64,000 nucleotides of DNA from Bdellovibrionota bacterium (GTDB lineage Bacteria; Bdellovibrionota_C; UBA2361; JAAYZI01). Below are positions 1-64,000 of the stretch, in pieces. The stretch's first letter is position 1, and each line of letters opens with the position of its first letter. The position numbers were made by a program, and so were the translations under genes. The stretch spans positions 448,001-512,000 of the forward strand of contig JBMNIF010000002.1 in the NCBI GenBank assembly GCA_050950765.1. Reading direction: 5' to 3'. The notes under the pieces were generated by a model. That model was given only the letters and a program-made list of their open reading frames with translations. It made no database searches and had not been told where the DNA came from.

Positions 1-752
1 CCTGGCCAAGCATAATTGCAGAGGTGTCTTTTAGCATCTTCGGAGATCCGTTTCTCTTCACATCCAAATTGTTGACAGGCACGAGAAACAAAAAAATCAC
101 CTAAAATTTTAACATCCTCTCCGCGCTCTCTGAGTGGTGGAAGTTTAATAGGGATAACTTGTAAACGATAAAAGAGATCTTCACGGAAACGTCCTGCTCT
201 AACCTCTTCTTTAAGATCTTTATTAGTAGCTGCGATTACCCGCACATCTATTTCAATAGAGCGGGTAGAACCGACAGGTTCAACTCTTTTTTCTTGTAAG
301 ACACGTAACAGTTTAACCTGCAACTTCGGACTCATCTCGCCTATTTCATCAAGGAAGATAGTTCCACCGTCAGCCATCTGGAAACGACCCACTCGAGAAC
401 TAACCGCACCGGTGAAAGCACCTTTTTCATGTCCGAACAATTCGCTTTCAAGGATCTCTTCCGGAATGGCACCGCAATTTACAGGGATAAGTGGACCATT
501 ACGACCACTCATCTTATGAGTAGCACGTGCTACTAACTCTTTTCCGGTTCCTGTTTCTCCAAGAATAAGAACTGTGGCATCAGTCCTAGCAACTTTTTCA
601 ATAATCCCGAAGACCCGTTGCATTTTATCGCTTTGGCTAATAATTCCTGAAAAGGAGGGAGGTAATTTTTTTGAAGGCTCCCTTGTTGGAAAATTTGAAT
701 TACATAAACAAGCGCTACTCTGTGAATCAGCTCTTGAAATAGAAGGTTGCAT
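1..752 (-). CDS. Sigma54-interacting AAA+ transcriptional activator, 3' end truncated by window edge; no N-terminal receiver domain
   Basis: Manual translation from ATG 752 (SD-like AAGGAG upstream): GETGTGKE Walker A, GAFTGA and GTIFLDEIG motifs. Not in the ORF track because it runs off the edge. Confidence 0.92.
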
Positions 753-1082
753 ACGCTCTCCTTAGCAAATAACCTTTAAAAATACCGCGTCTTGTTCTTT
801 CCCCGAGAGCTCCCTGCCCCCAAATAAGGAAGAACAGACTTTAAAACGTCCTATTCCCGAACGCGTTACTACCGAAATGTCCAAGCCACACCCTAGACAC
901 TCTGTGTCAACTTTATGGCAAGAGTCGTACCAAGTGAGGGGAAAAAATTGCTTGGTGAGTCAAAAAACCAGACACGGAGCTAATATATTGGAATTAAAGG
1001 GAATTTTTTCTATGGTTTTTTACTTACTTGAAAAGATTCATTTTTTTTGTAAAATTTTTTTCACGGCTAATTCAAAAAAGTG

Positions 1083-1110
1083 TTCAGTTTTCTACTAAAG
1101 GTGTCGATAA
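1083..1110 (+). promoter_or_regulatory. Putative sigma28-type promoter
   Basis: TTCAGTTT-N12-GTCGATAA, same geometry as the motifs upstream of fliS and the flagellin in this window. Confidence 0.5.
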
Positions 1111-1167
1111 GTATGAAAACTTTGCGTACTTATGAAGCGCTTTACCGTATTGTGTCAATTTTTCTGT

Positions 1168-1964
1168 CTGGTGCCACCCTTCAGCAGACCCCCCCCCCCT
1201 TTAAAGTGGGTGGCACCAGTTTTTTAACCCCCGTGTAGCCGATCCGTTTTCCCGTTGCAGCCCGTTCAATCGTCCCTAACGGGTGGCACCATTTTAACCT
1301 CCGTCCAGATCTAGCTAATTCTGTCTTTAATATCAGCCCGCTCGATCGTCCCTAAAGGGTGGCACTTTTTACCTCCGTAGAAACCTAGCCGATCCGTTTT
1401 CCCATTGCAGCCCGCTCAATCGTCCCTAACGGGTGGCACCAAATTTTTGACCAGTCGCTAAGCCGTCAAAGCGACAAAAAAGAAGGGTGGCACCAGAGCC
1501 TAACCAACCCAAAAACGACAAAAATGAACGACAAAAATGAAGGGTGGCACCAAAACTGCCAAATTCTAAGCTTTTGCTAATATATTGATATTATTAGATG
1601 TTATAATTTTAGAGTCTTTTAGCACTAGTGGGTGGCACCAAATTTTTAACCCCCACCTTAAGCTGAAGGGTGGCACCAAATTTTTAACCTCCGTCCAGAT
1701 CTAGCTAATTCTGTCTTCAGTATCAGCCCGTTCTCCCGTTTCAGCCCGTTCAATCGTCCCTAAAGGGTGGCACCAAAACTGCCAAATTCTAAGCTTTTGC
1801 TAATATCTTGATATTATTAGATGTTATAATTTTAGAGTCTTTTAGCACTAGTGGGTGGCACCAAATTTTTAACCCCCACCTTAAGCTGAAGGGTGGCACC
1901 AGTTTTTTAACCTCCGTGCAGATCTAGCTAGTTCGCTCTTTAGTATCAGCCCGTCCGATCGTCC
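1168..1964. repeat. Mosaic array of a dispersed ~75-80 bp repeat with GGGTGGCACC core
   Basis: Core at 1208, 1281, 1357, 1431, 1485, 1542, 1630, 1668, 1765, 1853, 1891 and inverted at 1170; near-exact 223-bp-offset duplication (1542 vs 1765). Confidence 0.95.
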
Positions 1965-2567
1965 TTAGCGGATAACGCTATGTTCATCTTCCTTAACAAA
2001 AACCTTCAGATCTAAAACACGGTCTCCTACCCTTAGCCTTTCCGCTACACCTATGCCCTTTACGACCTGCCCGAATACAACATACTGCCCATCCATATGC
2101 GGAGCTCTACCGAGAATAATTCTAAACTGACTGCCGTGAGACCTTCTGGAGTGATCAAAATCAAGGTCGTTAGGCTTTCGCACCATTGAAAGCGCACCTA
2201 AGTCATGCTTACGATTATTAAATTCCGCTGGAAGGGTATAACCTGGACCAGAATTAGCCTTCACTCCTGAAGCACCTGTTTGAATCGCTAAATTGGGCAC
2301 GTATTTATGAAACTTTAAATTTTTGTAAAAACCTTTATCCGCTAGATACTTAAGATTTGCCACGTGCCAAGGCGCCTCCTCCGGATAAAGCCTAAAATAG
2401 ACCTCCCCCTTCTCTGTATAAAGGATGGCACTACGAATCTTTAACAACTCCTGTTTGGGCGGTAAAGAAAAAGGTGGGGTATCAAGTGCAAATAATGGCA
2501 CACAATTAAGGAGTAAGAACATCAAAACTATTAACGCGAAGTATTTGTTGTGGCGAGTCGTCTGCAT
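1965..2567 (-). CDS. Cyclophilin-type peptidyl-prolyl isomerase, exported
   Basis: LYPEEAPWHVANL, GFYKNLKFH, GALSM, GSQF and HMDGQYVVFGQV motifs; signal peptide. Confidence 0.9.
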   Translation of the reverse strand: MQTTRHNKYFALIVLMFLLLNCVPLFALDTPPFSLPPKQELLKIRSAILYTEKGEVYFRLYPEEAPWHVANLKYLADKGFYKNLKFHKYVPNLAIQTGASGVKANSGPGYTLPAEFNNRKHDLGALSMVRKPNDLDFDHSRRSHGSQFRIILGRAPHMDGQYVVFGQVVKGIGVAERLRVGDRVLDLKVFVKEDEHSVIR

Positions 2568-2757
2568 TTTGTAGTTAACTCTATCTTGTTTAACGCAAAA
2601 TTAAGTTCGGCTTTTTATGCACCGAATATCAGATCGTGGCTGTTGTTAAGAACTAATCGCTAGTATAATTAAGTGATTACACTATTGGAAGTACCATATT
2701 TAAAGGCTATTGTCACTTACACCGTGACACTTATGCCACATTTATCAATATCGGCGT

Positions 2758-4878
2758 ATGAGGCTTTGGAACATTAAGCTTATTTACATAACTCTGATTA
2801 TCAGCGTGCTTTTCAACCTAAAGGCCTACGCCGCTCCTTCAGAAGCGGTCGCCACAGAAGATAAGTTGGACATCACCTTACTACTTGATGCCTCAGCCAG
2901 CATGCGGGTAACAGATCCGTTAAAGTTACGTAACGAAGGCGCTAGATTATTAATCCAGTTATTACGCCCTGGTGATAGACTCGCTATTATCGAGTTTGCG
3001 GAAAAAGCAAAGGTTTTACGTCCTCTCAGTCCATTTGAGAGAGAACAAATTCCTGCTCTTTCAAATATCATCAATACCGTTGCAGATGATGGCGCTTATA
3101 CAAATTTATTAGCTCCGATCAAAACAAGTTTACAGATCTTAAAAGAAACCGGTCGTGGTGATGCACAAAAAGCGATCGTTATTTTCTCTGATGGAAAAAT
3201 GGATCCATCTGCCGAAGATGGCACTCCACAACAACTGACAGACGAATTGTTTGGCACCACGCTACCTCAAGCTATCGCAGCACAGATAAAACTTTACACC
3301 CTCTCTTTTAGTCAAGAAGCAGATAAGGAGTTATTAGCAAAAATAGCAACTACGACTGAAGGCGAGCATTGGTACACACCAACAGCTGATCAAATTCATC
3401 AATCTTTCGCCGATCTTTTCCTAGTGGCAAAAAAACCTCAACTCCTTCCCTTAACTAGCAAAGGCTTTCTAGTTGATGAAGACACAGAGGAGGCCACAAT
3501 TTATATCAGCCGTGAAGATAAAAGTGAGATATCCCTCATCAATCCTATGGGGATGATGATAACAAAGCAATCTCCTAACCCTAATATAAAGTGGTTTAAA
3601 GGAAGCAATTTCGATGTTGTCACTATTTTAATGCCACAAGCGGGGCAATGGAGCATTAACGGCATCACCAACAATAACAGTTTCGTCGCTATCATGACTA
3701 ACTTAAAACTAAATGTTGAATGGCCGCAATCTATCATCTCCGACATACCGGTGCTAATTCAGGCTCAACTATACGACTCTCAGAAACCGATCGTCTTACA
3801 ACCTATGACGGAAACTGTTAACTATCATTTTAAGATTACGCCGATAGATCGAGTTTCCGAACCGATTATGAACGAAACGCTTTTAGATAACGGTGAAGAT
3901 GGTGATAAAAAGGCTAATGACGGGATCTTTAGCCGACGTATTACAATCGAAGATGTCGGCGAATATAGACTCGGTGTAACAGCTATTGCACCAACATTTG
4001 AACGGTACCAACAAACTACTTTCCAAGTAAAACCACGCCTTATCACATTAGAGATCGTCAGTAGAGAAGAATCTGCTCTGGCACGGCTACAAGCTTCAGC
4101 ACATCAAGGCTCCGGCGAAACTTATAATGAATATTTTAAAGTTACCTTATCGCCCGAAGCTACTGCTTTAAACAAGGTTGAAGTAAAACTAATCGCCGTA
4201 GATAAAGATAAAAATTCACTAGTCCTTCCGATAAGATCAATTGATAATTATTTCGAGTGCGAGACTGATGTTCTACCACTCGAAGGTAAATATGAGATAA
4301 AAGCAGAATTAAAAGCTAAAACAAAATCAAGAAAACGGGGTGAAAGCAACGATATTCGCGCAGAAAGTCGCCCGATTACATATTTGAAAACACACACGAC
4401 AAACACTAATGACAGAGAAGAGATTACCCTCGTCACTATGAAACCCGTCCATAAAACAAACAAAAAATCAAAAGCCCTTAAAACTTTTTTAATCAATCTG
4501 TTAATCCTATCAGTCACCATTGTCTTACTAGGCTGGGCAATTTATGTTTCCTTAAAGAAACATCAGGATAAGAGCGCATCTTCAGAATCAGCCGATCTCC
4601 AGCACCTTTCTGCATTGGATTCAACAATTGCGGCTATTATGTCTTTAGAAGCACGCTCACAAAAGGTTGACGTAGACTTAAACGATCCGATCTTTACCGA
4701 CGATCGTTACCTTGCAGCAAACGCAGGACGTAAAATTTTAAACCAAGAAGATCAGGTCGCCCCTGCTGCTCCAGCTGATGTTGACGTTGATGTCGATGTT
4801 GACACTGACGTTGTTGACACCGAAGCTGACACTGACACCGACACTGAAAACCCTGACGACACAACTGAGGAGAGTTAA
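2758..4878 (+). CDS. Exported VWA-domain membrane-anchored protein with acidic tail
   Basis: Signal peptide, MIDAS LLLDASASM and FSDG; LLDNGEDGDKKANDGIFS motif; C-terminal TM helix; DV/DT repeats. Confidence 0.85.
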   Translation: MRLWNIKLIYITLIISVLFNLKAYAAPSEAVATEDKLDITLLLDASASMRVTDPLKLRNEGARLLIQLLRPGDRLAIIEFAEKAKVLRPLSPFEREQIPALSNIINTVADDGAYTNLLAPIKTSLQILKETGRGDAQKAIVIFSDGKMDPSAEDGTPQQLTDELFGTTLPQAIAAQIKLYTLSFSQEADKELLAKIATTTEGEHWYTPTADQIHQSFADLFLVAKKPQLLPLTSKGFLVDEDTEEATIYISREDKSEISLINPMGMMITKQSPNPNIKWFKGSNFDVVTILMPQAGQWSINGITNNNSFVAIMTNLKLNVEWPQSIISDIPVLIQAQLYDSQKPIVLQPMTETVNYHFKITPIDRVSEPIMNETLLDNGEDGDKKANDGIFSRRITIEDVGEYRLGVTAIAPTFERYQQTTFQVKPRLITLEIVSREESALARLQASAHQGSGETYNEYFKVTLSPEATALNKVEVKLIAVDKDKNSLVLPIRSIDNYFECETDVLPLEGKYEIKAELKAKTKSRKRGESNDIRAESRPITYLKTHTTNTNDREEITLVTMKPVHKTNKKSKALKTFLINLLILSVTIVLLGWAIYVSLKKHQDKSASSESADLQHLSALDSTIAAIMSLEARSQKVDVDLNDPIFTDDRYLAANAGRKILNQEDQVAPAAPADVDVDVDVDTDVVDTEADTDTDTENPDDTTEES

Positions 4879-4885
4879 GAGTATC

Positions 4886-5584
4886 GTGAATTATTCAGCA
4901 CTGCTTATCATTATTGGTATTGTAGAATCAGGCGTCATAGCTTACCTGCTCTGGACAAAGTTGGGTAAGGTGGCACGCTCGAAGGTTAAAACTGCCAATA
5001 CCTTAAATGAAGAGCTACAAAAAAGGATCGCTCTAAAAGACCAGATCAGTGCTGCTTTGCAAAATATGATTGAAGTCCGGCAACTCCGTCTCAAAGGTGA
5101 CGAATACAAAGTTGCTAAAGAATCTCTCAAAGCAGAACGGGGGCGCATTACTATTACACAAGCAGAGTTGGAAACAGTTGAAAATCGTTTGCGCGAATTA
5201 GAAGTTATTGAACGAGAGTTGGAAGCAAGCGCCGTAGAAACTCAGGAAGAAGTTAATATCTTAACAAAAAAGCGAAATGAACTGACTGATAAAAAAGCAT
5301 CTTTAGAACAACAGCTACTAGATTCCGATAAAAAGATGAGTGACGTTATGATGAAAATAGAGCTGTCCGCTCAAATGCGTAGCACTATTGATAAGATGCG
5401 ACACGACTTGGTAAAAACACAGGAACAGATCGATGTCCTCTTAGAAAAAGTTAGGCTCGGTAATGAACAGTATTTCATCATGAAGCAACGTTATGACGCT
5501 CTTGATATCGAATACGCACAACTATACGAGAAATTTTCAGCCTCCGAACTCGCCTCTGCGTCAAATGAAGAACATCCCCAATAA
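4886..5584 (+). CDS. Membrane-anchored coiled-coil hypothetical protein
   Basis: GTG start at 4886 just after the VWA stop; N-terminal TM then heptad-rich sequence. Confidence 0.75.
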   Translation: MNYSALLIIIGIVESGVIAYLLWTKLGKVARSKVKTANTLNEELQKRIALKDQISAALQNMIEVRQLRLKGDEYKVAKESLKAERGRITITQAELETVENRLRELEVIERELEASAVETQEEVNILTKKRNELTDKKASLEQQLLDSDKKMSDVMMKIELSAQMRSTIDKMRHDLVKTQEQIDVLLEKVRLGNEQYFIMKQRYDALDIEYAQLYEKFSASELASASNEEHPQ

Positions 5585-5588
5585 ACAA

Positions 5589-5673
5589 CAAATTTTTTAC
5601 CTCCGTTAAGATCTAGCTGATTCGTTTTGCAGTTGCAGCCCGTTCAGTTGTCCCTGAAGGGTGGCACCAAATT
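5589..5673 (+). repeat. Single copy of the GGGTGGCACC-core element bounded by CAAATT direct repeats
   Basis: CAAATT at 5589 and 5668 (79 bp apart); body matches units at 1218-1440. Confidence 0.9.
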
Positions 5674-5684
5674 CGCTTGTAAAT

Positions 5685-5704
5685 TTGTAAAATATATTTT
5701 ACAA
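5685..5704. promoter_or_regulatory. Perfect 20-bp palindrome, probable TA operator
   Basis: TTGTAAAATATATTTTACAA ending 10 bp before the toxin ATG. Confidence 0.7.
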
Positions 5705-5714
5705 TATATAATAT

Positions 5715-6047
5715 ATGGATTTTAAAGTTAGAGAGATCGTTGTTTTAGTTGATGATAATGGCAAATGTCCATATAGAGAATGGAGAAATAACATTCGAGA
5801 TACATCATTAGGTGCAGCAATCGATGCTAGATTAGCTAGAGTTAGGAACGGAAACTTTGGAGATCATAAATCAGTTGGTGCTGGTGTGTATGAACTTAGA
5901 ATCCCAAAAGGATCTGGTCTTAGAATTTATTACGCATTAGAAGGTGATGTTATTGTAGTATTACTTGCTGGTGGTGATAAAAAAAGTCAAAGCAAAGATA
6001 TTATCCTAGCAAAAAAACTTTGGGAGGATTATCAGAATGAAACTTGA
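5715..6047 (+). CDS. Type II TA toxin, RelE/HigB-like addiction module killer family
   Basis: GNFGDHKSVGAGVYELRI, GLRIYY and LLAGGDKKSQSKDI signature; toxin-first order. Confidence 0.92.
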   Translation: MDFKVREIVVLVDDNGKCPYREWRNNIRDTSLGAAIDARLARVRNGNFGDHKSVGAGVYELRIPKGSGLRIYYALEGDVIVVLLAGGDKKSQSKDIILAKKLWEDYQNET

Positions 6048-6327
6048 AAGTTATGAGAATGAAATTAAAGAAAGACTAAAAGATCCTGACTATGCCGTTG
6101 AATATCTAACAGATGTGTTAGCTAATGAATCACAAGAAACGTTCTTAATTGCATTAAAAGATGTAATTGATGCAAGGGGTGTTCAGATATCAAAACTATC
6201 TGAAGAATCTGGTGTCACACGCCAAGCCCTATATCACTTACTTTCAGATAAAGGTAATCCAACATTGACAACTTTTGTCTCTATTCTTAAAAGCTTGGGG
6301 TTTACTTTACAGATTAAAGCAGCTTAA
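6037..6327 (+). CDS. Type II TA antitoxin, HTH addiction module antidote (HigA-like)
   Basis: ISKLSEESGVTRQALYHLLSDKGNPTLTTFVSILKSLG HTH; overlaps the toxin stop. Confidence 0.92.
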   Translation: MKLESYENEIKERLKDPDYAVEYLTDVLANESQETFLIALKDVIDARGVQISKLSEESGVTRQALYHLLSDKGNPTLTTFVSILKSLGFTLQIKAA

Positions 6328-6848
6328 CGTTGTAAGTATTTACAAAAAGATCCCACACTACTAAAGGGCAGCATCAAATTTTTAATCACCAAGCCCTATA
6401 TCACTTACTTTCGGATAAAGGTAATCCAACATTGACCTGTTGCAGATCTGCCCTTCCGTGACGACTGCACGGGCTGAAACTGAAAAAAAGATCAGTCAGA
6501 TTTCTACGGAGGTTAAAAATTTGTGTCTGTTCTTAAAAGTTTGGGGTTCACTTTACAGATTAAAGCAGCTTAACGTTGTCCGCTCTTACTGTTGGGTAGC
6601 ACCAAATTTTTAACCACTAAGCCCTATATCACTTACTTTCGGATAAAGGTAATCCAACATTGACCTGTTGCAGATCTGCCCTTCCGTGACGGCTGGAGGG
6701 GCTGAAACTGAAAAACGGAACAGTCAGATTTCTACGGAGGTTAAAAATTTGTGTCTGTTCTTAAAAGCTTGGGGTTTACTTTACAGATCAAAGCAGCTTA
6801 ACGTTGTCCGCTCTTACTGTTGGGTAGCACCAAATTTTTAACCCCAAA
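6328..6848. repeat. Copy of the ABC-F 3' end followed by two partial copies of the antitoxin 3' end, each interrupted by the dispersed element
   Basis: 6328-6376 matches 7219-7267; AAGCCCTATATC at 6391 and 6619 (228-bp period); inverted element at 6437-6522 and 6665-6750. Confidence 0.92.
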
Positions 6849-7218
6849 ATGAAACTTGAAAGTTATGAGAATAAAATTAAAGAAAGACTAAAAGATCCTG
6901 ACTATGCCGTTGAATATCTAACAGATGTGTTAGCTAATGAATCACAAGAAACGTTCTTAATTGCATTAAAAGATGTAATTGATGCAAGGGGTGTTCAGAT
7001 ATCAAAACTATCTGAAGAATCTGGTGTCACACGCCAAGCCCTATATCACTTACTTTCGGATAAAAGTAATCCAACATTAACCTGTTGCAGATCTGCCCTT
7101 CCGTGACGGTTGCACGGGCTGAAACTGAAAAACGGATCGGCTAGATTTCTACGGAGGTTAAAAATTTGTGTCTGTTCTTAAAAGCTTGGGGTTCACTTTA
7201 CAGATCAAAGCAGCTTAA
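6849..7218 (+). pseudogene. Second antitoxin copy split by an ~86-bp insertion
   Basis: Near-identical to 6037-6327; insertion at about 7082-7167 ends the ORF at 7106 with CCRSALP*. Confidence 0.85.
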
Positions 7219-7251
7219 CGTTATAAGTATTTACAAAAAGATCCCACACTA

Positions 7252-9048
7252 CTAAAGGGCAGCATCAGCCAACTCTTCCCATCTAGCATAAAGCCTTTCG
7301 ACCTCTTTCTTTGCCCTCTCCCAATCCTGAGTGGCTTGCAGAGCTGTTTCTGCATTACTCATCTGTTGCGGATCGTTAATTATCTCTTGATACTTCTGCA
7401 AAGTTTCTTCAGCAAGTAAGATCGCTTCTTCCATACCATCCAACTCGCGCTGCTCCATATAAGTCAACTTCTTTCTATCACTCTTTACGGGAGCATCTTT
7501 TTTCTTATCTATCTCTGATCTAGGTTTATCTGTTTTTAAGGGTGTACTTAGAGCGCCCTCCCACTGGGCATAATCAGCATAGGTTAAAACTTTCCCATTA
7601 TTTTGAATATCGATCCCGATAAAAGTATCACAAACTCGGTCTATTAAATAACGATCATGCGTAACCAATACCACAGCACCCGCAAACTCTTTTAAACTCT
7701 GCTCTAAAGATTCCATAGCCGGAATATCTAGATCGTTAGTCGGTTCATCCAGTAGTAACACATCCGCCGGTGTTAACATTAACTGCGCAATAGCTAGCCT
7801 CGCTTGCTCACCACCAGAAAGCTCTTTAACTTTCAGATCGATCTGATCTGCTCTAAATTGAAAACGGGCTGCCCAACCGTACAGATGAATAGACTGCCCA
7901 TTAAAAACCACACTATCACCGTGACTACATAAAGCACGACGCACGCTCCATTCCGGATCTAAGTTGGATCTATTCTGTTTAAAGGTTGCTATCTTTAGAT
8001 CAGGAGCGTGGATAACTGAACCGCCACTCGGTTGCAACTCTTTAGCAAGAACCTTTAATATCGTAGTTTTCCCACTGCCGTTCGGCCCTAACACTCCGAG
8101 ACGTGAAGTAGGAGAGATTATCAGATTCAATCCTTTAAAAACCTCTTTATCTTTGAAACGTTTTGCAGCACCTTTAACTTCTATCAACTTCTTTGTCTTA
8201 CGTTCAGATGCTGAAAATGAGATATCTGTCGAAGACTCCCTTAAGCGTTCTGAAGTTGCTTCAAGTTTATCCATCAGATCATAAGCTTGATCCGTTCTGT
8301 ACTTAGCTCGAGTCCCACGTGCTTTAATCCCTTGACGCAACCACTCCGTTTCACGGCGCACCTTATTGGCAAGCACCTCTTTTTCACGCATTTGCGCATC
8401 TAAAAAGAGCTCTCTTTGTTCAAGAAAACGTCGATAATCTCCATCAACTATCAGATACCCTTTCGGATAAGCGCGGTTTATTTCAAGAATTCTTTGGGTG
8501 GTGCGTTGCAAAAACCACCTATCGTGTGTAATTGCGATCCAAGCAAAAGAAGCAGATCGAAGTGTCGTCTCAAGCCAAAGAATACCTTCTAGATCAAGGT
8601 GATTAGTCGGCTCATCTAAAAAAAGCACCTCCGGAGATTGTACCAATGCACACGCCAAAGCTAAACGCTTTTTCATACCACCAGAAAGATCTGCTACCCT
8701 ACCTTCCGTTAAGCAGGCTTGTCTGCCAATAATAGAAACTAACTTATTGCGCTCTTCTTCTGAAAGTTTAGAACTTTTAGCGCTCTGCTCTAAGGTTGAA
8801 ATGACCTCTGCATCTTCAGGGAAAGAAGGGCTCTGATCTACAAAAGCAAGTGAGAGATCTTTCTTCTGTGCAACTACTCCCTCGTCAGGATCCTGCCTCT
8901 TACCCAAGATAGAAAGTAGGGTCGATTTACCGCAGCCGTTACGCCCAATAACACCGAGCTTCTCACCTTCGTTAATTGTTAAGGTGAGTCCTTGAAAAAG
9001 CGGATCCCCTGTAAAAGTTTTACTAATATTTGAGCACGAAATAAGCAT
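7252..9048 (-). CDS. uup: ABC-F family ATPase, Uup-like
   Basis: Two ABC domains (GRNGCGKS, LSGG, LDEPTNHLD; GPNGSGKT, LDEPTNDLD), no TM segments, KKLTYMEQRE and YARWEEL C-terminal domain. Confidence 0.88.
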   Translation of the reverse strand: MLISCSNISKTFTGDPLFQGLTLTINEGEKLGVIGRNGCGKSTLLSILGKRQDPDEGVVAQKKDLSLAFVDQSPSFPEDAEVISTLEQSAKSSKLSEEERNKLVSIIGRQACLTEGRVADLSGGMKKRLALACALVQSPEVLFLDEPTNHLDLEGILWLETTLRSASFAWIAITHDRWFLQRTTQRILEINRAYPKGYLIVDGDYRRFLEQRELFLDAQMREKEVLANKVRRETEWLRQGIKARGTRAKYRTDQAYDLMDKLEATSERLRESSTDISFSASERKTKKLIEVKGAAKRFKDKEVFKGLNLIISPTSRLGVLGPNGSGKTTILKVLAKELQPSGGSVIHAPDLKIATFKQNRSNLDPEWSVRRALCSHGDSVVFNGQSIHLYGWAARFQFRADQIDLKVKELSGGEQARLAIAQLMLTPADVLLLDEPTNDLDIPAMESLEQSLKEFAGAVVLVTHDRYLIDRVCDTFIGIDIQNNGKVLTYADYAQWEGALSTPLKTDKPRSEIDKKKDAPVKSDRKKLTYMEQRELDGMEEAILLAEETLQKYQEIINDPQQMSNAETALQATQDWERAKKEVERLYARWEELADAAL

Positions 9049-9315
9049 ATCAATTCTTTATAGTTAAGAGATACAAGGAGTGATCTTACTTCACGCTTCT
9101 ATATAAAATCAATCAACTTAAAAAAGGCACCATCAGAACACACTTTAAAAGATACAAAAGGCATAAAGAACACTTAAAATATTTCAGATGACGATGCTGG
9201 CGCAAAGTGAAACAAGGGGCTAGGATATATCTTCTCATCTTTTAAATTAAATCTGTACCGCATCCATAAGTTGTTGCATAGGAACACCTAACCTATTTTA
9301 CACTCAGGTTACGTA

Positions 9316-9537
9316 ATGACTGATGATTGTTTAGATAAGAGGACTCGAGCAGAAGATATCTTACTCGGCTCAATCGGACTGGATGAAGACGCTCATATCG
9401 TTAACGTCTCCAGAACTGCAGACGGCTATCAAGGAATCGCCGTATGGAGTGACGGAGAAAAATTTAATTTTGAATCAGACGGTGGACTGACTCCTTTAGA
9501 AGAGTGGGCATTAAATATCTTTCTTGCAGGTAAGTAA
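9316..9537 (+). CDS. Small acidic hypothetical protein
   Basis: 73-aa ATG ORF with protein-like composition filling an intergenic gap. Confidence 0.65.
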   Translation: MTDDCLDKRTRAEDILLGSIGLDEDAHIVNVSRTADGYQGIAVWSDGEKFNFESDGGLTPLEEWALNIFLAGK

Positions 9538-9643
9538 CTATTATTTATAATCTCTCAATATTATAAAATTACCACCTTCATCTTCTATTTTTGAGAGGCG
9601 AGGTAGTGCTGTGTTCTATACAGCACTTAGGATGCTACATACT

Positions 9644-9674
9644 AAAAAGGACACCTACCTTGTGTAGGTGTCCT
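9644..9674 (-). terminator. Intrinsic terminator after fliS
   Basis: AGGACACCTAC/GTAGGTGTCCT stem with a U-tract on the minus strand. Confidence 0.8.
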
Positions 9675-9705
9675 AAAAAAATATAGATCATGGAGAAGAA
9701 ACTTG

Positions 9706-10149
9706 TTAGAGAGAGATCTGAACTCTCTTAATCTCATCGTGGTCGATCTTAGGCTGTTGCATAATACCTGTTTTCTTTTCGCCTTCAATGACCTCTTTAT
9801 ATGCGCCGTAAATAATATCAAGCAAGTTAATAACTTTACTGATGCGCGCGCCATCACGGTGTAAGTTTGCTTCCGTCAGATAGAACAACATAAAATCATA
9901 AAGTCTATCTAGATCACGTGCAATCGTACCACCCTTTTCAAAATCGATGGTATTCATCAACTCCGCAATAATGGCTTGCCCTTTACTGAGGAATCGACAG
10001 AACTTCTGAATGTCTTTTTCCTCGAGACCAGCTTTGGATTGTTTGAGGAATTTAATCGCTCCCTCGTACATCATCAATAACAAACGACCGCGATCGGTAG
10101 TTGTAATTTGAACGTTTTTATATGCTGAATGAGCATCTTTCCCGTACAT
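9706..10149 (-). CDS. fliS: Flagellin export chaperone FliS
   Basis: AYKNVQITT, LLLMMYEGAIKFL, KGQAIIAEL and IARDLDRLYDFM; ATG 10149 with GAGGTG SD. Confidence 0.93.
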   Translation of the reverse strand: MYGKDAHSAYKNVQITTTDRGRLLLMMYEGAIKFLKQSKAGLEEKDIQKFCRFLSKGQAIIAELMNTIDFEKGGTIARDLDRLYDFMLFYLTEANLHRDGARISKVINLLDIIYGAYKEVIEGEKKTGIMQQPKIDHDEIKRVQISL

Positions 10150-10212
10150 GGACACCTCTTTTAAAAAAATCAGACTTCTTTTAAACGGATAACTTCCTAA
10201 GTCCTAAAATCT

Positions 10213-10240
10213 TTATCGACCTCAATATAAAAGAGCTTGA
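10213..10240 (-). promoter_or_regulatory. Putative sigma28 promoter of fliS
   Basis: TCAAGCTC-N12-GTCGATAA on the minus strand. Confidence 0.65.
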
Positions 10241-10313
10241 GCAGAAAAATTAACCTAGCTAACAAGCTATATAAACTACTGTTTTTTCGCTCAAAAGTTC
10301 CATAAAATACTGT

Positions 10314-11111
10314 CTAACGTAGCTCTTGTGCCCGTATCTGTGCCTGTTTAATCCCTGCTTTTAAAGCCTCAAAAACACCTTTACTATCAAACACTTTAAT
10401 AGCAGCTTCAGTTGTACCTCCTTTTGATGTTACGCGTTTACGTAACTCTTCAACGGACACATCTGCACCTTCCCAAAGCTCCACTGCACCCTTTATCGTT
10501 TGAGCAGCCATTAAATGTGCATCATCTTCAGAGAATCCGAGTTCAGCAGCAGCCTTTAAAAAAGCTTCGATAAAATAAAATACATAGGCAGGTCCACTAC
10601 CAGAGAGTGCCGTAACACCATCCAGCAACTCCTCTTTTGCAACACGCAAACACCTTCCACCAGCAGAAAGGATCGCTTCCACCACCTCAAGGTCTTTTTC
10701 AGAGACAGCCGAAGATGGAAAGTACGCCGTCATGCCAACCCCGCTCTGAAAAGGTGTATTAGGCATACACCGCACGATCTTTTGATGTCCACCCAGTGCA
10801 GTTGAAATACTTTCAATCTGCATCCCAGCCATAATCGAAAGGAGTAATGTTTCAGGAGTAATCTTTGATGCCAGATCCGCACAAGCTTTCTGCATATCTT
10901 GCGGCTTTACAGCTAAAAGAAGAGGACCCCTTTTAATTTGCGGAACATCTTCTACAACACGACAAGCGAGCTTCTTAATTAAATCACTACGTCGTGCTGC
11001 ATCACGCTCAACTATTACAAGATTCTCCGCATCTACTAATTTTTTTTCGAGACAGAGGGAAGCAAAGGCAAACCCCATATTTCCACCACCGATAACAACA
11101 AACTCTTGCAT
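10314..11111 (-). CDS. proC: Pyrroline-5-carboxylate reductase
   Basis: GGGNMG, AVKPQ, RCMPNTP, TALSGSGPAY and VTSKGGTT motifs. Confidence 0.96.
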   Translation of the reverse strand: MQEFVVIGGGNMGFAFASLCLEKKLVDAENLVIVERDAARRSDLIKKLACRVVEDVPQIKRGPLLLAVKPQDMQKACADLASKITPETLLLSIMAGMQIESISTALGGHQKIVRCMPNTPFQSGVGMTAYFPSSAVSEKDLEVVEAILSAGGRCLRVAKEELLDGVTALSGSGPAYVFYFIEAFLKAAAELGFSEDDAHLMAAQTIKGAVELWEGADVSVEELRKRVTSKGGTTEAAIKVFDSKGVFEALKAGIKQAQIRAQELR

Positions 11112-11172
11112 GGCGCACCCCTAAATAAAAAACACCCCCCATTAACTCTAAAAGTGCTCGTTCCAAAAGCTC

Positions 11173-11475
11173 CTACTTCTTTCCGACACAAGAACACTTC
11201 TCAACTTCTACATCTGCACCTTTTTTAGGAGGCTCTAAGTTTAAAAAAAGACACATCTGATCCAGCAAGCGATCGTAATCTCTAAGTTCTCCCATGTTTA
11301 AACGATACTCATTAAGAATCCTTATCTGAAACTCTTCTTGCCACTCATCCCATGCAGCTTTAGAGACCTTTTTATAGATCGCCTCGCCCAGTTTTCCTGG
11401 AAATGGAGCTTTTTCCAAGCCTGCCATCTCTTTACCGTATTTTACACAATGAACCATTTTTTCCTCACTAGCCAT
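11173..11475 (-). CDS. Fe(II)-trafficking / oxidative damage protection protein (YggX family)
   Basis: VHCVKYGKEMAGLEKAPFPGKLGEAIY, SKAAWDEW and LNEYRLN. Confidence 0.88.
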   Translation of the reverse strand: MASEEKMVHCVKYGKEMAGLEKAPFPGKLGEAIYKKVSKAAWDEWQEEFQIRILNEYRLNMGELRDYDRLLDQMCLFLNLEPPKKGADVEVEKCSCVGKK

Positions 11476-11690
11476 CTTTACCCCTTATAAATACACAACA
11501 TCACAGCATCTATACCTCTACCGTTTCCAATAAACCTTTTTTTCCTCACTAGCCATCTTTACCCCTTATAAATACACAGCATCGCAGCATCTATACCTCT
11601 ACCGTTTCCAATAAACCTTTTTTTCCTCACTAGCCATCTTTACCCCTCATAAATACACAGCATCACAGCATTTATACAGATACCGTTTTT
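11452..11690. repeat. Three 81-bp tandem copies of the YggX-like gene start and leader
   Basis: CCTCACTAGCCAT at 11463, 11544, 11625. Confidence 0.95.
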
Positions 11691-11872
11691 CTAACAAATT
11701 CATAAGAAAATAGCATCTTATAATAATGCACCCCCCCTTAAAGAATAACCATTCGGTTTCTACGCCTTAAAAAGCAACCTTTTTATTTATTACCCAATAA
11801 CGGTACAGCATGTTTTCTTTACGCTTATTAGGGAGATCTTTTAAGCATAAACGGTTTTTTAAAGAGGTTGTT

Positions 11873-12511
11873 ATGACGATATCAGAAAAGAGCGATTCTC
11901 AATTATTAGACGGAATAAAACGGAGAGATTCAGCAGCTTTTGAAGAGATTGTTAATCGCTATCAGGAAAAGGTCTTTCGCCTCGCTCTTCATATCACTAA
12001 GCACCAAGAAGATGCTGAAGATGTTATACAAGATACCTTTTTAAAAGTTTTTAGTAAGATCTATACCTTTAGAAATGAATCATCCTTCTCCAGTTGGCTC
12101 TTTCGCATTGCAGCCAATTCTGCCCTAATGAAGTTGCGCTCACGTAACAGACGACTTAAATCAGAACTAACTAACAGTACCGCCACAGGTGTAGAAACAG
12201 CTATCGCAATATGTAACGATTATGATCTTAATTACGCTTCAAGCTCTTACGAAATACGTAACGTTCTCCAGAAAGCCACAGACTCTCTTCCGACCGATTA
12301 TAAAATAATCTTTATTTTACGAGATATGGATAATCTCTCTAATCAAGAGATAAGTGAAGCTATGAACATAACTGTCGCCTCAGTAAAATCAAAGTTGCAC
12401 CGTGCCAGATTACGACTCCGTAAAAAGCTGCATAACTTTTATGAGGATTATAAGTCTCCAGAAATAATATTTTACAAAGAGCCGTTCACAGAACAGGCTT
12501 GCAGAAATTAA
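11873..12511 (+). CDS. ECF-family RNA polymerase sigma factor
   Basis: DAEDVIQDTFLKVF, FSSWLFRIAAN and SVKSKLHRARLRLR; ATG 11873 preceded by GAGGT. Confidence 0.92.
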   Translation: MTISEKSDSQLLDGIKRRDSAAFEEIVNRYQEKVFRLALHITKHQEDAEDVIQDTFLKVFSKIYTFRNESSFSSWLFRIAANSALMKLRSRNRRLKSELTNSTATGVETAIAICNDYDLNYASSSYEIRNVLQKATDSLPTDYKIIFILRDMDNLSNQEISEAMNITVASVKSKLHRARLRLRKKLHNFYEDYKSPEIIFYKEPFTEQACRN

Positions 12512-12576
12512 AGTAATAGCTTCGTTATAAGAAGAAGTTTTTTTAAAGCATTTTTAATGTTGGTGTTACCCTTTAG

Positions 12577-12820
12577 CCCAAACTTTCCCCCCTTACGTAT
12601 GTTAAGAGGTGGTATCTCCCATTAATAAGACGTAACTCCTTTTTTTTATCTCGATATTTTGTTGCCTAATTGAGGGGATTTTTGCTTTCTTTACATACCT
12701 AAATACGTATGTCAAAACAGCGAAAAAGTTACCCCCTTTTATCGCTAATTTTTAAAAGATTTCTATCAGTTATAACAATATTGCTACTTTATAGTTACGT
12801 AAATTACAAAAAAGTTTGGG
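12577..12820 (-). mobile_element. 244-bp MITE, internal-deletion derivative of the IS at 51031-52595
   Basis: CCCAAACTTT terminal inverted repeats; 6-bp target duplication CTTTAG (12571-12576, 12821-12826); reverse complement aligns to IS 51031-51245 plus 52565-52595. Confidence 0.93.
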
Positions 12821-12834
12821 CTTTAGCTAAAAGC

Positions 12835-12902
12835 TTTTAAAAAAGCATCTCGACTAAAAAAGAAATTTTTAATTTTGAGGTTTTAAAAAAGTATCTCGAC
12901 TA
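12835..12902. repeat. Two-copy direct repeat, 46-bp period
   Basis: TTTTAAAAAAGYATCTCGACTA at 12835 and 12881. Confidence 0.8.
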
Positions 12903-12942
12903 GAGAGTAAGGCTCTTGTAATAAGAATAATAAAAAAAATTA

Positions 12943-13866
12943 CTACTCTTCAGAACCTTCACAACTTTCTTCAGCAACTAAACCGAGTTGCTTTAAAACA
13001 GCTTGAAACGTTCTCTCTAAAGCGTAATGCACTAACGGATCTCTTGAAAAACTTGAATAGAAAGTTTTCTTTAAGGTTGCTACCTTTTCCTCTACGGGAA
13101 GATCCTGCTTCTTGCTCTCTTTTATTAGATCTTCATAGCTATCTAAAATACTTTGCAAATGCGTACGAACCAAATGACCCGTGATCATCCCGATATTGGG
13201 AAAACAGATTGCAGAGATCTCAACATCATTAAAATATCTTATCGTGGTTAAGCTCTTCTCAAGGCTCCAATCTCCCCCTGGAGCAGCTAACTCTTTTCCT
13301 CGAAAATATCCGAACCCCTCATCAACCACAACAAAATCATAGGGCTCAACCACAAAAGCAAAAGACTCCTCCGTATGCCCCTCCGCCTTCACACACCGCA
13401 CCCTAATATTTTCATTGATTTGAAAAACTTCAGAATCGGGAAAAACGGTATCAATTTTTAGTGCTGCATAAAAATCTTCAAAAGAGAGTGGTTGCACAGT
13501 GGAGTCTAAATCATAAAGCGCACAGATCTCCTGATCTTGATCATAGATATCTCTGACAAAACTCTCATCATTTAACTTCTCCTGCATTAACGAGGAGCCG
13601 TATAAAACGATCTCGGAGCGCTGCTTTAAATACGGAATAGCAGCAACTCTCTCCGGATGAAGGTGTGTAATAAAGATCTCTTTAATCTGATCAGGTTGCT
13701 TGTGCAGCTCCATCTCCATCCTTTTGTATAGATACGGGATATGAATGGAGAGACCTGGATCGAAAAGGAGACAACCATCCTCTTTTTTTATTGCGTATTG
13801 GCACGATCCACCAAAAGTTAAGAGAAAGAAATCCGGATATATTTGACCACTGGCATGTATAAGCAT
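12943..13866 (-). CDS. Metallo-beta-lactamase-fold protein with degenerate metal site
   Basis: LLFDPG, ITHLHPERV and EGHT; likely ATG at 13866. Confidence 0.8.
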   Translation of the reverse strand: MLIHASGQIYPDFFLLTFGGSCQYAIKKEDGCLLFDPGLSIHIPYLYKRMEMELHKQPDQIKEIFITHLHPERVAAIPYLKQRSEIVLYGSSLMQEKLNDESFVRDIYDQDQEICALYDLDSTVQPLSFEDFYAALKIDTVFPDSEVFQINENIRVRCVKAEGHTEESFAFVVEPYDFVVVDEGFGYFRGKELAAPGGDWSLEKSLTTIRYFNDVEISAICFPNIGMITGHLVRTHLQSILDSYEDLIKESKKQDLPVEEKVATLKKTFYSSFSRDPLVHYALERTFQAVLKQLGLVAEESCEGSEE

Positions 13867-13964
13867 AACTACTAAAATAGCATCAAAATTTAGTTGTCTC
13901 AAGTTACTTCATAAGGTGGTCTAATATACTGTAATCAGTCGACCCCCTACCTCAGAACTGTCCC

Positions 13965-14220
13965 AAAAGATAAAAAAGGCTCCCTCCAAATGCCCTTGTC
14001 CATTCCTAAAAATAAAAAAAGACCGTCTTCAAATGCCCTTATCCGTTAAAGGTTCCGACTTACATAATTTCCAACTTACATATTTTATTTATTAAAAGAA
14101 GTTATTGTAGACAAAATTTAATTTTTAAGGTCAAAAGAGCTCCACTCATCAAGACTTTAAAGCGCGTCCTTTTTTATCTGATTTTTTTATCTGATTTTTT
14201 TATCTGGCTTTTTATCCGAA
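13965..14220. repeat. 43-bp two-copy repeat and 13-bp TTTTTTATCTGA microrepeats
   Basis: CAAATGCCCTT at 13987 and 14030; TTTTTTATCYG four times at 14170-14220. Confidence 0.7.
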
Positions 14221-14235
14221 AAGTTTAGGGAAATT

Positions 14236-14578
14236 TACTTACTTTTTAGTAGAGGCAACTTAGCGGTGTTCCGCTATGACCGCCCTAACTTGGAGGGGGG
14301 AAAGCTGTTTTCTCCCTTACCCTTTTTAGTAGAGGCGATTTAGCAGCGTTCCGCTACGACCGCCCTAACTTGGAGGGGGAAAAACCTCTTACTCCCTTCG
14401 CTTTTTTAATATTACGGATCCCACCCAAATAAGAATTTGAATGGGATCCGCTAAGGGGAAAAAAGTTACTTACTTCCCTTTACCCTTTTTAGTAGAGGCA
14501 ACTTAGCAGTGTTCCGCTACGACCGCCCTAACTTGGAGGGAAAAAAGCTGCTTACTTCCCTTTACCTTTTTTAGTAGA
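14236..14578. repeat. Four 80-83 bp units each reiterating the recA 3' end
   Basis: AGTAGA anchor at 14248, 14328, (14408 degenerate), 14491, 14573; the last lies inside recA. Confidence 0.9.
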
Positions 14579-15673
14579 CCCTGCTGCAACACTATTAGGA
14601 GCAGTTGAGTCTTCTGAATCTAGCGCTGAATTATCTTCTTTAGCAGAGGCAGTTACGGGAACTTCACCTTTTAAGGCAGAGACGGTATCCATAATCAAAC
14701 CACGAATTTCCTGTGCAATTTCAGGATTCTCTTTAAGGAATGTCTTTGCCCCTTCACGTCCCTGTCCGAGCCTTTCACCTTTATATGAAAACCAAGCGCC
14801 AGCCTTATCAACTATCCCGTGTTCAACACCGAGATCGATAATCTCTCCGACCTGACTGATCCCTTCGTTAAAAATTATATCAAACTCAGCTTCACCAAAC
14901 GGAGCCGCTACCTTATTTTTAACAACCTTAACTCGCACGCGGTTACCAGTAACATCAGAGTTCTCTTTAATTGATGCTATGCGACGGATATCAAGTCTAA
15001 CAGAAGAGTAAAACTTTAAGGCATTTCCACCCGCTGTTGTCTCCGGCGAACCGAACATCACACCGATCTTCATCCTAATCTGGTTAATAAAGATTATAGT
15101 GCAGTTAGCACGAGCTGTTAAACCGGTTAACTTCCGCATAGCCTTACTCATTAAACGTGCTTGCATACCTGGTTGCTGGTCAGTCATTTCACCATCTATT
15201 TCAGCTCGCGGAACAAGCGCCGCCACAGAGTCTATCACTACCAACTCAACAGAACCGGATTGAATCAGAGCTTCACAGATCTCCAACGCCTGCTCACCAC
15301 AATCAGGTTGGCTAACTAAAAGCTTTGAGGTATCAACACCTAATTTTCTAGCATAATTCACATCTAAAGCGTGTTCTGCATCAATAAAGACGACAGCTCC
15401 TCCCTTCCTCTGCGCTTCAGCAGCCGCATGTAGAGCTAATGTAGTCTTTCCGGAAGATTCTGGGCCATAAATCTCAACAATACGTCCCTTCGGAAGTCCA
15501 CCAATCCCTAACGCAATATCTAAGCCGAGACTCCCTGTTGATATGGCTTCCTGTTTTTCAATCGGTCCCGAGCCCAAACTCATAATTGTGCCCTTGCCAT
15601 ATCTCTTCTCAAGGGCTCCGATAGCTGTCGATAACGCTTTTTCTTTCTCTGCTTCTGTTGCAAAATTAGCCAT
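14552..15673 (-). CDS. recA: Recombinase A
   Basis: [54 protein letters not shown]. Confidence 0.99.
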
Positions 15674-15797
15674 GCTCTTTAACTCCTAATAAATGATATT
15701 ATCCATAAAATTTTTTATTCTTAAGGTCAGATTTGTAATCTCTAAACCTCCTCCTCATACGTTAAAATCACGTTTTCTCCACTATATATCACCAACT

Positions 15798-16451
15798 CTA
15801 CTGCATCTCTCGGATAACACCGATTACCCTGCCCTGCACCGTCACACTATCAAGCGTGATCGGGCTCATAGTCGGATTAGCTGGAATCAACATAATCTTA
15901 CCGTTCTTTAGTCGCCGATATTTCTTTAAAGTTGCTGTCCCATCATCTAATAATGCAACAACTATCTGACCGTCATCAGCAGTATCCTGTTTTCGTATCA
16001 CCACGATATCACGATCGCAGATGTGTGCATCGATCATAGAATCACCACTTACTTCAAGACAATAGACCTCGCCCCGCCCGCAGATCATCGCTGGCGGAAT
16101 ATCGATAGTTGTCGCCTGCTCAATAGCCTCAATAGGGGCTCCTGCCGCAATAACTCCAACTAGTGGCACAGCCATAGGGCTTAATTCAGGGGCATCGCTC
16201 TCTATCAATTCTATAACACCGTCACCAGAGCGCTTAATAAACCCCTTATCTACAAGCCTCTCAAGGTGGAAGTGCGCCGTAGAGGCAGATTTAACTCCGA
16301 TATGTTCTGCAATATCTTTCAAGGTAGGCGCATAGCCCCTGTCTGCAATAAAATTACGAAGGAATTCAAGCGTTTGCCGCTGCACAGGAGCTAAAGTGGT
16401 TGAACGATGCGTTTTTGATTCATACCCCATCTTAGTATCACCCTTTATCAT
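15798..16451 (-). CDS. lexA: SOS repressor LexA (start may be 16430)
   Basis: Winged HTH (GYAPTLKDIA), AAG cleavage site, GDSM serine, ATLKK lysine; directly upstream of recA. Confidence 0.96.
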   Translation of the reverse strand: MIKGDTKMGYESKTHRSTTLAPVQRQTLEFLRNFIADRGYAPTLKDIAEHIGVKSASTAHFHLERLVDKGFIKRSGDGVIELIESDAPELSPMAVPLVGVIAAGAPIEAIEQATTIDIPPAMICGRGEVYCLEVSGDSMIDAHICDRDIVVIRKQDTADDGQIVVALLDDGTATLKKYRRLKNGKIMLIPANPTMSPITLDSVTVQGRVIGVIREMQ

Positions 16452-16639
16452 TACTTTCCCCCCTTTAATATTTTAAAATCAATATCTTAAGGTTCCTACT
16501 GAGCTAAGATTTAATCTCACCGGTAAAATCACTGGTAAAACACTACCGCAGGGATTAACTCTCGCCACTCAACATTATCTTACTATATGAAAAAAAACTA
16601 GAAAAACACAATAGAAAAAAACTAAATAGCTACAAAATA

Positions 16640-16667
16640 TTAATCTCTCCCATTTCGTTGCCGATTA
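16640..16667 (+). promoter_or_regulatory. Putative sigma28-type promoter
   Basis: TTAATCTC-N12-GCCGATTA upstream of the receiver-domain gene. Confidence 0.45.
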
Positions 16668-16711
16668 AAGTTGCAGTTGTTGGTTGTGGGGGTTTTCTAT
16701 GGGAGGTTTTT

Positions 16712-17128
16712 ATGTTGGGCGAACGCAAACATATACGACTACTAATCGTCAACGAAGAGGAAGCGTACTGCAATCTCGTTAAAGAGCACATCAAGCTTAA
16801 TGACTACTGCTACGATATTGAGTGTCAATGCGTTCCAAGTGGAGAGGCTGCCGTTAAAGCTATCTCAAATTGGGGTCCCAACATGGTGCTTCTTGATATG
16901 TTCATCTCGGACATGAACGGTTTTGATCTTCTTAAATATTGTAACGGCACACAAACTCCCGTCGTCGTCACATCAGAAGAGCACCTCGATCAGATCGAAC
17001 GTGAAGTGCTGGAAGTCGGTGCTGCTGATTATTTTAAAGCTGATGACGATCCTGACAATATGGATTACCTACTGGAAAAAGTGGTTGAACTCGCCACCTC
17101 CGACCAGACCCCTTTTTGGTACCAATAA
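16712..17128 (+). CDS. Single-domain response regulator (receiver)
   Basis: LLIVNEE, VLLDMFISDMNGFDLL, VVVTS and GAADYFK; ATG 16712 with GGAGG SD. Confidence 0.88.
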   Translation: MLGERKHIRLLIVNEEEAYCNLVKEHIKLNDYCYDIECQCVPSGEAAVKAISNWGPNMVLLDMFISDMNGFDLLKYCNGTQTPVVVTSEEHLDQIEREVLEVGAADYFKADDDPDNMDYLLEKVVELATSDQTPFWYQ

Positions 17129-17180
17129 CAGGAGCCTCTATTTTTTATACAGTCTCAATATAAATAAAAAGGATTATTAA

Positions 17181-17573
17181 ATGTTACTCGCTTATATGCA
17201 CTGTTTTGGAGTTGAATCAGATTGTCACGACCTCTGTTTAGTAGCTGATAAGCCAGATCAATTCTCTTGTCCGGTTCGAGTTGTTACATTAAGAGAAACA
17301 ACTGCTGCTGTTTACAGACTTGGTCCGCAGGAATGCGTCAATATCGATCTAGACCGTAACGACAACGGTTTAGTAATAACCCCGCTCTACCCCGCCAATC
17401 TCTTTCTAACACCAGATCTACCGACCTATCCCGGTATGAAAACAAAAAAGATAAAAATTTTTCAGAACCAGAACGGAGATTTTACCGTTTACTATCTACC
17501 TGAAGTAGATATAGACGGTAGCTGGAAAGAGTGGATCCCTAACCGCGAAAAACGCGCTGCTACACATCTATAA
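17181..17573 (+). CDS. Hypothetical protein
   Basis: 130-aa ATG ORF with AAGGA SD. Confidence 0.7.
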   Translation: MLLAYMHCFGVESDCHDLCLVADKPDQFSCPVRVVTLRETTAAVYRLGPQECVNIDLDRNDNGLVITPLYPANLFLTPDLPTYPGMKTKKIKIFQNQNGDFTVYYLPEVDIDGSWKEWIPNREKRAATHL

Positions 17574-17588
17574 TATAATAGTACAAGA

Positions 17589-18746
17589 TTATTTTTCTGA
17601 TCTTTCAAGATTAAGTTCTACCCAAATCAAAGCGTGATCGGAGGCGTTCTCAGGATAATAAACCAGACCACTTTTAAAGTTGCCCTTTTTACCTTTTTTC
17701 TCCAAAGCGTATTTCAAAGATTCCTTTGGTAAAAGGATATCATCCAGCCAGTAATATTTTTTTCGATACCTTAATGTGCCACTCAAAGCAGCTTCCTTCG
17801 GATCGTTTATTAAAACACTATATAGACTCCGCTCTGCTTTAGCCTTTTCTTTACAAAGTGGCATACCTTTTTTTGTAACAACACAAGCGCCGCCACGTTT
17901 AAAATCTTTAAGTGTTAATTTACCCTCTAAGATCTTAGCAGCAGCCGTGTCATAATTCCCATTCCTATCCCCAAGCAAGACCAAGATCACCTCTCCTGAT
18001 CTTACGAGCTCACCGTACTTAACCTTAACGATCTGACGCAACGCCTCTGCCATCTCCATACGCGCCGTTTCAAACTCAAGTCCCGCCGGATCACTTCCCC
18101 ATCTACTACTACGCGATTTAAAATGAATATTCTCTAGCACCAAAATCTTTTGCTGCTGTCGTCCGACCCTTAACTGCACCTCAAAAGGCCCCCTTGAAAA
18201 GCGACGCTGCTTCTGACCTGCAGAAAGTTTTGGCAATTCCGTTTTGTAATAAGAGTTAGTTTTAATTATCTGCGCACTATCCGACGCTACTAAATAACCG
18301 GATCTTAAATTAGGATCATTACTATCACCGACTAACGCTTTAAAGTGTCGTCCCGTCTCTAAGCTCAACAATTTCGCTAACCTTTCAAGAGCACGTTGCC
18401 CCTCTCTTTTTGAAGGTGCCAGCACCTCTTGCACAGCAATAATATCACAGTGCGCCGCCACAAAACGGTTGATTAAAGCACGCTCTTTTAACTCTAAACC
18501 ACTCTGCGTCATTTTTTTTGAACGCTTTTTTACATTAAAGAGAGCTCCGTAGTTTTCAAGGTTTTGACTACAAACTACGATCTGATCTTGTCCCAACCAA
18601 GTTGTTTGTTGCGGTTTTTTTCGTGAAGTTAAAAAAGCTTCTTCATTTAAAAGTAGAGCAACAACAAGTAGGATAAAAGCAACGATAAGAAGTATGAAGA
18701 TAAGAGATCTAACCTTGCGTTTTCGTATTTCGGTATCTTTACTCAC
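17589..18746 (-). CDS. Membrane-anchored endonuclease/exonuclease/phosphatase-family protein
   Basis: SQNLEN, DIIAVQEV, IHFKS, LGDRN, LDDIL and ASDH motifs; N-terminal TM. Confidence 0.88.
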   Translation of the reverse strand: MSKDTEIRKRKVRSLIFILLIVAFILLVVALLLNEEAFLTSRKKPQQTTWLGQDQIVVCSQNLENYGALFNVKKRSKKMTQSGLELKERALINRFVAAHCDIIAVQEVLAPSKREGQRALERLAKLLSLETGRHFKALVGDSNDPNLRSGYLVASDSAQIIKTNSYYKTELPKLSAGQKQRRFSRGPFEVQLRVGRQQQKILVLENIHFKSRSSRWGSDPAGLEFETARMEMAEALRQIVKVKYGELVRSGEVILVLLGDRNGNYDTAAAKILEGKLTLKDFKRGGACVVTKKGMPLCKEKAKAERSLYSVLINDPKEAALSGTLRYRKKYYWLDDILLPKESLKYALEKKGKKGNFKSGLVYYPENASDHALIWVELNLERSEK

Positions 18747-18785
18747 TTTTTAAAAGTCCTTATTCGCTATAACGCGCAATAATAT

Positions 18786-19448
18786 TCAAGAACACTGCAT
18801 CTCTGTTTTTATCTTCATAATCTGTCGCATACCGCTACGCCGTTGTCTTTGACTCTCTTCAAAAAGGGTATCCACACCTACCCCCGTTTGTTCTGCTACA
18901 TTTATACGCGTTAAAGCCAAACGCCCCACCAAGAGAGCATCTACAATATCTTGATTCTTTTTTAAATTGGTAGGCTCAACATCAAAACCGATCTTCTGCA
19001 ACTCCGCTGCATATAGGCGTGAAACACCGTGTGTTGCTATATCTTTTACCTTAACCCGACTAACTTGAGCTCCCTTAAGCCCTAAGATCTCATGTTGCAC
19101 AGATCGGGGGTGCACCCTACCTGGCACACACACCTCTCGCGATCGCGCCAACGTTTCGAACATCCCTCTAATCTGCTCAAGAATTAAGGCAGACCTCGGA
19201 TCACGCATAGTCGTTGCTGCTTCACAAACTAAAAAGTCACCCTCTTTGAGATCGACCTGCTCTAAGATCTGTACAATTCGTTCCTGAATATCAACTAAAC
19301 GTTTAGCTAGAGAGACGGTAGAGGGCAGAGACTTGACCTTTCCGACACCAAGCACATCCCCTGTCTGGATAGAAAAGAGCGCCCAGCCACTACACGTTAA
19401 GCTTGGATCTACAGAAAATAATTTTTGTTGAATAACTTTTGCTGCCAC
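18786..19448 (-). CDS. RuvC-like Holliday junction resolvase family protein (divergent)
   Basis: SVDPSLTCSGWA, LVCEA and DIVDAL acidic triad in RNase H-fold order. Confidence 0.7.
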   Translation of the reverse strand: MAAKVIQQKLFSVDPSLTCSGWALFSIQTGDVLGVGKVKSLPSTVSLAKRLVDIQERIVQILEQVDLKEGDFLVCEAATTMRDPRSALILEQIRGMFETLARSREVCVPGRVHPRSVQHEILGLKGAQVSRVKVKDIATHGVSRLYAAELQKIGFDVEPTNLKKNQDIVDALLVGRLALTRINVAEQTGVGVDTLFEESQRQRRSGMRQIMKIKTEMQCS

Positions 19449-19635
19449 ACCTTACAATATAGCAAGTTCGGATCTTTGTCGGAAGTCACCGAATAAAAAG
19501 AATTTACCAAAGGGTAAAAAAGAGGCGGTTATCCGCTTAATATACCATAAAAAACGAAGTTGTATCGACAGAAAGAGATTATTGCATTATCCTCGCACAA
19601 CAATATTATCACGTAAATTTTATCAATATATTCTT

Positions 19636-20526
19636 ATGGATCAGGAAGGAATCGTACAACTTTACAAGGGTATTCGACGCATTAGACGTTTTGAAGAAGA
19701 GGTTGTGCTGCTCTGCCAAGAGCAGGCACTTTCAACTTCATTTCTCTCATACCGCAACCAAGAAGCTATCGCCGTTGGAGCAACCTCCGTTATCGAAGCG
19801 GATGATTTTATTATTAGCTCCGGTTGTTGCCATGGACTCTTCCTTGCACGTGGCGGTGCTATGGCGCAACTCTTTTCGGAGCTACTTGGTAAAGAGAGCG
19901 GCTGTTGTGGCGGGAATGCTGGAATTACAAATGTTTTTGATGTAGAGCACCGTTATATCGGTGGTTGGGCGCTTAGTGCGACACAGATCCCGATAGCTGC
20001 CGGTTTTGCTTATGCTCAAGTGCATCACGCTGTCCCAAATGTAACGCTCTGTTTTTTATCAAACGCAGACCTCGCTAACGGACTTTTTTATGAAACAGCA
20101 GCGTTGGCAAAGTTGTGGGAGATACCTCTTATTTTTATAGTTCAAAACTGTCACCAAAACTTTACGGATTATCAACGTGCCCGCCCATCCTTATTAACTG
20201 CGGCATACGGCAATAATCACGAAAACATTGACGGACATGATATCTTCGCTGTTCGTGCTGCCGTCCACACTGCTGTAACGGCAGCTAGAGAAAATCGTAC
20301 TGCAACCATAGTTGAAGCACATACACTTTTATCTGATCCTAAGCTACAAGAACCTTCTAAGGTAGATCCATTATCAATACTTGCCGCTAAGATCGCAGTT
20401 TTCGGAAAAGAGGAGGCTAAAGCAACAGCAGATCAAGAGATAGAAGTAGAAATTACACAAGCAAAACACCTTGCTGATTCTGCACCTCTCAAACAAAGTG
20501 AAGAGAATAGAGGAGATCTAACATGA
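19636..20526 (+). CDS. 2-oxoacid dehydrogenase E1 alpha-like protein with degenerate TPP site
   Basis: IRRFEE, QEAIAVG, ELLGKESGCCGG, LWEIPLIFIVQN and DGHDIFAV; GDG replaced by SNA; probable ATG 19636. Confidence 0.85.
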   Translation: MDQEGIVQLYKGIRRIRRFEEEVVLLCQEQALSTSFLSYRNQEAIAVGATSVIEADDFIISSGCCHGLFLARGGAMAQLFSELLGKESGCCGGNAGITNVFDVEHRYIGGWALSATQIPIAAGFAYAQVHHAVPNVTLCFLSNADLANGLFYETAALAKLWEIPLIFIVQNCHQNFTDYQRARPSLLTAAYGNNHENIDGHDIFAVRAAVHTAVTAARENRTATIVEAHTLLSDPKLQEPSKVDPLSILAAKIAVFGKEEAKATADQEIEVEITQAKHLADSAPLKQSEENRGDLT

Positions 20527-21506
20527 GAGAGCTTTCATTTACAGATGCCGTTACAGAAGCGTTATTTGCTGCCATGTCAGAAGATAGTAAAGTGCTAGCT
20601 TTTGAATGTACTTTTGAAAGAAACACCCCCACTGCAACTTGGAGTAAACTAATAGACACCTTTTCACCACAACGTGCCCGTTCCGTTAACGGATACACTA
20701 GCGCCGTTATCGGCACAGCTTTAGGAATGACCATTGCAGGGCTACGCCCCATTGTGCGCCTTGATTCACCGGCACAGATACTTTCAGCGTATCAATTTTT
20801 ATTTGATGCCGTTAGTAAACTTCCTCAGATCTCCGGCGGTAACCTCAATTCTCCACTAATCATCACCGCCCCTAGTGGTGCGGGCACCCCTTATGGTCCT
20901 CAACACGACGTGGCTATCGATACCTTAACAGCTATCATTCCGAACTTAAGTGTTGTAGTACCTTCCAACGCTTATGAAGCTAAAGGGCTTTTGTGTGCTT
21001 CCTTTCAAGAAGATCACCCCGTACTTATTTTAGAATCACCTCTTCTATACGATTCTCTGGCAGACACCCCTCAAGAAAGCTACTCTCTACCTTTAGAAGA
21101 GACTACTGTATTACGATCGGGGCACGATCTAACCCTGATTGCATGGGGGCATCACGTTAGACGTGCTTGCTACATAGCCGATCGACTCAATTCCGAGAAC
21201 ATCAAGTGCGATGTTTTAAATCTCAGGTCTCTTGCACCATTAGACCTAGACACCATCACACTTTCTGTTGAAAAAACACACCGTGTTGCTATTATAGATG
21301 ATGGTCCAACGCAGGCAGGCTTCGGAACCATTTTAGCGGCTATTATTCAACGTGAACTCTTTTCGCACCTGAAATCCCCGATAAAAGTTATCTCCTTTTG
21401 GGAGGAGTTGCCTCGTTATTTACCTAAGATTAAAGAATATGATACAGCATTTACTCACCGTTGTTTAACGGAATTAGTTGAAGAGCGTAATAAACGCCAA
21501 GTTTAA
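20523..21506 (+). CDS. 2-oxoacid dehydrogenase E1 beta-like protein (degenerate)
   Basis: GLRPIV, IPNLSVVVPSNAYEAKGLL, LRSLAPLD and SVEKTHR; ATGA overlap with the alpha gene. Confidence 0.87.
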   Translation: MRELSFTDAVTEALFAAMSEDSKVLAFECTFERNTPTATWSKLIDTFSPQRARSVNGYTSAVIGTALGMTIAGLRPIVRLDSPAQILSAYQFLFDAVSKLPQISGGNLNSPLIITAPSGAGTPYGPQHDVAIDTLTAIIPNLSVVVPSNAYEAKGLLCASFQEDHPVLILESPLLYDSLADTPQESYSLPLEETTVLRSGHDLTLIAWGHHVRRACYIADRLNSENIKCDVLNLRSLAPLDLDTITLSVEKTHRVAIIDDGPTQAGFGTILAAIIQRELFSHLKSPIKVISFWEELPRYLPKIKEYDTAFTHRCLTELVEERNKRQV

Positions 21507-21599
21507 AAAAAATAAGATGCGACATTTACTCGATGTTATTTAGTAATTAGTAAAGTTAAAGGAAAGTTTAAAAATAATTTTTAGGAACATAGAATAGCA

Positions 21600-22478
21600 G
21601 TGACACACCTTCGTTTACAAAATACATTTTTTTTCAGTGCACTGGTGTCACTTCTACTCTTATCTGCTTGCTCATCTTCAAAAACAGAACCCCCTTTAAA
21701 TGAAGATCCTCCACAGGAAAAAGAAGCTACTACCACAAAAACCCCTTCTGAGGAGGAGTTAAATAATTTTCAAGTGACCCTTGAGGATGGTTCTTCATTA
21801 GATATCTACTATCAAACACCAACTCGTCGCGACCTCGCTATCAACGTTGCCAATATGTTGCGCGAATGCCACAACAACTTTCTGGCTATTTTTGGAGAGC
21901 TGCCGCCATTTTCTACGACTATCGTTTTAGTCGATCGAGACCTTTTCTACGCTAAAACAGCATCGCCAGAGTGGATACACGCCCTCTACCATCGCGGTAA
22001 GATCTTCATACCGATTAGCCCTGATGAACCCATCGATTATATTCGCCTCTACCGCTCCCTAAAGCATGAATACACGCACTCCGTCGTTAATGTCCTTACG
22101 GAAGGGCAGTGTCCGGCTTGGATCGATGAGGGGCTGGCACAGTGGTTTGAAGGGGCTGATAAAAAAAGTGACCATTATATCTTAGCAAATTGGCTTAAAT
22201 CGCATAGAGCTATCTCGCTAGTGCGTCTACAAAAAGGTTTTGTAACCTTAAACGAAAAACAGGCTAAGGTCGGATATGCGCAATCATTTTTTGCAGTTCA
22301 AGATCTAATTAACACCTACGGGGTAAAAAGATTCCCGATCTATTTTGAATTCCTTAGACAGGAAAAGTCTCACCCTAGGAGAGCTTTTTTTAAAGCTTTC
22401 GGTCTTACGGAAAGGAGCTATGAAAAGAGATTACGCATCAAAATGAATAGATGGGCTATTAGTTACAGACGAACTTAA
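21600..22478 (+). CDS. Zinc metallopeptidase (MA clan) lipoprotein
   Basis: LSAC lipobox; HEYTH and WIDEGLAQW. Confidence 0.85.
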   Translation: MTHLRLQNTFFFSALVSLLLLSACSSSKTEPPLNEDPPQEKEATTTKTPSEEELNNFQVTLEDGSSLDIYYQTPTRRDLAINVANMLRECHNNFLAIFGELPPFSTTIVLVDRDLFYAKTASPEWIHALYHRGKIFIPISPDEPIDYIRLYRSLKHEYTHSVVNVLTEGQCPAWIDEGLAQWFEGADKKSDHYILANWLKSHRAISLVRLQKGFVTLNEKQAKVGYAQSFFAVQDLINTYGVKRFPIYFEFLRQEKSHPRRAFFKAFGLTERSYEKRLRIKMNRWAISYRRT

Positions 22479-22594
22479 GCAAAAAACGTTAAAAAATAAC
22501 TCCCTTTAAGCGAAAAACCCTTATAAAATTACTATCATCTGGTGCAACTCTTTTTTTTAGAGTAACATTTGAGGATTACTCTGAGGATTTTCCA

Positions 22595-22975
22595 ATGAAT
22601 GAAAAGAACGATGATAAACAGAAATTTTTAGGTGTACCCTCAGCAACGAAGTCGCAAACCCTTCGGCACATCAACCCGCTTGGGATGCGCGTTGTAGTAC
22701 GAATTCCGAAAGAACAGAACGTTACCGAAGGTGGTTTATACCTACCGGAAGGCGCTAAAGAGAAGATGAACGAAAGTATCGTAGCTGAGGTGGTGGAAGT
22801 AGCAAGTGCTGTGGATGGAGATACGCAAGAGGAAACCAATATCAGTGGCATCCCCTTAGGTGCCTCCATCTTAATCCCGCGTCGATCTGGTGTGCAGATT
22901 CCTTGGGATGAAACTTTACGTATCGTTGATACCAAAGAAGTTCTCGCAATTATCAATAATATTGACATTACTTAA
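22595..22975 (+). CDS. GroES-like co-chaperonin (orphan)
   Basis: INPLGMRVVV, TEGGLYLPEGAKEK mobile loop, AEVVEV and EVLAII. Confidence 0.85.
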   Translation: MNEKNDDKQKFLGVPSATKSQTLRHINPLGMRVVVRIPKEQNVTEGGLYLPEGAKEKMNESIVAEVVEVASAVDGDTQEETNISGIPLGASILIPRRSGVQIPWDETLRIVDTKEVLAIINNIDIT

Positions 22976-22982
22976 GGGGAAG

Positions 22983-24020
22983 ATGAGCGGTTTTGATTTT
23001 TTACAAGGCATCTCTTACAACGATGTTAAAGTAGCATCATTGGAGAATACTATTGAAAGTTATATCCGCTATTACGCTTCAGGCAACGGACACACTGCGC
23101 GCGCCAAGCAACTCGACCTCTCTCATTTTATGACTTTTTTAACTCGTTTGCGTGGCTACACCTCCCCAGACAAACTTAAAGTCTCCGATTGGGATGCTTC
23201 ATCGGTGCAACGTTTCGTTGATGATTCATTAAGTAAGGGCGAAGCTCCTGCTACGGTAGCACGCAGATTGGCGACCTTAAAACATATGGGGCGCACCCTT
23301 TCAGAAACTATACCTGGCTTTATAAATCCAGCACGCGAAGTAAAAACGCCGAAGACTCGAGTTTTACGACCGAAATCCCTCCTACGCGAAGAGATCGTAG
23401 CCATCAGAGAAAAAGCACAAGCTAGACTGGAAGAAAAAAAATCCTTCACCAGATTGCGTAACGAAATACTTTTTCTATTATTACTCGACACAGGGTTAAG
23501 AGCTGATGAGGTTCGTCTTTTAAAATTGAGTCAGATTGATGAAAGCCTTGAATGGATTCATAACGTTAGAACTAAAGGGCGGCAATATCGTAACGTTTAT
23601 ATCACTTCTGAGATGCGTCCACTTTTAACACAATACCTTAAAGCACGAGAAGAAAAGTTGTTACAACTTTATAAAAAACTAACCCCCGCTGAAAGTCGTT
23701 CACTACCGCTATTTATCAGTGTTTATAAAGCTGTCCCCAATAAACCAGAATCCTTCTTTATGGGAGCAAAAACTATTTGGCGTGCTATAAACGAACTTTC
23801 TACAACTACACAACTGCATCCGCACCTACTTAGACACTCCTTTGCTATGGATCTTCTAAACCACTCTACCGATATCCGTTTAGTAGCGCAGGCTTTAGGA
23901 CATAGCGATATCCGTACCACTATGCGCTACACGGAAAGACGAGAAGAAGAGATCGCACAAGCTTTAGAAGCGAGTCGTGCCCTTGCGCGCGAGAGCGATA
24001 ACCCGAAGCACCGTTCTTAG
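22983..24020 (+). CDS. Tyrosine recombinase, XerC/D-like
   Basis: APATVARRLATLK; TGLRADE, TKGR, HPHLLRHSFA, LGH and TTMRY catalytic set; ATG 22983. Confidence 0.92.
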   Translation: MSGFDFLQGISYNDVKVASLENTIESYIRYYASGNGHTARAKQLDLSHFMTFLTRLRGYTSPDKLKVSDWDASSVQRFVDDSLSKGEAPATVARRLATLKHMGRTLSETIPGFINPAREVKTPKTRVLRPKSLLREEIVAIREKAQARLEEKKSFTRLRNEILFLLLLDTGLRADEVRLLKLSQIDESLEWIHNVRTKGRQYRNVYITSEMRPLLTQYLKAREEKLLQLYKKLTPAESRSLPLFISVYKAVPNKPESFFMGAKTIWRAINELSTTTQLHPHLLRHSFAMDLLNHSTDIRLVAQALGHSDIRTTMRYTERREEEIAQALEASRALARESDNPKHRS

Positions 24021-24140
24021 TGTAATTAAAGAGGTACCCTCCTACTAGCGCTCACTTCTGTTTTTTTCTCTTAAAATATCCTACACTACCCTCTTGCAAT
24101 ACCTTTAAACAAAGCATGACCTTTTAATACAGGAGCCGCT

Positions 24141-25130
24141 ATGAAAGTTGCTGTCTTTAGTAACAAACCCGATGTGCTTACATTCCTAACTGATGCTAAT
24201 AAAGAAGCTCTGCATGAGTTAGTCTTTTTCAAACATGAACTAAACGCTTCAAGCGCTCTTTTTGCGGCAGGGTTTGATGCCGTTTGCGTCTTTGTTAATG
24301 ACAAGCTTGACAAACAAGCACTTCAAACACTTCGCGATGGCGGAACAAAGGTCGTCGCTTTGCGTGCCACTGGATACAACAATATCGATCTTGAAGCTGC
24401 TAAACAATTTGGGATTACTGTTGTGCGTGTTCCTGCCTATTCTCCATACGCCGTAGCCGAATATACGGTCGGGATGTTGCTTTCTATCAACCGCAAGATC
24501 TATCGCGGATATAATCGCGTCCGTGAAGGTAATTTTTCACTAGATGGGCTAATGGGCTACGATATTCACGATAAAACGATCGGCATAATCGGCACTGGAG
24601 AGATCGGATCTATCGTAGCTAAGATTATGCACGGTTTTGGCGCTCATATTTTAGCAACAGATAAGTTTCAAAATCAGGAATGCTTAAAATTAGGTGTTGA
24701 ATACACTGATCTAAAAACCTTATTTACACAATCTGATATCATCACCTTACACTGTCCACTGCTGCCTGAAACAAAACACTTAATAAATGAAGAATCAATT
24801 GCACAGATGAAGCACGGCGTTACGATTATTAACACCGGTCGCGGTGCTCTTATCGATACAGTTGCGGTTATCAAAGCTCTTAAATCAAAAAAGATAGAAG
24901 CTTTAGCACTTGATGTCTATGAAGAAGAAGCCGGACTTTTCTTTGAAGACCTTTCGGATGTGATTATTCAAGATGATGTTTTTACCCGTCTCTTAACATT
25001 CCCAAACGTCTTAATTACAGGGCATCAAGCCTTTTTTACAAAGGAAGCTGTTCAAAATATTGCAACCATAACGATAGAAAACCTTACTGCTCTGGAAAAA
25101 ACAGGCACATGTAAAAATATTATCTCATAA
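24141..25130 (+). CDS. ldhA: NAD-dependent D-lactate / D-2-hydroxyacid dehydrogenase
   Basis: VCVFVND, RVPAYSPYAVAE, GTGEIG, DVYEEE and NVLITGHQAFFT. Confidence 0.92.
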   Translation: MKVAVFSNKPDVLTFLTDANKEALHELVFFKHELNASSALFAAGFDAVCVFVNDKLDKQALQTLRDGGTKVVALRATGYNNIDLEAAKQFGITVVRVPAYSPYAVAEYTVGMLLSINRKIYRGYNRVREGNFSLDGLMGYDIHDKTIGIIGTGEIGSIVAKIMHGFGAHILATDKFQNQECLKLGVEYTDLKTLFTQSDIITLHCPLLPETKHLINEESIAQMKHGVTIINTGRGALIDTVAVIKALKSKKIEALALDVYEEEAGLFFEDLSDVIIQDDVFTRLLTFPNVLITGHQAFFTKEAVQNIATITIENLTALEKTGTCKNIIS

Positions 25131-25242
25131 AGTAAGGCTCACACAGAGAAGTTTTTAAAAGAGGTTTGCAGTCTTATCTTTCACTTTGACAGGGGGGGAG
25201 ATCACTATACCTTTAGTATGTAAAAAACTCTTTCAAAAAAAA

Positions 25243-25674
25243 CTACTCGTACATATCTAAAAGTTTTATCAAAACTTGTGTGCGGATATCTTGTTTCATT
25301 TTTTCCCTTGAAATAATTCCGTTAAATTTATTATCAGAAGTAGTAACGGTTACTGCAAGCGCATTGTGCTTATCTTTAAGAGAGCCACTAAACACCCCCG
25401 CTAATTTAAGTTGTGTCAAGATACGCAACATCTTCGCATCATTTTTGTGCGATTTTGCATTAGTTATTTTCCATGCCAGATCAGGTTTTTTCTCAGACAC
25501 CACATCAATCACAATATCGGGAAAAACCTCTCCCTTCGTTGCAACAAAGGTGTTTTCAACCTCATACAACCACTTATTATAACCAACCTGCTCTATGGTC
25601 GGAAGAGATCGCGCAGAGAACTCATAAAGAGAGAGACAGATAAGACAAGTTAAAAATAAAAAGAGGTATTTCAT
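25243..25674 (-). CDS. Exported hypothetical protein
   Basis: 143-aa ORF with signal-peptide-like N-terminus. Confidence 0.65.
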   Translation of the reverse strand: MKYLFLFLTCLICLSLYEFSARSLPTIEQVGYNKWLYEVENTFVATKGEVFPDIVIDVVSEKKPDLAWKITNAKSHKNDAKMLRILTQLKLAGVFSGSLKDKHNALAVTVTTSDNKFNGIISREKMKQDIRTQVLIKLLDMYE

Positions 25675-25806
25675 GGATAGATTAGATGTCCGCCAAACTT
25701 CTAATAAGTTTACAGAGCCCTTTTATATTTTTCAAGGAGTAGCCCCTTTTCTCCGCATAAATACTTTAATCCTCTCCACAGAACCTTTTTACCTTAAGAA
25801 AAAAAA

Positions 25807-26010
25807 CACTAGCTATTCCTTTTTCCTTCAGAAAAAAACACCTGTGCTGCCTCAATTAGTTTTTTACCCTCCCCTCAAAAAAAAGCACTAGCTATTCCCT
25901 TTTTCCTTCAGAAAAAAAACACCTGTGCTAACTCCATTAACTTTTTTACCCTCCCTCCAAAAAAAGACCACTAGCTATTCCTTTTTCCTTCAGAAAAAAA
26001 CACCTGCGCT
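25807..26010. repeat. Three copies (79 and 83 bp period) of the cca 3' end
   Basis: CACTAGCTATTCC at 25807, 25886, 25969; the last overlaps the stop codon. Confidence 0.93.
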
Positions 26011-27329
26011 AACTTTATTAACTTGCTTTTTTCATTTCTTTCAGGATCATCCAAGACTAGCTCTTTAAGATAATTTAAGATCTTACCAACCTCAGGCCCA
26101 GCTTTAACCCCCATAGCGAGAATATCATCCCCTGAGACAGCTAGCTTTCCATAAGCAGGCTCTTCCAACCTCTTTTTTTCCTCTTCTAAAATTTCCAGAA
26201 AAGCGTGTTTTTGCGATAAAAACTCCTCTTGCCCCATAGCGGGAGAGATATCTGCCTCCTTAAAAAGTAACCAGTTATCCAACTCACTACCGAGATCGCG
26301 CATAATCCGACGCACACCTGCTGCACCGCAGGTAAAAGACCTCATATGTTGCGCCACCAACAGAGAAACCCTCCGAATATCTTCATTCGAATAACGTAAA
26401 CGCCGCATAACGGTATTACAGATCTCCACACTTTTTGCTTCATGACAGTAAAAATGTCGTCGCCCCCCATCATCGATAGAGAGTGTTTGCGTCTTTCCGA
26501 TATCATGAAAGAGCGCTGCCAATCTTAAGATCAGATCGCGCGGAGACCTTTCAATCACGTCGAGGGTATGCTCAAAAACATCATGAATATGAAACTCATT
26601 CTGCTCAAAACCGATAGCAGGCATTATCTCCGGCAAAACCACCTCAAGTAACCCCGTTTCATATAAAAGATGAAACGCCGCCCTCGCATATTCTGAAACA
26701 AGTATCTTTGAAAACTCTTCTCGAACCCGCTCTACACTAACAGAAGAGATTAAAGCCCGAGACCTCTTTGCCGCCTCTACCGTTTCTTCCGCAACACTTC
26801 TTCCCGCTGCCGCACCAAAACGCACCATGCGCAACAACCTTAACGGATCTTCTTTAAAACGTTCTTCAGCATCCCCTACACCACGAAGTATCTTTGAACG
26901 GAGGTCTGAAAGTCCGTCATAAGGATCAAGCACCCTCCGTGTTGCAATATTAAAAGCTAGCGCATTGATGGTAAAATCTCGTGCAGAGAGATCCTCTGCA
27001 ATATCTTCAGAAAACCCAAGCACACCTCGTGCTACCCGCTTCCTAAAAGTCGTTATCTCTACGGACTCCGTTCCAACAAGAGCCGTTACCGTTCCATGCA
27101 AAAGACCTGTCTCAATAACTCGCACTCCGCAACTTTTAAGCCTCTCGCCCACCTCATCTGGTGTTAAACGTGTAGCTAGATCAATATCTCCGTCTCTCTC
27201 ACCACAAGCCACCTCCCTAATAGTTCCGCCAACTATATGCAGTGCGGCGTCTTCCCCTAACGCCGTATAAAGGGTGGCGATAGGCTCCCTTGTAGTAAGT
27301 TCACTAAGATACTTTTCCAGATCTTCCAT
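25971..27329 (-). CDS. cca: tRNA nucleotidyltransferase with HD domain
   Basis: VGGTIRE, DIDLAT, EITTFR, RDFTINA, EDPLRLLR and LFHDIGK. Confidence 0.9.
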   Translation of the reverse strand: MEDLEKYLSELTTREPIATLYTALGEDAALHIVGGTIREVACGERDGDIDLATRLTPDEVGERLKSCGVRVIETGLLHGTVTALVGTESVEITTFRKRVARGVLGFSEDIAEDLSARDFTINALAFNIATRRVLDPYDGLSDLRSKILRGVGDAEERFKEDPLRLLRMVRFGAAAGRSVAEETVEAAKRSRALISSVSVERVREEFSKILVSEYARAAFHLLYETGLLEVVLPEIMPAIGFEQNEFHIHDVFEHTLDVIERSPRDLILRLAALFHDIGKTQTLSIDDGGRRHFYCHEAKSVEICNTVMRRLRYSNEDIRRVSLLVAQHMRSFTCGAAGVRRIMRDLGSELDNWLLFKEADISPAMGQEEFLSQKHAFLEILEEEKKRLEEPAYGKLAVSGDDILAMGVKAGPEVGKILNYLKELVLDDPERNEKSKLIKLAQVFFSEGKRNS

Positions 27330-27420
27330 AAGTTCCTCGTTTTAAAACGATATGGAGTGATATTTTTTCTGTCAAGAGCCACCTATTATACAGATTTTTT
27401 TACTAATTTCCGTGAGACAC

Positions 27421-27449
27421 TTGACACTTAAGCGGCTCCCTATTATCTT
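27421..27449 (+). promoter_or_regulatory. Sigma70 promoter of tRNA-Ile
   Basis: TTGACA-N17-TATCTT ending 18 bp before the tRNA. Confidence 0.75.
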
Positions 27450-27467
27450 CCCCTTTCGTGGTGATGT

Positions 27468-27544
27468 GGGTCAGTAGCTCAGTTGGTTAGAGTACATGCC
27501 TGATAAGCATGGGGTCGGTAGTTCAACTCTACCCTGACCCACCA
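27468..27544 (+). tRNA. tRNA-Ile(GAT)
   Basis: Cloverleaf GGGTCAG/CTGACCC, anticodon arm CATGC-CTGATAA-GCATG, encoded CCA. Confidence 0.97.
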
Positions 27545-27550
27545 TTTGTA

Positions 27551-28290
27551 CCTATGTCAACTTGGCTGCGCCAAGATTGACATTACGGGCAGGAATGTTC
27601 CTGCACACCCGTAGGCTATGCCTACTCCGTACGTTGTTTTATGTCGATCTGAGCTTTTATCAAGATTGGCATTACGGGCAGGAATGTTCCTGCACACCCG
27701 TAGGCTATGCCTACTCCGTACGTTGTTTATGTCGATCTGTTGTTGCCTATGCCAACTTGGTTTCACCAAGATTGGCATTACGGAAGAGCTTTTATCAAGA
27801 TTGACATTACGGGCAGGAATGTTCCTGCACACCCGTAGGCTATGCCTACTCCGTACGTTGTTTATGTCGATCTGTTGTTGCCTATGCCAACTTGGTTTCA
27901 CCAAGATTGGCATTACGGAAGAGCTTTTATCAAGATTGACATTACGGGCAGGAATGTTCCTGCACACCCGTAGGCTATGCCTACTCCGTACGTTGTTTTA
28001 TGTCGATCTGTTGTTGCCTATGCCAACTTGGTTTCACCAAGATTGGCATTACGGAAGAGCTTTTATCAAGATTGGCATTACGGGCAGGAATGTTCCTGCA
28101 CACCCGTAGGCTATGCCTACTCCGTACGTTGTTTTATGTCGATCTGAGCTTTTATCAAGATTGACATTACGGGCAGGAATGTTCCTGCACACCCGTAGGC
28201 TATGCCTACTCCGTACGTTGTTTTATGTCGATTTGAGCTTTTATCAAGATTGACATTACGGGCAGGAATGTTCCTGCACACCCGTAGGCT
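27551..28290 (+). repeat. Seven-unit structured tandem array (89-bp and 135/136-bp units)
   Basis: CAAGATTGRCATTACGGGCAGGAATGTTCCTGCACACCCGTAGGCT at 27572, 27661, 27796, 27931, 28067, 28156, 28245. Confidence 0.97.
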
Positions 28291-28305
28291 AAGATTGGTA
28301 TTACA

Positions 28306-28333
28306 AACAGCCAAGTTATGGCTGTTGTTTTTT
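28306..28333 (+). terminator. Terminator-like hairpin between the array and tRNA-Ala
   Basis: AACAGCCA-agtta-TGGCTGTT followed by GTTTTTT. Confidence 0.5.
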
Positions 28334-28343
28334 AGTTTTTAGT

Positions 28344-28419
28344 GGGCTCATAGCTCAGCTGGGAGAGCATCGGCTTTGCAAGCCGGGGGTCAAGGGTTCG
28401 ATCCCCTTTGAGTCCACCA
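28344..28419 (+). tRNA. tRNA-Ala(TGC)
   Basis: Cloverleaf, anticodon loop TTTGCAA, G3:U70 pair, encoded CCA. Confidence 0.97.
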
Positions 28420-28558
28420 TCTTTTTTTTAACTCTTAACTTCTCTCTTTCACTTAAATCTTTTAAGGCTACTTAAAGCTACCCAATCCCCCTAACCGAAG
28501 CAGTTTTTTCAAAAACCTCCAACTTTAAAAAACTTCTAAAAACTCAAAAGTTAGAAAA

Positions 28559-30610
28559 CTATAAAAAAGACTCCGCCTTTAGATATATGTCAGGGTTCTT
28601 CTTTTTTATAGCGTTACCTTCACTACTAAAAACTAATACAAACCCTACAAAGATACTCAATAGACACAGCCCATAAGAGGTTCTTCTAAAGATAGTGCGA
28701 CCCACCTTCCCTATCTGCGGCGTTTCAGAAACTCTTGTAAGGCTAAGAATAGTTAAAGAAGAGAGTAACGCCAAAGAAAGTGCAAGGTCTGAAACATACC
28801 TTAGGTGCACTCCTCCCAAACAGAAATCAACAAAAGCTATAAACACAAGACTTAATAATACACTTAAAAATGTGATCTTTTTTAAATTGTTTTTATTAAA
28901 GGTGTAACCACATACAAAGATTGCTAGGTTAATCGGAAACCACAGCGCCCCCATTGAATAATACCGATAGATATAACTCCCTGTTTTCAAGCCCCAATCA
29001 TGAGATGGCATAAGATAAGGAAACGTTGTTGAAAAGTTGGGAATTTGTAAAAAATATGTAAATAGACTTTTTAAGAAAAGATCGGCACGAATAGTAAAAT
29101 ACGAAACATCCGACACCGTTAATTGATAGATCTGACCGAACTGAAAAACCGAATCAAACCTAACATAATTGTAATACATCACAAAAAGACCACCTAATGA
29201 AAGGGGAAGTACAAACGAGATAAACTCTAAAAGCCTCTTTGAAAGCTTCCTCTCTTTCTGCAACAGATTGGTGATAATTATCGGCATAATAAAGGAAAAA
29301 GCTATAAATAAGAGGTGGGGTCTACTCATAGCAACTAATACACACGAGATAGCAGCAAGTATTAACGAAAGTATGCGCAAAGGAAACCTCTTCGTATTAT
29401 AGGCAAAAAAGGTAAACGCTACTGTTCCTGCCAGAAACGTTATGGAGCTAAGCACGGGAAGATAATAAAAAGTTTGAATGCTTTCTGCCGTATAAAGTAA
29501 GCTACTAAAAACTGTCGCAATAGAAACACTTAGTAGCATACATAAACTAGCATTTTTACAAAAAGTGATCGTAAGTTCATGTAAGGCAAAAAAGATAAAA
29601 AAGATCCCAAAAAACGTTAAAATCGCCACCGCCACACCATCACTTGGAACAGTTTTGCTAAAAAAATAGACTGGATAATGCACCGTTAGAAGGGGTGCTA
29701 TCCCGAAATAAGAATAGAAGTGCCCTTTATAATAAGCTAAATCCCAAGGATAAGTAGCCTGCTTTAAATCTCTTTCACTTTTATCATACGGGTTGTTTAA
29801 GATCTTCAACTTCGGATCAACAGGACGGTCTATATGAAATTGTCCCTTTAAAAAAGCATCAAACTGCTGAACATAACAGGAATAACTGGATACGGGCTTC
29901 GCCAAAGGATACTTTATAAAATCTTCAGCACCTTGCGAACGCGCTGCAAAAAACACCCCTACGGAGATTAAGAGACAAAAAAGTAATCCACCAAGTAAAG
30001 TTATATTTGAAGAGATACTATGCGGATCAAATTTAATATCGCTATATTTTACACAGCAAAAGATAAAACACCCCAAGCAGAATAACAGCAAGGTTCTCAG
30101 ATATGAAAAAGAGAAGCCATCTGATCCATTCAAAATAATACTTTTTACAACAAGTGGTGAAAATTCGTTATTATTAAACTTAAACCTCACCGCCTTCGCC
30201 TTGCCGAAACTCCGTACAACAGCGGTTACTTTATTATACCCTTTTTTACTAGCGGGATTGTAATTAAACCTTGTAACAAAATTATAGACCTCACTAAAAG
30301 CGGCATCTTTTAACTCTATTACACCTGTATTGTATTGCTCTGCTCCTGAAAGAGAGACCTCTACCCTATTTATAGGCAGATCAAGTGCTCTAAACTCTAT
30401 AACCGATTCTCCGTAAGGAAGTACCACACCTCCCTCCTCATTAAAGAAAAGTTTTTTTTCAGAGATACCTTGACGCAGATCTAATGAAACAGTTTTAAAT
30501 GATGGATCATGACTTAAAAAAGAGGCATTAAAGATAAAAAGCTCCGCAACGACTGCCATCAGAAAGATTACAGACAGAACTAGCCCTCTTTTTTTAAAAA
30601 ACGTTATCAT
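28559..30610 (-). CDS. Polytopic membrane protein, probable GT-C-fold glycosyltransferase (copy 1)
   Basis: Many TM helices; NPYD, WDLAYYKGHFYSYFG, SRP, YNYVRFDSVFQFG and LRYVSD motifs. Confidence 0.7.
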   Translation of the reverse strand: MITFFKKRGLVLSVIFLMAVVAELFIFNASFLSHDPSFKTVSLDLRQGISEKKLFFNEEGGVVLPYGESVIEFRALDLPINRVEVSLSGAEQYNTGVIELKDAAFSEVYNFVTRFNYNPASKKGYNKVTAVVRSFGKAKAVRFKFNNNEFSPLVVKSIILNGSDGFSFSYLRTLLLFCLGCFIFCCVKYSDIKFDPHSISSNITLLGGLLFCLLISVGVFFAARSQGAEDFIKYPLAKPVSSYSCYVQQFDAFLKGQFHIDRPVDPKLKILNNPYDKSERDLKQATYPWDLAYYKGHFYSYFGIAPLLTVHYPVYFFSKTVPSDGVAVAILTFFGIFFIFFALHELTITFCKNASLCMLLSVSIATVFSSLLYTAESIQTFYYLPVLSSITFLAGTVAFTFFAYNTKRFPLRILSLILAAISCVLVAMSRPHLLFIAFSFIMPIIITNLLQKERKLSKRLLEFISFVLPLSLGGLFVMYYNYVRFDSVFQFGQIYQLTVSDVSYFTIRADLFLKSLFTYFLQIPNFSTTFPYLMPSHDWGLKTGSYIYRYYSMGALWFPINLAIFVCGYTFNKNNLKKITFLSVLLSLVFIAFVDFCLGGVHLRYVSDLALSLALLSSLTILSLTRVSETPQIGKVGRTIFRRTSYGLCLLSIFVGFVLVFSSEGNAIKKKNPDIYLKAESFL

Positions 30611-30657
30611 TTTTGCACTATAAAAAAAGAAGTGTTTTCTGCAAAGAGAGAATCGGC

Positions 30658-30825
30658 TTATTGAACCTTTGAGGGTAATTTGGATTTATCAGACCTATCA
30701 TCTTCATTTTTTAAAAATCTAAGCGTTAATTCAAGTTTAATATTTACCTGTTTTAGAACTACGCTTTTTATCTCTTCTAAGGCTACCTCTTCTAAGTTTA
30801 CAGTTTAACCATATTGGCAGATTCC
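30658..30825 (-). pseudogene. Decayed copy of the flagellin 3' end
   Basis: Aligns with indels to 33133-33313; the intergenic 30611-30657 matches 33086-33132. Confidence 0.85.
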
Positions 30826-30883
30826 TTATAGTATTAAAAGTTACTTTAGAAGTGAGGAGCCGTTTATCTCTAAAGGGCTTTTT

Positions 30884-31010
30884 CCTAACTTCCCAAATGA
30901 GACACTTTTTTAAAAGCTTTTAGCTCAAAAACTTCCCAACCACACACTAAATAAAAATCCTCACCCTAACTTCCCAACTGAGACACTTTTTTAAAAAGCT
31001 TCCAGCTGAA
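30884..31010. repeat. Two-copy 81-bp repeat at the duplication junction
   Basis: CCTAACTTCCCAAMTGAGACACTTTTTTAAAA at 30884 and 30965. Confidence 0.85.
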
Positions 31011-31033
31011 GGGGGTACCATTTAGTCAGAAAA

Positions 31034-33085
31034 CTACAAAAAAGACTCCACCATTAGATACAGATCAGGGCTCATCTTTTTTATAGCGTTACCCTCATTA
31101 CTAAAAATCAATATCAAACCTACAAAGACGCTCAATAGACACAATCCATAAGAGGTTCTTCTAAAGATACTACGCCCCACCCTCCCTATCTGCGGTGTTT
31201 TAGAAACTTTTGTAAGGCTAAGAATAGTTAAAGAAGAGAGTAACGCCAAAGAAAGTGCAAGGTCTGAAACATACCTTAGGTGCACTCCCGCGATAGAAAA
31301 ATCAACAAAAGCTATAACCACAAGACTTAACACTACACTTAAAAATGTGATCTTTTTTAAGTTGTTTTTATTAAAGGTATAACCACATACAAAGATTGCT
31401 AAGTTGATCGGAAACCACAACACCCCCATTGAAAAATCTTGATAGATATAATTCCCTACTTCCAGATTCCAATCATAAGATGGTGCCAGATACGGAAACT
31501 TCGTCGAAAAATTAGGGAACTGTAAAAAATATACAGATAAACTTTTTAAGAAAAGATCGGCACGAATAGTAAAATACGAAACATCCGACACCGTTAATTG
31601 ATAGATCTGACCGAACTGAAAAACCGAATCAAACCTAACATAATTGTAATACATCACAAAAAGACCACCTAATGAAAGGGGAAGTACAAACGAGATAAAC
31701 TCTAAAAGCCTCTTTGAAAGCTTCCTCTCTTTCTGTAACAGATTGGTGATAATTATCGGCATAATAAAGGAAAAAGCTATCAGCAAAAGGTGGGATCTAC
31801 TCATAGCAACTAATACACACGAGATAGCAGCAAGTATTAACGAAAGTATGCGTAAAGGAAACCTCTTCGTATTATAGGCAAAAAAGGTAAACGCTACTGT
31901 TCCTGCCAGAAACGTTATGGCGCTAAGTACGGGAAGGTAATAAAAGGCGTGAACACTTTCCGCTGTATAAAGTAAACTACTAAAAACCGTTGCAATAGAA
32001 ACACTCAGTAACATACATAAACTAACATCTTCACAAAAAGTGATCGTAAGTTCACGTAAGGCAAAAAAGATAAAAAAGACACCCACGAATGCTAAAATTG
32101 CCAGCACCACGCCATCACTTGGAACAGTTTTACTGAAAAAATAGATCGGATAATACACCGTTAGAAGGGGCGCTATCCCGAAATAAGAGTAATAACGCCC
32201 TTTATAATAAGCTAAATCCCAAGGATAACTAACCTGCTTTAATTCTCTTTCACTTTTATCATACGGATTATTCAAACTTTTCAACTTCGGATCAGCGGGG
32301 TAGTCCAGATGGAATTGCCCCTTTAAAAAAGCATCAAACTGCTGAACATAATATGAATAATGGGATACCGGATTTTTTAAAGGATACTTTATAAAATCTT
32401 CAACACCTTGCGAACGGGTTGCAAAAAACACCCCTACGGAGATTAAGAGACAAAAAAGTAATCCGCTAAGTAAAGTTATATTTGAAGAGATACTATGCGG
32501 CTCAAATTTAATATCGCTATATTTTACACAGCAAAAGATAAAACACCCCAAACAGAATAACAGCAAGGTTCTCAGATATGAAAAAGAGAAGCCATCAGAT
32601 CCATTCAAAATAATACTTTTTACAACAAGTGGTGAAAAATCTTTATTATTAAACTTAAACCTTAACGCCTTCGCCTTCCCGAAACTCCGCACAACAGCAG
32701 TTACTTTATTATACCCTCTCTTACTAGCAGGATTATAACTAAACCTCTTGGCAAAATTGTAGACCTCACTAAAAGCGGCATCTTTTAACTCTATTACACC
32801 TGTATTGTATTGCTCTGCTCCTGAAAGAGAGACTTCTACCCTATTTATAGGCAGATCAAGTGCTCTAAACTCTATAACCGACTCTCCGTAGGGAAGTACC
32901 ATACTTCCTTCTGCATTAAAGAAAAGTTTTTTTTCAGAGATACCTTGACGCAGATCTAATGAAACAGTTTTAAATGATGGATCATGACTTAAAAAAGAGG
33001 CATTAAAGATAAAAAGCTCCGCAACGACTGCCATCAGAAAGATTGCAGACAGAACTAGCCCTCTTTTTTTTAAAAACGTTATCAT
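31034..33085 (-). CDS. Polytopic membrane protein, probable GT-C-fold glycosyltransferase (copy 2)
   Basis: Same-length paralog of 28559-30610 at an offset of 2475 bp. Confidence 0.7.
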   Translation of the reverse strand: MITFLKKRGLVLSAIFLMAVVAELFIFNASFLSHDPSFKTVSLDLRQGISEKKLFFNAEGSMVLPYGESVIEFRALDLPINRVEVSLSGAEQYNTGVIELKDAAFSEVYNFAKRFSYNPASKRGYNKVTAVVRSFGKAKALRFKFNNKDFSPLVVKSIILNGSDGFSFSYLRTLLLFCLGCFIFCCVKYSDIKFEPHSISSNITLLSGLLFCLLISVGVFFATRSQGVEDFIKYPLKNPVSHYSYYVQQFDAFLKGQFHLDYPADPKLKSLNNPYDKSERELKQVSYPWDLAYYKGRYYSYFGIAPLLTVYYPIYFFSKTVPSDGVVLAILAFVGVFFIFFALRELTITFCEDVSLCMLLSVSIATVFSSLLYTAESVHAFYYLPVLSAITFLAGTVAFTFFAYNTKRFPLRILSLILAAISCVLVAMSRSHLLLIAFSFIMPIIITNLLQKERKLSKRLLEFISFVLPLSLGGLFVMYYNYVRFDSVFQFGQIYQLTVSDVSYFTIRADLFLKSLSVYFLQFPNFSTKFPYLAPSYDWNLEVGNYIYQDFSMGVLWFPINLAIFVCGYTFNKNNLKKITFLSVVLSLVVIAFVDFSIAGVHLRYVSDLALSLALLSSLTILSLTKVSKTPQIGRVGRSIFRRTSYGLCLLSVFVGLILIFSNEGNAIKKMSPDLYLMVESFL

Positions 33086-33132
33086 TTTTGCACTATAAAA
33101 AAAGAAGTGTTTTCTGCAAAGAGAGAATCGGC

Positions 33133-35118
33133 TTATTGAATCTTTGAGGTTGATTTGGGCTTTTCAGATCTATTAGTTTTTTTAGGCTTATTAGACTCAT
33201 CATCTTCAGTCTTTAAAAGTCTCATCGCTAATTCAGGTTTAATATTCGCCTGTTTTAGAACTGCACCTCCTACCTCTTGTAAGATTTGCAGCCTAATCAT
33301 ATTAGCAGATTCCTCTGCAATATCAGCATCCATAATTGTACTGTGAGCAGAATTGATATTTTCTCTGGTAGTGACCAAGACATTATTAGCTGTGTTTAAT
33401 CGACTTTGGAAAGCTCCCAGTTTGCCTCGAATCGCCCCGATAGCATTAAAAGTTACATCCAACATATCTAAAGCGTGCAAAGCTTTATCTACAGTAGTAA
33501 TCTCTAGGCTGATATTATCCATCACAAAAGCAGAAGCTGTTCCGTCTTTTGAGTTAGCTGTTGCGATGTCATCTTTACCGTCACCGTTCATATCACCTAT
33601 GGCGATACCGTTTGGTCCAAGCCCCGCCTTAAAGCTTGTTCCCATCTCAAAGGTTCCATCACCATTTCCTTTAAGGATAGCGACCTCACTATCTACTCCA
33701 GAGGTTGCTGCGATATCTAAAATACCATCGCCATCAAGATCCCCTACGGCGACAGAAGTGATTATATTGCCAGCAGCATAATCCTGCCTATCACTAAAGG
33801 TGCCATCACCATTACCTCTCATAATGGAGACATTATTACCGTTAGCAACAATCATATCCAAATTCCCGTCGCCATCGAGATCCGCCGTAGTTACATCATA
33901 GACAGGTGCTCCCATATTATAATTTGTAGCAGCTCCTAGCGTGCTGGTTCCGTTCGATAGTAAAACAGAAACAGATCCTGTCGTTCTGTTGCCAATGATA
34001 ACATCATCGTAACCGTTAGCGTCGTTGTTAATATTTCCGGTAGCAACAGCAAACGGTCCTCTACCAACAGCCGTTCCTGTACTAGAAGCAGTAAATCCTC
34101 CGGCACCATCTCCCAACTCTACATAAGCATAATACGTTGAGCCACCATTTTTACCGGTGGCAACGATATCTACATTACCATCACCGTTGATATCTCCCGT
34201 AGCCATACCAGTTAAAGTTAAAAGTCCTGGATCAAAAGCATCACCAACAGTAAACGAACCATCACCGTTATTAGTCATTAGATATATCTTATCATCTTGT
34301 TGCGTATTAACTACGATATCAGCCATTCCATCAGAATTAATATCGGCAATAGAGATACCATACGGTCTGGAACATTCTCCCAGTTCATAAACGGCACTCC
34401 TTTCAAAGGTACCGTCACCCCTTCCCATAGCAACTACGGCGGTGCTTGAATAACAGTTTCCATCGATACACTGTGCAGCAGTTCCATAGTCCGTAGTAAT
34501 CATATCCAAGATGCCATCACCATTAAAATCAGCCAAAGCCACCTTGCCGGTAGCACCGTCAGGTTCGATTACTGAATAAGATGATTTTGAAAGCACCCCG
34601 ATATGTCTATTTAAATAAAGCCCTGAAGTAGAATCTCCTAAATCTAAAGTTAGATAGCTATGAGCTGTTTGTATCGTTAAATTATAAAGTCCTTCAGAGA
34701 AGATATTTACTCCGTTGTATTGTGTTGATTCCAAGATCCTTGTCATCTCTTTATCTAGAGCTTGGAATTCATTATTCATCACCTCTCGCTGTTTATCCGT
34801 ATAAGTACCGTTTGCAGCTTGCTCTGCTAACTCTTTTCGTCTAATCGCAATATCAGTTAATGAACTCAAGGCACCATCTGCTATTGAAACAAGTGAGACA
34901 CCATCGTTAATATTGCGAATGCCTTGTGTATAAACGTGTGCATCTTTTCTGAGATCTAAAGATATCGCCAAACCTGCAGCATCATCTGATGCTTTATTAA
35001 TTCTCTGTCCTGAAGAAAGTTTTGTATGAACGTTAGATAGATTAGTAGTGTTGCGAGACAAGTTACGCATTGCCAACAGCGAGGAGATATTTGAGCCTAA
35101 CGAGATGGGAACTGTCAT
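33133..35118 (-). CDS. Flagellin with seven FG-GAP/VCBS repeats in the variable region
   Basis: KLSSGQRINKASDDAAGLAI N-domain; RGKLGAFQSRL and IMDADIAEESA C-domain; seven DxNGDGxxD-type repeats. Confidence 0.93.
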   Translation of the reverse strand: MTVPISLGSNISSLLAMRNLSRNTTNLSNVHTKLSSGQRINKASDDAAGLAISLDLRKDAHVYTQGIRNINDGVSLVSIADGALSSLTDIAIRRKELAEQAANGTYTDKQREVMNNEFQALDKEMTRILESTQYNGVNIFSEGLYNLTIQTAHSYLTLDLGDSTSGLYLNRHIGVLSKSSYSVIEPDGATGKVALADFNGDGILDMITTDYGTAAQCIDGNCYSSTAVVAMGRGDGTFERSAVYELGECSRPYGISIADINSDGMADIVVNTQQDDKIYLMTNNGDGSFTVGDAFDPGLLTLTGMATGDINGDGNVDIVATGKNGGSTYYAYVELGDGAGGFTASSTGTAVGRGPFAVATGNINNDANGYDDVIIGNRTTGSVSVLLSNGTSTLGAATNYNMGAPVYDVTTADLDGDGNLDMIVANGNNVSIMRGNGDGTFSDRQDYAAGNIITSVAVGDLDGDGILDIAATSGVDSEVAILKGNGDGTFEMGTSFKAGLGPNGIAIGDMNGDGKDDIATANSKDGTASAFVMDNISLEITTVDKALHALDMLDVTFNAIGAIRGKLGAFQSRLNTANNVLVTTRENINSAHSTIMDADIAEESANMIRLQILQEVGGAVLKQANIKPELAMRLLKTEDDESNKPKKTNRSEKPKSTSKIQ

Positions 35119-35221
35119 AGATCAGCTCTCATGATCATTAAGTACAAACATCTTATGTTGTACTCAGCACTTTTCATTACACACACACACGTGGAAAAAA
35201 GATCCACTTTCCTACTCTGAA

Positions 35222-35249
35222 ATGTCGACCAATTACTTGAAAAACTTAA
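35222..35249 (-). promoter_or_regulatory. Putative sigma28 promoter of the flagellin
   Basis: TTAAGTTT-N12-GTCGACAT on the minus strand. Confidence 0.6.
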
Positions 35250-35450
35250 TCTTTTTTGAAATTGAGGATCTTTTTTAAAACAAATTTTTATTATTAAAAA
35301 TCAGTAGGTTAGTGCTAAACCCTTGTTTATAATAGGATAAAATATAAACGACGTTTGTTTTTCTTGACTCTTGCCCTTTTTCCCCTCTTAACTCATTGAT
35401 TTTAAAAAAGGTTGTTTATTCTTTGGGGCACTTATATCTATACTTAGGGT

Positions 35451-35984
35451 ATGAAAACTACTCAAAAAGATCAGGCAACTAACGCTACCACACCCACTCC
35501 TTCCCCATACAGTAAGTTAGCTACCTTTTTACTCTGTTTATTTGTTGGATTTTTTGGAGCACACAGAATCTATGTGCGGCGTTACATCACAGCGCTTTTA
35601 ATGATGCTCACCGTCGGATACTGTTTTATCGGTGTCTTCATTGACCTCTGGAACATCCGTCGTAACCGCTTTAAAGATTGGAAGAAGCGACCTGTGGTTA
35701 ATCTTCGTACAAAAAAAGATACACTAGCCATGCTCTTCGCTCTGGTATCACCTTTTTTTACAATAAAAGTCCTCCCCTCCATCATAAGACTCCTTATCTT
35801 ATCTTTTATCTATTTAGCTGAATGGTCAGGGCTAGCAGGACCTGAAGATCTATCCTCTTTGCGACAACTAGCATCAGGAAGTAGCGCTATTCAAACTAAT
35901 ATTCCGGCACCGCAGATCCCAGCACCGGATCTTTCAACAGACAAAGCACCACAAGAAGAGAACAACGCAGAAAAGAAAGACTAG
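35451..35984 (+). CDS. TM2-domain membrane protein
   Basis: LLCLFVGFFGAHRIYV and IDLWNI. Confidence 0.85.
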   Translation: MKTTQKDQATNATTPTPSPYSKLATFLLCLFVGFFGAHRIYVRRYITALLMMLTVGYCFIGVFIDLWNIRRNRFKDWKKRPVVNLRTKKDTLAMLFALVSPFFTIKVLPSIIRLLILSFIYLAEWSGLAGPEDLSSLRQLASGSSAIQTNIPAPQIPAPDLSTDKAPQEENNAEKKD

Positions 35985-36016
35985 TCCCCTCCTTAAAGCG
36001 TTGTTCCAAATGTTAA

Positions 36017-37129
36017 TTAAAATTCAAGTGAAAGTTGCGCTGTAACTTGATCAACTTCCTGCACATCACTTTCAAAATCACTGTGCAGATACTCAATGGC
36101 TAGGTTTGTGTTCTCAAAGAAACCCCAATTAATTACAGCGCCGTATTCCCTCTCCGAGAGCAGATCGCCACCATCATCCGATCCACCATAACGCGCCGCT
36201 AACTCCAACGTATCGGTAAGCGCAACACCGAACTCCACGTTCCAAGCAGACGGCTTTCTCCCTCGAGTATCGGTCTCAGCATAAATCTCACCTACTTGAA
36301 AGTTATCCAACGCAGCTACGTATTCGCCTATCAATTTAAAACGATCTAAAAATTCATACGTGCCGTAGATGCCCCAGCCATCTACAAGTGAATCTAAATT
36401 ATCTGAATCAACTACGACCTCATTAAAGCCATCGGAACCAGCCAGATTTGATATGTATGATGCACCTAACGCCAAACCTTCGAACGGCTTTACACCCAAA
36501 GCAGCAACAAAGCTATCTATGGTATCATCATCACCAGCTTCTTGGGCTCTACCGTTAAAGGCACCCACTGAGATATCAAGCACCTCATCTTCAAGGCGAT
36601 AACCTGCTACGACCGCCCCTTCATTCGTCTCTCCCAACGTCAATGTAGTGGGGTCTGCAATAAAATGGCTCTCAAACTTTCCAAAAGGAAGATACTGTCG
36701 TCCAGCAATCAGATAGAGTGGAAAGGCTTCGCTACCCGTCAACGTGACAAAGCCTTCATCCACAAAAACATCATCATCACTATATTTAAAGAGAACATGC
36801 CCATCAAGGTGATGGACGATCTTAGCATCCAGCCCCAACTCAACGGTCGTTAAATCGATATCACCTGTTTTATCATCTTCCAAAGTAGGATCATCAAAGT
36901 CAGTTTCTCCATATCCAGCTTCAACCTCAACCAATCCACTAACCTCGATACGGTCATACCACTTCTCCCCTTCTACCTGCTGCCCTACACTCTCCTCTAA
37001 CCTCTTCAAGCGTTCTTCAATACCCTTTGCGCTATCAGAGGATTGATCCGAAAGAGATTCCTCAGCCATAGCGTAAGGGAGTATCCCCACAGATAACGAT
37101 ACTACTAAAAACAGAAACAATCTTTTCAT
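36017..37129 (-). CDS. Outer-membrane porin, LbtU-like
   Basis: Signal peptide, short coiled coil, SGLVEVEA, GRQYLPFGKFES and C-terminal AQLSLEF; downstream of feo. Confidence 0.75.
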   Translation of the reverse strand: MKRLFLFLVVSLSVGILPYAMAEESLSDQSSDSAKGIEERLKRLEESVGQQVEGEKWYDRIEVSGLVEVEAGYGETDFDDPTLEDDKTGDIDLTTVELGLDAKIVHHLDGHVLFKYSDDDVFVDEGFVTLTGSEAFPLYLIAGRQYLPFGKFESHFIADPTTLTLGETNEGAVVAGYRLEDEVLDISVGAFNGRAQEAGDDDTIDSFVAALGVKPFEGLALGASYISNLAGSDGFNEVVVDSDNLDSLVDGWGIYGTYEFLDRFKLIGEYVAALDNFQVGEIYAETDTRGRKPSAWNVEFGVALTDTLELAARYGGSDDGGDLLSEREYGAVINWGFFENTNLAIEYLHSDFESDVQEVDQVTAQLSLEF

Positions 37130-37345
37130 ACCTTACTCTCCTTTATCTTTTTATCAGCCATACGTTTTTATGTAAGTGATAAATGCTACACCTCGCTTTT
37201 TAAGCCTTAGTATTTAAGTAAAAACGTGGTAAGCATTATTTACCAAAAGCTCAAACACGCCTGCTCTCTTACTTTTTTCTCTTCTTTATTAACTAGAGCA
37301 GACATCTTCATTAGTTGAATCTTGACCAAGAGATACCGACCCACC

Positions 37346-37579
37346 TCAACACTTCCATTCATACATTTCTATAACTACTTCATCACAACACCCACAACAC
37401 TTGCAGCACGTCTTGCTACAACCTGTCTGAATATCTGTTTTGATCACCCTACCTTTTCGAATCCATTGCCCCAGCATCCCCCTCATAGCCTCCGGTGCAG
37501 TGTCGAAATGGCAGGCGAGATCATCAAGTGTAGCGCGCTTGTGTTGCATTAAGTATTTTTTAATTTCAGACAATATCAC
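37346..37579 (-). CDS. feoC: FeoC-like protein
   Basis: MILSEIKKYL winged HTH, Cys-rich C-terminus, follows feoB. Confidence 0.85.
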   Translation of the reverse strand: MILSEIKKYLMQHKRATLDDLACHFDTAPEAMRGMLGQWIRKGRVIKTDIQTGCSKTCCKCCGCCDEVVIEMYEWKC

Positions 37580-37661
37580 GTCTTACTCCTTTTTATTTTT
37601 AACACCTCTCTTGATCTGCAGTGTGTCATGAGGTGCATTTTGTGTATAAACAACACCTCCT

Positions 37662-40004
37662 TCACGCCTTCGCACCATTCGACAGATCTGCCACAACGCA
37701 ACTTTTTTCAGCACCACCCATCTTTCGCATAATCATTAAAACGCCAAGAAAAGCACCACAAATCACCGCAATCCAGACAAGAGATGATACAGGGTGACGA
37801 GTAATGGTAGCTGTCTGATAAAAGAGAACAGCAGCCATATACGCCAAGCCCGTTGTCCAAAGACCGCTAAAGATGGTCCACTTCAAATTAGTTTCTCGAT
37901 ATACAGCAGCGATGGCGGCTACACACGGAAAGTACAACAGAATAAAGAGAAGGTATGCGAATGCTCCGACCTTGCCATCAAATAAAGTTACCATAGCTCC
38001 AAAGGTACCAAGTGCCACCTCCTGTTCTTCAGCAGCGCTCTCCACTGTACTCACATCTCCAATAGAGATCCCCAACGGATCGAGTAGTGTATCAACTACG
38101 CCCTTTAAGTTTTCCGGTATAGTGGCGAAAGATTCATAGATACTGCCCCAGAAATCGAACTTTTCATCTTCACCATCTCCAGCATCAACTTCACTTGCCG
38201 CAACTTCACTGATCTGGGTGTACATAGCATCCAAAGTCCCCACCACCGCTTCCTTAGCGAAGATACCGGTGAAGATACCAACAGTGGCTGGCCAGTTATC
38301 TTGAGTAAGTCCCATAGGAGCGAATACCGGTGTGATTGAGCGTCCAATAGCACTTAAAACTGATCTATCACTATCCTCATTACCGTAGGAGCCATCGGTT
38401 CCTACGGAATTTAAAAAACTCAACACCATCACTACTGGAACGATGACTTTACCGGCTCGAAATATAAAGGTCTTAAGACGATCCCACGCACGTAAAAGCA
38501 CCCCCTTAACCGTCGGCATATGATAAGGCGGAAGCTCCATAATGAATGGAGTAATCTCCCCTTTGAGCAACGTATTTTTCAACACTAAGCCCGTAAGCAC
38601 TGCAAAACCTATTCCCAACAGGTACAATCCAAAAACTAAATTCTGTCCTCCCGTCGGAAAAAATGCAGCTGCGAACAGAGCATAAACCGGCAAACGCGCG
38701 CCGCAGGACATGAACGGGTTCATCATAATAGTCAAGATACGATCACGTTGATTCTCCAAAGTGCGCGTAGCCATGATCGCTGGAACATTACACCCAAATC
38801 CCACTAACATTGGAACAAAGGCTTTACCGGGCAACCCGATCATCCGCATGAAGCGATCCATCACAAAGGCAGCTCGAGCCATATAACCGGAGTCTTCCAG
38901 AAAACAGAGACACAGAAACATAAAACCGATCGGTGGAATAAAGGTGGCTATGGTCTGAATGCCGCCACCGATACCTCCTGCCACGATCGTCGTAAACCAC
39001 TGAGGAGCTCCCAGTGTAGTTAAGACTTCACCGAATCCGTCTACAAAGATGGTACCACTAAAGATATCGAAGAAATCAATAAACGCACCACCGATATTGA
39101 TCGTCACCATGAACATCAGGTACATAGCTACAAAAAAAATTGGGATCCCCAACACGCGATTAAGAACTACGGTATCGATCTTATCCGACAAGGTCTTCTC
39201 CACACGGTTGCTTTTTTTAACCGCCTCCCAAGTCAAGGAGTTAATCAAAGCGTAACGGCTATCGGCTAGTAAAATATCAACCTCTTCTTCAAGCTCAGCC
39301 TCTATTTTTTTCTTATGCTCATCACACTTTTTCAACGCCTCCTTACTTACTAAGTTAGCGATATGATCATCACCCTCCAACACTTTGACTGCCATATAGT
39401 GTGCACTCACCTTCCTGCATGCAGCCACATCTTTTACTAGAGGAACTAAGTCGTCCAACGCCACCTGTATCTCTTCAGGATATGTAACACGAACCTCTGA
39501 AATAGAGCTTGTCTGTACACAACGATTGATCTCATCTTTAAGATCATTGATACCTTTTTCTTGAGAAGCTATTAAAGGGATCACTGGACACCCTAGACGG
39601 TGGCTAAGTAACGGAATATTGATCTCTATCTGTCGTTCCTTAACCATATCCATCATATTCAACGCCACCACTAGCGGAACCTGCATCTCTAGAAGTTGAA
39701 TAGTCAGATATAAATTGCGCTCAATATTGGATCCATCGATGATATTGACGATCAGATCTGCCTCACCTGAAAGGATATAATCCCTCGCCACCTCTTCATC
39801 CAATGAAGCAGCGGAAAGCGAATAGATGCCTGGTAGATCTACTACTTCAATTTTTTTATCCCCATGAGAATACTCACCTGACTTTCGATCCACTGTCACA
39901 CCGGGCCAATTACCCACACGTTGTTTAGTACCAGTTAAAGCGTTAAAAAGTGTCGTCTTGCCGCAGTTAGGGTTACCAACAACTCCGATCACATAGTCAC
40001 TCAT
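37662..40004 (-). CDS. feoB: Ferrous iron transporter B
   Basis: GNPNCGKT, VGNWPGVTV, DLPG, NMMD, LEDSGYMARAAF and FMSCGARLP. Confidence 0.98.
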   Translation of the reverse strand: MSDYVIGVVGNPNCGKTTLFNALTGTKQRVGNWPGVTVDRKSGEYSHGDKKIEVVDLPGIYSLSAASLDEEVARDYILSGEADLIVNIIDGSNIERNLYLTIQLLEMQVPLVVALNMMDMVKERQIEINIPLLSHRLGCPVIPLIASQEKGINDLKDEINRCVQTSSISEVRVTYPEEIQVALDDLVPLVKDVAACRKVSAHYMAVKVLEGDDHIANLVSKEALKKCDEHKKKIEAELEEEVDILLADSRYALINSLTWEAVKKSNRVEKTLSDKIDTVVLNRVLGIPIFFVAMYLMFMVTINIGGAFIDFFDIFSGTIFVDGFGEVLTTLGAPQWFTTIVAGGIGGGIQTIATFIPPIGFMFLCLCFLEDSGYMARAAFVMDRFMRMIGLPGKAFVPMLVGFGCNVPAIMATRTLENQRDRILTIMMNPFMSCGARLPVYALFAAAFFPTGGQNLVFGLYLLGIGFAVLTGLVLKNTLLKGEITPFIMELPPYHMPTVKGVLLRAWDRLKTFIFRAGKVIVPVVMVLSFLNSVGTDGSYGNEDSDRSVLSAIGRSITPVFAPMGLTQDNWPATVGIFTGIFAKEAVVGTLDAMYTQISEVAASEVDAGDGEDEKFDFWGSIYESFATIPENLKGVVDTLLDPLGISIGDVSTVESAAEEQEVALGTFGAMVTLFDGKVGAFAYLLFILLYFPCVAAIAAVYRETNLKWTIFSGLWTTGLAYMAAVLFYQTATITRHPVSSLVWIAVICGAFLGVLMIMRKMGGAEKSCVVADLSNGAKA

Positions 40005-40243
40005 CTTTTGCCCTCCCTTTCAACCAGTAACGCAGAGGCTTCGTCCATTCTAAGAGAGAGGGCAAAACCACGTACTTTAATCTCAACAGGATCTCCCATA
40101 GGAGCGATCCGTTCCACAGTGAAGGGGGTACCTTTAGTCAACCCCATAGCTAATAATTTTTCTCGATAGGCAGAGCTCCCTTTGACGTAACCGACCACTG
40201 TGCCGGATTCACCAACCGCCATATCATGCAACCTTGCATTCAT
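40001..40243 (-). CDS. feoA: Ferrous iron transport protein A
   Basis: KLLAMGLTKG, APMGDPVEIKVRG and LSLR. Confidence 0.95.
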   Translation of the reverse strand: MNARLHDMAVGESGTVVGYVKGSSAYREKLLAMGLTKGTPFTVERIAPMGDPVEIKVRGFALSLRMDEASALLVEREGKR

Positions 40244-40581
40244 ATATCCTCTCCTTCAATAACAGCTACCTGAATTTTGTGAGCCATACCACCGCCCAGA
40301 TAGAACCGTGCACCTTGATGAGCAAGCAATAATTTATCGTTCATTAAATTTTGTAGAACCTGCACTTCGGCACCAACACGCAAACCCAACCCAGCCAGAC
40401 GTTCATGAAACCCCTTTCCACCGTTAACCGAAACGATCCTGACCCATTCACCCTCTTGCGCTAAACGCAATGAGAAACTCTCTGTATCGTGCGCTTCCTT
40501 CTTCACCATTGCGACCGCTTCATCTCGTCTTTTCTGGCACCGTAATCTGCACTGCCAATCCTTTGAGACACTATTTTCCAC
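40240..40581 (-). CDS. feoA: Second FeoA-family protein (start uncertain)
   Basis: RLAGLGLRVGAEVQVLQN and LGGGMAHKIQV. Confidence 0.88.
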   Translation of the reverse strand: MENSVSKDWQCRLRCQKRRDEAVAMVKKEAHDTESFSLRLAQEGEWVRIVSVNGGKGFHERLAGLGLRVGAEVQVLQNLMNDKLLLAHQGARFYLGGGMAHKIQVAVIEGEDI

Positions 40582-40610
40582 TGCGCCACCGTACTAAATA
40601 ACCACAAATG

Positions 40611-40720
40611 TAAGACTAGTCTTAATAAGATAGATATCTCTAACTTATGAAGCATTGCCTATTTATCTGTCTAATATCTATTTGTCAAGCTTTTTTTAAG
40701 TTATGAATTTTACTAACTTA
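40611..40720. promoter_or_regulatory. feo promoter region with palindromic candidate metal-repressor boxes
   Basis: TAAGACTAGTCTTA (40611-40624); TAAGATAGATATCTCTAACTTA (40626-40647); minus-strand TTGACA at 40683-40688; TAAGTTA-N10-TAACTTA (40697-40720). Confidence 0.6.
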
Positions 40721-40947
40721 TTTCTTTTGTTGTATAAAGGTAGCGCCCCCTGTCTAGTATCACCTTCAGATTGAACTTACCTTTCCTTCTAAGGTTGAAG
40801 GGATCACTCGATACCACACTGAAGAGCGAGGTGTGACACCTCGCAAAAAAATTGATCTCAAATTTACGATCGTTAACCTAAAGAGGTCGTCGCCTCCTGC
40901 CCTAACTCTTAAGTGTACAAAAAACTCCTAACTAAACACCTCTTAAG

Positions 40948-41415
40948 TTAATCTTCTTCAAGTAGGTATTCCTTAAAATGCTTCAACCAGTTCTTCCCGA
41001 CACGAGGAGAGGTTTGTACAAATCCCATAAAAGCACTCAGACGATCTAGAGTGTCTGAACTGAGGGTGTGTTCCATTTTGCAAGCTTCAAGATCTGCGAT
41101 CTCAAATTCAATTCCTAAAATTTCCGTCAGAAACTTCAAAAAAACCCCGTGCCGTCGTCGCACCTCCTTTCCGATATCTTCTCCGTCTTTAGTTAGTTCA
41201 ACATATCCGTATCTTTCATACTTCACCAACCCCCTATCATTCAACGTTTTAAGCATACTAGACACGGTCGGCATCTTGACACCCATACGCTTAGCGACAT
41301 CTTTAACTCGAACAAATTTCTTTTCTTGGTTTAAGTCAAAAATGGCTTCCAGATAATCTTCCATAACGGAAGTTAAAGACTTCTCCGCCATACTACCTTT
41401 CTGTGGAGGTGTCAT
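40948..41415 (-). CDS. DtxR/MntR-family metal-dependent repressor
   Basis: MEDYLEAI, VRVKDVAKRMGVKMPTVSSML, RRH and EACKMEH. Confidence 0.95.
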   Translation of the reverse strand: MTPPQKGSMAEKSLTSVMEDYLEAIFDLNQEKKFVRVKDVAKRMGVKMPTVSSMLKTLNDRGLVKYERYGYVELTKDGEDIGKEVRRRHGVFLKFLTEILGIEFEIADLEACKMEHTLSSDTLDRLSAFMGFVQTSPRVGKNWLKHFKEYLLEED

Positions 41416-41447
41416 AATTCAATCCTTTAAGTTAGTTAATGCAAAAT

Positions 41448-41487
41448 ATATTAGAAATTTCTAATATCAGGAATAATCATCTGTCAA
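41448..41487 (-). promoter_or_regulatory. Repressor promoter with perfect 20-bp palindrome
   Basis: ATATTAGAAATTTCTAATAT at 41448-41467; minus-strand TTGACA at 41482-41487. Confidence 0.65.
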
Positions 41488-41602
41488 GCTTTTTAAGAAA
41501 AGTGAAGCTCTTCAAGATAAAAGCGATCTCAACAATTACAGTGGAAATGAATTGATAATGATGAAAAACAGAATAGAATAAAAGAATATAACGCAAAAAA
41601 AA

Positions 41603-41678
<76 letters not shown>

Positions 41679-41732
41679 AAACCAATTCGGAGATTGTACT
41701 TATTAAAATATAGAGAAGTCAAGAGATTGAAC

Positions 41733-41981
41733 TTTTTTCATCACAAATTTTCAGCATTTTCTAGTTTTCAAGCGCCACTTTTTTCATCACAAATTTTTAG
41801 CAATATTTATTCTTGAAGTGCCACTTTTTCATCACAAATTTTTAGCATTTTCTAGTTTTTAAGCGCCGTTTTTTTCTTCACAAATTTTCAGCAATATTTA
41901 TTCTTAAAGTGCCGCTTTCTTCTTCACAAATTTTCAGCAATATCTATTCTTAAAATGCCGCTTCCTTCACCATAAATTTTT
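41733..41981. repeat. ~46-bp tandem repeat, 5-6 copies, two variants
   Basis: TCACAAATTTT at 41741, 41787, 41832, 41878, 41924. Confidence 0.92.
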
Positions 41982-42005
41982 AAACGCCGATACACCAGAA
42001 AGGGC

Positions 42006-42611
42006 TTATCTTCCAAGCGAAACGCGTCCTGCCAATGCACGAGAAAGGGTCACATCATCCAGATACTCCAACTCTCCCCCTTTAGGCACGCCTTGCGCCG
42101 GACGTGAAACATTAATATTAAAATCCTGCATTAAACGAGCTATATAAAGCGCCGTGGCATCTCCCTCAACAGTAGAAGATGTTGCGATAATCACCTCTTT
42201 TACAACGCCTGCTTCACACCTAGTCATCAACTCTTCTAAACGCATCGAATCAGCACCTTGTCCACGTAAAGGTGCCCACAATCCGTGCAAAACATGATAA
42301 TACCCCTTATATTCACCGGTTCTCTCTACGGAAACCAGATCCACAGGTTTTTCAACAACACACAATAGTGATTCATCCCGTGTCTCATCAGCACAGATAG
42401 GACAAATGTCACTATCAGTTAAAAAAAAGCACCTTTTACACAACTTTATTTCGGAAGCAGCCTTTAATAAAGCTCTAGACATATCTTTTGCTAGATCCTT
42501 TTCATGAACCACAAGGTGATACGCTAAGCGCGTTGCCGACTTCTCTCCGATAGTAGGCAACCTACTTAACTCCGCTATCAACTCCTGCATCTGTTTTGGG
42601 AATATCTGCAT
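42006..42611 (-). CDS. recR: Recombination protein RecR
   Basis: LPTIGEKSATRLA, C4 zinc finger, CVVE and EGDATA. Confidence 0.97.
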   Translation of the reverse strand: MQIFPKQMQELIAELSRLPTIGEKSATRLAYHLVVHEKDLAKDMSRALLKAASEIKLCKRCFFLTDSDICPICADETRDESLLCVVEKPVDLVSVERTGEYKGYYHVLHGLWAPLRGQGADSMRLEELMTRCEAGVVKEVIIATSSTVEGDATALYIARLMQDFNINVSRPAQGVPKGGELEYLDDVTLSRALAGRVSLGR

Positions 42612-42769
42612 AAAAAGCCTTTTTTACACACACCTATCTACACAAAGAAAAACTGTCTAAGCACCTTATGCTGGAATCCTTAGAGGGTGTGTATGCCTTA
42701 ACATAACTTTCAACAACTCTAACTTTGTTTCAACACTAACGCAGAATCAAAAGAAAGATCGGTAAAAAA

Positions 42770-43102
42770 CTACATCAAGCCAGGTATATTAATTCCACCC
42801 GTAACTTTACTAAGCTCGTCCTGCACTGCCTCTTGAACCTTCGTTAAAGCCTCATTAGCAGCAGCTATAATTAAATCTTGCAACATCTCAACATCACTGG
42901 GATCAACTACCTGCTTATCGATAGTTAACTCTGCAATGCGGTTTTCACCATTCACAACAACTTTCACCATGCCACCACCGGAGCTTCCCTCTGCTGTTAA
43001 AAGCTTCGCCTTATCTTGTGCTTTTTGTAGATCTTGCTGCATCTTTTGAGCTTGCTTTAGCATGGCTTGCATATTGCCAGGCACTCCACCGAATTTACCC
43101 AT
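42770..43102 (-). CDS. ybaB: YbaB/EbfC nucleoid-associated protein
   Basis: KQAQKMQ, SGGGMVKV and DVEMLQDLI; dnaX-ybaB-recR synteny. Confidence 0.95.
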   Translation of the reverse strand: MGKFGGVPGNMQAMLKQAQKMQQDLQKAQDKAKLLTAEGSSGGGMVKVVVNGENRIAELTIDKQVVDPSDVEMLQDLIIAAANEALTKVQEAVQDELSKVTGGINIPGLM

Positions 43103-43132
43103 TTAACATCTCCTTAAATATAAAAAATATTA

Positions 43133-44830
43133 TCATTCTTTAACTTTGATCTGCTCTATCTTACTTCCTGGAAACGCTTCCTGCAAAGCTAAAACAGCTG
43201 GATGCTCTTTTAACCCACTACTTCTCCGTTTCATCTTTTCAGAGCTATTTTTTTTTTCAACATCTCGCAAACTTCCTGGTTCAGCCCCCCCTTCAGTAGC
43301 ACCATTTGTTATAACTATCTTCCAATCTCCACACCGTGTATATGTAGTAAGAACTTCCTTTAACTTAGTCAAAGATTCCGACCGTGTTAAATAAGCCACA
43401 CTAAACTCGGGACCTTTTGCAATCAAGGTGCCCACCTTAAACTCAGTCGGAGAAAGTCGTTTCAACTGCTCTGAAAGAAGAGGAGACCTTACACTACCAA
43501 CAAACCCTGCCCATGAAATATCTTCATCTGTAAGAGGATCTTCTGGCGCACAACCTTCAGCCATTAGTTCTGAAGAGGAATCGTCACTTTTTTCTTTTGC
43601 AACAGATCTATCAGGAATTAAAGTTTTTTTTTGAGAGGGAGGAGAAGCTTTTTGTTGCACCGCTACACCTCCTCCCACCTTAGCTGTATTTAAAACAGTA
43701 CGTAAATTTATCAAAAGGTCTTCAAGATCTTTTACATTCTCCCGATTCGCCATCCGAATAACGAGAGCCTCTAAGGCATATTTCGGTTGCAAACTTCTTA
43801 GGGCTCTATCAGCTCCCTCCCGTCCAAGTTGTGCTAAATCTTGAATGTCCTGTTTACTGCAACCTTCAACCTGCTTTAATAGTTCAGCGGCGTTGTCTTT
43901 ACTAATACCGATCCCTTTTAAAGATCTTTCACCACCAAATTTAGCCAGCAAAAGCTCTCTCCAGTGCGTAGCAAACTCTTTTAAAAAGAGCGCTGGATCT
44001 AACCCCGTAGAAAAAGCCTGCTCTACTAAATCGATCGTTGCCGCACAATCATGCTCTAAAATAGCCTTAGAAAGGTTTAGCAAAACATTTTTATCGACGA
44101 CTCCTAGAACCTGTCCTGCCTCTGCAACAGTTACACTCTCTTCACAAAAAGATTGCACCCTGTCAAAAAGTGATTGTGCATCACGCATCGATCCTTCAGC
44201 CAGCCTCGCTATCATCCGAAAAACTTCCGGCTCAACCTTCAGCCCCTCCTTTTCAGCGATGCCGTGCAAGCAATCCTGAATTTCTTCAAATGTCAGAGAT
44301 CTAAAGTCATACCGTTGACACCGTGAAATAACGGTCTGCGGGATCTTTTGCGGTTCGGTAGTAGCTAAAATAAAGATCGTATTCGGTGGCGGCTCCTCAA
44401 GACTTTTTAATAAAGCATTAAAAGCCGAAATACTTAGCATATGTACTTCATCAATGATGTAGATCTTATTAAGAGATCCTAAAGGTGGAAGTGAACGGAA
44501 AGAATCTATCAGATCCCTAACATCATCAACACTGTTATGCGAAGCACCATCAATCTCTCTTACAGCAAGAGAGGTACCGTCAGTGATCTCTTTACAGTTT
44601 GTACAAACTCCACACGGTGTAGGGGTCGGACCCTCTGCACAATTTAATGCCTTTGCAAAGATCCTCGCTATTGAAGTCTTTCCGACACCTCTCGGACCAC
44701 AGAAGAGATAAGCGTGCGCTATCTTCCCACGCTTGATAGCATTGGCTAAGGTGCGCGTAACATGCTCCTGCCCCGAAACACTCTCAAAAGAAGAAGGACG
44801 ATATTTTCTGGCTAAAACCAAATACGACAT
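43133..44830 (-). CDS. dnaX: DNA polymerase III gamma/tau subunit
   Basis: YLVLARKYRP, GPRGVGKT, IIDEVHML, SRCQ and GSMRDA. Confidence 0.98.
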   Translation of the reverse strand: MSYLVLARKYRPSSFESVSGQEHVTRTLANAIKRGKIAHAYLFCGPRGVGKTSIARIFAKALNCAEGPTPTPCGVCTNCKEITDGTSLAVREIDGASHNSVDDVRDLIDSFRSLPPLGSLNKIYIIDEVHMLSISAFNALLKSLEEPPPNTIFILATTEPQKIPQTVISRCQRYDFRSLTFEEIQDCLHGIAEKEGLKVEPEVFRMIARLAEGSMRDAQSLFDRVQSFCEESVTVAEAGQVLGVVDKNVLLNLSKAILEHDCAATIDLVEQAFSTGLDPALFLKEFATHWRELLLAKFGGERSLKGIGISKDNAAELLKQVEGCSKQDIQDLAQLGREGADRALRSLQPKYALEALVIRMANRENVKDLEDLLINLRTVLNTAKVGGGVAVQQKASPPSQKKTLIPDRSVAKEKSDDSSSELMAEGCAPEDPLTDEDISWAGFVGSVRSPLLSEQLKRLSPTEFKVGTLIAKGPEFSVAYLTRSESLTKLKEVLTTYTRCGDWKIVITNGATEGGAEPGSLRDVEKKNSSEKMKRRSSGLKEHPAVLALQEAFPGSKIEQIKVKE

Positions 44831-44883
44831 GACACAAACAAATATGAGGTGTGAAGTAGCAAACAGCTAAAATAAAAAATAGC

Positions 44884-44979
44884 GGCGGTTAAGATCCATA
44901 TCACAGAGAATGATCGCTTACGGCTGCTTCCTTCCGGACCTGACCGATTTCACGGTTCCCTCGCACGGATCATACCGCC
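44884..44979 (-). ncRNA. ffs: Signal recognition particle 4.5S RNA
   Basis: TCAGGTCCGGAAGGAAGCAGC helix-8 motif; GGCGGT/ACCGCC closing stem; upstream of dnaX. Confidence 0.93.
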
Positions 44980-45048
44980 AATTAAATACTATAAAAAATC
45001 CAACAAAAAAGCACTACCCTACAAAATAAACGTTATTTATCAATAAGA

Positions 45049-45201
45049 TCTACTTTTGAGAGAGTAAGTTCCTTATAATTTTTTAGTGGTATTTAACTTT
45101 AGAGAGGAAAAAACTATTGCTGAAGAGAAACTCTACCTTTGAGACAGCGCATCCCTTATAATTTTTTAGTGGCATTTAACTTTAGAGAGGAAAAAACTAT
45201 T
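45049..45201. repeat. Two-copy 83-bp repeat including the neighbouring stop codon
   Basis: CCTTATAATTTTTTAGTGGYATTTAACTTTAGAGAGGAAAAAACTATT at 45071 and 45154. Confidence 0.92.
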
Positions 45202-46153
45202 TTGTCTTAATTAAGCGATCTATTAAAGCGATATCATCATTAACGCGTTTAGCGATCTGTCTTAAATCAACACGCAAAGCTTTTAGAGCTGGCAAGCTCT
45301 TCTCATGCTTAATTCCATACTTTATACTTTCAAGAGTTTTATTATTAGCAGAACGTAAGGAGCTTAATTTAAACTTCACACTCTTCGCTTTAGTTTGATA
45401 CTGACGATATTTAGTATTTCTACGACTGATACTTCTTTGCAACCTATTATATTCTGCCTGCAACTCGCTGCGTAGATTCGTAAAGGCATCAGGCTTAGGC
45501 GGTGCATAACGTGCTTTCGGTTGCGAAGCTACTTGTGAAACAGCTGGTGGTGCTTTTACCGTACGACTCTGCACAGCAGTAGTGGCATTAGCAAGATTAC
45601 TCTTATACCTTTGTATCTCCTTATCCGCAGCTTCGACTTCAGCTCTAAGCTTTAGGATCTCCCCCTTCTCTTCAACGCAGAGGTTGTGAGGTGTCGATTG
45701 AGCACTTCTCAGTTCTGCCGCCTCATTTTGTAACGTGAATATCCTCTGCTCTGCTTCTTGTAACTTTCTCTCAAGCTCTATCGAACGATCGGGTGGACAA
45801 GTGGGGGCTTTTACCTCCTCAACTTTAACACCTTCAACCTGCACCCCTTCTGCGACAACACTATCAACCAGAATATCCTTTTCAACTAAAGCACCATCTT
45901 TTTTTTCTACATCGGCACCTTGTGAACGACGCCCGCCCCTCCTTTCAAGTTCACTTTCCAGATCTTGAATTTGCCGACTTAAATCTTCCACACTAAGCTC
46001 TAATTCAGCAATATAATCAATTATCCTAACACCTTGCGCATCAGTTCTGTAAGCTCTACCATCCGGTAAGCGTCCCCGTAACGGCTCATCTTCAGCCATA
46101 ACAGCCGTAGTACTACAAAGAAGGAGAAGGAGAGTTCGGAAAAGGCACTTCAT
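45197..46153 (-). CDS. Exported coiled-coil hypothetical protein
   Basis: Signal peptide, heptad-rich sequence, AGGAG SD. Confidence 0.75.
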   Translation of the reverse strand: MKCLFRTLLLLLCSTTAVMAEDEPLRGRLPDGRAYRTDAQGVRIIDYIAELELSVEDLSRQIQDLESELERRGGRRSQGADVEKKDGALVEKDILVDSVVAEGVQVEGVKVEEVKAPTCPPDRSIELERKLQEAEQRIFTLQNEAAELRSAQSTPHNLCVEEKGEILKLRAEVEAADKEIQRYKSNLANATTAVQSRTVKAPPAVSQVASQPKARYAPPKPDAFTNLRSELQAEYNRLQRSISRRNTKYRQYQTKAKSVKFKLSSLRSANNKTLESIKYGIKHEKSLPALKALRVDLRQIAKRVNDDIALIDRLIKTK

Positions 46154-46351
46154 AAAAATAACTCCTAATAATTACAAGATGTTACAAACCAAAAAGAGAA
46201 CCTTTAGCAGTACTAAAAATAAAAACAGTTTTTTTAAAGAATATTATATAAAAGCAGTGCGCCGCAATAGTTTTTAGGCGCATCGTAAAAGATAGCGCTA
46301 ACATCCAAAGAGGATAATACCCGTTTTTTAAAATATCAACGACATAAAAAC

Positions 46352-47332
46352 ATGGCTGACGAACAAAAACTACGCAATCAAGTTATCTCGCACCGCATGC
46401 TAAACTACCTAAACGGAGCCTTTCAAGGGCAGTTTGCCTTTTACAACATCCTTGCGCAACTAAAGAGCACACACTTTTCGCTCACTACCATCTCTACAAT
46501 AAAAGAAAAGATAACTCGCACTAACGAATTGATAGACAAGTTGTGGGATGGCGAAGTTCTTTTTCTTGAAGAGCGCGCCAGAGATCAGAGTAAAGAAACG
46601 GAAGAAGTTCGAGATATGCTTAAAGAGTTAGTGACTGAAACTCTTAATCTCGCTTACACCACACAACAGATCTTACAAAATCGGGAATATTACAAAGATC
46701 CGGAACAGGTTAAGATCTTAGCGGCTGCATACGGACGGAGCTGCTACTCAAAAGATAATTATATCAGAGGATTTATTAAGTTTGCACAGATCTTCAGCGA
46801 CCGTGATATGGAAGAAGCGTGGCAAAACGACCTGCAACAGGCTCAAGCTGATGTAAAATATGCTAATGAGTTCATTATGGCTCTTAAAAAAGACGAAGAG
46901 AAAGATATCTCGTTTTTTATGCATCTACACTATACAGCGCGCCTTCTACCAGGTGTTTATTCTGCACAGGTGCACGATATATACCAACTCCTATGCGCCG
47001 GTTTCGGAGACTTCAGTTACGAAGCTGCTAAGATAGAGCCGAATGAAGCAAGGCTCTGGGAAAGAATTGATGTTCCAGCTATCGAAGCAGGCTACTGGCG
47101 CGCTTACGGATTTTCACCTGAAAACAGTGTAGTGTGGAAAAAGGAAGGCTTCCTCAATCCGTTACACGCTTGCGAATGGGCAACTATCGGACTAGATCCC
47201 AAAACCTCATCAGATTGGCTTAAATGCAGATTTTCTCCACTGGAAGCTTTAAACTGGTTAGCAGCAAATTATTCTCCAGAGGAAGCTTTGGAATCTATAA
47301 AAAAAGGGGTTTTATCTCCTATTGAAAAATAA
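46352..47332 (+). CDS. Hypothetical protein with C-terminal 13-aa Trp repeats
   Basis: 326-aa ORF; W-x3-G-F-x-P-x-E-A-like periodicity. Confidence 0.75.
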   Translation: MADEQKLRNQVISHRMLNYLNGAFQGQFAFYNILAQLKSTHFSLTTISTIKEKITRTNELIDKLWDGEVLFLEERARDQSKETEEVRDMLKELVTETLNLAYTTQQILQNREYYKDPEQVKILAAAYGRSCYSKDNYIRGFIKFAQIFSDRDMEEAWQNDLQQAQADVKYANEFIMALKKDEEKDISFFMHLHYTARLLPGVYSAQVHDIYQLLCAGFGDFSYEAAKIEPNEARLWERIDVPAIEAGYWRAYGFSPENSVVWKKEGFLNPLHACEWATIGLDPKTSSDWLKCRFSPLEALNWLAANYSPEEALESIKKGVLSPIEK

Positions 47333-47627
47333 AGGAGCTTTTTACCTTAAAATCAAAGTGTCCTTTTCCCCACATAAATAAGCTCCTTTTACCCCTCCAT
47401 AACAAATAGCCTCCTAGTTGCACATAAAAACCCCAACTTTATAAAGAAGTTGAGTCCTTTTTGCGAAACTATCTATCTAATCTGTACTAAGTGCTATTTT
47501 GACAATAACAGCACTTTAATTATTGAAGATAGGGTGTGACGTACAAATCCACTTAAAAAATGCTTAGCCGTTAATTTTGATGTTTATATTACGGAGAGCA
47601 GAAAAACGTTATTGAGGAATAACAAAG

Positions 47628-49709
47628 ATGGTCAACGATACTAAAGAAACACAAAATGAACTTAACCCCCAACTCTCTGAAGAAACATCAAGTGTTAATG
47701 CGGATACGTCTGACATTCCTGATTTCCCTGATATTCATGATGAAGAAAGTAATTTTGAAGATACAGTCCAGATGCCACAAGAGTTGGTGGATGCTTTAGC
47801 AAAAAGTATTGAAAGCACCCCTGATACCCCCTCTTCTTTAACGCCACAAAAAAAGGAAGGACACCCTCTTAGAACTATTATATTACTTATCGTTTTATTA
47901 GGAGTGGGAGGCGGTGCAGTTTGGGCTTATCAAAACAAAGAAGACCTCTCGACATATACCAACGTAGCTATAACAAAAACAACAACTCTTGTTAAAACGA
48001 TCATAGATAAGATCAAAGCTATAACCTCCTCTGAAGAACAGTCAGAAGAAAGTGGTAATGAAGAAGGGTTTTCTGAAGAGTTTCCAGATCTCTCACTATC
48101 AGACGAGAGTACTTCTAAAAGCGACTCTCTCGATACTCCAGAAAGCACCCCTCAACAAAACGTTGCTACTAAAGAGGGATCGGAAGTTGATGACTCTCTT
48201 GCACTAGATCTCCTTGAAGAGGGCGCTATTACTAAAGAGGAGATGGCTGCACACACCACTTTAGGGAGCATTGCTGACGAGGTAAACGAATTTGAAAATT
48301 TATTAAATGATGCAGAAGACACCCTAAATATCCCTCAAGCAAGAGATAATGCAGATATCAAAAATGATACTCCTAGTGACGACCTTAAAAAAATCGAAGA
48401 AGAGGAGAAGGCATTAGGTGCTTCCGATCAAGTTGAGGCACCACTTGAAGGAGGTAATACGGAAGATATCTCTAAAGAATTAGTAGCTGAATCTCTGGAA
48501 GAGGATATTTTAAAAGAGACTTCAGAGCTTGAAGTAGATCAGAGAGAGGAGGCGTCTCAAGAATTAGTAGTTGATTTTACGGAAGAGGATGTTTTAAAAG
48601 AAACTGTCTCTCTGGATAAACCTCTTAATAAAGAAGAACAAGTTATAAAAGATCTGATAGTAACCTACGGCATTGAAGAGAAAGAGGCTCTTTCATTAAC
48701 AAAAATTTTAGGAGAGATGAGTAAAGCTTTTAACCTTGAGCAAGCTTTAGTTACTGCTATCGTTTCTGCAGAGAGCTCTTTTAATGCTTCAATAGTTTCA
48801 AGTAGTGGTAAGATCGGCCTCTTACAACTAACACCGGAGACGGCTCAAATGATCAATCGGCTATCGAAATCTGCCGTTCCTGTAAACGATCTAACAGACC
48901 CGAAGAGTAACCTAACTTTAGGCTTATGGTATATAAAGTTCTTAGGCGAACAATTTCAAGGTGACCTCTGGAAAACTCTTGCCGCTTATGAGATGGGGGT
49001 AACGGAATTCGAAAAAGTACAGGGATCAAAGAGGAACTTACCAACATTCACTAAACGTTACCTTAACAACATTAAACTTATCTATAAAAAACTCACTCAA
49101 AAAGGAGAAGTTGCTGCCGCAGCCGCCTTTAAAAACTCTCTTTCCAAGAGCGTTGTTACGGAAAGTATACCATTAGCTGGCGTAAAAAGTGACAGTGTAA
49201 AAACTTCAACACCTAAAAGAATTGTTTCGGCGAAATCACTTCCTGAGATTATCGCTTCAACTGTTGTTCCTCCTACTATGCGAGATCAGATGGCAACTTT
49301 AGTTGAAGAGGAGGCAAAAGCATTTAATTTAGATCCTTTATTTGTAGCAGCTGTTATTATGTCAGAAAGCTCTTTTAACTCTGGAATCGTTGCTCCTTCT
49401 GAAAAAGTTGGACTCTTACAGGTAGATCCGAATAGAGGAGAAGAGATCGCTAAGTTAACCGGTAAGAGTTGGCGGGGTAAAGAGGCGCTTTTAGAAGCGG
49501 AGTATAACCTTAACTTCGGTCTGGCGTACTTAAACTATTCTCTAAAATTATACCCAAATAATTTAAGAAAGGCGCTACTCACATATAACTTAGGAAGAGA
49601 GGAGGCGGAAAAAGAGATGGTAAAAACCTCTCCACTTGCTGAACGTTATATACAAAACATTCAAACTTACATGAAAGGTTGGGGGGTAAAAAACCCTTAT
49701 CTTGAATAG
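47628..49709 (+). CDS. Membrane-anchored protein with two lytic transglycosylase (SLT) domains
   Basis: TM helix near aa 85-101, long acidic linker, AESSFN..GLLQL..AAY and SESSFN..GLLQV..TYNLG. Confidence 0.88.
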   Translation: MVNDTKETQNELNPQLSEETSSVNADTSDIPDFPDIHDEESNFEDTVQMPQELVDALAKSIESTPDTPSSLTPQKKEGHPLRTIILLIVLLGVGGGAVWAYQNKEDLSTYTNVAITKTTTLVKTIIDKIKAITSSEEQSEESGNEEGFSEEFPDLSLSDESTSKSDSLDTPESTPQQNVATKEGSEVDDSLALDLLEEGAITKEEMAAHTTLGSIADEVNEFENLLNDAEDTLNIPQARDNADIKNDTPSDDLKKIEEEEKALGASDQVEAPLEGGNTEDISKELVAESLEEDILKETSELEVDQREEASQELVVDFTEEDVLKETVSLDKPLNKEEQVIKDLIVTYGIEEKEALSLTKILGEMSKAFNLEQALVTAIVSAESSFNASIVSSSGKIGLLQLTPETAQMINRLSKSAVPVNDLTDPKSNLTLGLWYIKFLGEQFQGDLWKTLAAYEMGVTEFEKVQGSKRNLPTFTKRYLNNIKLIYKKLTQKGEVAAAAAFKNSLSKSVVTESIPLAGVKSDSVKTSTPKRIVSAKSLPEIIASTVVPPTMRDQMATLVEEEAKAFNLDPLFVAAVIMSESSFNSGIVAPSEKVGLLQVDPNRGEEIAKLTGKSWRGKEALLEAEYNLNFGLAYLNYSLKLYPNNLRKALLTYNLGREEAEKEMVKTSPLAERYIQNIQTYMKGWGVKNPYLE

Positions 49710-50019
49710 TTTTTCTTACAGTAAGATTGACTTACAGGAGACTTAAGAAATTTAAACTTATAAGGTAAAAAACCTTATCTTGAATAGTTTTTCTTGCAGT
49801 AAGATTGACTTACAGGAAAACTAAGGATTTTAAACTTACAAGGTAAAAACCTTATCTTGAATAGTTTTTCTTACAGTAAGATTGACTTACAAGGATGCTT
49901 AAGAAATTTAAACTTATAAGGTAAAAACCTTATCTTGAATAGTTTTTCTTGCAGTAAGATTGACTTACAGGAGACTTAAGAAATTTAAACTTATAAGGTA
50001 AAAAACCTTACCTTGAATA
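49685..50019. repeat. 77-78 bp tandem array starting inside the SLT gene 3' end
   Basis: CTTAYCTTGAATA at 49696, 49774, 49851, 49929, 50007. Confidence 0.96.
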
Positions 50020-50033
50020 AAGTTTTTTTACCT

Positions 50034-50792
50034 TTAAAACTCGCAAGGCACATCAAAAAACTCGACACTAATTCCGAAACGTTTTGCCAGAAGTTTTCCA
50101 AGATTTATTATGCCCAACTTTTCTGTATTGTAATGTCCGGCATTGATTACATTTAATCCCAACTCTTCAGCCGCTCTAACGACCTTCTCTTTAGCATCAC
50201 CACACAGAAAGGTATCAGCCCCACCTTCTACCGTTTCCAAAAAGCAAGACGACGAACCGCCTGAGATGATGGCAACATCACTAACCTTAGCCGAACCTTT
50301 TGCAACGATAGTAGATTTAACAGAGAGCTTTTTATCTACTGATGAAACGAAAGCTTTTAATGTTTGTGGCTTATCAAGTTTACCGACAAAACCGACTGAA
50401 CACTTTTTTAATTTTTTCACCCCTAATAATTTACACAATGAGGCGTTATTACCGATCTGAGGGTGTGCATCAAGTGGCAAGTGAAATCCAGCCAAGTTAA
50501 TATTATGGCGCAAAAGTTGTGCTAAACGCTTCTTCATAAATCCACTGACTGTAAGATTCGGAGGAGTCCCGAACATATCTCCGAACAAACCGTGATGCAC
50601 TAGAACCATTTCAGCTTCAACCTCAATAGCGTGTTGCACCAACTGCATAGACCAACTTACCCCCGTAACGATCTTAGAGATATCTTCCTTACCTTCAACC
50701 TGCAAACCGTTTACACAATAATCTTGAAACTCTGCAACTTTTAAATAATCACGACAAAACTTTATAAGCTTATCTCGTTTAACACTCTTCAT
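50034..50792 (-). CDS. Nif3-like dinuclear metal centre protein (YbgI family)
   Basis: DYCVNGLQVEG, LVHHG, HLPLDAH, GNN and AGHYNTE. Confidence 0.93.
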   Translation of the reverse strand: MKSVKRDKLIKFCRDYLKVAEFQDYCVNGLQVEGKEDISKIVTGVSWSMQLVQHAIEVEAEMVLVHHGLFGDMFGTPPNLTVSGFMKKRLAQLLRHNINLAGFHLPLDAHPQIGNNASLCKLLGVKKLKKCSVGFVGKLDKPQTLKAFVSSVDKKLSVKSTIVAKGSAKVSDVAIISGGSSSCFLETVEGGADTFLCGDAKEKVVRAAEELGLNVINAGHYNTEKLGIINLGKLLAKRFGISVEFFDVPCEF

Positions 50793-51030
50793 GAAGTTCC
50801 CTCTCTAAAAAATCGTGCTCTATTTTTTTCACACTATTACTATAAAAACTAGGTATCTTTTAACTACGCCACCCCTTATTATATCACCTTCCTGCAATAT
50901 TTTTTACATTTATCACTACGCACCTCGATATATAAACACCGTTTAAAAAAACCGTTTTTCTACAAATCTCAAAAAAAGATAGCACTATCAAGGTATTATA
51001 AAAGATAGCTGAAAATAAACTAACTTTAAG

Positions 51031-52595
51031 CCCAAACTTTTCTGTGATTTACGTAACAATAAAGTAACATATTGTTATAACCTATAGAAATTTTTTAAAA
51101 ATTAACAAAAAAGGGGGTTGACTTTTTTGTTGTTTTGACATACGTATTTAGGTATGGGAAAGAAAGCAAAAATACACCCTGATTGGGCAACAAAATATCG
51201 AGAGAAAGGAAAAGAGGTACGTCTTATCAATGGGAGATATTACCTATATAGCTACAGCTATAAGTATGACCCTGAGAGGAAAAGGAGCGTGAAAGTTACT
51301 GGTAAATTACTTGGACGAATTACAGAAGAGGACGGTTTTATACCAAGTGAGAAGAGAAGCCTTGTACCTGCTGTGAATATTAAGTGCAGAGAGTATGGTT
51401 TATCTCAATTTATCCTCAATCAAAAAACAATTATTGAAAGACTTCGGTGTTATTTTCCAGATAAGTGGAAGGCTATTTTGCTGATGTCATACAGCAGGAT
51501 CAAACATTGCTCTCCTATTAAACGCATGAATGATGATTTTGAAAACAGTATGTTGAGTGAAAAACTTAATTTTCTTCTTAATAAGAAAGCTATTCCGAAT
51601 ATTTTGCAATCGATTGGGAAAGATGAATTTGCTCGTTCTGAATATATGAAGAGTTTTATTCATGGAAAAGATTTTTTGTTAATTGATTCTACATTTCTTA
51701 GAACATCTATGAGAAAGTCGAGTCTTGCTAAAGGAGGATATAATAAAGACCATTTTTGGGAAACGCAGGCGAGTTTGCTTTATATTTACTCTAAAAAATT
51801 GCAACAACCAGTCTATTATAGGTTATTGGCTGGGAATATAAGAGATGTAAAAGCTCTATCTTTAACTATCCAAGAATCAGAAATTGGTGATGCTACTATT
51901 ATTGCAGATAAGGGTTTCTATTCAGAGTCTAACGTTAAAGATCTTATAGAGAATAAACTTAGCTTTGTTATTCCATTGCGTAGAAATAGCTCTCTTATAG
52001 ACTATGATGGAATAGAAACAAGCAGGAACGTTATTGAATATAATAAAACGTACTTAAGATATAAAAAATATAAGATTGGGAATGGATTTATATATCTGTT
52101 TAGAGACCCGTTTTTAGCAGGTGAAGAGGAAAATAACTTAGTTTCATTAACAATATCTCATCCAGAAAAATACAATTTAACAGATGTTGATTTAAAAAAA
52201 GTGAGGCTAGGAACTGTTGCATTCTTTTCAAATTTGGACTCATCCGCAGAAGAAATATACACGTTATACAAAATGCGACTATCTATTGAACAATCTTTTG
52301 ATACGTTAAAAACTGTTTTAAAAGCAGATGCTTCATATATGAGTGATGATGATAAATTTCAGGGATGGATGTTCGTGAATCACATAGCAATACAGTGGAG
52401 CTATGAAATATTAAAAACAATAAAAAAACATAAACTTTCGACTTCAATATCATTAGAAGATGCTATCAGAAGGTTATCTGAAATTAAAAAAGTTAGGCTT
52501 GGGGACTCTTGGTATTTAGCCGAGCAAACTAAAGCAGAGCTAAAAATAGCCGAACTGTTACTTACTTAACATACGTAAAAAGGGGAAAGTTTGGG
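51031..52595 (+). mobile_element. Complete insertion sequence, IS1634/IS4-like
   Basis: TIRs CCCAAACTTT...AAAGTTTGGG; 6-bp target duplication TTTAAG (51025-51030, 52596-52601); single DDE transposase. Confidence 0.93.
51154..52569 (+). CDS. DDE transposase
   Basis: LIDST, IADKGFYS and YKMRLSIEQSFDTLK (YREK motif). Confidence 0.95.
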   Translation: MGKKAKIHPDWATKYREKGKEVRLINGRYYLYSYSYKYDPERKRSVKVTGKLLGRITEEDGFIPSEKRSLVPAVNIKCREYGLSQFILNQKTIIERLRCYFPDKWKAILLMSYSRIKHCSPIKRMNDDFENSMLSEKLNFLLNKKAIPNILQSIGKDEFARSEYMKSFIHGKDFLLIDSTFLRTSMRKSSLAKGGYNKDHFWETQASLLYIYSKKLQQPVYYRLLAGNIRDVKALSLTIQESEIGDATIIADKGFYSESNVKDLIENKLSFVIPLRRNSSLIDYDGIETSRNVIEYNKTYLRYKKYKIGNGFIYLFRDPFLAGEEENNLVSLTISHPEKYNLTDVDLKKVRLGTVAFFSNLDSSAEEIYTLYKMRLSIEQSFDTLKTVLKADASYMSDDDKFQGWMFVNHIAIQWSYEILKTIKKHKLSTSISLEDAIRRLSEIKKVRLGDSWYLAEQTKAELKIAELLLT

Positions 52596-52692
52596 TTTAA
52601 GTTATTTATATCATTCTTTTAATTCAAATTGTGCTATAACGGCTTTTTCCCGTCGTAATAGAGAGCTATATGTTGTTATTTAGGAGGTTCGT

Positions 52693-52875
52693 ATGAGTTT
52701 TGAAAATAACACACCGGAAACTATCTCTGTAACCCCATCTACCGCAGAAGAAGCTTTACAGATACGCATTATCCTCAATCAAGAACACTCCAACGAAGAT
52801 GATATTATCTCTATGCCGACCTATATTCCGGAGTACAGTGCAGAATATATCTCTCCTGTCTGTAACTGGGGATAA
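52693..52875 (+). CDS. Small acidic hypothetical peptide
   Basis: 60-aa ORF with strong TAGGAGGT SD. Confidence 0.55.
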   Translation: MSFENNTPETISVTPSTAEEALQIRIILNQEHSNEDDIISMPTYIPEYSAEYISPVCNWG

Positions 52876-53067
52876 ATTTTTATTAAGCTTCTATTAAGCA
52901 CACCTAAAAGTAACGCTAAAAAATACTTCCGTCTTACAAGGTGCTACCTTAAGGTTTTATAACGTCCTTATCAGATAGCTAAATAAATCTTTTTAGCGGA
53001 TCTATTTTACCACGCAATCGTCATAAAAAACGTTAAACTAACAACCTTCCTAGCGTTACAAAAAAAC

Positions 53068-54228
53068 TTATTTAGCGGACTTACTTACCACTCCGTACTT
53101 ATCCAAAGTCTCCTGACTGATCTGTCCTATATGGATGTTATTATCCACAACAAAAACTGGAGTCCCCTGAATTTGTAAAGCTATCCCAGCATCAATATCT
53201 TTCTTTAGCTCTGCCTCACTCTCTTTAGACTCCATACAGTGCTTTAAACTTTTTACATTTAACTTTAAAGAGGTTGCGATCTTTTCAATACGCTCCTGCA
53301 CGGTGCCATCATAAGCATTAAAATCATATAAAAGATCATTCATCTCCCAGAAGTGACTCTGTTTACCAGCACAGATAGCAGCCTTAGCCATCTCACAGGC
53401 ACCATCATGAAAACTTCCTTGAACGAGAGGATTACAAGCACGATCCAACGGAAAGTGTCGGTGAATCAGGGTGATAGTATCCGGATTATCTTTAATTACT
53501 GTACGTAGATTTTGATGACCTCTCTTACAATGTGAGCACATATAATCGCTAAACTCTTCGACTACCATCTTGCCATCTTCAACCCCAATCCACGGCAACC
53601 CCTGCGCAGTATAACCGTATGTCCCGATCTCTGCAGAGTGTTTCTTGTTCCAATAGTTAGGAAAACCAACAATCATTAAGGTAGTAATTACAATAAATAT
53701 AGCGCTCAAAGAGCTCTCCTGCCCCAAGAAAGAAAACGGTGCAGAAAAAGCCTTTTTTAACGGTATCTTATGCTTCCACCACTCAAGCGCCACTACAATT
53801 AAAAGGATTAGATTAATTCCATACGTTATCGAACAGTAAAGGCAGAACGAACAGATCACGCAGTACGAAATAAGCGCCAAAAAAAGGCTGACTAAAACTG
53901 CAGCACAACAACACAACGCTAAAATAATAAAAGAGGTCTCTGATTTTTTACGATAACAGACAATAAGTAGCGAAAGCATAAAGAGATAACCGATCACCCC
54001 CCAACCCGCTACGGGCACCCCTAGCACCACCGAATACTGACTCTCCGCAACGGTCTCGCAATTAAAAGAGTCACTCATAGCACAAAAGCTTTGAAAGGAC
54101 GGATTGGTATGAACTTGATGATGAAGCCTTGCTAAAGCGATCGCAAAAGCTAAACCCGCCAAACAGAGGCACGCTATTAAAACGGTACTAACGGTACTTA
54201 AAGTAAAAGATTGTGATTTCTGTTGCAT
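53068..54228 (-). CDS. VKOR-DsbA fusion (disulfide bond formation)
   Basis: SFCAMSDSFNCETVAESQYS, CLYC; thioredoxin fold CSHC, HFPLD and GTP. Confidence 0.92.
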   Translation of the reverse strand: MQQKSQSFTLSTVSTVLIACLCLAGLAFAIALARLHHQVHTNPSFQSFCAMSDSFNCETVAESQYSVVLGVPVAGWGVIGYLFMLSLLIVCYRKKSETSFIILALCCCAAVLVSLFLALISYCVICSFCLYCSITYGINLILLIVVALEWWKHKIPLKKAFSAPFSFLGQESSLSAIFIVITTLMIVGFPNYWNKKHSAEIGTYGYTAQGLPWIGVEDGKMVVEEFSDYMCSHCKRGHQNLRTVIKDNPDTITLIHRHFPLDRACNPLVQGSFHDGACEMAKAAICAGKQSHFWEMNDLLYDFNAYDGTVQERIEKIATSLKLNVKSLKHCMESKESEAELKKDIDAGIALQIQGTPVFVVDNNIHIGQISQETLDKYGVVSKSAK

Positions 54229-54388
54229 TGTATTCTCTAATCTAGAAAAAAACCTAATTCTGCTAAGACTTATAGCACTTAAGTATACTGTCTTAAAACA
54301 GAAAAAATTAAAACTTGGCGATCTTATTACATATTTAGTGCTACCAAACCCTAACGGAAAAACAATTCCTGACTTCCAAGCCTAAACA

Positions 54389-54609
54389 TTTTTTACCTCC
54401 GTAGAAACCTAGCCGATTCGTTTTTCAGTATCAGCCCGTTCAAGCGTCCTTAGAGAGTGGCTCCTTTTACCTCCGTAGAAACCTAGCCGATTCGTTTTTT
54501 AGTATCAGCCCGTTCAGTTGTCCTTAAAGAGTTTTTACCTCCGTTAAGATCTAGCCGATTCGCTTTTTAGTATCAGCCCGTTCTAATGTCTCTGAAGGGT
54601 GGCTCCTTT
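54389..54609 (+). repeat. Three tandem copies of the dispersed GGGTGGCACC-core element
   Basis: ACCTCCGT at 54395, 54469, 54537; body matches 1366-1440 and 5589-5673. Confidence 0.93.
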
Positions 54610-54687
54610 ATCTCTAAAGACTTAAAAACAGAACTTAATTTAAAAATATAGTAAAATCAATATGTTAAGCTATTAAATTAGCGGCCC

Positions 54688-55116
54688 CTAACGCATCGCC
54701 CTAATTGATCTCGGAGTATCCTTATTAGCAGTAGCACTTAAAACATCGCTAAAGATATCTTTTAACGGAACATCGGTTTCACCCTCTTCTACAACACCAT
54801 CATCTTCAAACTCTTCACGGTGAGGAGGTACCTCCTTATCCTCCAAATCGTTCGCTGCCCCCTCTTCCTCCTTATCTTCCTGATCTAAAACAACTTTACC
54901 CTCCCTAAAACGCACCGATCCATCTTTATAAAACCAAATCGCCTCTCTTTTTACCTCATATTCCCGCTTTTCTTCTGGTGCCCCCAAGAGCGTAATAACC
55001 TCCCCATACGACATCCCTTCCGTTATTTTATCTACGGCTGCACCTTGAGCGGAGCTACTCCAGACAAAACACAAAACGATACAAGCGATAAATACTTTTT
55101 TCTTTAAAGAGACCAT
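54688..55116 (-). CDS. Exported protein with SmpA/BamE-like motif and acidic tail
   Basis: Signal peptide from ATG 55116; ITEGMSYGEVITLLGAP and IWFY. Confidence 0.65.
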   Translation of the reverse strand: MVSLKKKVFIACIVLCFVWSSSAQGAAVDKITEGMSYGEVITLLGAPEEKREYEVKREAIWFYKDGSVRFREGKVVLDQEDKEEEGAANDLEDKEVPPHREEFEDDGVVEEGETDVPLKDIFSDVLSATANKDTPRSIRAMR

Positions 55117-55192
55117 AAAAACCGATCGCTCAAAAACAAGAGTGACGTTATACTTGACGAAAACAGAGCGTACGTACAAGATAGCACCGTTT

Positions 55193-56584
55193 ATGATACA
55201 ACGATGTAGTATTTCAACAAAAGCCCCTTTTGCGGTAATCGCACCTATTGTTGCGATTTTAATACCGCTCTTTATGCCGTTACGCCTTTCACTGGTATAC
55301 GGTGTTCTAATTCCGACACTACTTTTATGGTTTTACACCAATCGCACCACCCTCAAAGAGCGTTATCAGGGAAATCAGATCTTAAAAAGCTTCCACCTTT
55401 TCTTACTAATGACCTTTATAAGTTCATTTTTTGGAATAAACCCGTACCAGAGTTGGCAAGCTCTTTTTAGTCTCTTTTTCTTCTCATTCACCATCTTGCT
55501 ATTTGAAGATTTAACGCACCGCTTCTCCGCTATCTACCTAATAATACCACTACTGTGCGGACAAGCGCTAGCTGCCCTGCACTCCGTTATTGAAGGTGGA
55601 TTGGGGGGTAATTTAAAAAGATTTTTTGTCGGCACTGTTAGCGAATCAGGTCAGATCGCTTTAACATTAACGGTAGGAGTTGCCGTTGCCTATGTTATAT
55701 CAAAACAGAGTAAACAGGCGGGGACTCTTCAGTATTTTTCTCCAATTATATTTTTTATCCTCTCCTCCTTAGTTGCATTTAATCCACAACTAAACACCCC
55801 CTATCCACTTTTCTTAATCGCCGTAGCACTAACCGCTTTTATTACCTTTTACGCCATTTATGTAGCGCTTCGATATCTAATCACCACCGGTCGAAATTTT
55901 AATAAAGGATCTGATGCCACCCCTTTTAATGGCACAAAGACACCCCCAACTTATCCCGTAAAATTAAAGTTAGCCTTAAACACAACTATTTTACCGTTAA
56001 TTACCTGCGCATTACTGGTAAATTTAAAACGGGGTCCGTGGTTCGGTGTCTTAGTAGGGTTAACGATCTTTTTTACTTTTTTTAAACGCCGAATTGTTAT
56101 CCCGTTATTTCTCTTCGCCGTTATCTTACTTCTAGCCATCACCCCGCTACGCACCCGTTTAGGAGATTCCATTCAAGACTTCAACATCTCAGGGGGACGT
56201 AACATTATGTGGAAGATCGGCATGGAGTTATCAACTCGCTATCCACTCGGCATCGGTTTTAACAATAGTGAATACCTACAACGTTTTTCAGCTGAGATCC
56301 CAAAAACGCATCAACACTTTCACAACAATTTTATCAATATCTTAGTAGAGTGCGGTTTTTTTTCATTCTTCTTCTTTTTATATTGGCTTCTTCAAATTTG
56401 TAAAAAAGCCTTTAACTCCAACACTAACTCTAAATACAATAAGGCGCTGCAGGTCGGGCTGGGTTGCGCTTTAATAGCTATGATGAGCGCTGGGCTTGTA
56501 GAGTATAATTTTGGAGATAGTGAGGTGTGTATTCTACTACTTATTTTAACAGGCATCTTATCAGGTATAAAAGACACTCCTTAG
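55193..56584 (+). CDS. O-antigen ligase (Wzy_C) family membrane protein
   Basis: Polytopic; KRGPW, GGRNIMW, PLGIG and HFHNNFINILVECG; start uncertain. Confidence 0.88.
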   Translation: MIQRCSISTKAPFAVIAPIVAILIPLFMPLRLSLVYGVLIPTLLLWFYTNRTTLKERYQGNQILKSFHLFLLMTFISSFFGINPYQSWQALFSLFFFSFTILLFEDLTHRFSAIYLIIPLLCGQALAALHSVIEGGLGGNLKRFFVGTVSESGQIALTLTVGVAVAYVISKQSKQAGTLQYFSPIIFFILSSLVAFNPQLNTPYPLFLIAVALTAFITFYAIYVALRYLITTGRNFNKGSDATPFNGTKTPPTYPVKLKLALNTTILPLITCALLVNLKRGPWFGVLVGLTIFFTFFKRRIVIPLFLFAVILLLAITPLRTRLGDSIQDFNISGGRNIMWKIGMELSTRYPLGIGFNNSEYLQRFSAEIPKTHQHFHNNFINILVECGFFSFFFFLYWLLQICKKAFNSNTNSKYNKALQVGLGCALIAMMSAGLVEYNFGDSEVCILLLILTGILSGIKDTP

Positions 56585-56632
56585 CAGTAAGCCGTTTGAA
56601 AAGAATACATTATTTTATTCAATGTAAGGCAC

Positions 56633-58351
56633 CTATTCAGGTAACCCTAACTCTTTTCTAAGTATGAGCACCCTCTCATACGTTTCAGAAAATTCAATAA
56701 ATTTACGGCTATCTTCTTCACTTTGATTAGGATGAGTATCAGGGTGTAACTTTTTAGCTACTCCACGATAGGCAGCTTTTATGGCTTTTGTATCAGCATC
56801 TCTATCCAAGCCAAGCTTATCTAAGCCGTGCAAGTACTCTTGCAAGAGAGGGTTAGTACGTAAGCCAGCAGTTGCCATGCTATCAATAAAAAGTGGACGA
56901 TCAATACTCTCATTATCTTGCAGATGATCTTGCGGGGGGCGCGATTCTTTAGGGTGTGACCTCTTTATCTTAGGATCTTTTATAATACGTAACGTAACTA
57001 CAAAAAGCACAACAAATAAAACTACTAAAAGTAATACCTTCCAACCGGAAAAATAAAATAGAAAGCGGATCTTATCTACAAAGCTAAGGGATGTTTGCAT
57101 TTCAGATCTCTTCCAACGAGCTTCTGGTATCTGATTATTTTTTACAAAGAAACGGATATGCTCCGATCTTAAAGCATCATTTCTTTTATCAGGATCAAGG
57201 CGTAACTGTATAATTGCAGAAAAGAGGTGTTCAGCAGAGGCTCCTCTGTTATCAGCCAAAGCCAAATGAAATTGTAACTCCAAAAAATTTAAGAAGACCT
57301 CCTTTAAAGCTGCATCTTTCAACGCCAAATCTACGAATAAAGCGGTCTCAGTATTATCAATAACAACCGTAAGATTTTTTTTCACGATCTCTTCAAAACA
57401 ATTCTTTGAGAGCAGATGCGTTGTTTCCGTCCTCCATCTCGGATCGATCATAGCTAACACCTTTAAGGCTTCCTTATAATCGTGCCGCGACAAGGCATCT
57501 TCTGCATTATCATGGATAGCAGAAACTAAAAACGGTGTTAAATTCTTCGCTATTTGTTGGTCTTTTTTAGCTAAATCAATTAAGGCATGCAGCGCCAAAA
57601 ACTCTCCATGCCTCATCTGCTCTGAAGCACTTCGAATCTGCTTTAGGATAGTAAGATGCTTTTGATAATTTAAATCATCCTTCCCAAAAACGCTCTCTTC
57701 TAGCCGTAAAATTTTAGTTGCTGCTTTAAAATTTTTATTCTTTACAGCATCTGCATATTCACTGGCGATCACATCTTTTAAACTTTTTGTAACTTGATTA
57801 AGTTGCTTCCCAAAACTCTTTTTAACCCATGCAGAATCTTGCATGCCAACAGAGAGAACTAAATTAGCTGCCAGCATCGGATATTTAAAAAGATCCTTAG
57901 ACGATAAAAGTAGGTACTGATACAACTTAATGAGACCTTTTGCAGCGCTATCATTTAAAGACTTTACAAAACTAATCCCGTCCTCTTCATAAAATGAAGG
58001 GTGCTTAAGATAAGCGTTCATCCCGAGAGCCGCTCTTGTTAACCTTGAAGAGGAAAGGGCGTTATTTATATATTTTTTCAGTTGTAGAACTGTCAGTTCT
58101 TTATCATTTTTAAAATAGAAACTTGCGATATAGTCATCAACATGTTTGGCATTGATAATTTTAGAAATATCGTCAATGGTAACTTTAACAGTACCATCTT
58201 TAAGCTCTACGATCTCATCAACTTCAAAGGGAATGCCTTCAATAATTCGAATCTCTGCCGAAGCCGAAAGAGGAGCTAAAAGAGAGAGGACTCCCCCAAT
58301 AAACATGGAAACAAAGAAAAAAATCTGTAACCGCCGCATTAAGATCCTCAT
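56633..58351 (-). CDS. Membrane protein with large exported region and C-terminal J domain
   Basis: Signal peptide, TM helix, LGL..IKAAYRGVAKKLHPD..FIEFSETYE. Confidence 0.85.
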   Translation of the reverse strand: MRILMRRLQIFFFVSMFIGGVLSLLAPLSASAEIRIIEGIPFEVDEIVELKDGTVKVTIDDISKIINAKHVDDYIASFYFKNDKELTVLQLKKYINNALSSSRLTRAALGMNAYLKHPSFYEEDGISFVKSLNDSAAKGLIKLYQYLLLSSKDLFKYPMLAANLVLSVGMQDSAWVKKSFGKQLNQVTKSLKDVIASEYADAVKNKNFKAATKILRLEESVFGKDDLNYQKHLTILKQIRSASEQMRHGEFLALHALIDLAKKDQQIAKNLTPFLVSAIHDNAEDALSRHDYKEALKVLAMIDPRWRTETTHLLSKNCFEEIVKKNLTVVIDNTETALFVDLALKDAALKEVFLNFLELQFHLALADNRGASAEHLFSAIIQLRLDPDKRNDALRSEHIRFFVKNNQIPEARWKRSEMQTSLSFVDKIRFLFYFSGWKVLLLVVLFVVLFVVTLRIIKDPKIKRSHPKESRPPQDHLQDNESIDRPLFIDSMATAGLRTNPLLQEYLHGLDKLGLDRDADTKAIKAAYRGVAKKLHPDTHPNQSEEDSRKFIEFSETYERVLILRKELGLPE

Positions 58352-58451
58352 AACCTATATTTTATGCACCCACTGAGACCTTAAAGCAACGCGTCTCAAG
58401 CATAAAAGATAACCCGTTCATGCCGTTCTGTAAAACCGTAAAAATGCACGA

Positions 58452-59480
58452 TTATCGTTTATTTTTTCTGAGATATCCGAACACCCCAAGAGTCAATTCA
58501 GGTTGCAACTCTGAATCGGTCTCAATATTAAGCGCACCTCGTAATTCTTTTTTTATCCTCTTGGGATCAATCATTACAGTTATCTCGTACTCTTTTCCAG
58601 GTATCAAGGTACGATAGGCGGCTTTGATAGCAGAGCTATCACTATCTAAATCAGTAATACTAACTGGAGTATCGCCGTTATTTTTTAGGTAGATCTTTTT
58701 TACGATAACGCCTGCGGCAACGTTTATAGCGCCCAAAGAGAGAGTTTTACGAGAAAGCTCTAAAGCATTCTTAACCACTGCAAAAGAGGGCAGATTAACG
58801 CTACGTCCACCGTTTAAAGCTATAACAACCCTATCCCTTAATTCACCGATCTTAATATCTTCACTTAAAGAGACAAAAAATGTTTTTTGCGTCTCACTCC
58901 CTTGAATACCTTCAACCACTAAGCCTTTCGAAAAACTTTTTATAGCACCTATCTTTATATTTTCACCTTCCCTAATCGAAACAGTAACCTTTCGTGGCGG
59001 CGGAAGTCTTTCACCTTTTATAACACTTCCCCAATTAAGATAGGCAGGCACAACAGAAACTTTCGGAACGACAACGCCTTTTAAAGTAAAAGTATCATCA
59101 GATCTAACACTCTCATTCGTAAAAACTACCATCTCTCTTTGTACACTTCCGCGCAGACCTGCTGTTTTCAACTGAATAGAGATCGTCGCTGTTTCTCCAG
59201 GTAAGATCGGCGCAGTCGGAACATCTGTTGCGATACAACTACAACCCGCCACTACTCTCTCTATCCTTAAATCAGCATCTCCCACATTTTTTACTGTAAA
59301 GTCGTGGTTGATAACTGCTCCCTCATTAACAACACCGAAATCAAACTCCGTAACGGAGATCACCATTTCCGGTTGAAGAGAGAAAGCCGGTAAGGCAAAA
59401 AAGATCGTAAAAAGAAAGGGGATACTTAATTGGATTTTAGCTCGCTGCATTTTCAGTCTCTGCAAAAACATCGTGTTCAT
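58452..59480 (-). CDS. DUF1573-like Ig-fold exported protein
   Basis: FDFGVV, FTVKNVGDADLRI, AGCSC and PILPGET. Confidence 0.8.
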   Translation of the reverse strand: MNTMFLQRLKMQRAKIQLSIPFLFTIFFALPAFSLQPEMVISVTEFDFGVVNEGAVINHDFTVKNVGDADLRIERVVAGCSCIATDVPTAPILPGETATISIQLKTAGLRGSVQREMVVFTNESVRSDDTFTLKGVVVPKVSVVPAYLNWGSVIKGERLPPPRKVTVSIREGENIKIGAIKSFSKGLVVEGIQGSETQKTFFVSLSEDIKIGELRDRVVIALNGGRSVNLPSFAVVKNALELSRKTLSLGAINVAAGVIVKKIYLKNNGDTPVSITDLDSDSSAIKAAYRTLIPGKEYEITVMIDPKRIKKELRGALNIETDSELQPELTLGVFGYLRKNKR

Positions 59481-60816
59481 CTAAAAACTTAGTATAAAAA
59501 GTACCGTTTCTAAAATCAGGATGCATTAAGATGCGTCGATGCAATTCAATATTAGTTTTTATCCCTTCAATGATATACTCATCAAGGGCTACCAACATCT
59601 TCTGAATACAGACATCCCTATTTTCGGCACGCACAATCAACTTTGCTATTAGAGAATCATAAAACGGCAGGACGTGATAACCTTTGTAAACAGCAGAATC
59701 TACCCTGACCCCATGTCCACCAGGGGCGTGATACGATTCTATAACACCTGGTGAAGGAATTCTGGTGTGCGGATCTTCTGCATTTATTCTGGCTTCAATA
59801 GCGTGACCACTAATTCTGATATCGTTCTGAACATACGACAACTCTCGTCCGGCAGCTATTAAGATCTGCTCCTTAACAAGATCAGTATCAGTAACGCACT
59901 CTGTGACGGGGTGTTCAACCTGCAATCTGGTATTCATCTCAATAAAGAAAAACTCTTCGGTTTCAGGATTAACGAGAAACTCCACCGTTCCAAGACTTGA
60001 ATAATTAACAGACTTAGCTAGTTCAATAGCAGCGTTTTGTAACTTATTCACTAACGCTTGTGGCAAACCTGGAGAAGGAGACTCCTCCAAAACCTTCTGA
60101 TACTTGCGCTGCATTGAACAATCACGAACGCCTAAATGAATTACATTTTGAAACCTATCCCCTGCTACCTGCACCTCGACGTGGCGCACCTTCGGCATAT
60201 AACGTTCAATTAAAAGGTGACCATCGCCGAAAGCTGCCGTCACTTCATTAGAGGCTGTTTTAAAAATGGCTGCAAACTCGTCGGAATTCTTTACAATCTT
60301 CATCCCTCTGCCGCCACCACCTGCGCACGCCTTTAAAATTATCGGATACCCCACCTCTTCAGCAATAGGTAAAGCTTCCTCTAACTCCAAAACAGCTTTG
60401 CTGTTACCAGGAATAGTTGGCACCCCGATCTTCTCTGCTGCACGCCGCGCTTTAGCTTTATCTCCCATGATACGCATATTACGCACTGTTGGTCCGATAA
60501 ATGTGATGCCGCAACTACCACACGCCTCTGCAAAAGCTGCATTCTCCGAGAGAAAGCCGTATCCAGGGTGAATAGCCTCAACGCCTGTTGCTACGGCAGC
60601 AGACATAATTGAAGCGGCGTTTAAATAGCTATCTTTAGCTGCCGTTGGTCCAATACAAACAGACTCCGTTGCTAATTTTACATGCAGGGCATCAATATCA
60701 GGCACTGAATGAATGGCAACTGTTTTTATCCCCAACTCATGACAGGCACGAATAATGCGTAGAGCTACCTCACCACGGTTTGCAATAAGAATTTTATTAA
60801 ATGGTGGTTTCGTCAC
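59437..60816 (-). CDS. accC: Biotin carboxylase
   Basis: ILIANRGEVA, HPGYGFLSEN, GGGGRGM and EMNTRLQVEH. Confidence 0.97.
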   Translation of the reverse strand: MTKPPFNKILIANRGEVALRIIRACHELGIKTVAIHSVPDIDALHVKLATESVCIGPTAAKDSYLNAASIMSAAVATGVEAIHPGYGFLSENAAFAEACGSCGITFIGPTVRNMRIMGDKAKARRAAEKIGVPTIPGNSKAVLELEEALPIAEEVGYPIILKACAGGGGRGMKIVKNSDEFAAIFKTASNEVTAAFGDGHLLIERYMPKVRHVEVQVAGDRFQNVIHLGVRDCSMQRKYQKVLEESPSPGLPQALVNKLQNAAIELAKSVNYSSLGTVEFLVNPETEEFFFIEMNTRLQVEHPVTECVTDTDLVKEQILIAAGRELSYVQNDIRISGHAIEARINAEDPHTRIPSPGVIESYHAPGGHGVRVDSAVYKGYHVLPFYDSLIAKLIVRAENRDVCIQKMLVALDEYIIEGIKTNIELHRRILMHPDFRNGTFYTKFLDEHDVFAETENAAS

Positions 60817-60831
60817 AGAACTTCCTATTTA

Positions 60832-61290
60832 TTAATTAGGACGAATTAAAAACAGAACCTCTCCGTATTCAACAACCTGCCCTTCCGAGAGAAAGATCTT
60901 CTCGATAACGCCATCACTTGGAGCATCTATCTCATTCATAAACTTCATCGCTTCAACGATACACAAAGTATCTCCCTTTTTAACTTGAGAGCCAACCCTC
61001 ACAAAGGGCTCTGCATCGGGCGAAGGACGACTGTAATAATTCCCCACAATAGGAGACTCAACCTTTAGAAGATCGTCATCTTCAACAGAGCTTGCAACAC
61101 CCTCATCAGAGATTAGTTCAGCTGCCTGATCACTTCTAGGCACGTTCCTATCCCGTCTTAATCCAGTAGTAGAAGAGGCACCCACCGCTCGCACAATCCT
61201 AATGTTTGTATCACCGTGCTCCAGAGCGAGCTCTCTAACTGCCGTTTTCTCCAGAATCTGAATTATCTTTTCCAACTCATCAATATTCAT
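60832..61290 (-). CDS. accB: Biotin carboxyl carrier protein
   Basis: EAMKFMNEI biotinylation motif. Confidence 0.97.
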   Translation of the reverse strand: MNIDELEKIIQILEKTAVRELALEHGDTNIRIVRAVGASSTTGLRRDRNVPRSDQAAELISDEGVASSVEDDDLLKVESPIVGNYYSRPSPDAEPFVRVGSQVKKGDTLCIVEAMKFMNEIDAPSDGVIEKIFLSEGQVVEYGEVLFLIRPN

Positions 61291-61467
61291 AAGATTCCAT
61301 TAGTAATTGTTGCTTATAATCATAGAAGCTTCATTATTTTTAAACTTACTAAAAATATCAGCCGCCGGAGTAGTTACTCCTATAAGAATTTAAAAAACAT
61401 AACTTCTCACTTTTACACAGATTTGCAAATATTTCCAGCATCTGCAAAAAAAAGGAAACGGTCATTA

Positions 61468-61833
61468 CTAAACAAGATCTATATCATCGAAATCAAATTC
61501 AGCTTCCGCCAAAACCTCTTCCGCACCCTCTTTAGAAGGCTCTTTTTCCTGCGGTAACGGAGTTATCATAAACTTGTCTCTTAAACTCCTAATAGCGTTA
61601 TTTTCGGGGTAGGCTAACGAGATTTTTTCAATCTCCTCTGCACAAAAGGGAAGTAATTTCAGATCATAATAGATATGCGCTAAAACCAACCGCCCCTGAT
61701 AACAGGAGAAATCCTCACTCAATCCAAAAAGACACGTCATTAACGCCTCTTCTAAGCGACCTTCCTTACGTAACATCTCTGCTTTTTTAGGAAAATCACT
61801 ATCGACTTTTAAGTTTGAATCAAGTTCTGTCAT
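61468..61833 (-). CDS. Small TPR-like protein
   Basis: Helical TPR-like pattern (GRLEEAL, GRLVLAHIYY), acidic tail. Confidence 0.65.
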   Translation of the reverse strand: MTELDSNLKVDSDFPKKAEMLRKEGRLEEALMTCLFGLSEDFSCYQGRLVLAHIYYDLKLLPFCAEEIEKISLAYPENNAIRSLRDKFMITPLPQEKEPSKEGAEEVLAEAEFDFDDIDLV

Positions 61834-61893
61834 ATCTTAAATTTAACCAATTATCCGATAAAAAACCACAGATTAACGGCATGCCCATCATAC

Positions 61894-61927
61894 AAAAAGG
61901 GGATGCCGTTTCTGACATCCCCCTTTT
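61894..61927. terminator. Probable bidirectional intrinsic terminator
   Basis: AAAAA-GGGGATG..CATCCCC-CTTTT. Confidence 0.65.
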
Positions 61928-61990
61928 CTTAAGTTATCTATTATCTAAAAGTGCGGCATCTAAAACCATGCCTCAACACTTTTGAAATAC

Positions 61991-62974
61991 TTACTTAGTA
62001 CAACTATTAAAGTTATCGATACTTACAGAGCTTCCTGCGGAAAGAACGATCTCCTCTCCGAAAGAGTTTTCACCGTAGAGGTAAAACTGGAAGTTCTTAA
62101 AGCCGAACTCTGCTGGAGGAATAGTCTCCGTAGTTCCATAATAACTCTTTCCGCCGTTACGTGCTTTAAGGAAGAGCGCTTTAAACTCAGCAGATCCACC
62201 GTTAGCAACAGCACTACTGGTAACAGAGATTCTAGGTGAAGTATACCCATCAACTGTATAAGCATAACTCGTAATACGAACTAAAGCTGATGAATTGTTT
62301 ACGTACTTAAAGGTAACATAAGCATCTGTAAACGCCTCAGGCTCATTTCCATTTTCTCCACAATTAGCAGAGAACACGGCATCAATGGATGAAGTATTTT
62401 CAAGATTAGCATCGGAGAAAGTAACGCTTGTTATGCGAACAGCGAGACCATCATTATTGCCACCTTGATCTGTTGTGTCGACACCGCCACCGAGCGTTCC
62501 ACCTGCTGCAGCTGGCCAACCGACAAAACCATCAGGTACATTACCTTGACACTTAACTGTTACGAACTTTCTCTTGTTAGCACCTGAAGGCAAGCGGCAT
62601 CCAAATCTGAAACTTCCAGGTGCTTCACAACCGATCACTCCACTCATATGACCGTAATCATCGGTCATCTCTTTTCCTGTCGTAGGTTCAACGATCGCAA
62701 GACCCCTTTCAGAATCACAAAAGACCTCAACATTAGGAACCGCAACTCCATTCGCGTCAAAAACGGAGACCATAAAGGCACTAGATCCACCAATTCCTAA
62801 GGTTGTGTTGTTAACATCTAAATTGATGCCACCACTATTTGCGTCATCAGAAACGAAAACCGAGCCAACATCATCAGCCCCACTTTCTGATGTTCTACTG
62901 CTATCACACCCCGTAAAGGGAATGACAAAAGCAAGCACCAGAGCTATCTTCACCAGGTAGTTTTTGCTATCCAT
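61991..62974 (-). CDS. Beta-rich lipoprotein, probably Ig-like
   Basis: FTGC lipobox; VSVFDANGVAVPNVEV pattern. Confidence 0.7.
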   Translation of the reverse strand: MDSKNYLVKIALVLAFVIPFTGCDSSRTSESGADDVGSVFVSDDANSGGINLDVNNTTLGIGGSSAFMVSVFDANGVAVPNVEVFCDSERGLAIVEPTTGKEMTDDYGHMSGVIGCEAPGSFRFGCRLPSGANKRKFVTVKCQGNVPDGFVGWPAAAGGTLGGGVDTTDQGGNNDGLAVRITSVTFSDANLENTSSIDAVFSANCGENGNEPEAFTDAYVTFKYVNNSSALVRITSYAYTVDGYTSPRISVTSSAVANGGSAEFKALFLKARNGGKSYYGTTETIPPAEFGFKNFQFYLYGENSFGEEIVLSAGSSVSIDNFNSCTK

Positions 62975-63043
62975 AGTGTCATCCTATCTTAAAAAAATTC
63001 AATCAACTAAAAAACCAAAAAGACATCAAAACGTTTTTACAAA

Positions 63044-63748
63044 CTATTCGAGATTACCATAACCGTCTGCGGCAACATCACCCACAGTAGCTCCTTGAAT
63101 CACAACATCAGGAGTAAAGGTTACATCCAACGAAATAGAATTTGTTACAACTCTTTTTCCCGCTGAAGTAACTCCCTCAGCATACGATGTAACGATCATT
63201 ACAAACGGAAGCTCCGGCATATACTCACGATTCAAGTTGATAAACTCACTGATAGCAGGCGTAATATAAGATGCACCAAAATACCCAACACTCTCCATGC
63301 CACCAGAATTGGTTAAGGTACCAGGAAGGGTAGAAGATACATCTCCAAACTCAGCAGCAAGGTTACCATCAGCAGCACCTAACACACCATTAACAGCAAC
63401 AGATGTGGCAGGCGGTTGCACAGTAGCACCAGGGATATAGTACTCATTAAAGACCCGCTCTAACCTGATAAACTCACCAGCTAAGTTGTTTTGGACACCA
63501 AAATAGGCGTAAGCAGTTCCAGCCCAACCATTCTCATAATCCATGCTAATAGGAAGTTGGATACCAGTTAAACCAACACCACCATCTGAATCAACATACC
63601 ATCCGAAAGCAGTTACACTCACACCTTGATTATTACGCTGACTATCACCGCACCCGATTAGCGCAATCGCCATAAGTGCAGCCAATACCCACGGTCTAAT
63701 ACATTTTGAATAAATAGCATTCATTGCTAAAATCTCCTTATCTTTCAA
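63044..63748 (-). CDS. Hypothetical lipoprotein
   Basis: LIGC lipobox; directly after the secretin. Confidence 0.72.
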   Translation of the reverse strand: MKDKEILAMNAIYSKCIRPWVLAALMAIALIGCGDSQRNNQGVSVTAFGWYVDSDGGVGLTGIQLPISMDYENGWAGTAYAYFGVQNNLAGEFIRLERVFNEYYIPGATVQPPATSVAVNGVLGAADGNLAAEFGDVSSTLPGTLTNSGGMESVGYFGASYITPAISEFINLNREYMPELPFVMIVTSYAEGVTSAGKRVVTNSISLDVTFTPDVVIQGATVGDVAADGYGNLE

Positions 63749-63755
63749 AATACTT

Positions 63756-64000
63756 TCAGGACATACCCTTCATAGACGCATCATCAAAGCTACCTTCGAT
63801 AATTCGTGGGGTAATAAAGAATATCAATTCTTCGTCAGAGTCTGTTACATTAGTAGATCTGAAGAGGTAACCAAGGAACGGAATATCCTTAAGCCATGGC
63901 ACACCTTCGATAGAATCAGTCTCACTAATTCTGTAGATACCACCCAATGCAAAGGTCTGACCACTCGAAACAAGTACTGACGAGTTGGTAGATCTCTCAA
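63756..64000 (-). CDS. Secretin C-terminus (PilQ/GspD family), 5' end truncated by window edge
   Basis: GQTFALGGIY, GVPWLKDIPFLGYLFRS and ELIFFITPRII. Confidence 0.92.
   Translation of the reverse strand, partial: ERSTNSSVLVSSGQTFALGGIYRISETDSIEGVPWLKDIPFLGYLFRSTNVTDSDEELIFFITPRIIEGSFDDASMKGMS

Follow-up and report, generated by a model that had tools for sequence, protein, structure and literature searches.

Bacterial tandem repeats of constant size and variable sequence have been described with units of 20-21 nt and, in Firmicutes alone, 52 nt; they form multi-locus families of at least four copies and have no obvious explanation (PMC8161180). In Leptospira interrogans, non-coding satellites of 46 nt comprise several families of one size, described as transposed (PMC6749651). 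The stretch of DNA analysed here (the window) covers 64,000 nt of a Bdellovibrionota bacterium (assembly GCA_050950765.1, contig JBMNIF010000002.1, positions 448,001 to 512,000). A first-pass annotation claimed that at least seven loci of the window, unrelated in sequence, carry duplications of about 80 bp, together with a second class of 43-46 bp, and attributed them to a length-measuring process acting chromosome-wide. All these repeats are present at the loci named.

The start of a yggX-like gene is covered over its first 10 codons by 3.0 copies of an 81-bp unit (11447..11688, minus strand), with the word GGWAAAA once in each unit (11458, 11539 and 11620). The array at the recA stop (14242..14578, plus strand, period 80-83 bp, word at 14378, 14457 and 14539) is built from three like units and one unlike unit, the third, bearing a terminator/hairpin, with the spacing kept in register. 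Units of 79-83 bp at the stop of cca, coding for the CCA-adding enzyme (25799..26024, minus strand), hold two words each (25820, 25862, 25900, 25944 and 25982); this array was wrongly filtered out as dispersed family and is absent from the genome-wide counts below. An 83-bp array of 1.8 copies (45049..45201, plus strand, word at 45106 and 45189) ends at the stop codon at 45197. The stop of the SLT gene carries about 4.3-4.4 copies of a 77-78-bp unit (49685..50027, plus strand) with words at 49685, 49764, 49842, 49920 and 49997, followed by an inverted motif. Four other repeats lack the strict motif and are assigned by period only. These are a 45/46-bp array of 5.5 copies between tRNA-Asn and recR (41731..41980, minus strand) that has a degenerate motif, a 46-bp partial copy of A-B-A form, A being the twice-present part, in which 25 bp occur twice (12832..12902, motif absent), a weak 43-bp repeat of doubtful membership (13961..14047) whose score of 16.5 lies below the genome-wide cut of 18, and a weak 84-bp repeat within the SLT gene, in frame (48444..48605, plus strand, motif absent), which may be an ordinary coding repeat.

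Several repeats of similar length are of another kind. The mosaic array at 1208..1954, composed of a motif-carrying 74-79-bp module and others, the lone copy of the 79-bp module at 5589..5672 (minus strand), running from core to motif, and the 74-bp array at 54391..54609 (minus strand) belong to one transposase-linked dispersed family with an 11-bp core, apart from the unique arrays. The first-pass annotation had set the 5589 element beside the latter, an assignment that does not hold. We take this family to be of the RAYT-associated REP/BIME/REPIN type. It makes up 46 of the 99 TRF arrays of 70-92 bp in the genome. The A-B-A copy at the GT junction (30884..30996, minus strand, period 81, 32 bp present twice, word at its edge at 30879) likewise leaves the list of sequence-unrelated loci, since the array has 19 matches elsewhere and its repeated part belongs to a second small dispersed element. 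The 79-bp module adjoins transposase genes, its core and motif-like end lie 74-76 nt apart in 179 cases, 236 of 419 such ends are followed by a core, and a motif-like word occurs in 61 of the 73 arrays of the family with 70-82 bp. These features are those expected if six RAYT-like Y1 transposases acted in trans, cutting single-stranded DNA at the word and joining it one enzyme reach off, with the module as on-target and the unique arrays as off-target product. However, unique arrays are no closer to cores than control words are (median 11.6 vs 11.0 kb), the regions richest in unique arrays hold few family arrays, and Y1_Tnp is found in 18 of 20 relatives that have no arrays. We consider this origin very doubtful.

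In the 2.64-Mb genome, 169 non-coding arrays do not belong to the dispersed family, and 114 of them have a period of 41-48 bp (n=42, 44.3+/-1.5) or 76-85 bp (n=72, 80.4+/-1.7), and a minor third class at 61-63 bp includes just 4 word-bearing arrays. Two true CRISPR arrays, recognised by eye, also land in the 63-bp bin. The period histogram has sharp peaks and is not flat; two shuffles of the 1129 intergenic regions (444 kb) yielded 0 arrays, none of the 169 has a period of 49-59, and one non-coding array has a period of 21. After leaving out two arrays longer than 700 bp, 99 of the remaining 112 have no homologue elsewhere, indicating single-locus copies of local DNA, and the proposed chromosome-wide duplication of unrelated sequence at fixed periods stands. 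Most arrays have two to three copies, with at least four in 17 of the 112. None of the 114 arrays is fully coding; both classes also occur in coding sequence (15 arrays, every period a multiple of three and in frame), and in-frame word-bearing arrays of 42, 45, 63 and 81 bp are found within genes. Two leaked members of the dispersed family, as well as two duplicated loci, are further left out of several counts, among them those on word conservation, words per unit, bare word pairs, A-B-A arrays and the distance of the word from the array 3' end.

The arrays are real DNA. Their copies differ by substitutions, as first noted, and by indels; and a contig of the independent run X4 spans 12942-22348, including the recA array, without difference or gap. 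At the yggX array, run contigs do break, a behaviour normal for near-identical repeats, which is what an assembly or sequencing artefact would have in its favour. Exact spanning at recA, divergent copies, and a word polarity and origin gradient foreign to assembler behaviour leave that explanation a negligible probability. No sister loci or empty sites were found in metagenome and genome scans. As to turnover between strains, contigs of four runs across 9000-28500, from near-identical strains, show no joint or indel at arrays. RNA runs, as a source on transcription, contained only 0.06-0.17 of the words.

Hairpin units are rejected because folding is that of the control (z -0.61 and -0.51 vs -0.63), and a composite 80 = 44 + 36 unit because a second word at mid-unit is rare. 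The B part of A-B-A arrays is unlike either flank (mean z 0.04 and 0.17), and their total lengths are not close to whole copies. Length modulo period takes values over the entire range, the arrays being too old or too partial for this to bear on microhomology arms at both unit ends. As regards polar growth, likeness within arrays is lower in the last pair than in the first in 15 cases and higher in 8. Intergenic lengths, used to judge insertion versus overwrite, gave disagreeing answers with two controls.

The claim that the loci are unrelated in sequence is sound as regards homology but missed a word common to the arrays, (R)GGWAAAA, enriched 7-8x and usually present once per unit. Its density in units is 7.8 and 8.6 per kb against 1.07 in control intergenic DNA. 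The strict form occurs in at least two copies in 63 arrays, 60 of which have a period of 42-46, 61-63 or 77-83, and is missing from 36 of 114 (16/42 and 23/75 with slightly different bins). The word also has a polar position. In the 44 class, 12 of 26 arrays have it ending within 3 nt of their 3' end (P=9e-7); in the 80 class, 10 of 57 have it ending within 4 nt (P=0.003). Among words near array ends 28/62 outward-pointing ones compare with 4/42 inward-pointing ones (P=9e-5). In partial A-B-A arrays, which are patch copies, it lies inside A in 17 of 18 and inside B in 2 of 18. The duplications are thus not blind to sequence, a 7-8-base word marking arrays and their edge. There is no single clean breakpoint rule, because 11 of 17 A-B-A arrays have 9-41 nt between the word and the 3' end, and lengths are not whole copies. 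A role as ribosome-binding site is rejected (ATG after just 25 of 228 words), as is genome-specific avoidance of the motif (0.79 here vs 0.69-1.06 in relatives).

Conservation of the word between copies exceeds that of matched controls (GG 0.94 vs 0.835; A4 0.979 vs 0.886). This suits a functional lattice, in which a lineage-specific nucleoid or segregation protein would bind GGWAAAA and bridge or wrap sites 44, 62 or 80 bp apart; duplications of all lengths would arise and well-spaced pairs be kept, above all near the origin. Such site spacing is the explanation that Subirana and Messeguer offer for 52-nt repeats (PMC8161180). The usual single word per unit, the retention of both words in 17 of 18 partial arrays, the spacing held across the unlike unit at recA, and an array density 2.0-3.2-fold higher within 100-400 kb of parS/dnaA also agree with it. 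Against it, DNA outside arrays shows no over-representation of the word (ratio 0.91-1.09 in coding and 0.94-1.26 in intergenic DNA), and bare word pairs are in excess neither at 76-86 bp (2 seen vs 6.7 expected, P=0.03) nor at 41-48 bp; no motif lattice is found outside arrays. These missing pairs count for copying, since selection for spaced sites should leave word pairs without arrays. Furthermore, a lattice does not predict the polar word position at the array edge, and the class periods do not keep helical phase, being 4.2, 5.9 and 7.7 turns long. Three Pfam searches reveal no histone-fold protein above cut-off in this 94% complete genome (PF00808 and PF15511 without match, PF09123 with two sub-threshold matches in long frames), by which a histone ruler is rejected too. 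HU/IHF count is an ordinary 3, as in most relatives. We regard the lattice as possible, if somewhat unlikely.

Placement with respect to genes, based on crude ORF calls, supports, in the form of a bias, the claim that only gene-sparing events survive: 27 of 72 arrays lie in convergent intergenic regions, which are 279 of 1493 regions (P=1.4e-4), and coding arrays keep the frame. The associated claim of enrichment at gene ends holds for stop codons in the 80 class (32/72 vs 23-30% expected, P=4e-5 to 5e-3) and fails for gene ends overall (35/72 vs 44%, P=0.23; 13/40 vs 28%, P=0.34). Arrays were also said to copy mostly the first or last codons of the adjacent gene, which is incorrect, as just 48 of 112 overlap a called start or stop. 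Replication strand bias is absent (49/86 on the leading strand, P=0.12). Transcription polarity is marginal at best, with 28/44 in tandem regions (P=0.048) and a ratio of 14 to 12 where stops are overlapped.

The trait is restricted to this lineage in the comparisons made. No such arrays were detected among 95 further genomes of the phylum, where word pairs at 79-83 number at most 7 against 56 here, in a pattern search that sees this word alone and in assemblies that are for the most part fragmented, a state in which repeats can be lost. A word-independent scan of 1.29 Mb from 7 relatives detected no array with a period of 41-48 or 76-85 bp, with ~63 expected. This bears on generic microhomology-mediated tandem duplication, in which A-rich words would serve as microhomology arms and the rest be left to ordinary slippage or flap processing, a process reported as the main way in which tandem duplications arise across life (10.64898/2026.02.28.708716). 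Some arrays do begin and finish with the word. Nevertheless, such a process predicts no fixed length, while the interval 49-59 is empty of arrays though bare word pairs exist there, nor does it predict the empty scan of relatives, and MutS, RecJ, ExoVII and the Pol I 5' nuclease are present. We find it improbable as a sufficient cause. The presence of these four proteins likewise leads us to reject mismatch-repair or exonuclease loss as far as these four are concerned.

The forecast that no responsible enzyme would be identifiable is borne out by this genome. Neither a reverse transcriptase nor Ku/NHEJ was found, and there is neither an unusual SSB nor an HU/IHF expansion. Among 34 small basic candidates, the 19 scanned comprise 4 ribosomal proteins, 1 weak HTH protein and 14 without family, none linkable to the arrays. 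Adjacent AddAB-like genes are intact, coding for a 915-aa PD-(D/E)XK protein and a 1074-aa UvrD-type protein. RecA, SSB and AddAB are ordinary and common to relatives without arrays.

We privilege the hypothesis of motif-triggered, fixed-distance copying filtered by purifying selection, to which we give about an even chance. A protein of a lineage-specific process would act at an ordinary word, (G)NGAGGWAAAAA-like with core GGWAAAA, with a DNA end or pause forming at its A run or immediately 3' of it. The end would be re-paired one fixed reach off, ~44, 62 or 80 nt, this reach being set by a protein scaffold and not by sequence; synthesis would then copy a whole unit, giving a tandem, or a 25-56-nt patch around the word, giving A-B-A. 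Copies that keep the word would be open to renewed events, so arrays would grow and the word be over-retained, and the role of selection would be only to remove events that break genes or promoters. The length-measuring process itself is what we infer from this ensemble. More tentatively, it could be a sequence-triggered, ruler-guided mutator, most active near the replication origin, that reads a 7-12-base word and copies the surrounding DNA 44, 62 or 80 nt away, stepping by roughly one turn of a RecA filament. A step of 18 nt is better matched by a single-strand scaffold than by the double helix, and a recent account puts a RecA turn at 6.16 subunits x 3 nt, that is 18.5 nt (10.1101/2022.07.28.501814). 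That the ruler is one such turn, loaded from an AddAB/Chi-like end, seems unlikely to us; SSB wrapping is another candidate. Fixed-distance copying also has points against it: word conservation between copies and word retention in A-B-A are equally explained by selection, about a third of arrays lack the strict word (36/114), the 61-63 class is thin, and strand bias is absent.

These data turn a vague puzzle into sharp tests of the place at which the DNA end arises, of the protein responsible for the length, and of whether mutation or selection is at work. If the mutational reading is true, local duplication in bacteria has a programmed source that is new; if the lattice is, the arrays mark a site of a new kind that organises the chromosome and has an origin gradient. 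A ruler-guided mutator would provide the first mechanistic handle on the origin of constant-size free-sequence repeats, caught at the two-copy stage.

RAYT-associated REP/BIME/REPIN arrays differ from the unique arrays by the core, which the latter neither contain nor adjoin. CRISPR arrays combine a constant repeat with unique spacers, whereas whole units, differing between loci, are copied here. Chi and RecBCD-AddAB hotspots offer a likeness in that a G-rich word is cut a few bases 3', an A/G-rich flank is preferred 3' of Chi, and the word is left at the 3' end for RecA (PMC5041463); cutting at the present word is only proposed. Unlike Chi, this word is no top over-represented leading-strand word (GGTAAAA ranks 8743 and GGAAAAA 12804 of 16377, skew 0.56-0.58, compared with 248 for GGAGAGG and 1455 for GGTGAGG, skew 0.72-0.78), and the arrays have no strand bias. 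We know of no fixed-length duplication at Chi. As in microhomology-mediated duplication, single-copy local DNA becomes an expandable tandem repeat, but the available part of that account gives neither the fixed unit length nor the shared motif that the arrays have (10.64898/2026.02.28.708716). The Leptospira 46-nt size is near the 44 class, the present arrays being local and single-locus. Our literature search found no report of 44/62/80-nt classes or edge-anchored words; a 2020 J Bacteriol survey and its supplements, outside that search, may bear on it. The closest resemblance is to the repeats of Subirana and Messeguer, which share many non-coding arrays of one size, unrelated sequences, species specificity and short characteristic words. 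Sizes here are ~44, 62 and 80 instead of 20-21 or 52 nt, the arrays are mostly single-locus and seldom reach four copies, and they share one polar word at the edge; that work reports neither partial A-B-A copies nor an origin gradient (PMC8161180). We see them as constant-size repeats at birth: single-locus, mostly of two to three copies, of three discrete lengths, and defined both in their word and in the edge at which it lies.

The 2.64-Mb source genome G000 (five contigs, C1 to C5; the window is C2:448001-512000) has a peaked distribution of tandem repeat periods, with maxima at 43-45 and 79-83 bp found by three methods across the whole genome. This agrees with the constant duplication lengths that the first-pass annotation had read from the window, where all the loci it named were found beside the neighbours it gave (yggX-like, recA, CCA enzyme and SLT genes). 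After removal of dispersed family members and low-complexity DNA, and with fully coding arrays set apart, 169 arrays remained genome-wide; shuffled intergenic DNA gave none. The 44 class (41-48 bp) holds 42 of them (mean 44.3, sd 1.5) and the 80 class (76-85 bp) 72 (mean 80.4, sd 1.7), while no non-coding array has a period of 49-59 bp. Another 13 lie at 60-66 bp, including two CRISPR arrays with a 63-bp period (C2:132192-134172). The periods of the three classes correspond to 4.2, 5.9 and 7.7 helical turns. Within genes, surviving arrays are in frame. Duplication through generic microhomology yields no fixed length and is a very improbable source of the arrays.

The phenomenon is real, genome-wide and lineage-specific. 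Four sequencing runs aligned to the window have near-identical sequence, and a contig of one of them, X4, crosses the recA array with zero differences, which answers the concern that arrays could be assembly artefacts. Pairs of the polar word GGWAAAA spaced 79-83 bp apart number 70 in G000 and at most 10 in each of 90 other genomes of the order; pairs of the 8-base word at this distance come to 56, against no more than 7 in any of 95 other genomes of the phylum, and word pairs 42-46 bp apart 61 versus at most 11 in 57 genomes. In 1.29 Mb of sequence from seven relatives, among them the sole other genome of the family, a scan that made no use of the motif gave no array with these periods, against an expectation of about 63. 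Searches for a close relative in which empty sites could be compared found none.

Units of both classes share the core GGWAAAA, in fuller form about GNGAGGWAAAAAR, typically once per unit. Its density is 7.8 (44 class) and 8.6 (80 class) per kb versus 1.07 in control intergenic DNA, and between copies it is more conserved than matched bases. The strict word occurs in at least two copies of 63 arrays, with periods of 42-46 bp in 19, 61-63 bp in 4 and 77-83 bp in 37; the other three have periods of 73, 87 and 120 bp. Leaving those three aside, the period climbs by about 18 from one group to the next. The distance from the end of the word to the array 3' end is at most 3 nt in 12/26 cases of the 44 class and at most 4 nt in 10/57 of the 80 class, and inward-pointing words do not pile up at array ends despite an identical homopolymer. 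Partial arrays are numerous. In 18 of them made by patch copies (A-B-A, with A of 25-56 nt repeated and B unlike either flank) a looser word pattern lies in A in 17 and in B in 2. Of the 17 arrays with the word in A, 11 have it 9-41 nt away from the 3' end, so the edge rule is only a tendency. Outside arrays the word is at chance level in the genome, and bare pairs 76-86 bp apart are if anything scarce (2 observed versus 6.7 expected). An inverted word pair (GGTAAAA...TTTTACC), 20-40 bp wide, terminates several arrays (window 49997-50032; C2:707811, C3:36215, C4:6699, C1:237068), and in a 75-bp array at C3:298430-298670 such a pair forms a perfect hairpin. The middle unit of the recA array (window 14402-14484) is unlike in sequence and has a strong hairpin; it still has the word and the 80-82-bp spacing.

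We favour, at roughly even chances, word-triggered copying of fixed reach followed by selection. A DNA end or pause would arise at the word and re-pair one reach away, the reach being set by a protein; copies keeping the word could be acted on again, and selection would filter the resulting events. Such copying would explain edge polarity, the absence of bare pairs and the absence of genome-wide word enrichment. The 18-nt step matches one turn of the RecA filament, described as 6.16 subunits arranged on triplets (10.1101/2022.07.28.501814), and the proposed cut, placed in an A run on the 3' side of a G-rich word, is reminiscent of the Chi context (PMC5041463). The AddAB-like gene pair is intact in G000. 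A RecA/AddAB/Chi-like ruler is nevertheless a rather unlikely lead, because in abundance and skew the word falls short of a Chi site, the 62 class (61-63 bp) is small and the proteins are common to relatives. SSB, with wrapping modes of 35 and 65 nt, is another lead for the ruler. MutS, RecJ, ExoVII, Pol I, SSB and HU/IHF are ordinary, and profile searches of the genome gave no histone over cut-off, no reverse transcriptase and no Ku.

The claim that the duplicated sequences are unrelated holds for 99 of 112 tested arrays, which have no match elsewhere (E<=1e-4). It does not hold for arrays 1208-1954 and 54391-54609 and the element at 5589, which form one family with an 11-bp core, nor for the GT junction copy. 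The core family accounts for 46/99 TRF arrays of 70-92 bp and flanks six Y1-type transposase genes. That its transposase also makes the unique arrays is tempting because its 79-bp module ends in the word; these arrays are not near the core, however, and Y1-type enzymes occur without arrays in 18/20 relatives, making this origin very doubtful. The module itself may be a product of the array-making process. Small repeats built on the GGGTGTCC variant of the core cluster at C1:408896-422976. A second small dispersed element, palindromic and with AT-rich arms (about 15-19 matches; window 30870-31010, C2:125810, 127812 and 1120012, C3:590070, C1:33161, C5:60604 and 63837), includes the GT junction copy; it often lies near tRNA-like sequence and is also caught inside arrays. 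A 135-bp array (window 27572-28291; 3.7 copies, 99% identical, 89-bp sub-period) between tRNA-Ile (27468) and tRNA-Ala (28344) was filtered with the core family, yet its consensus lacks the core. At window 12549-12821, where ARAGORN found no tRNA, other contigs of all four runs, when aligned, differ at many positions and skip 271 bp, suggesting a dispersed element. The window also encodes, at 5715-7106, a RelE/ParE-type toxin with its antidote and then, after a 228-bp duplication (6366-6847), another antidote gene; it further holds two tandem 683-aa genes (28559-33085) without NCBIfam or Pfam match that adjoin a 661-aa flagellin-like gene. A stand-alone tyrosine recombinase and an IS1634-family transposase (22890-24020 and 51154-52569) have no visible link to arrays.

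Placement at gene ends, also proposed from the window, is not enriched overall; with gene positions from an ORF heuristic whose start codons are unreliable, enrichment is seen for the 80 class at stop codons (32/72 versus 23-30%). In this class convergent regions are likewise enriched (27/72 versus 19%). Both biases are compatible with tolerance, promoters being absent from such regions. Genome-wide, arrays have no clear polarity to replication or transcription. Around parS (C2:620 kb) and dnaA (C2:599 kb), out to 100-400 kb, they are 2.0-3.2 times denser; 24/127 arrays are no more than 100 kb away (P=2e-5 when scored per intergenic region, P=0.008-0.05 when scored per free word). The origin region is marked by five identical parS-like 16-mers (C2:619707-620132), which sit upstream of parA-parB at the GC-skew minimum, with dnaA (C2:599419) some 20 kb distant. 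Selection for spaced binding sites, keeping word pairs at set distances, accounts for this gradient, for word conservation between copies, for the word's bias to A in A-B-A arrays and for recA array spacing held across an unlike unit; it leaves edge polarity and the missing bare pairs unexplained, and we consider it possible but on balance unlikely.

The closest known relative of these arrays is the class of Subirana and Messeguer, unexplained repeats of constant size (20-21 and 52 nt) and variable sequence with species-specific short words (PMC8161180). The phenomenon is partly anticipated in print; new are its lengths, its young single-locus state, a word anchored at the array edge, the patch copies and the gradient around the origin. 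The G000 arrays fit the pattern of constant size and variable sequence, but differ in sizes and family structure.
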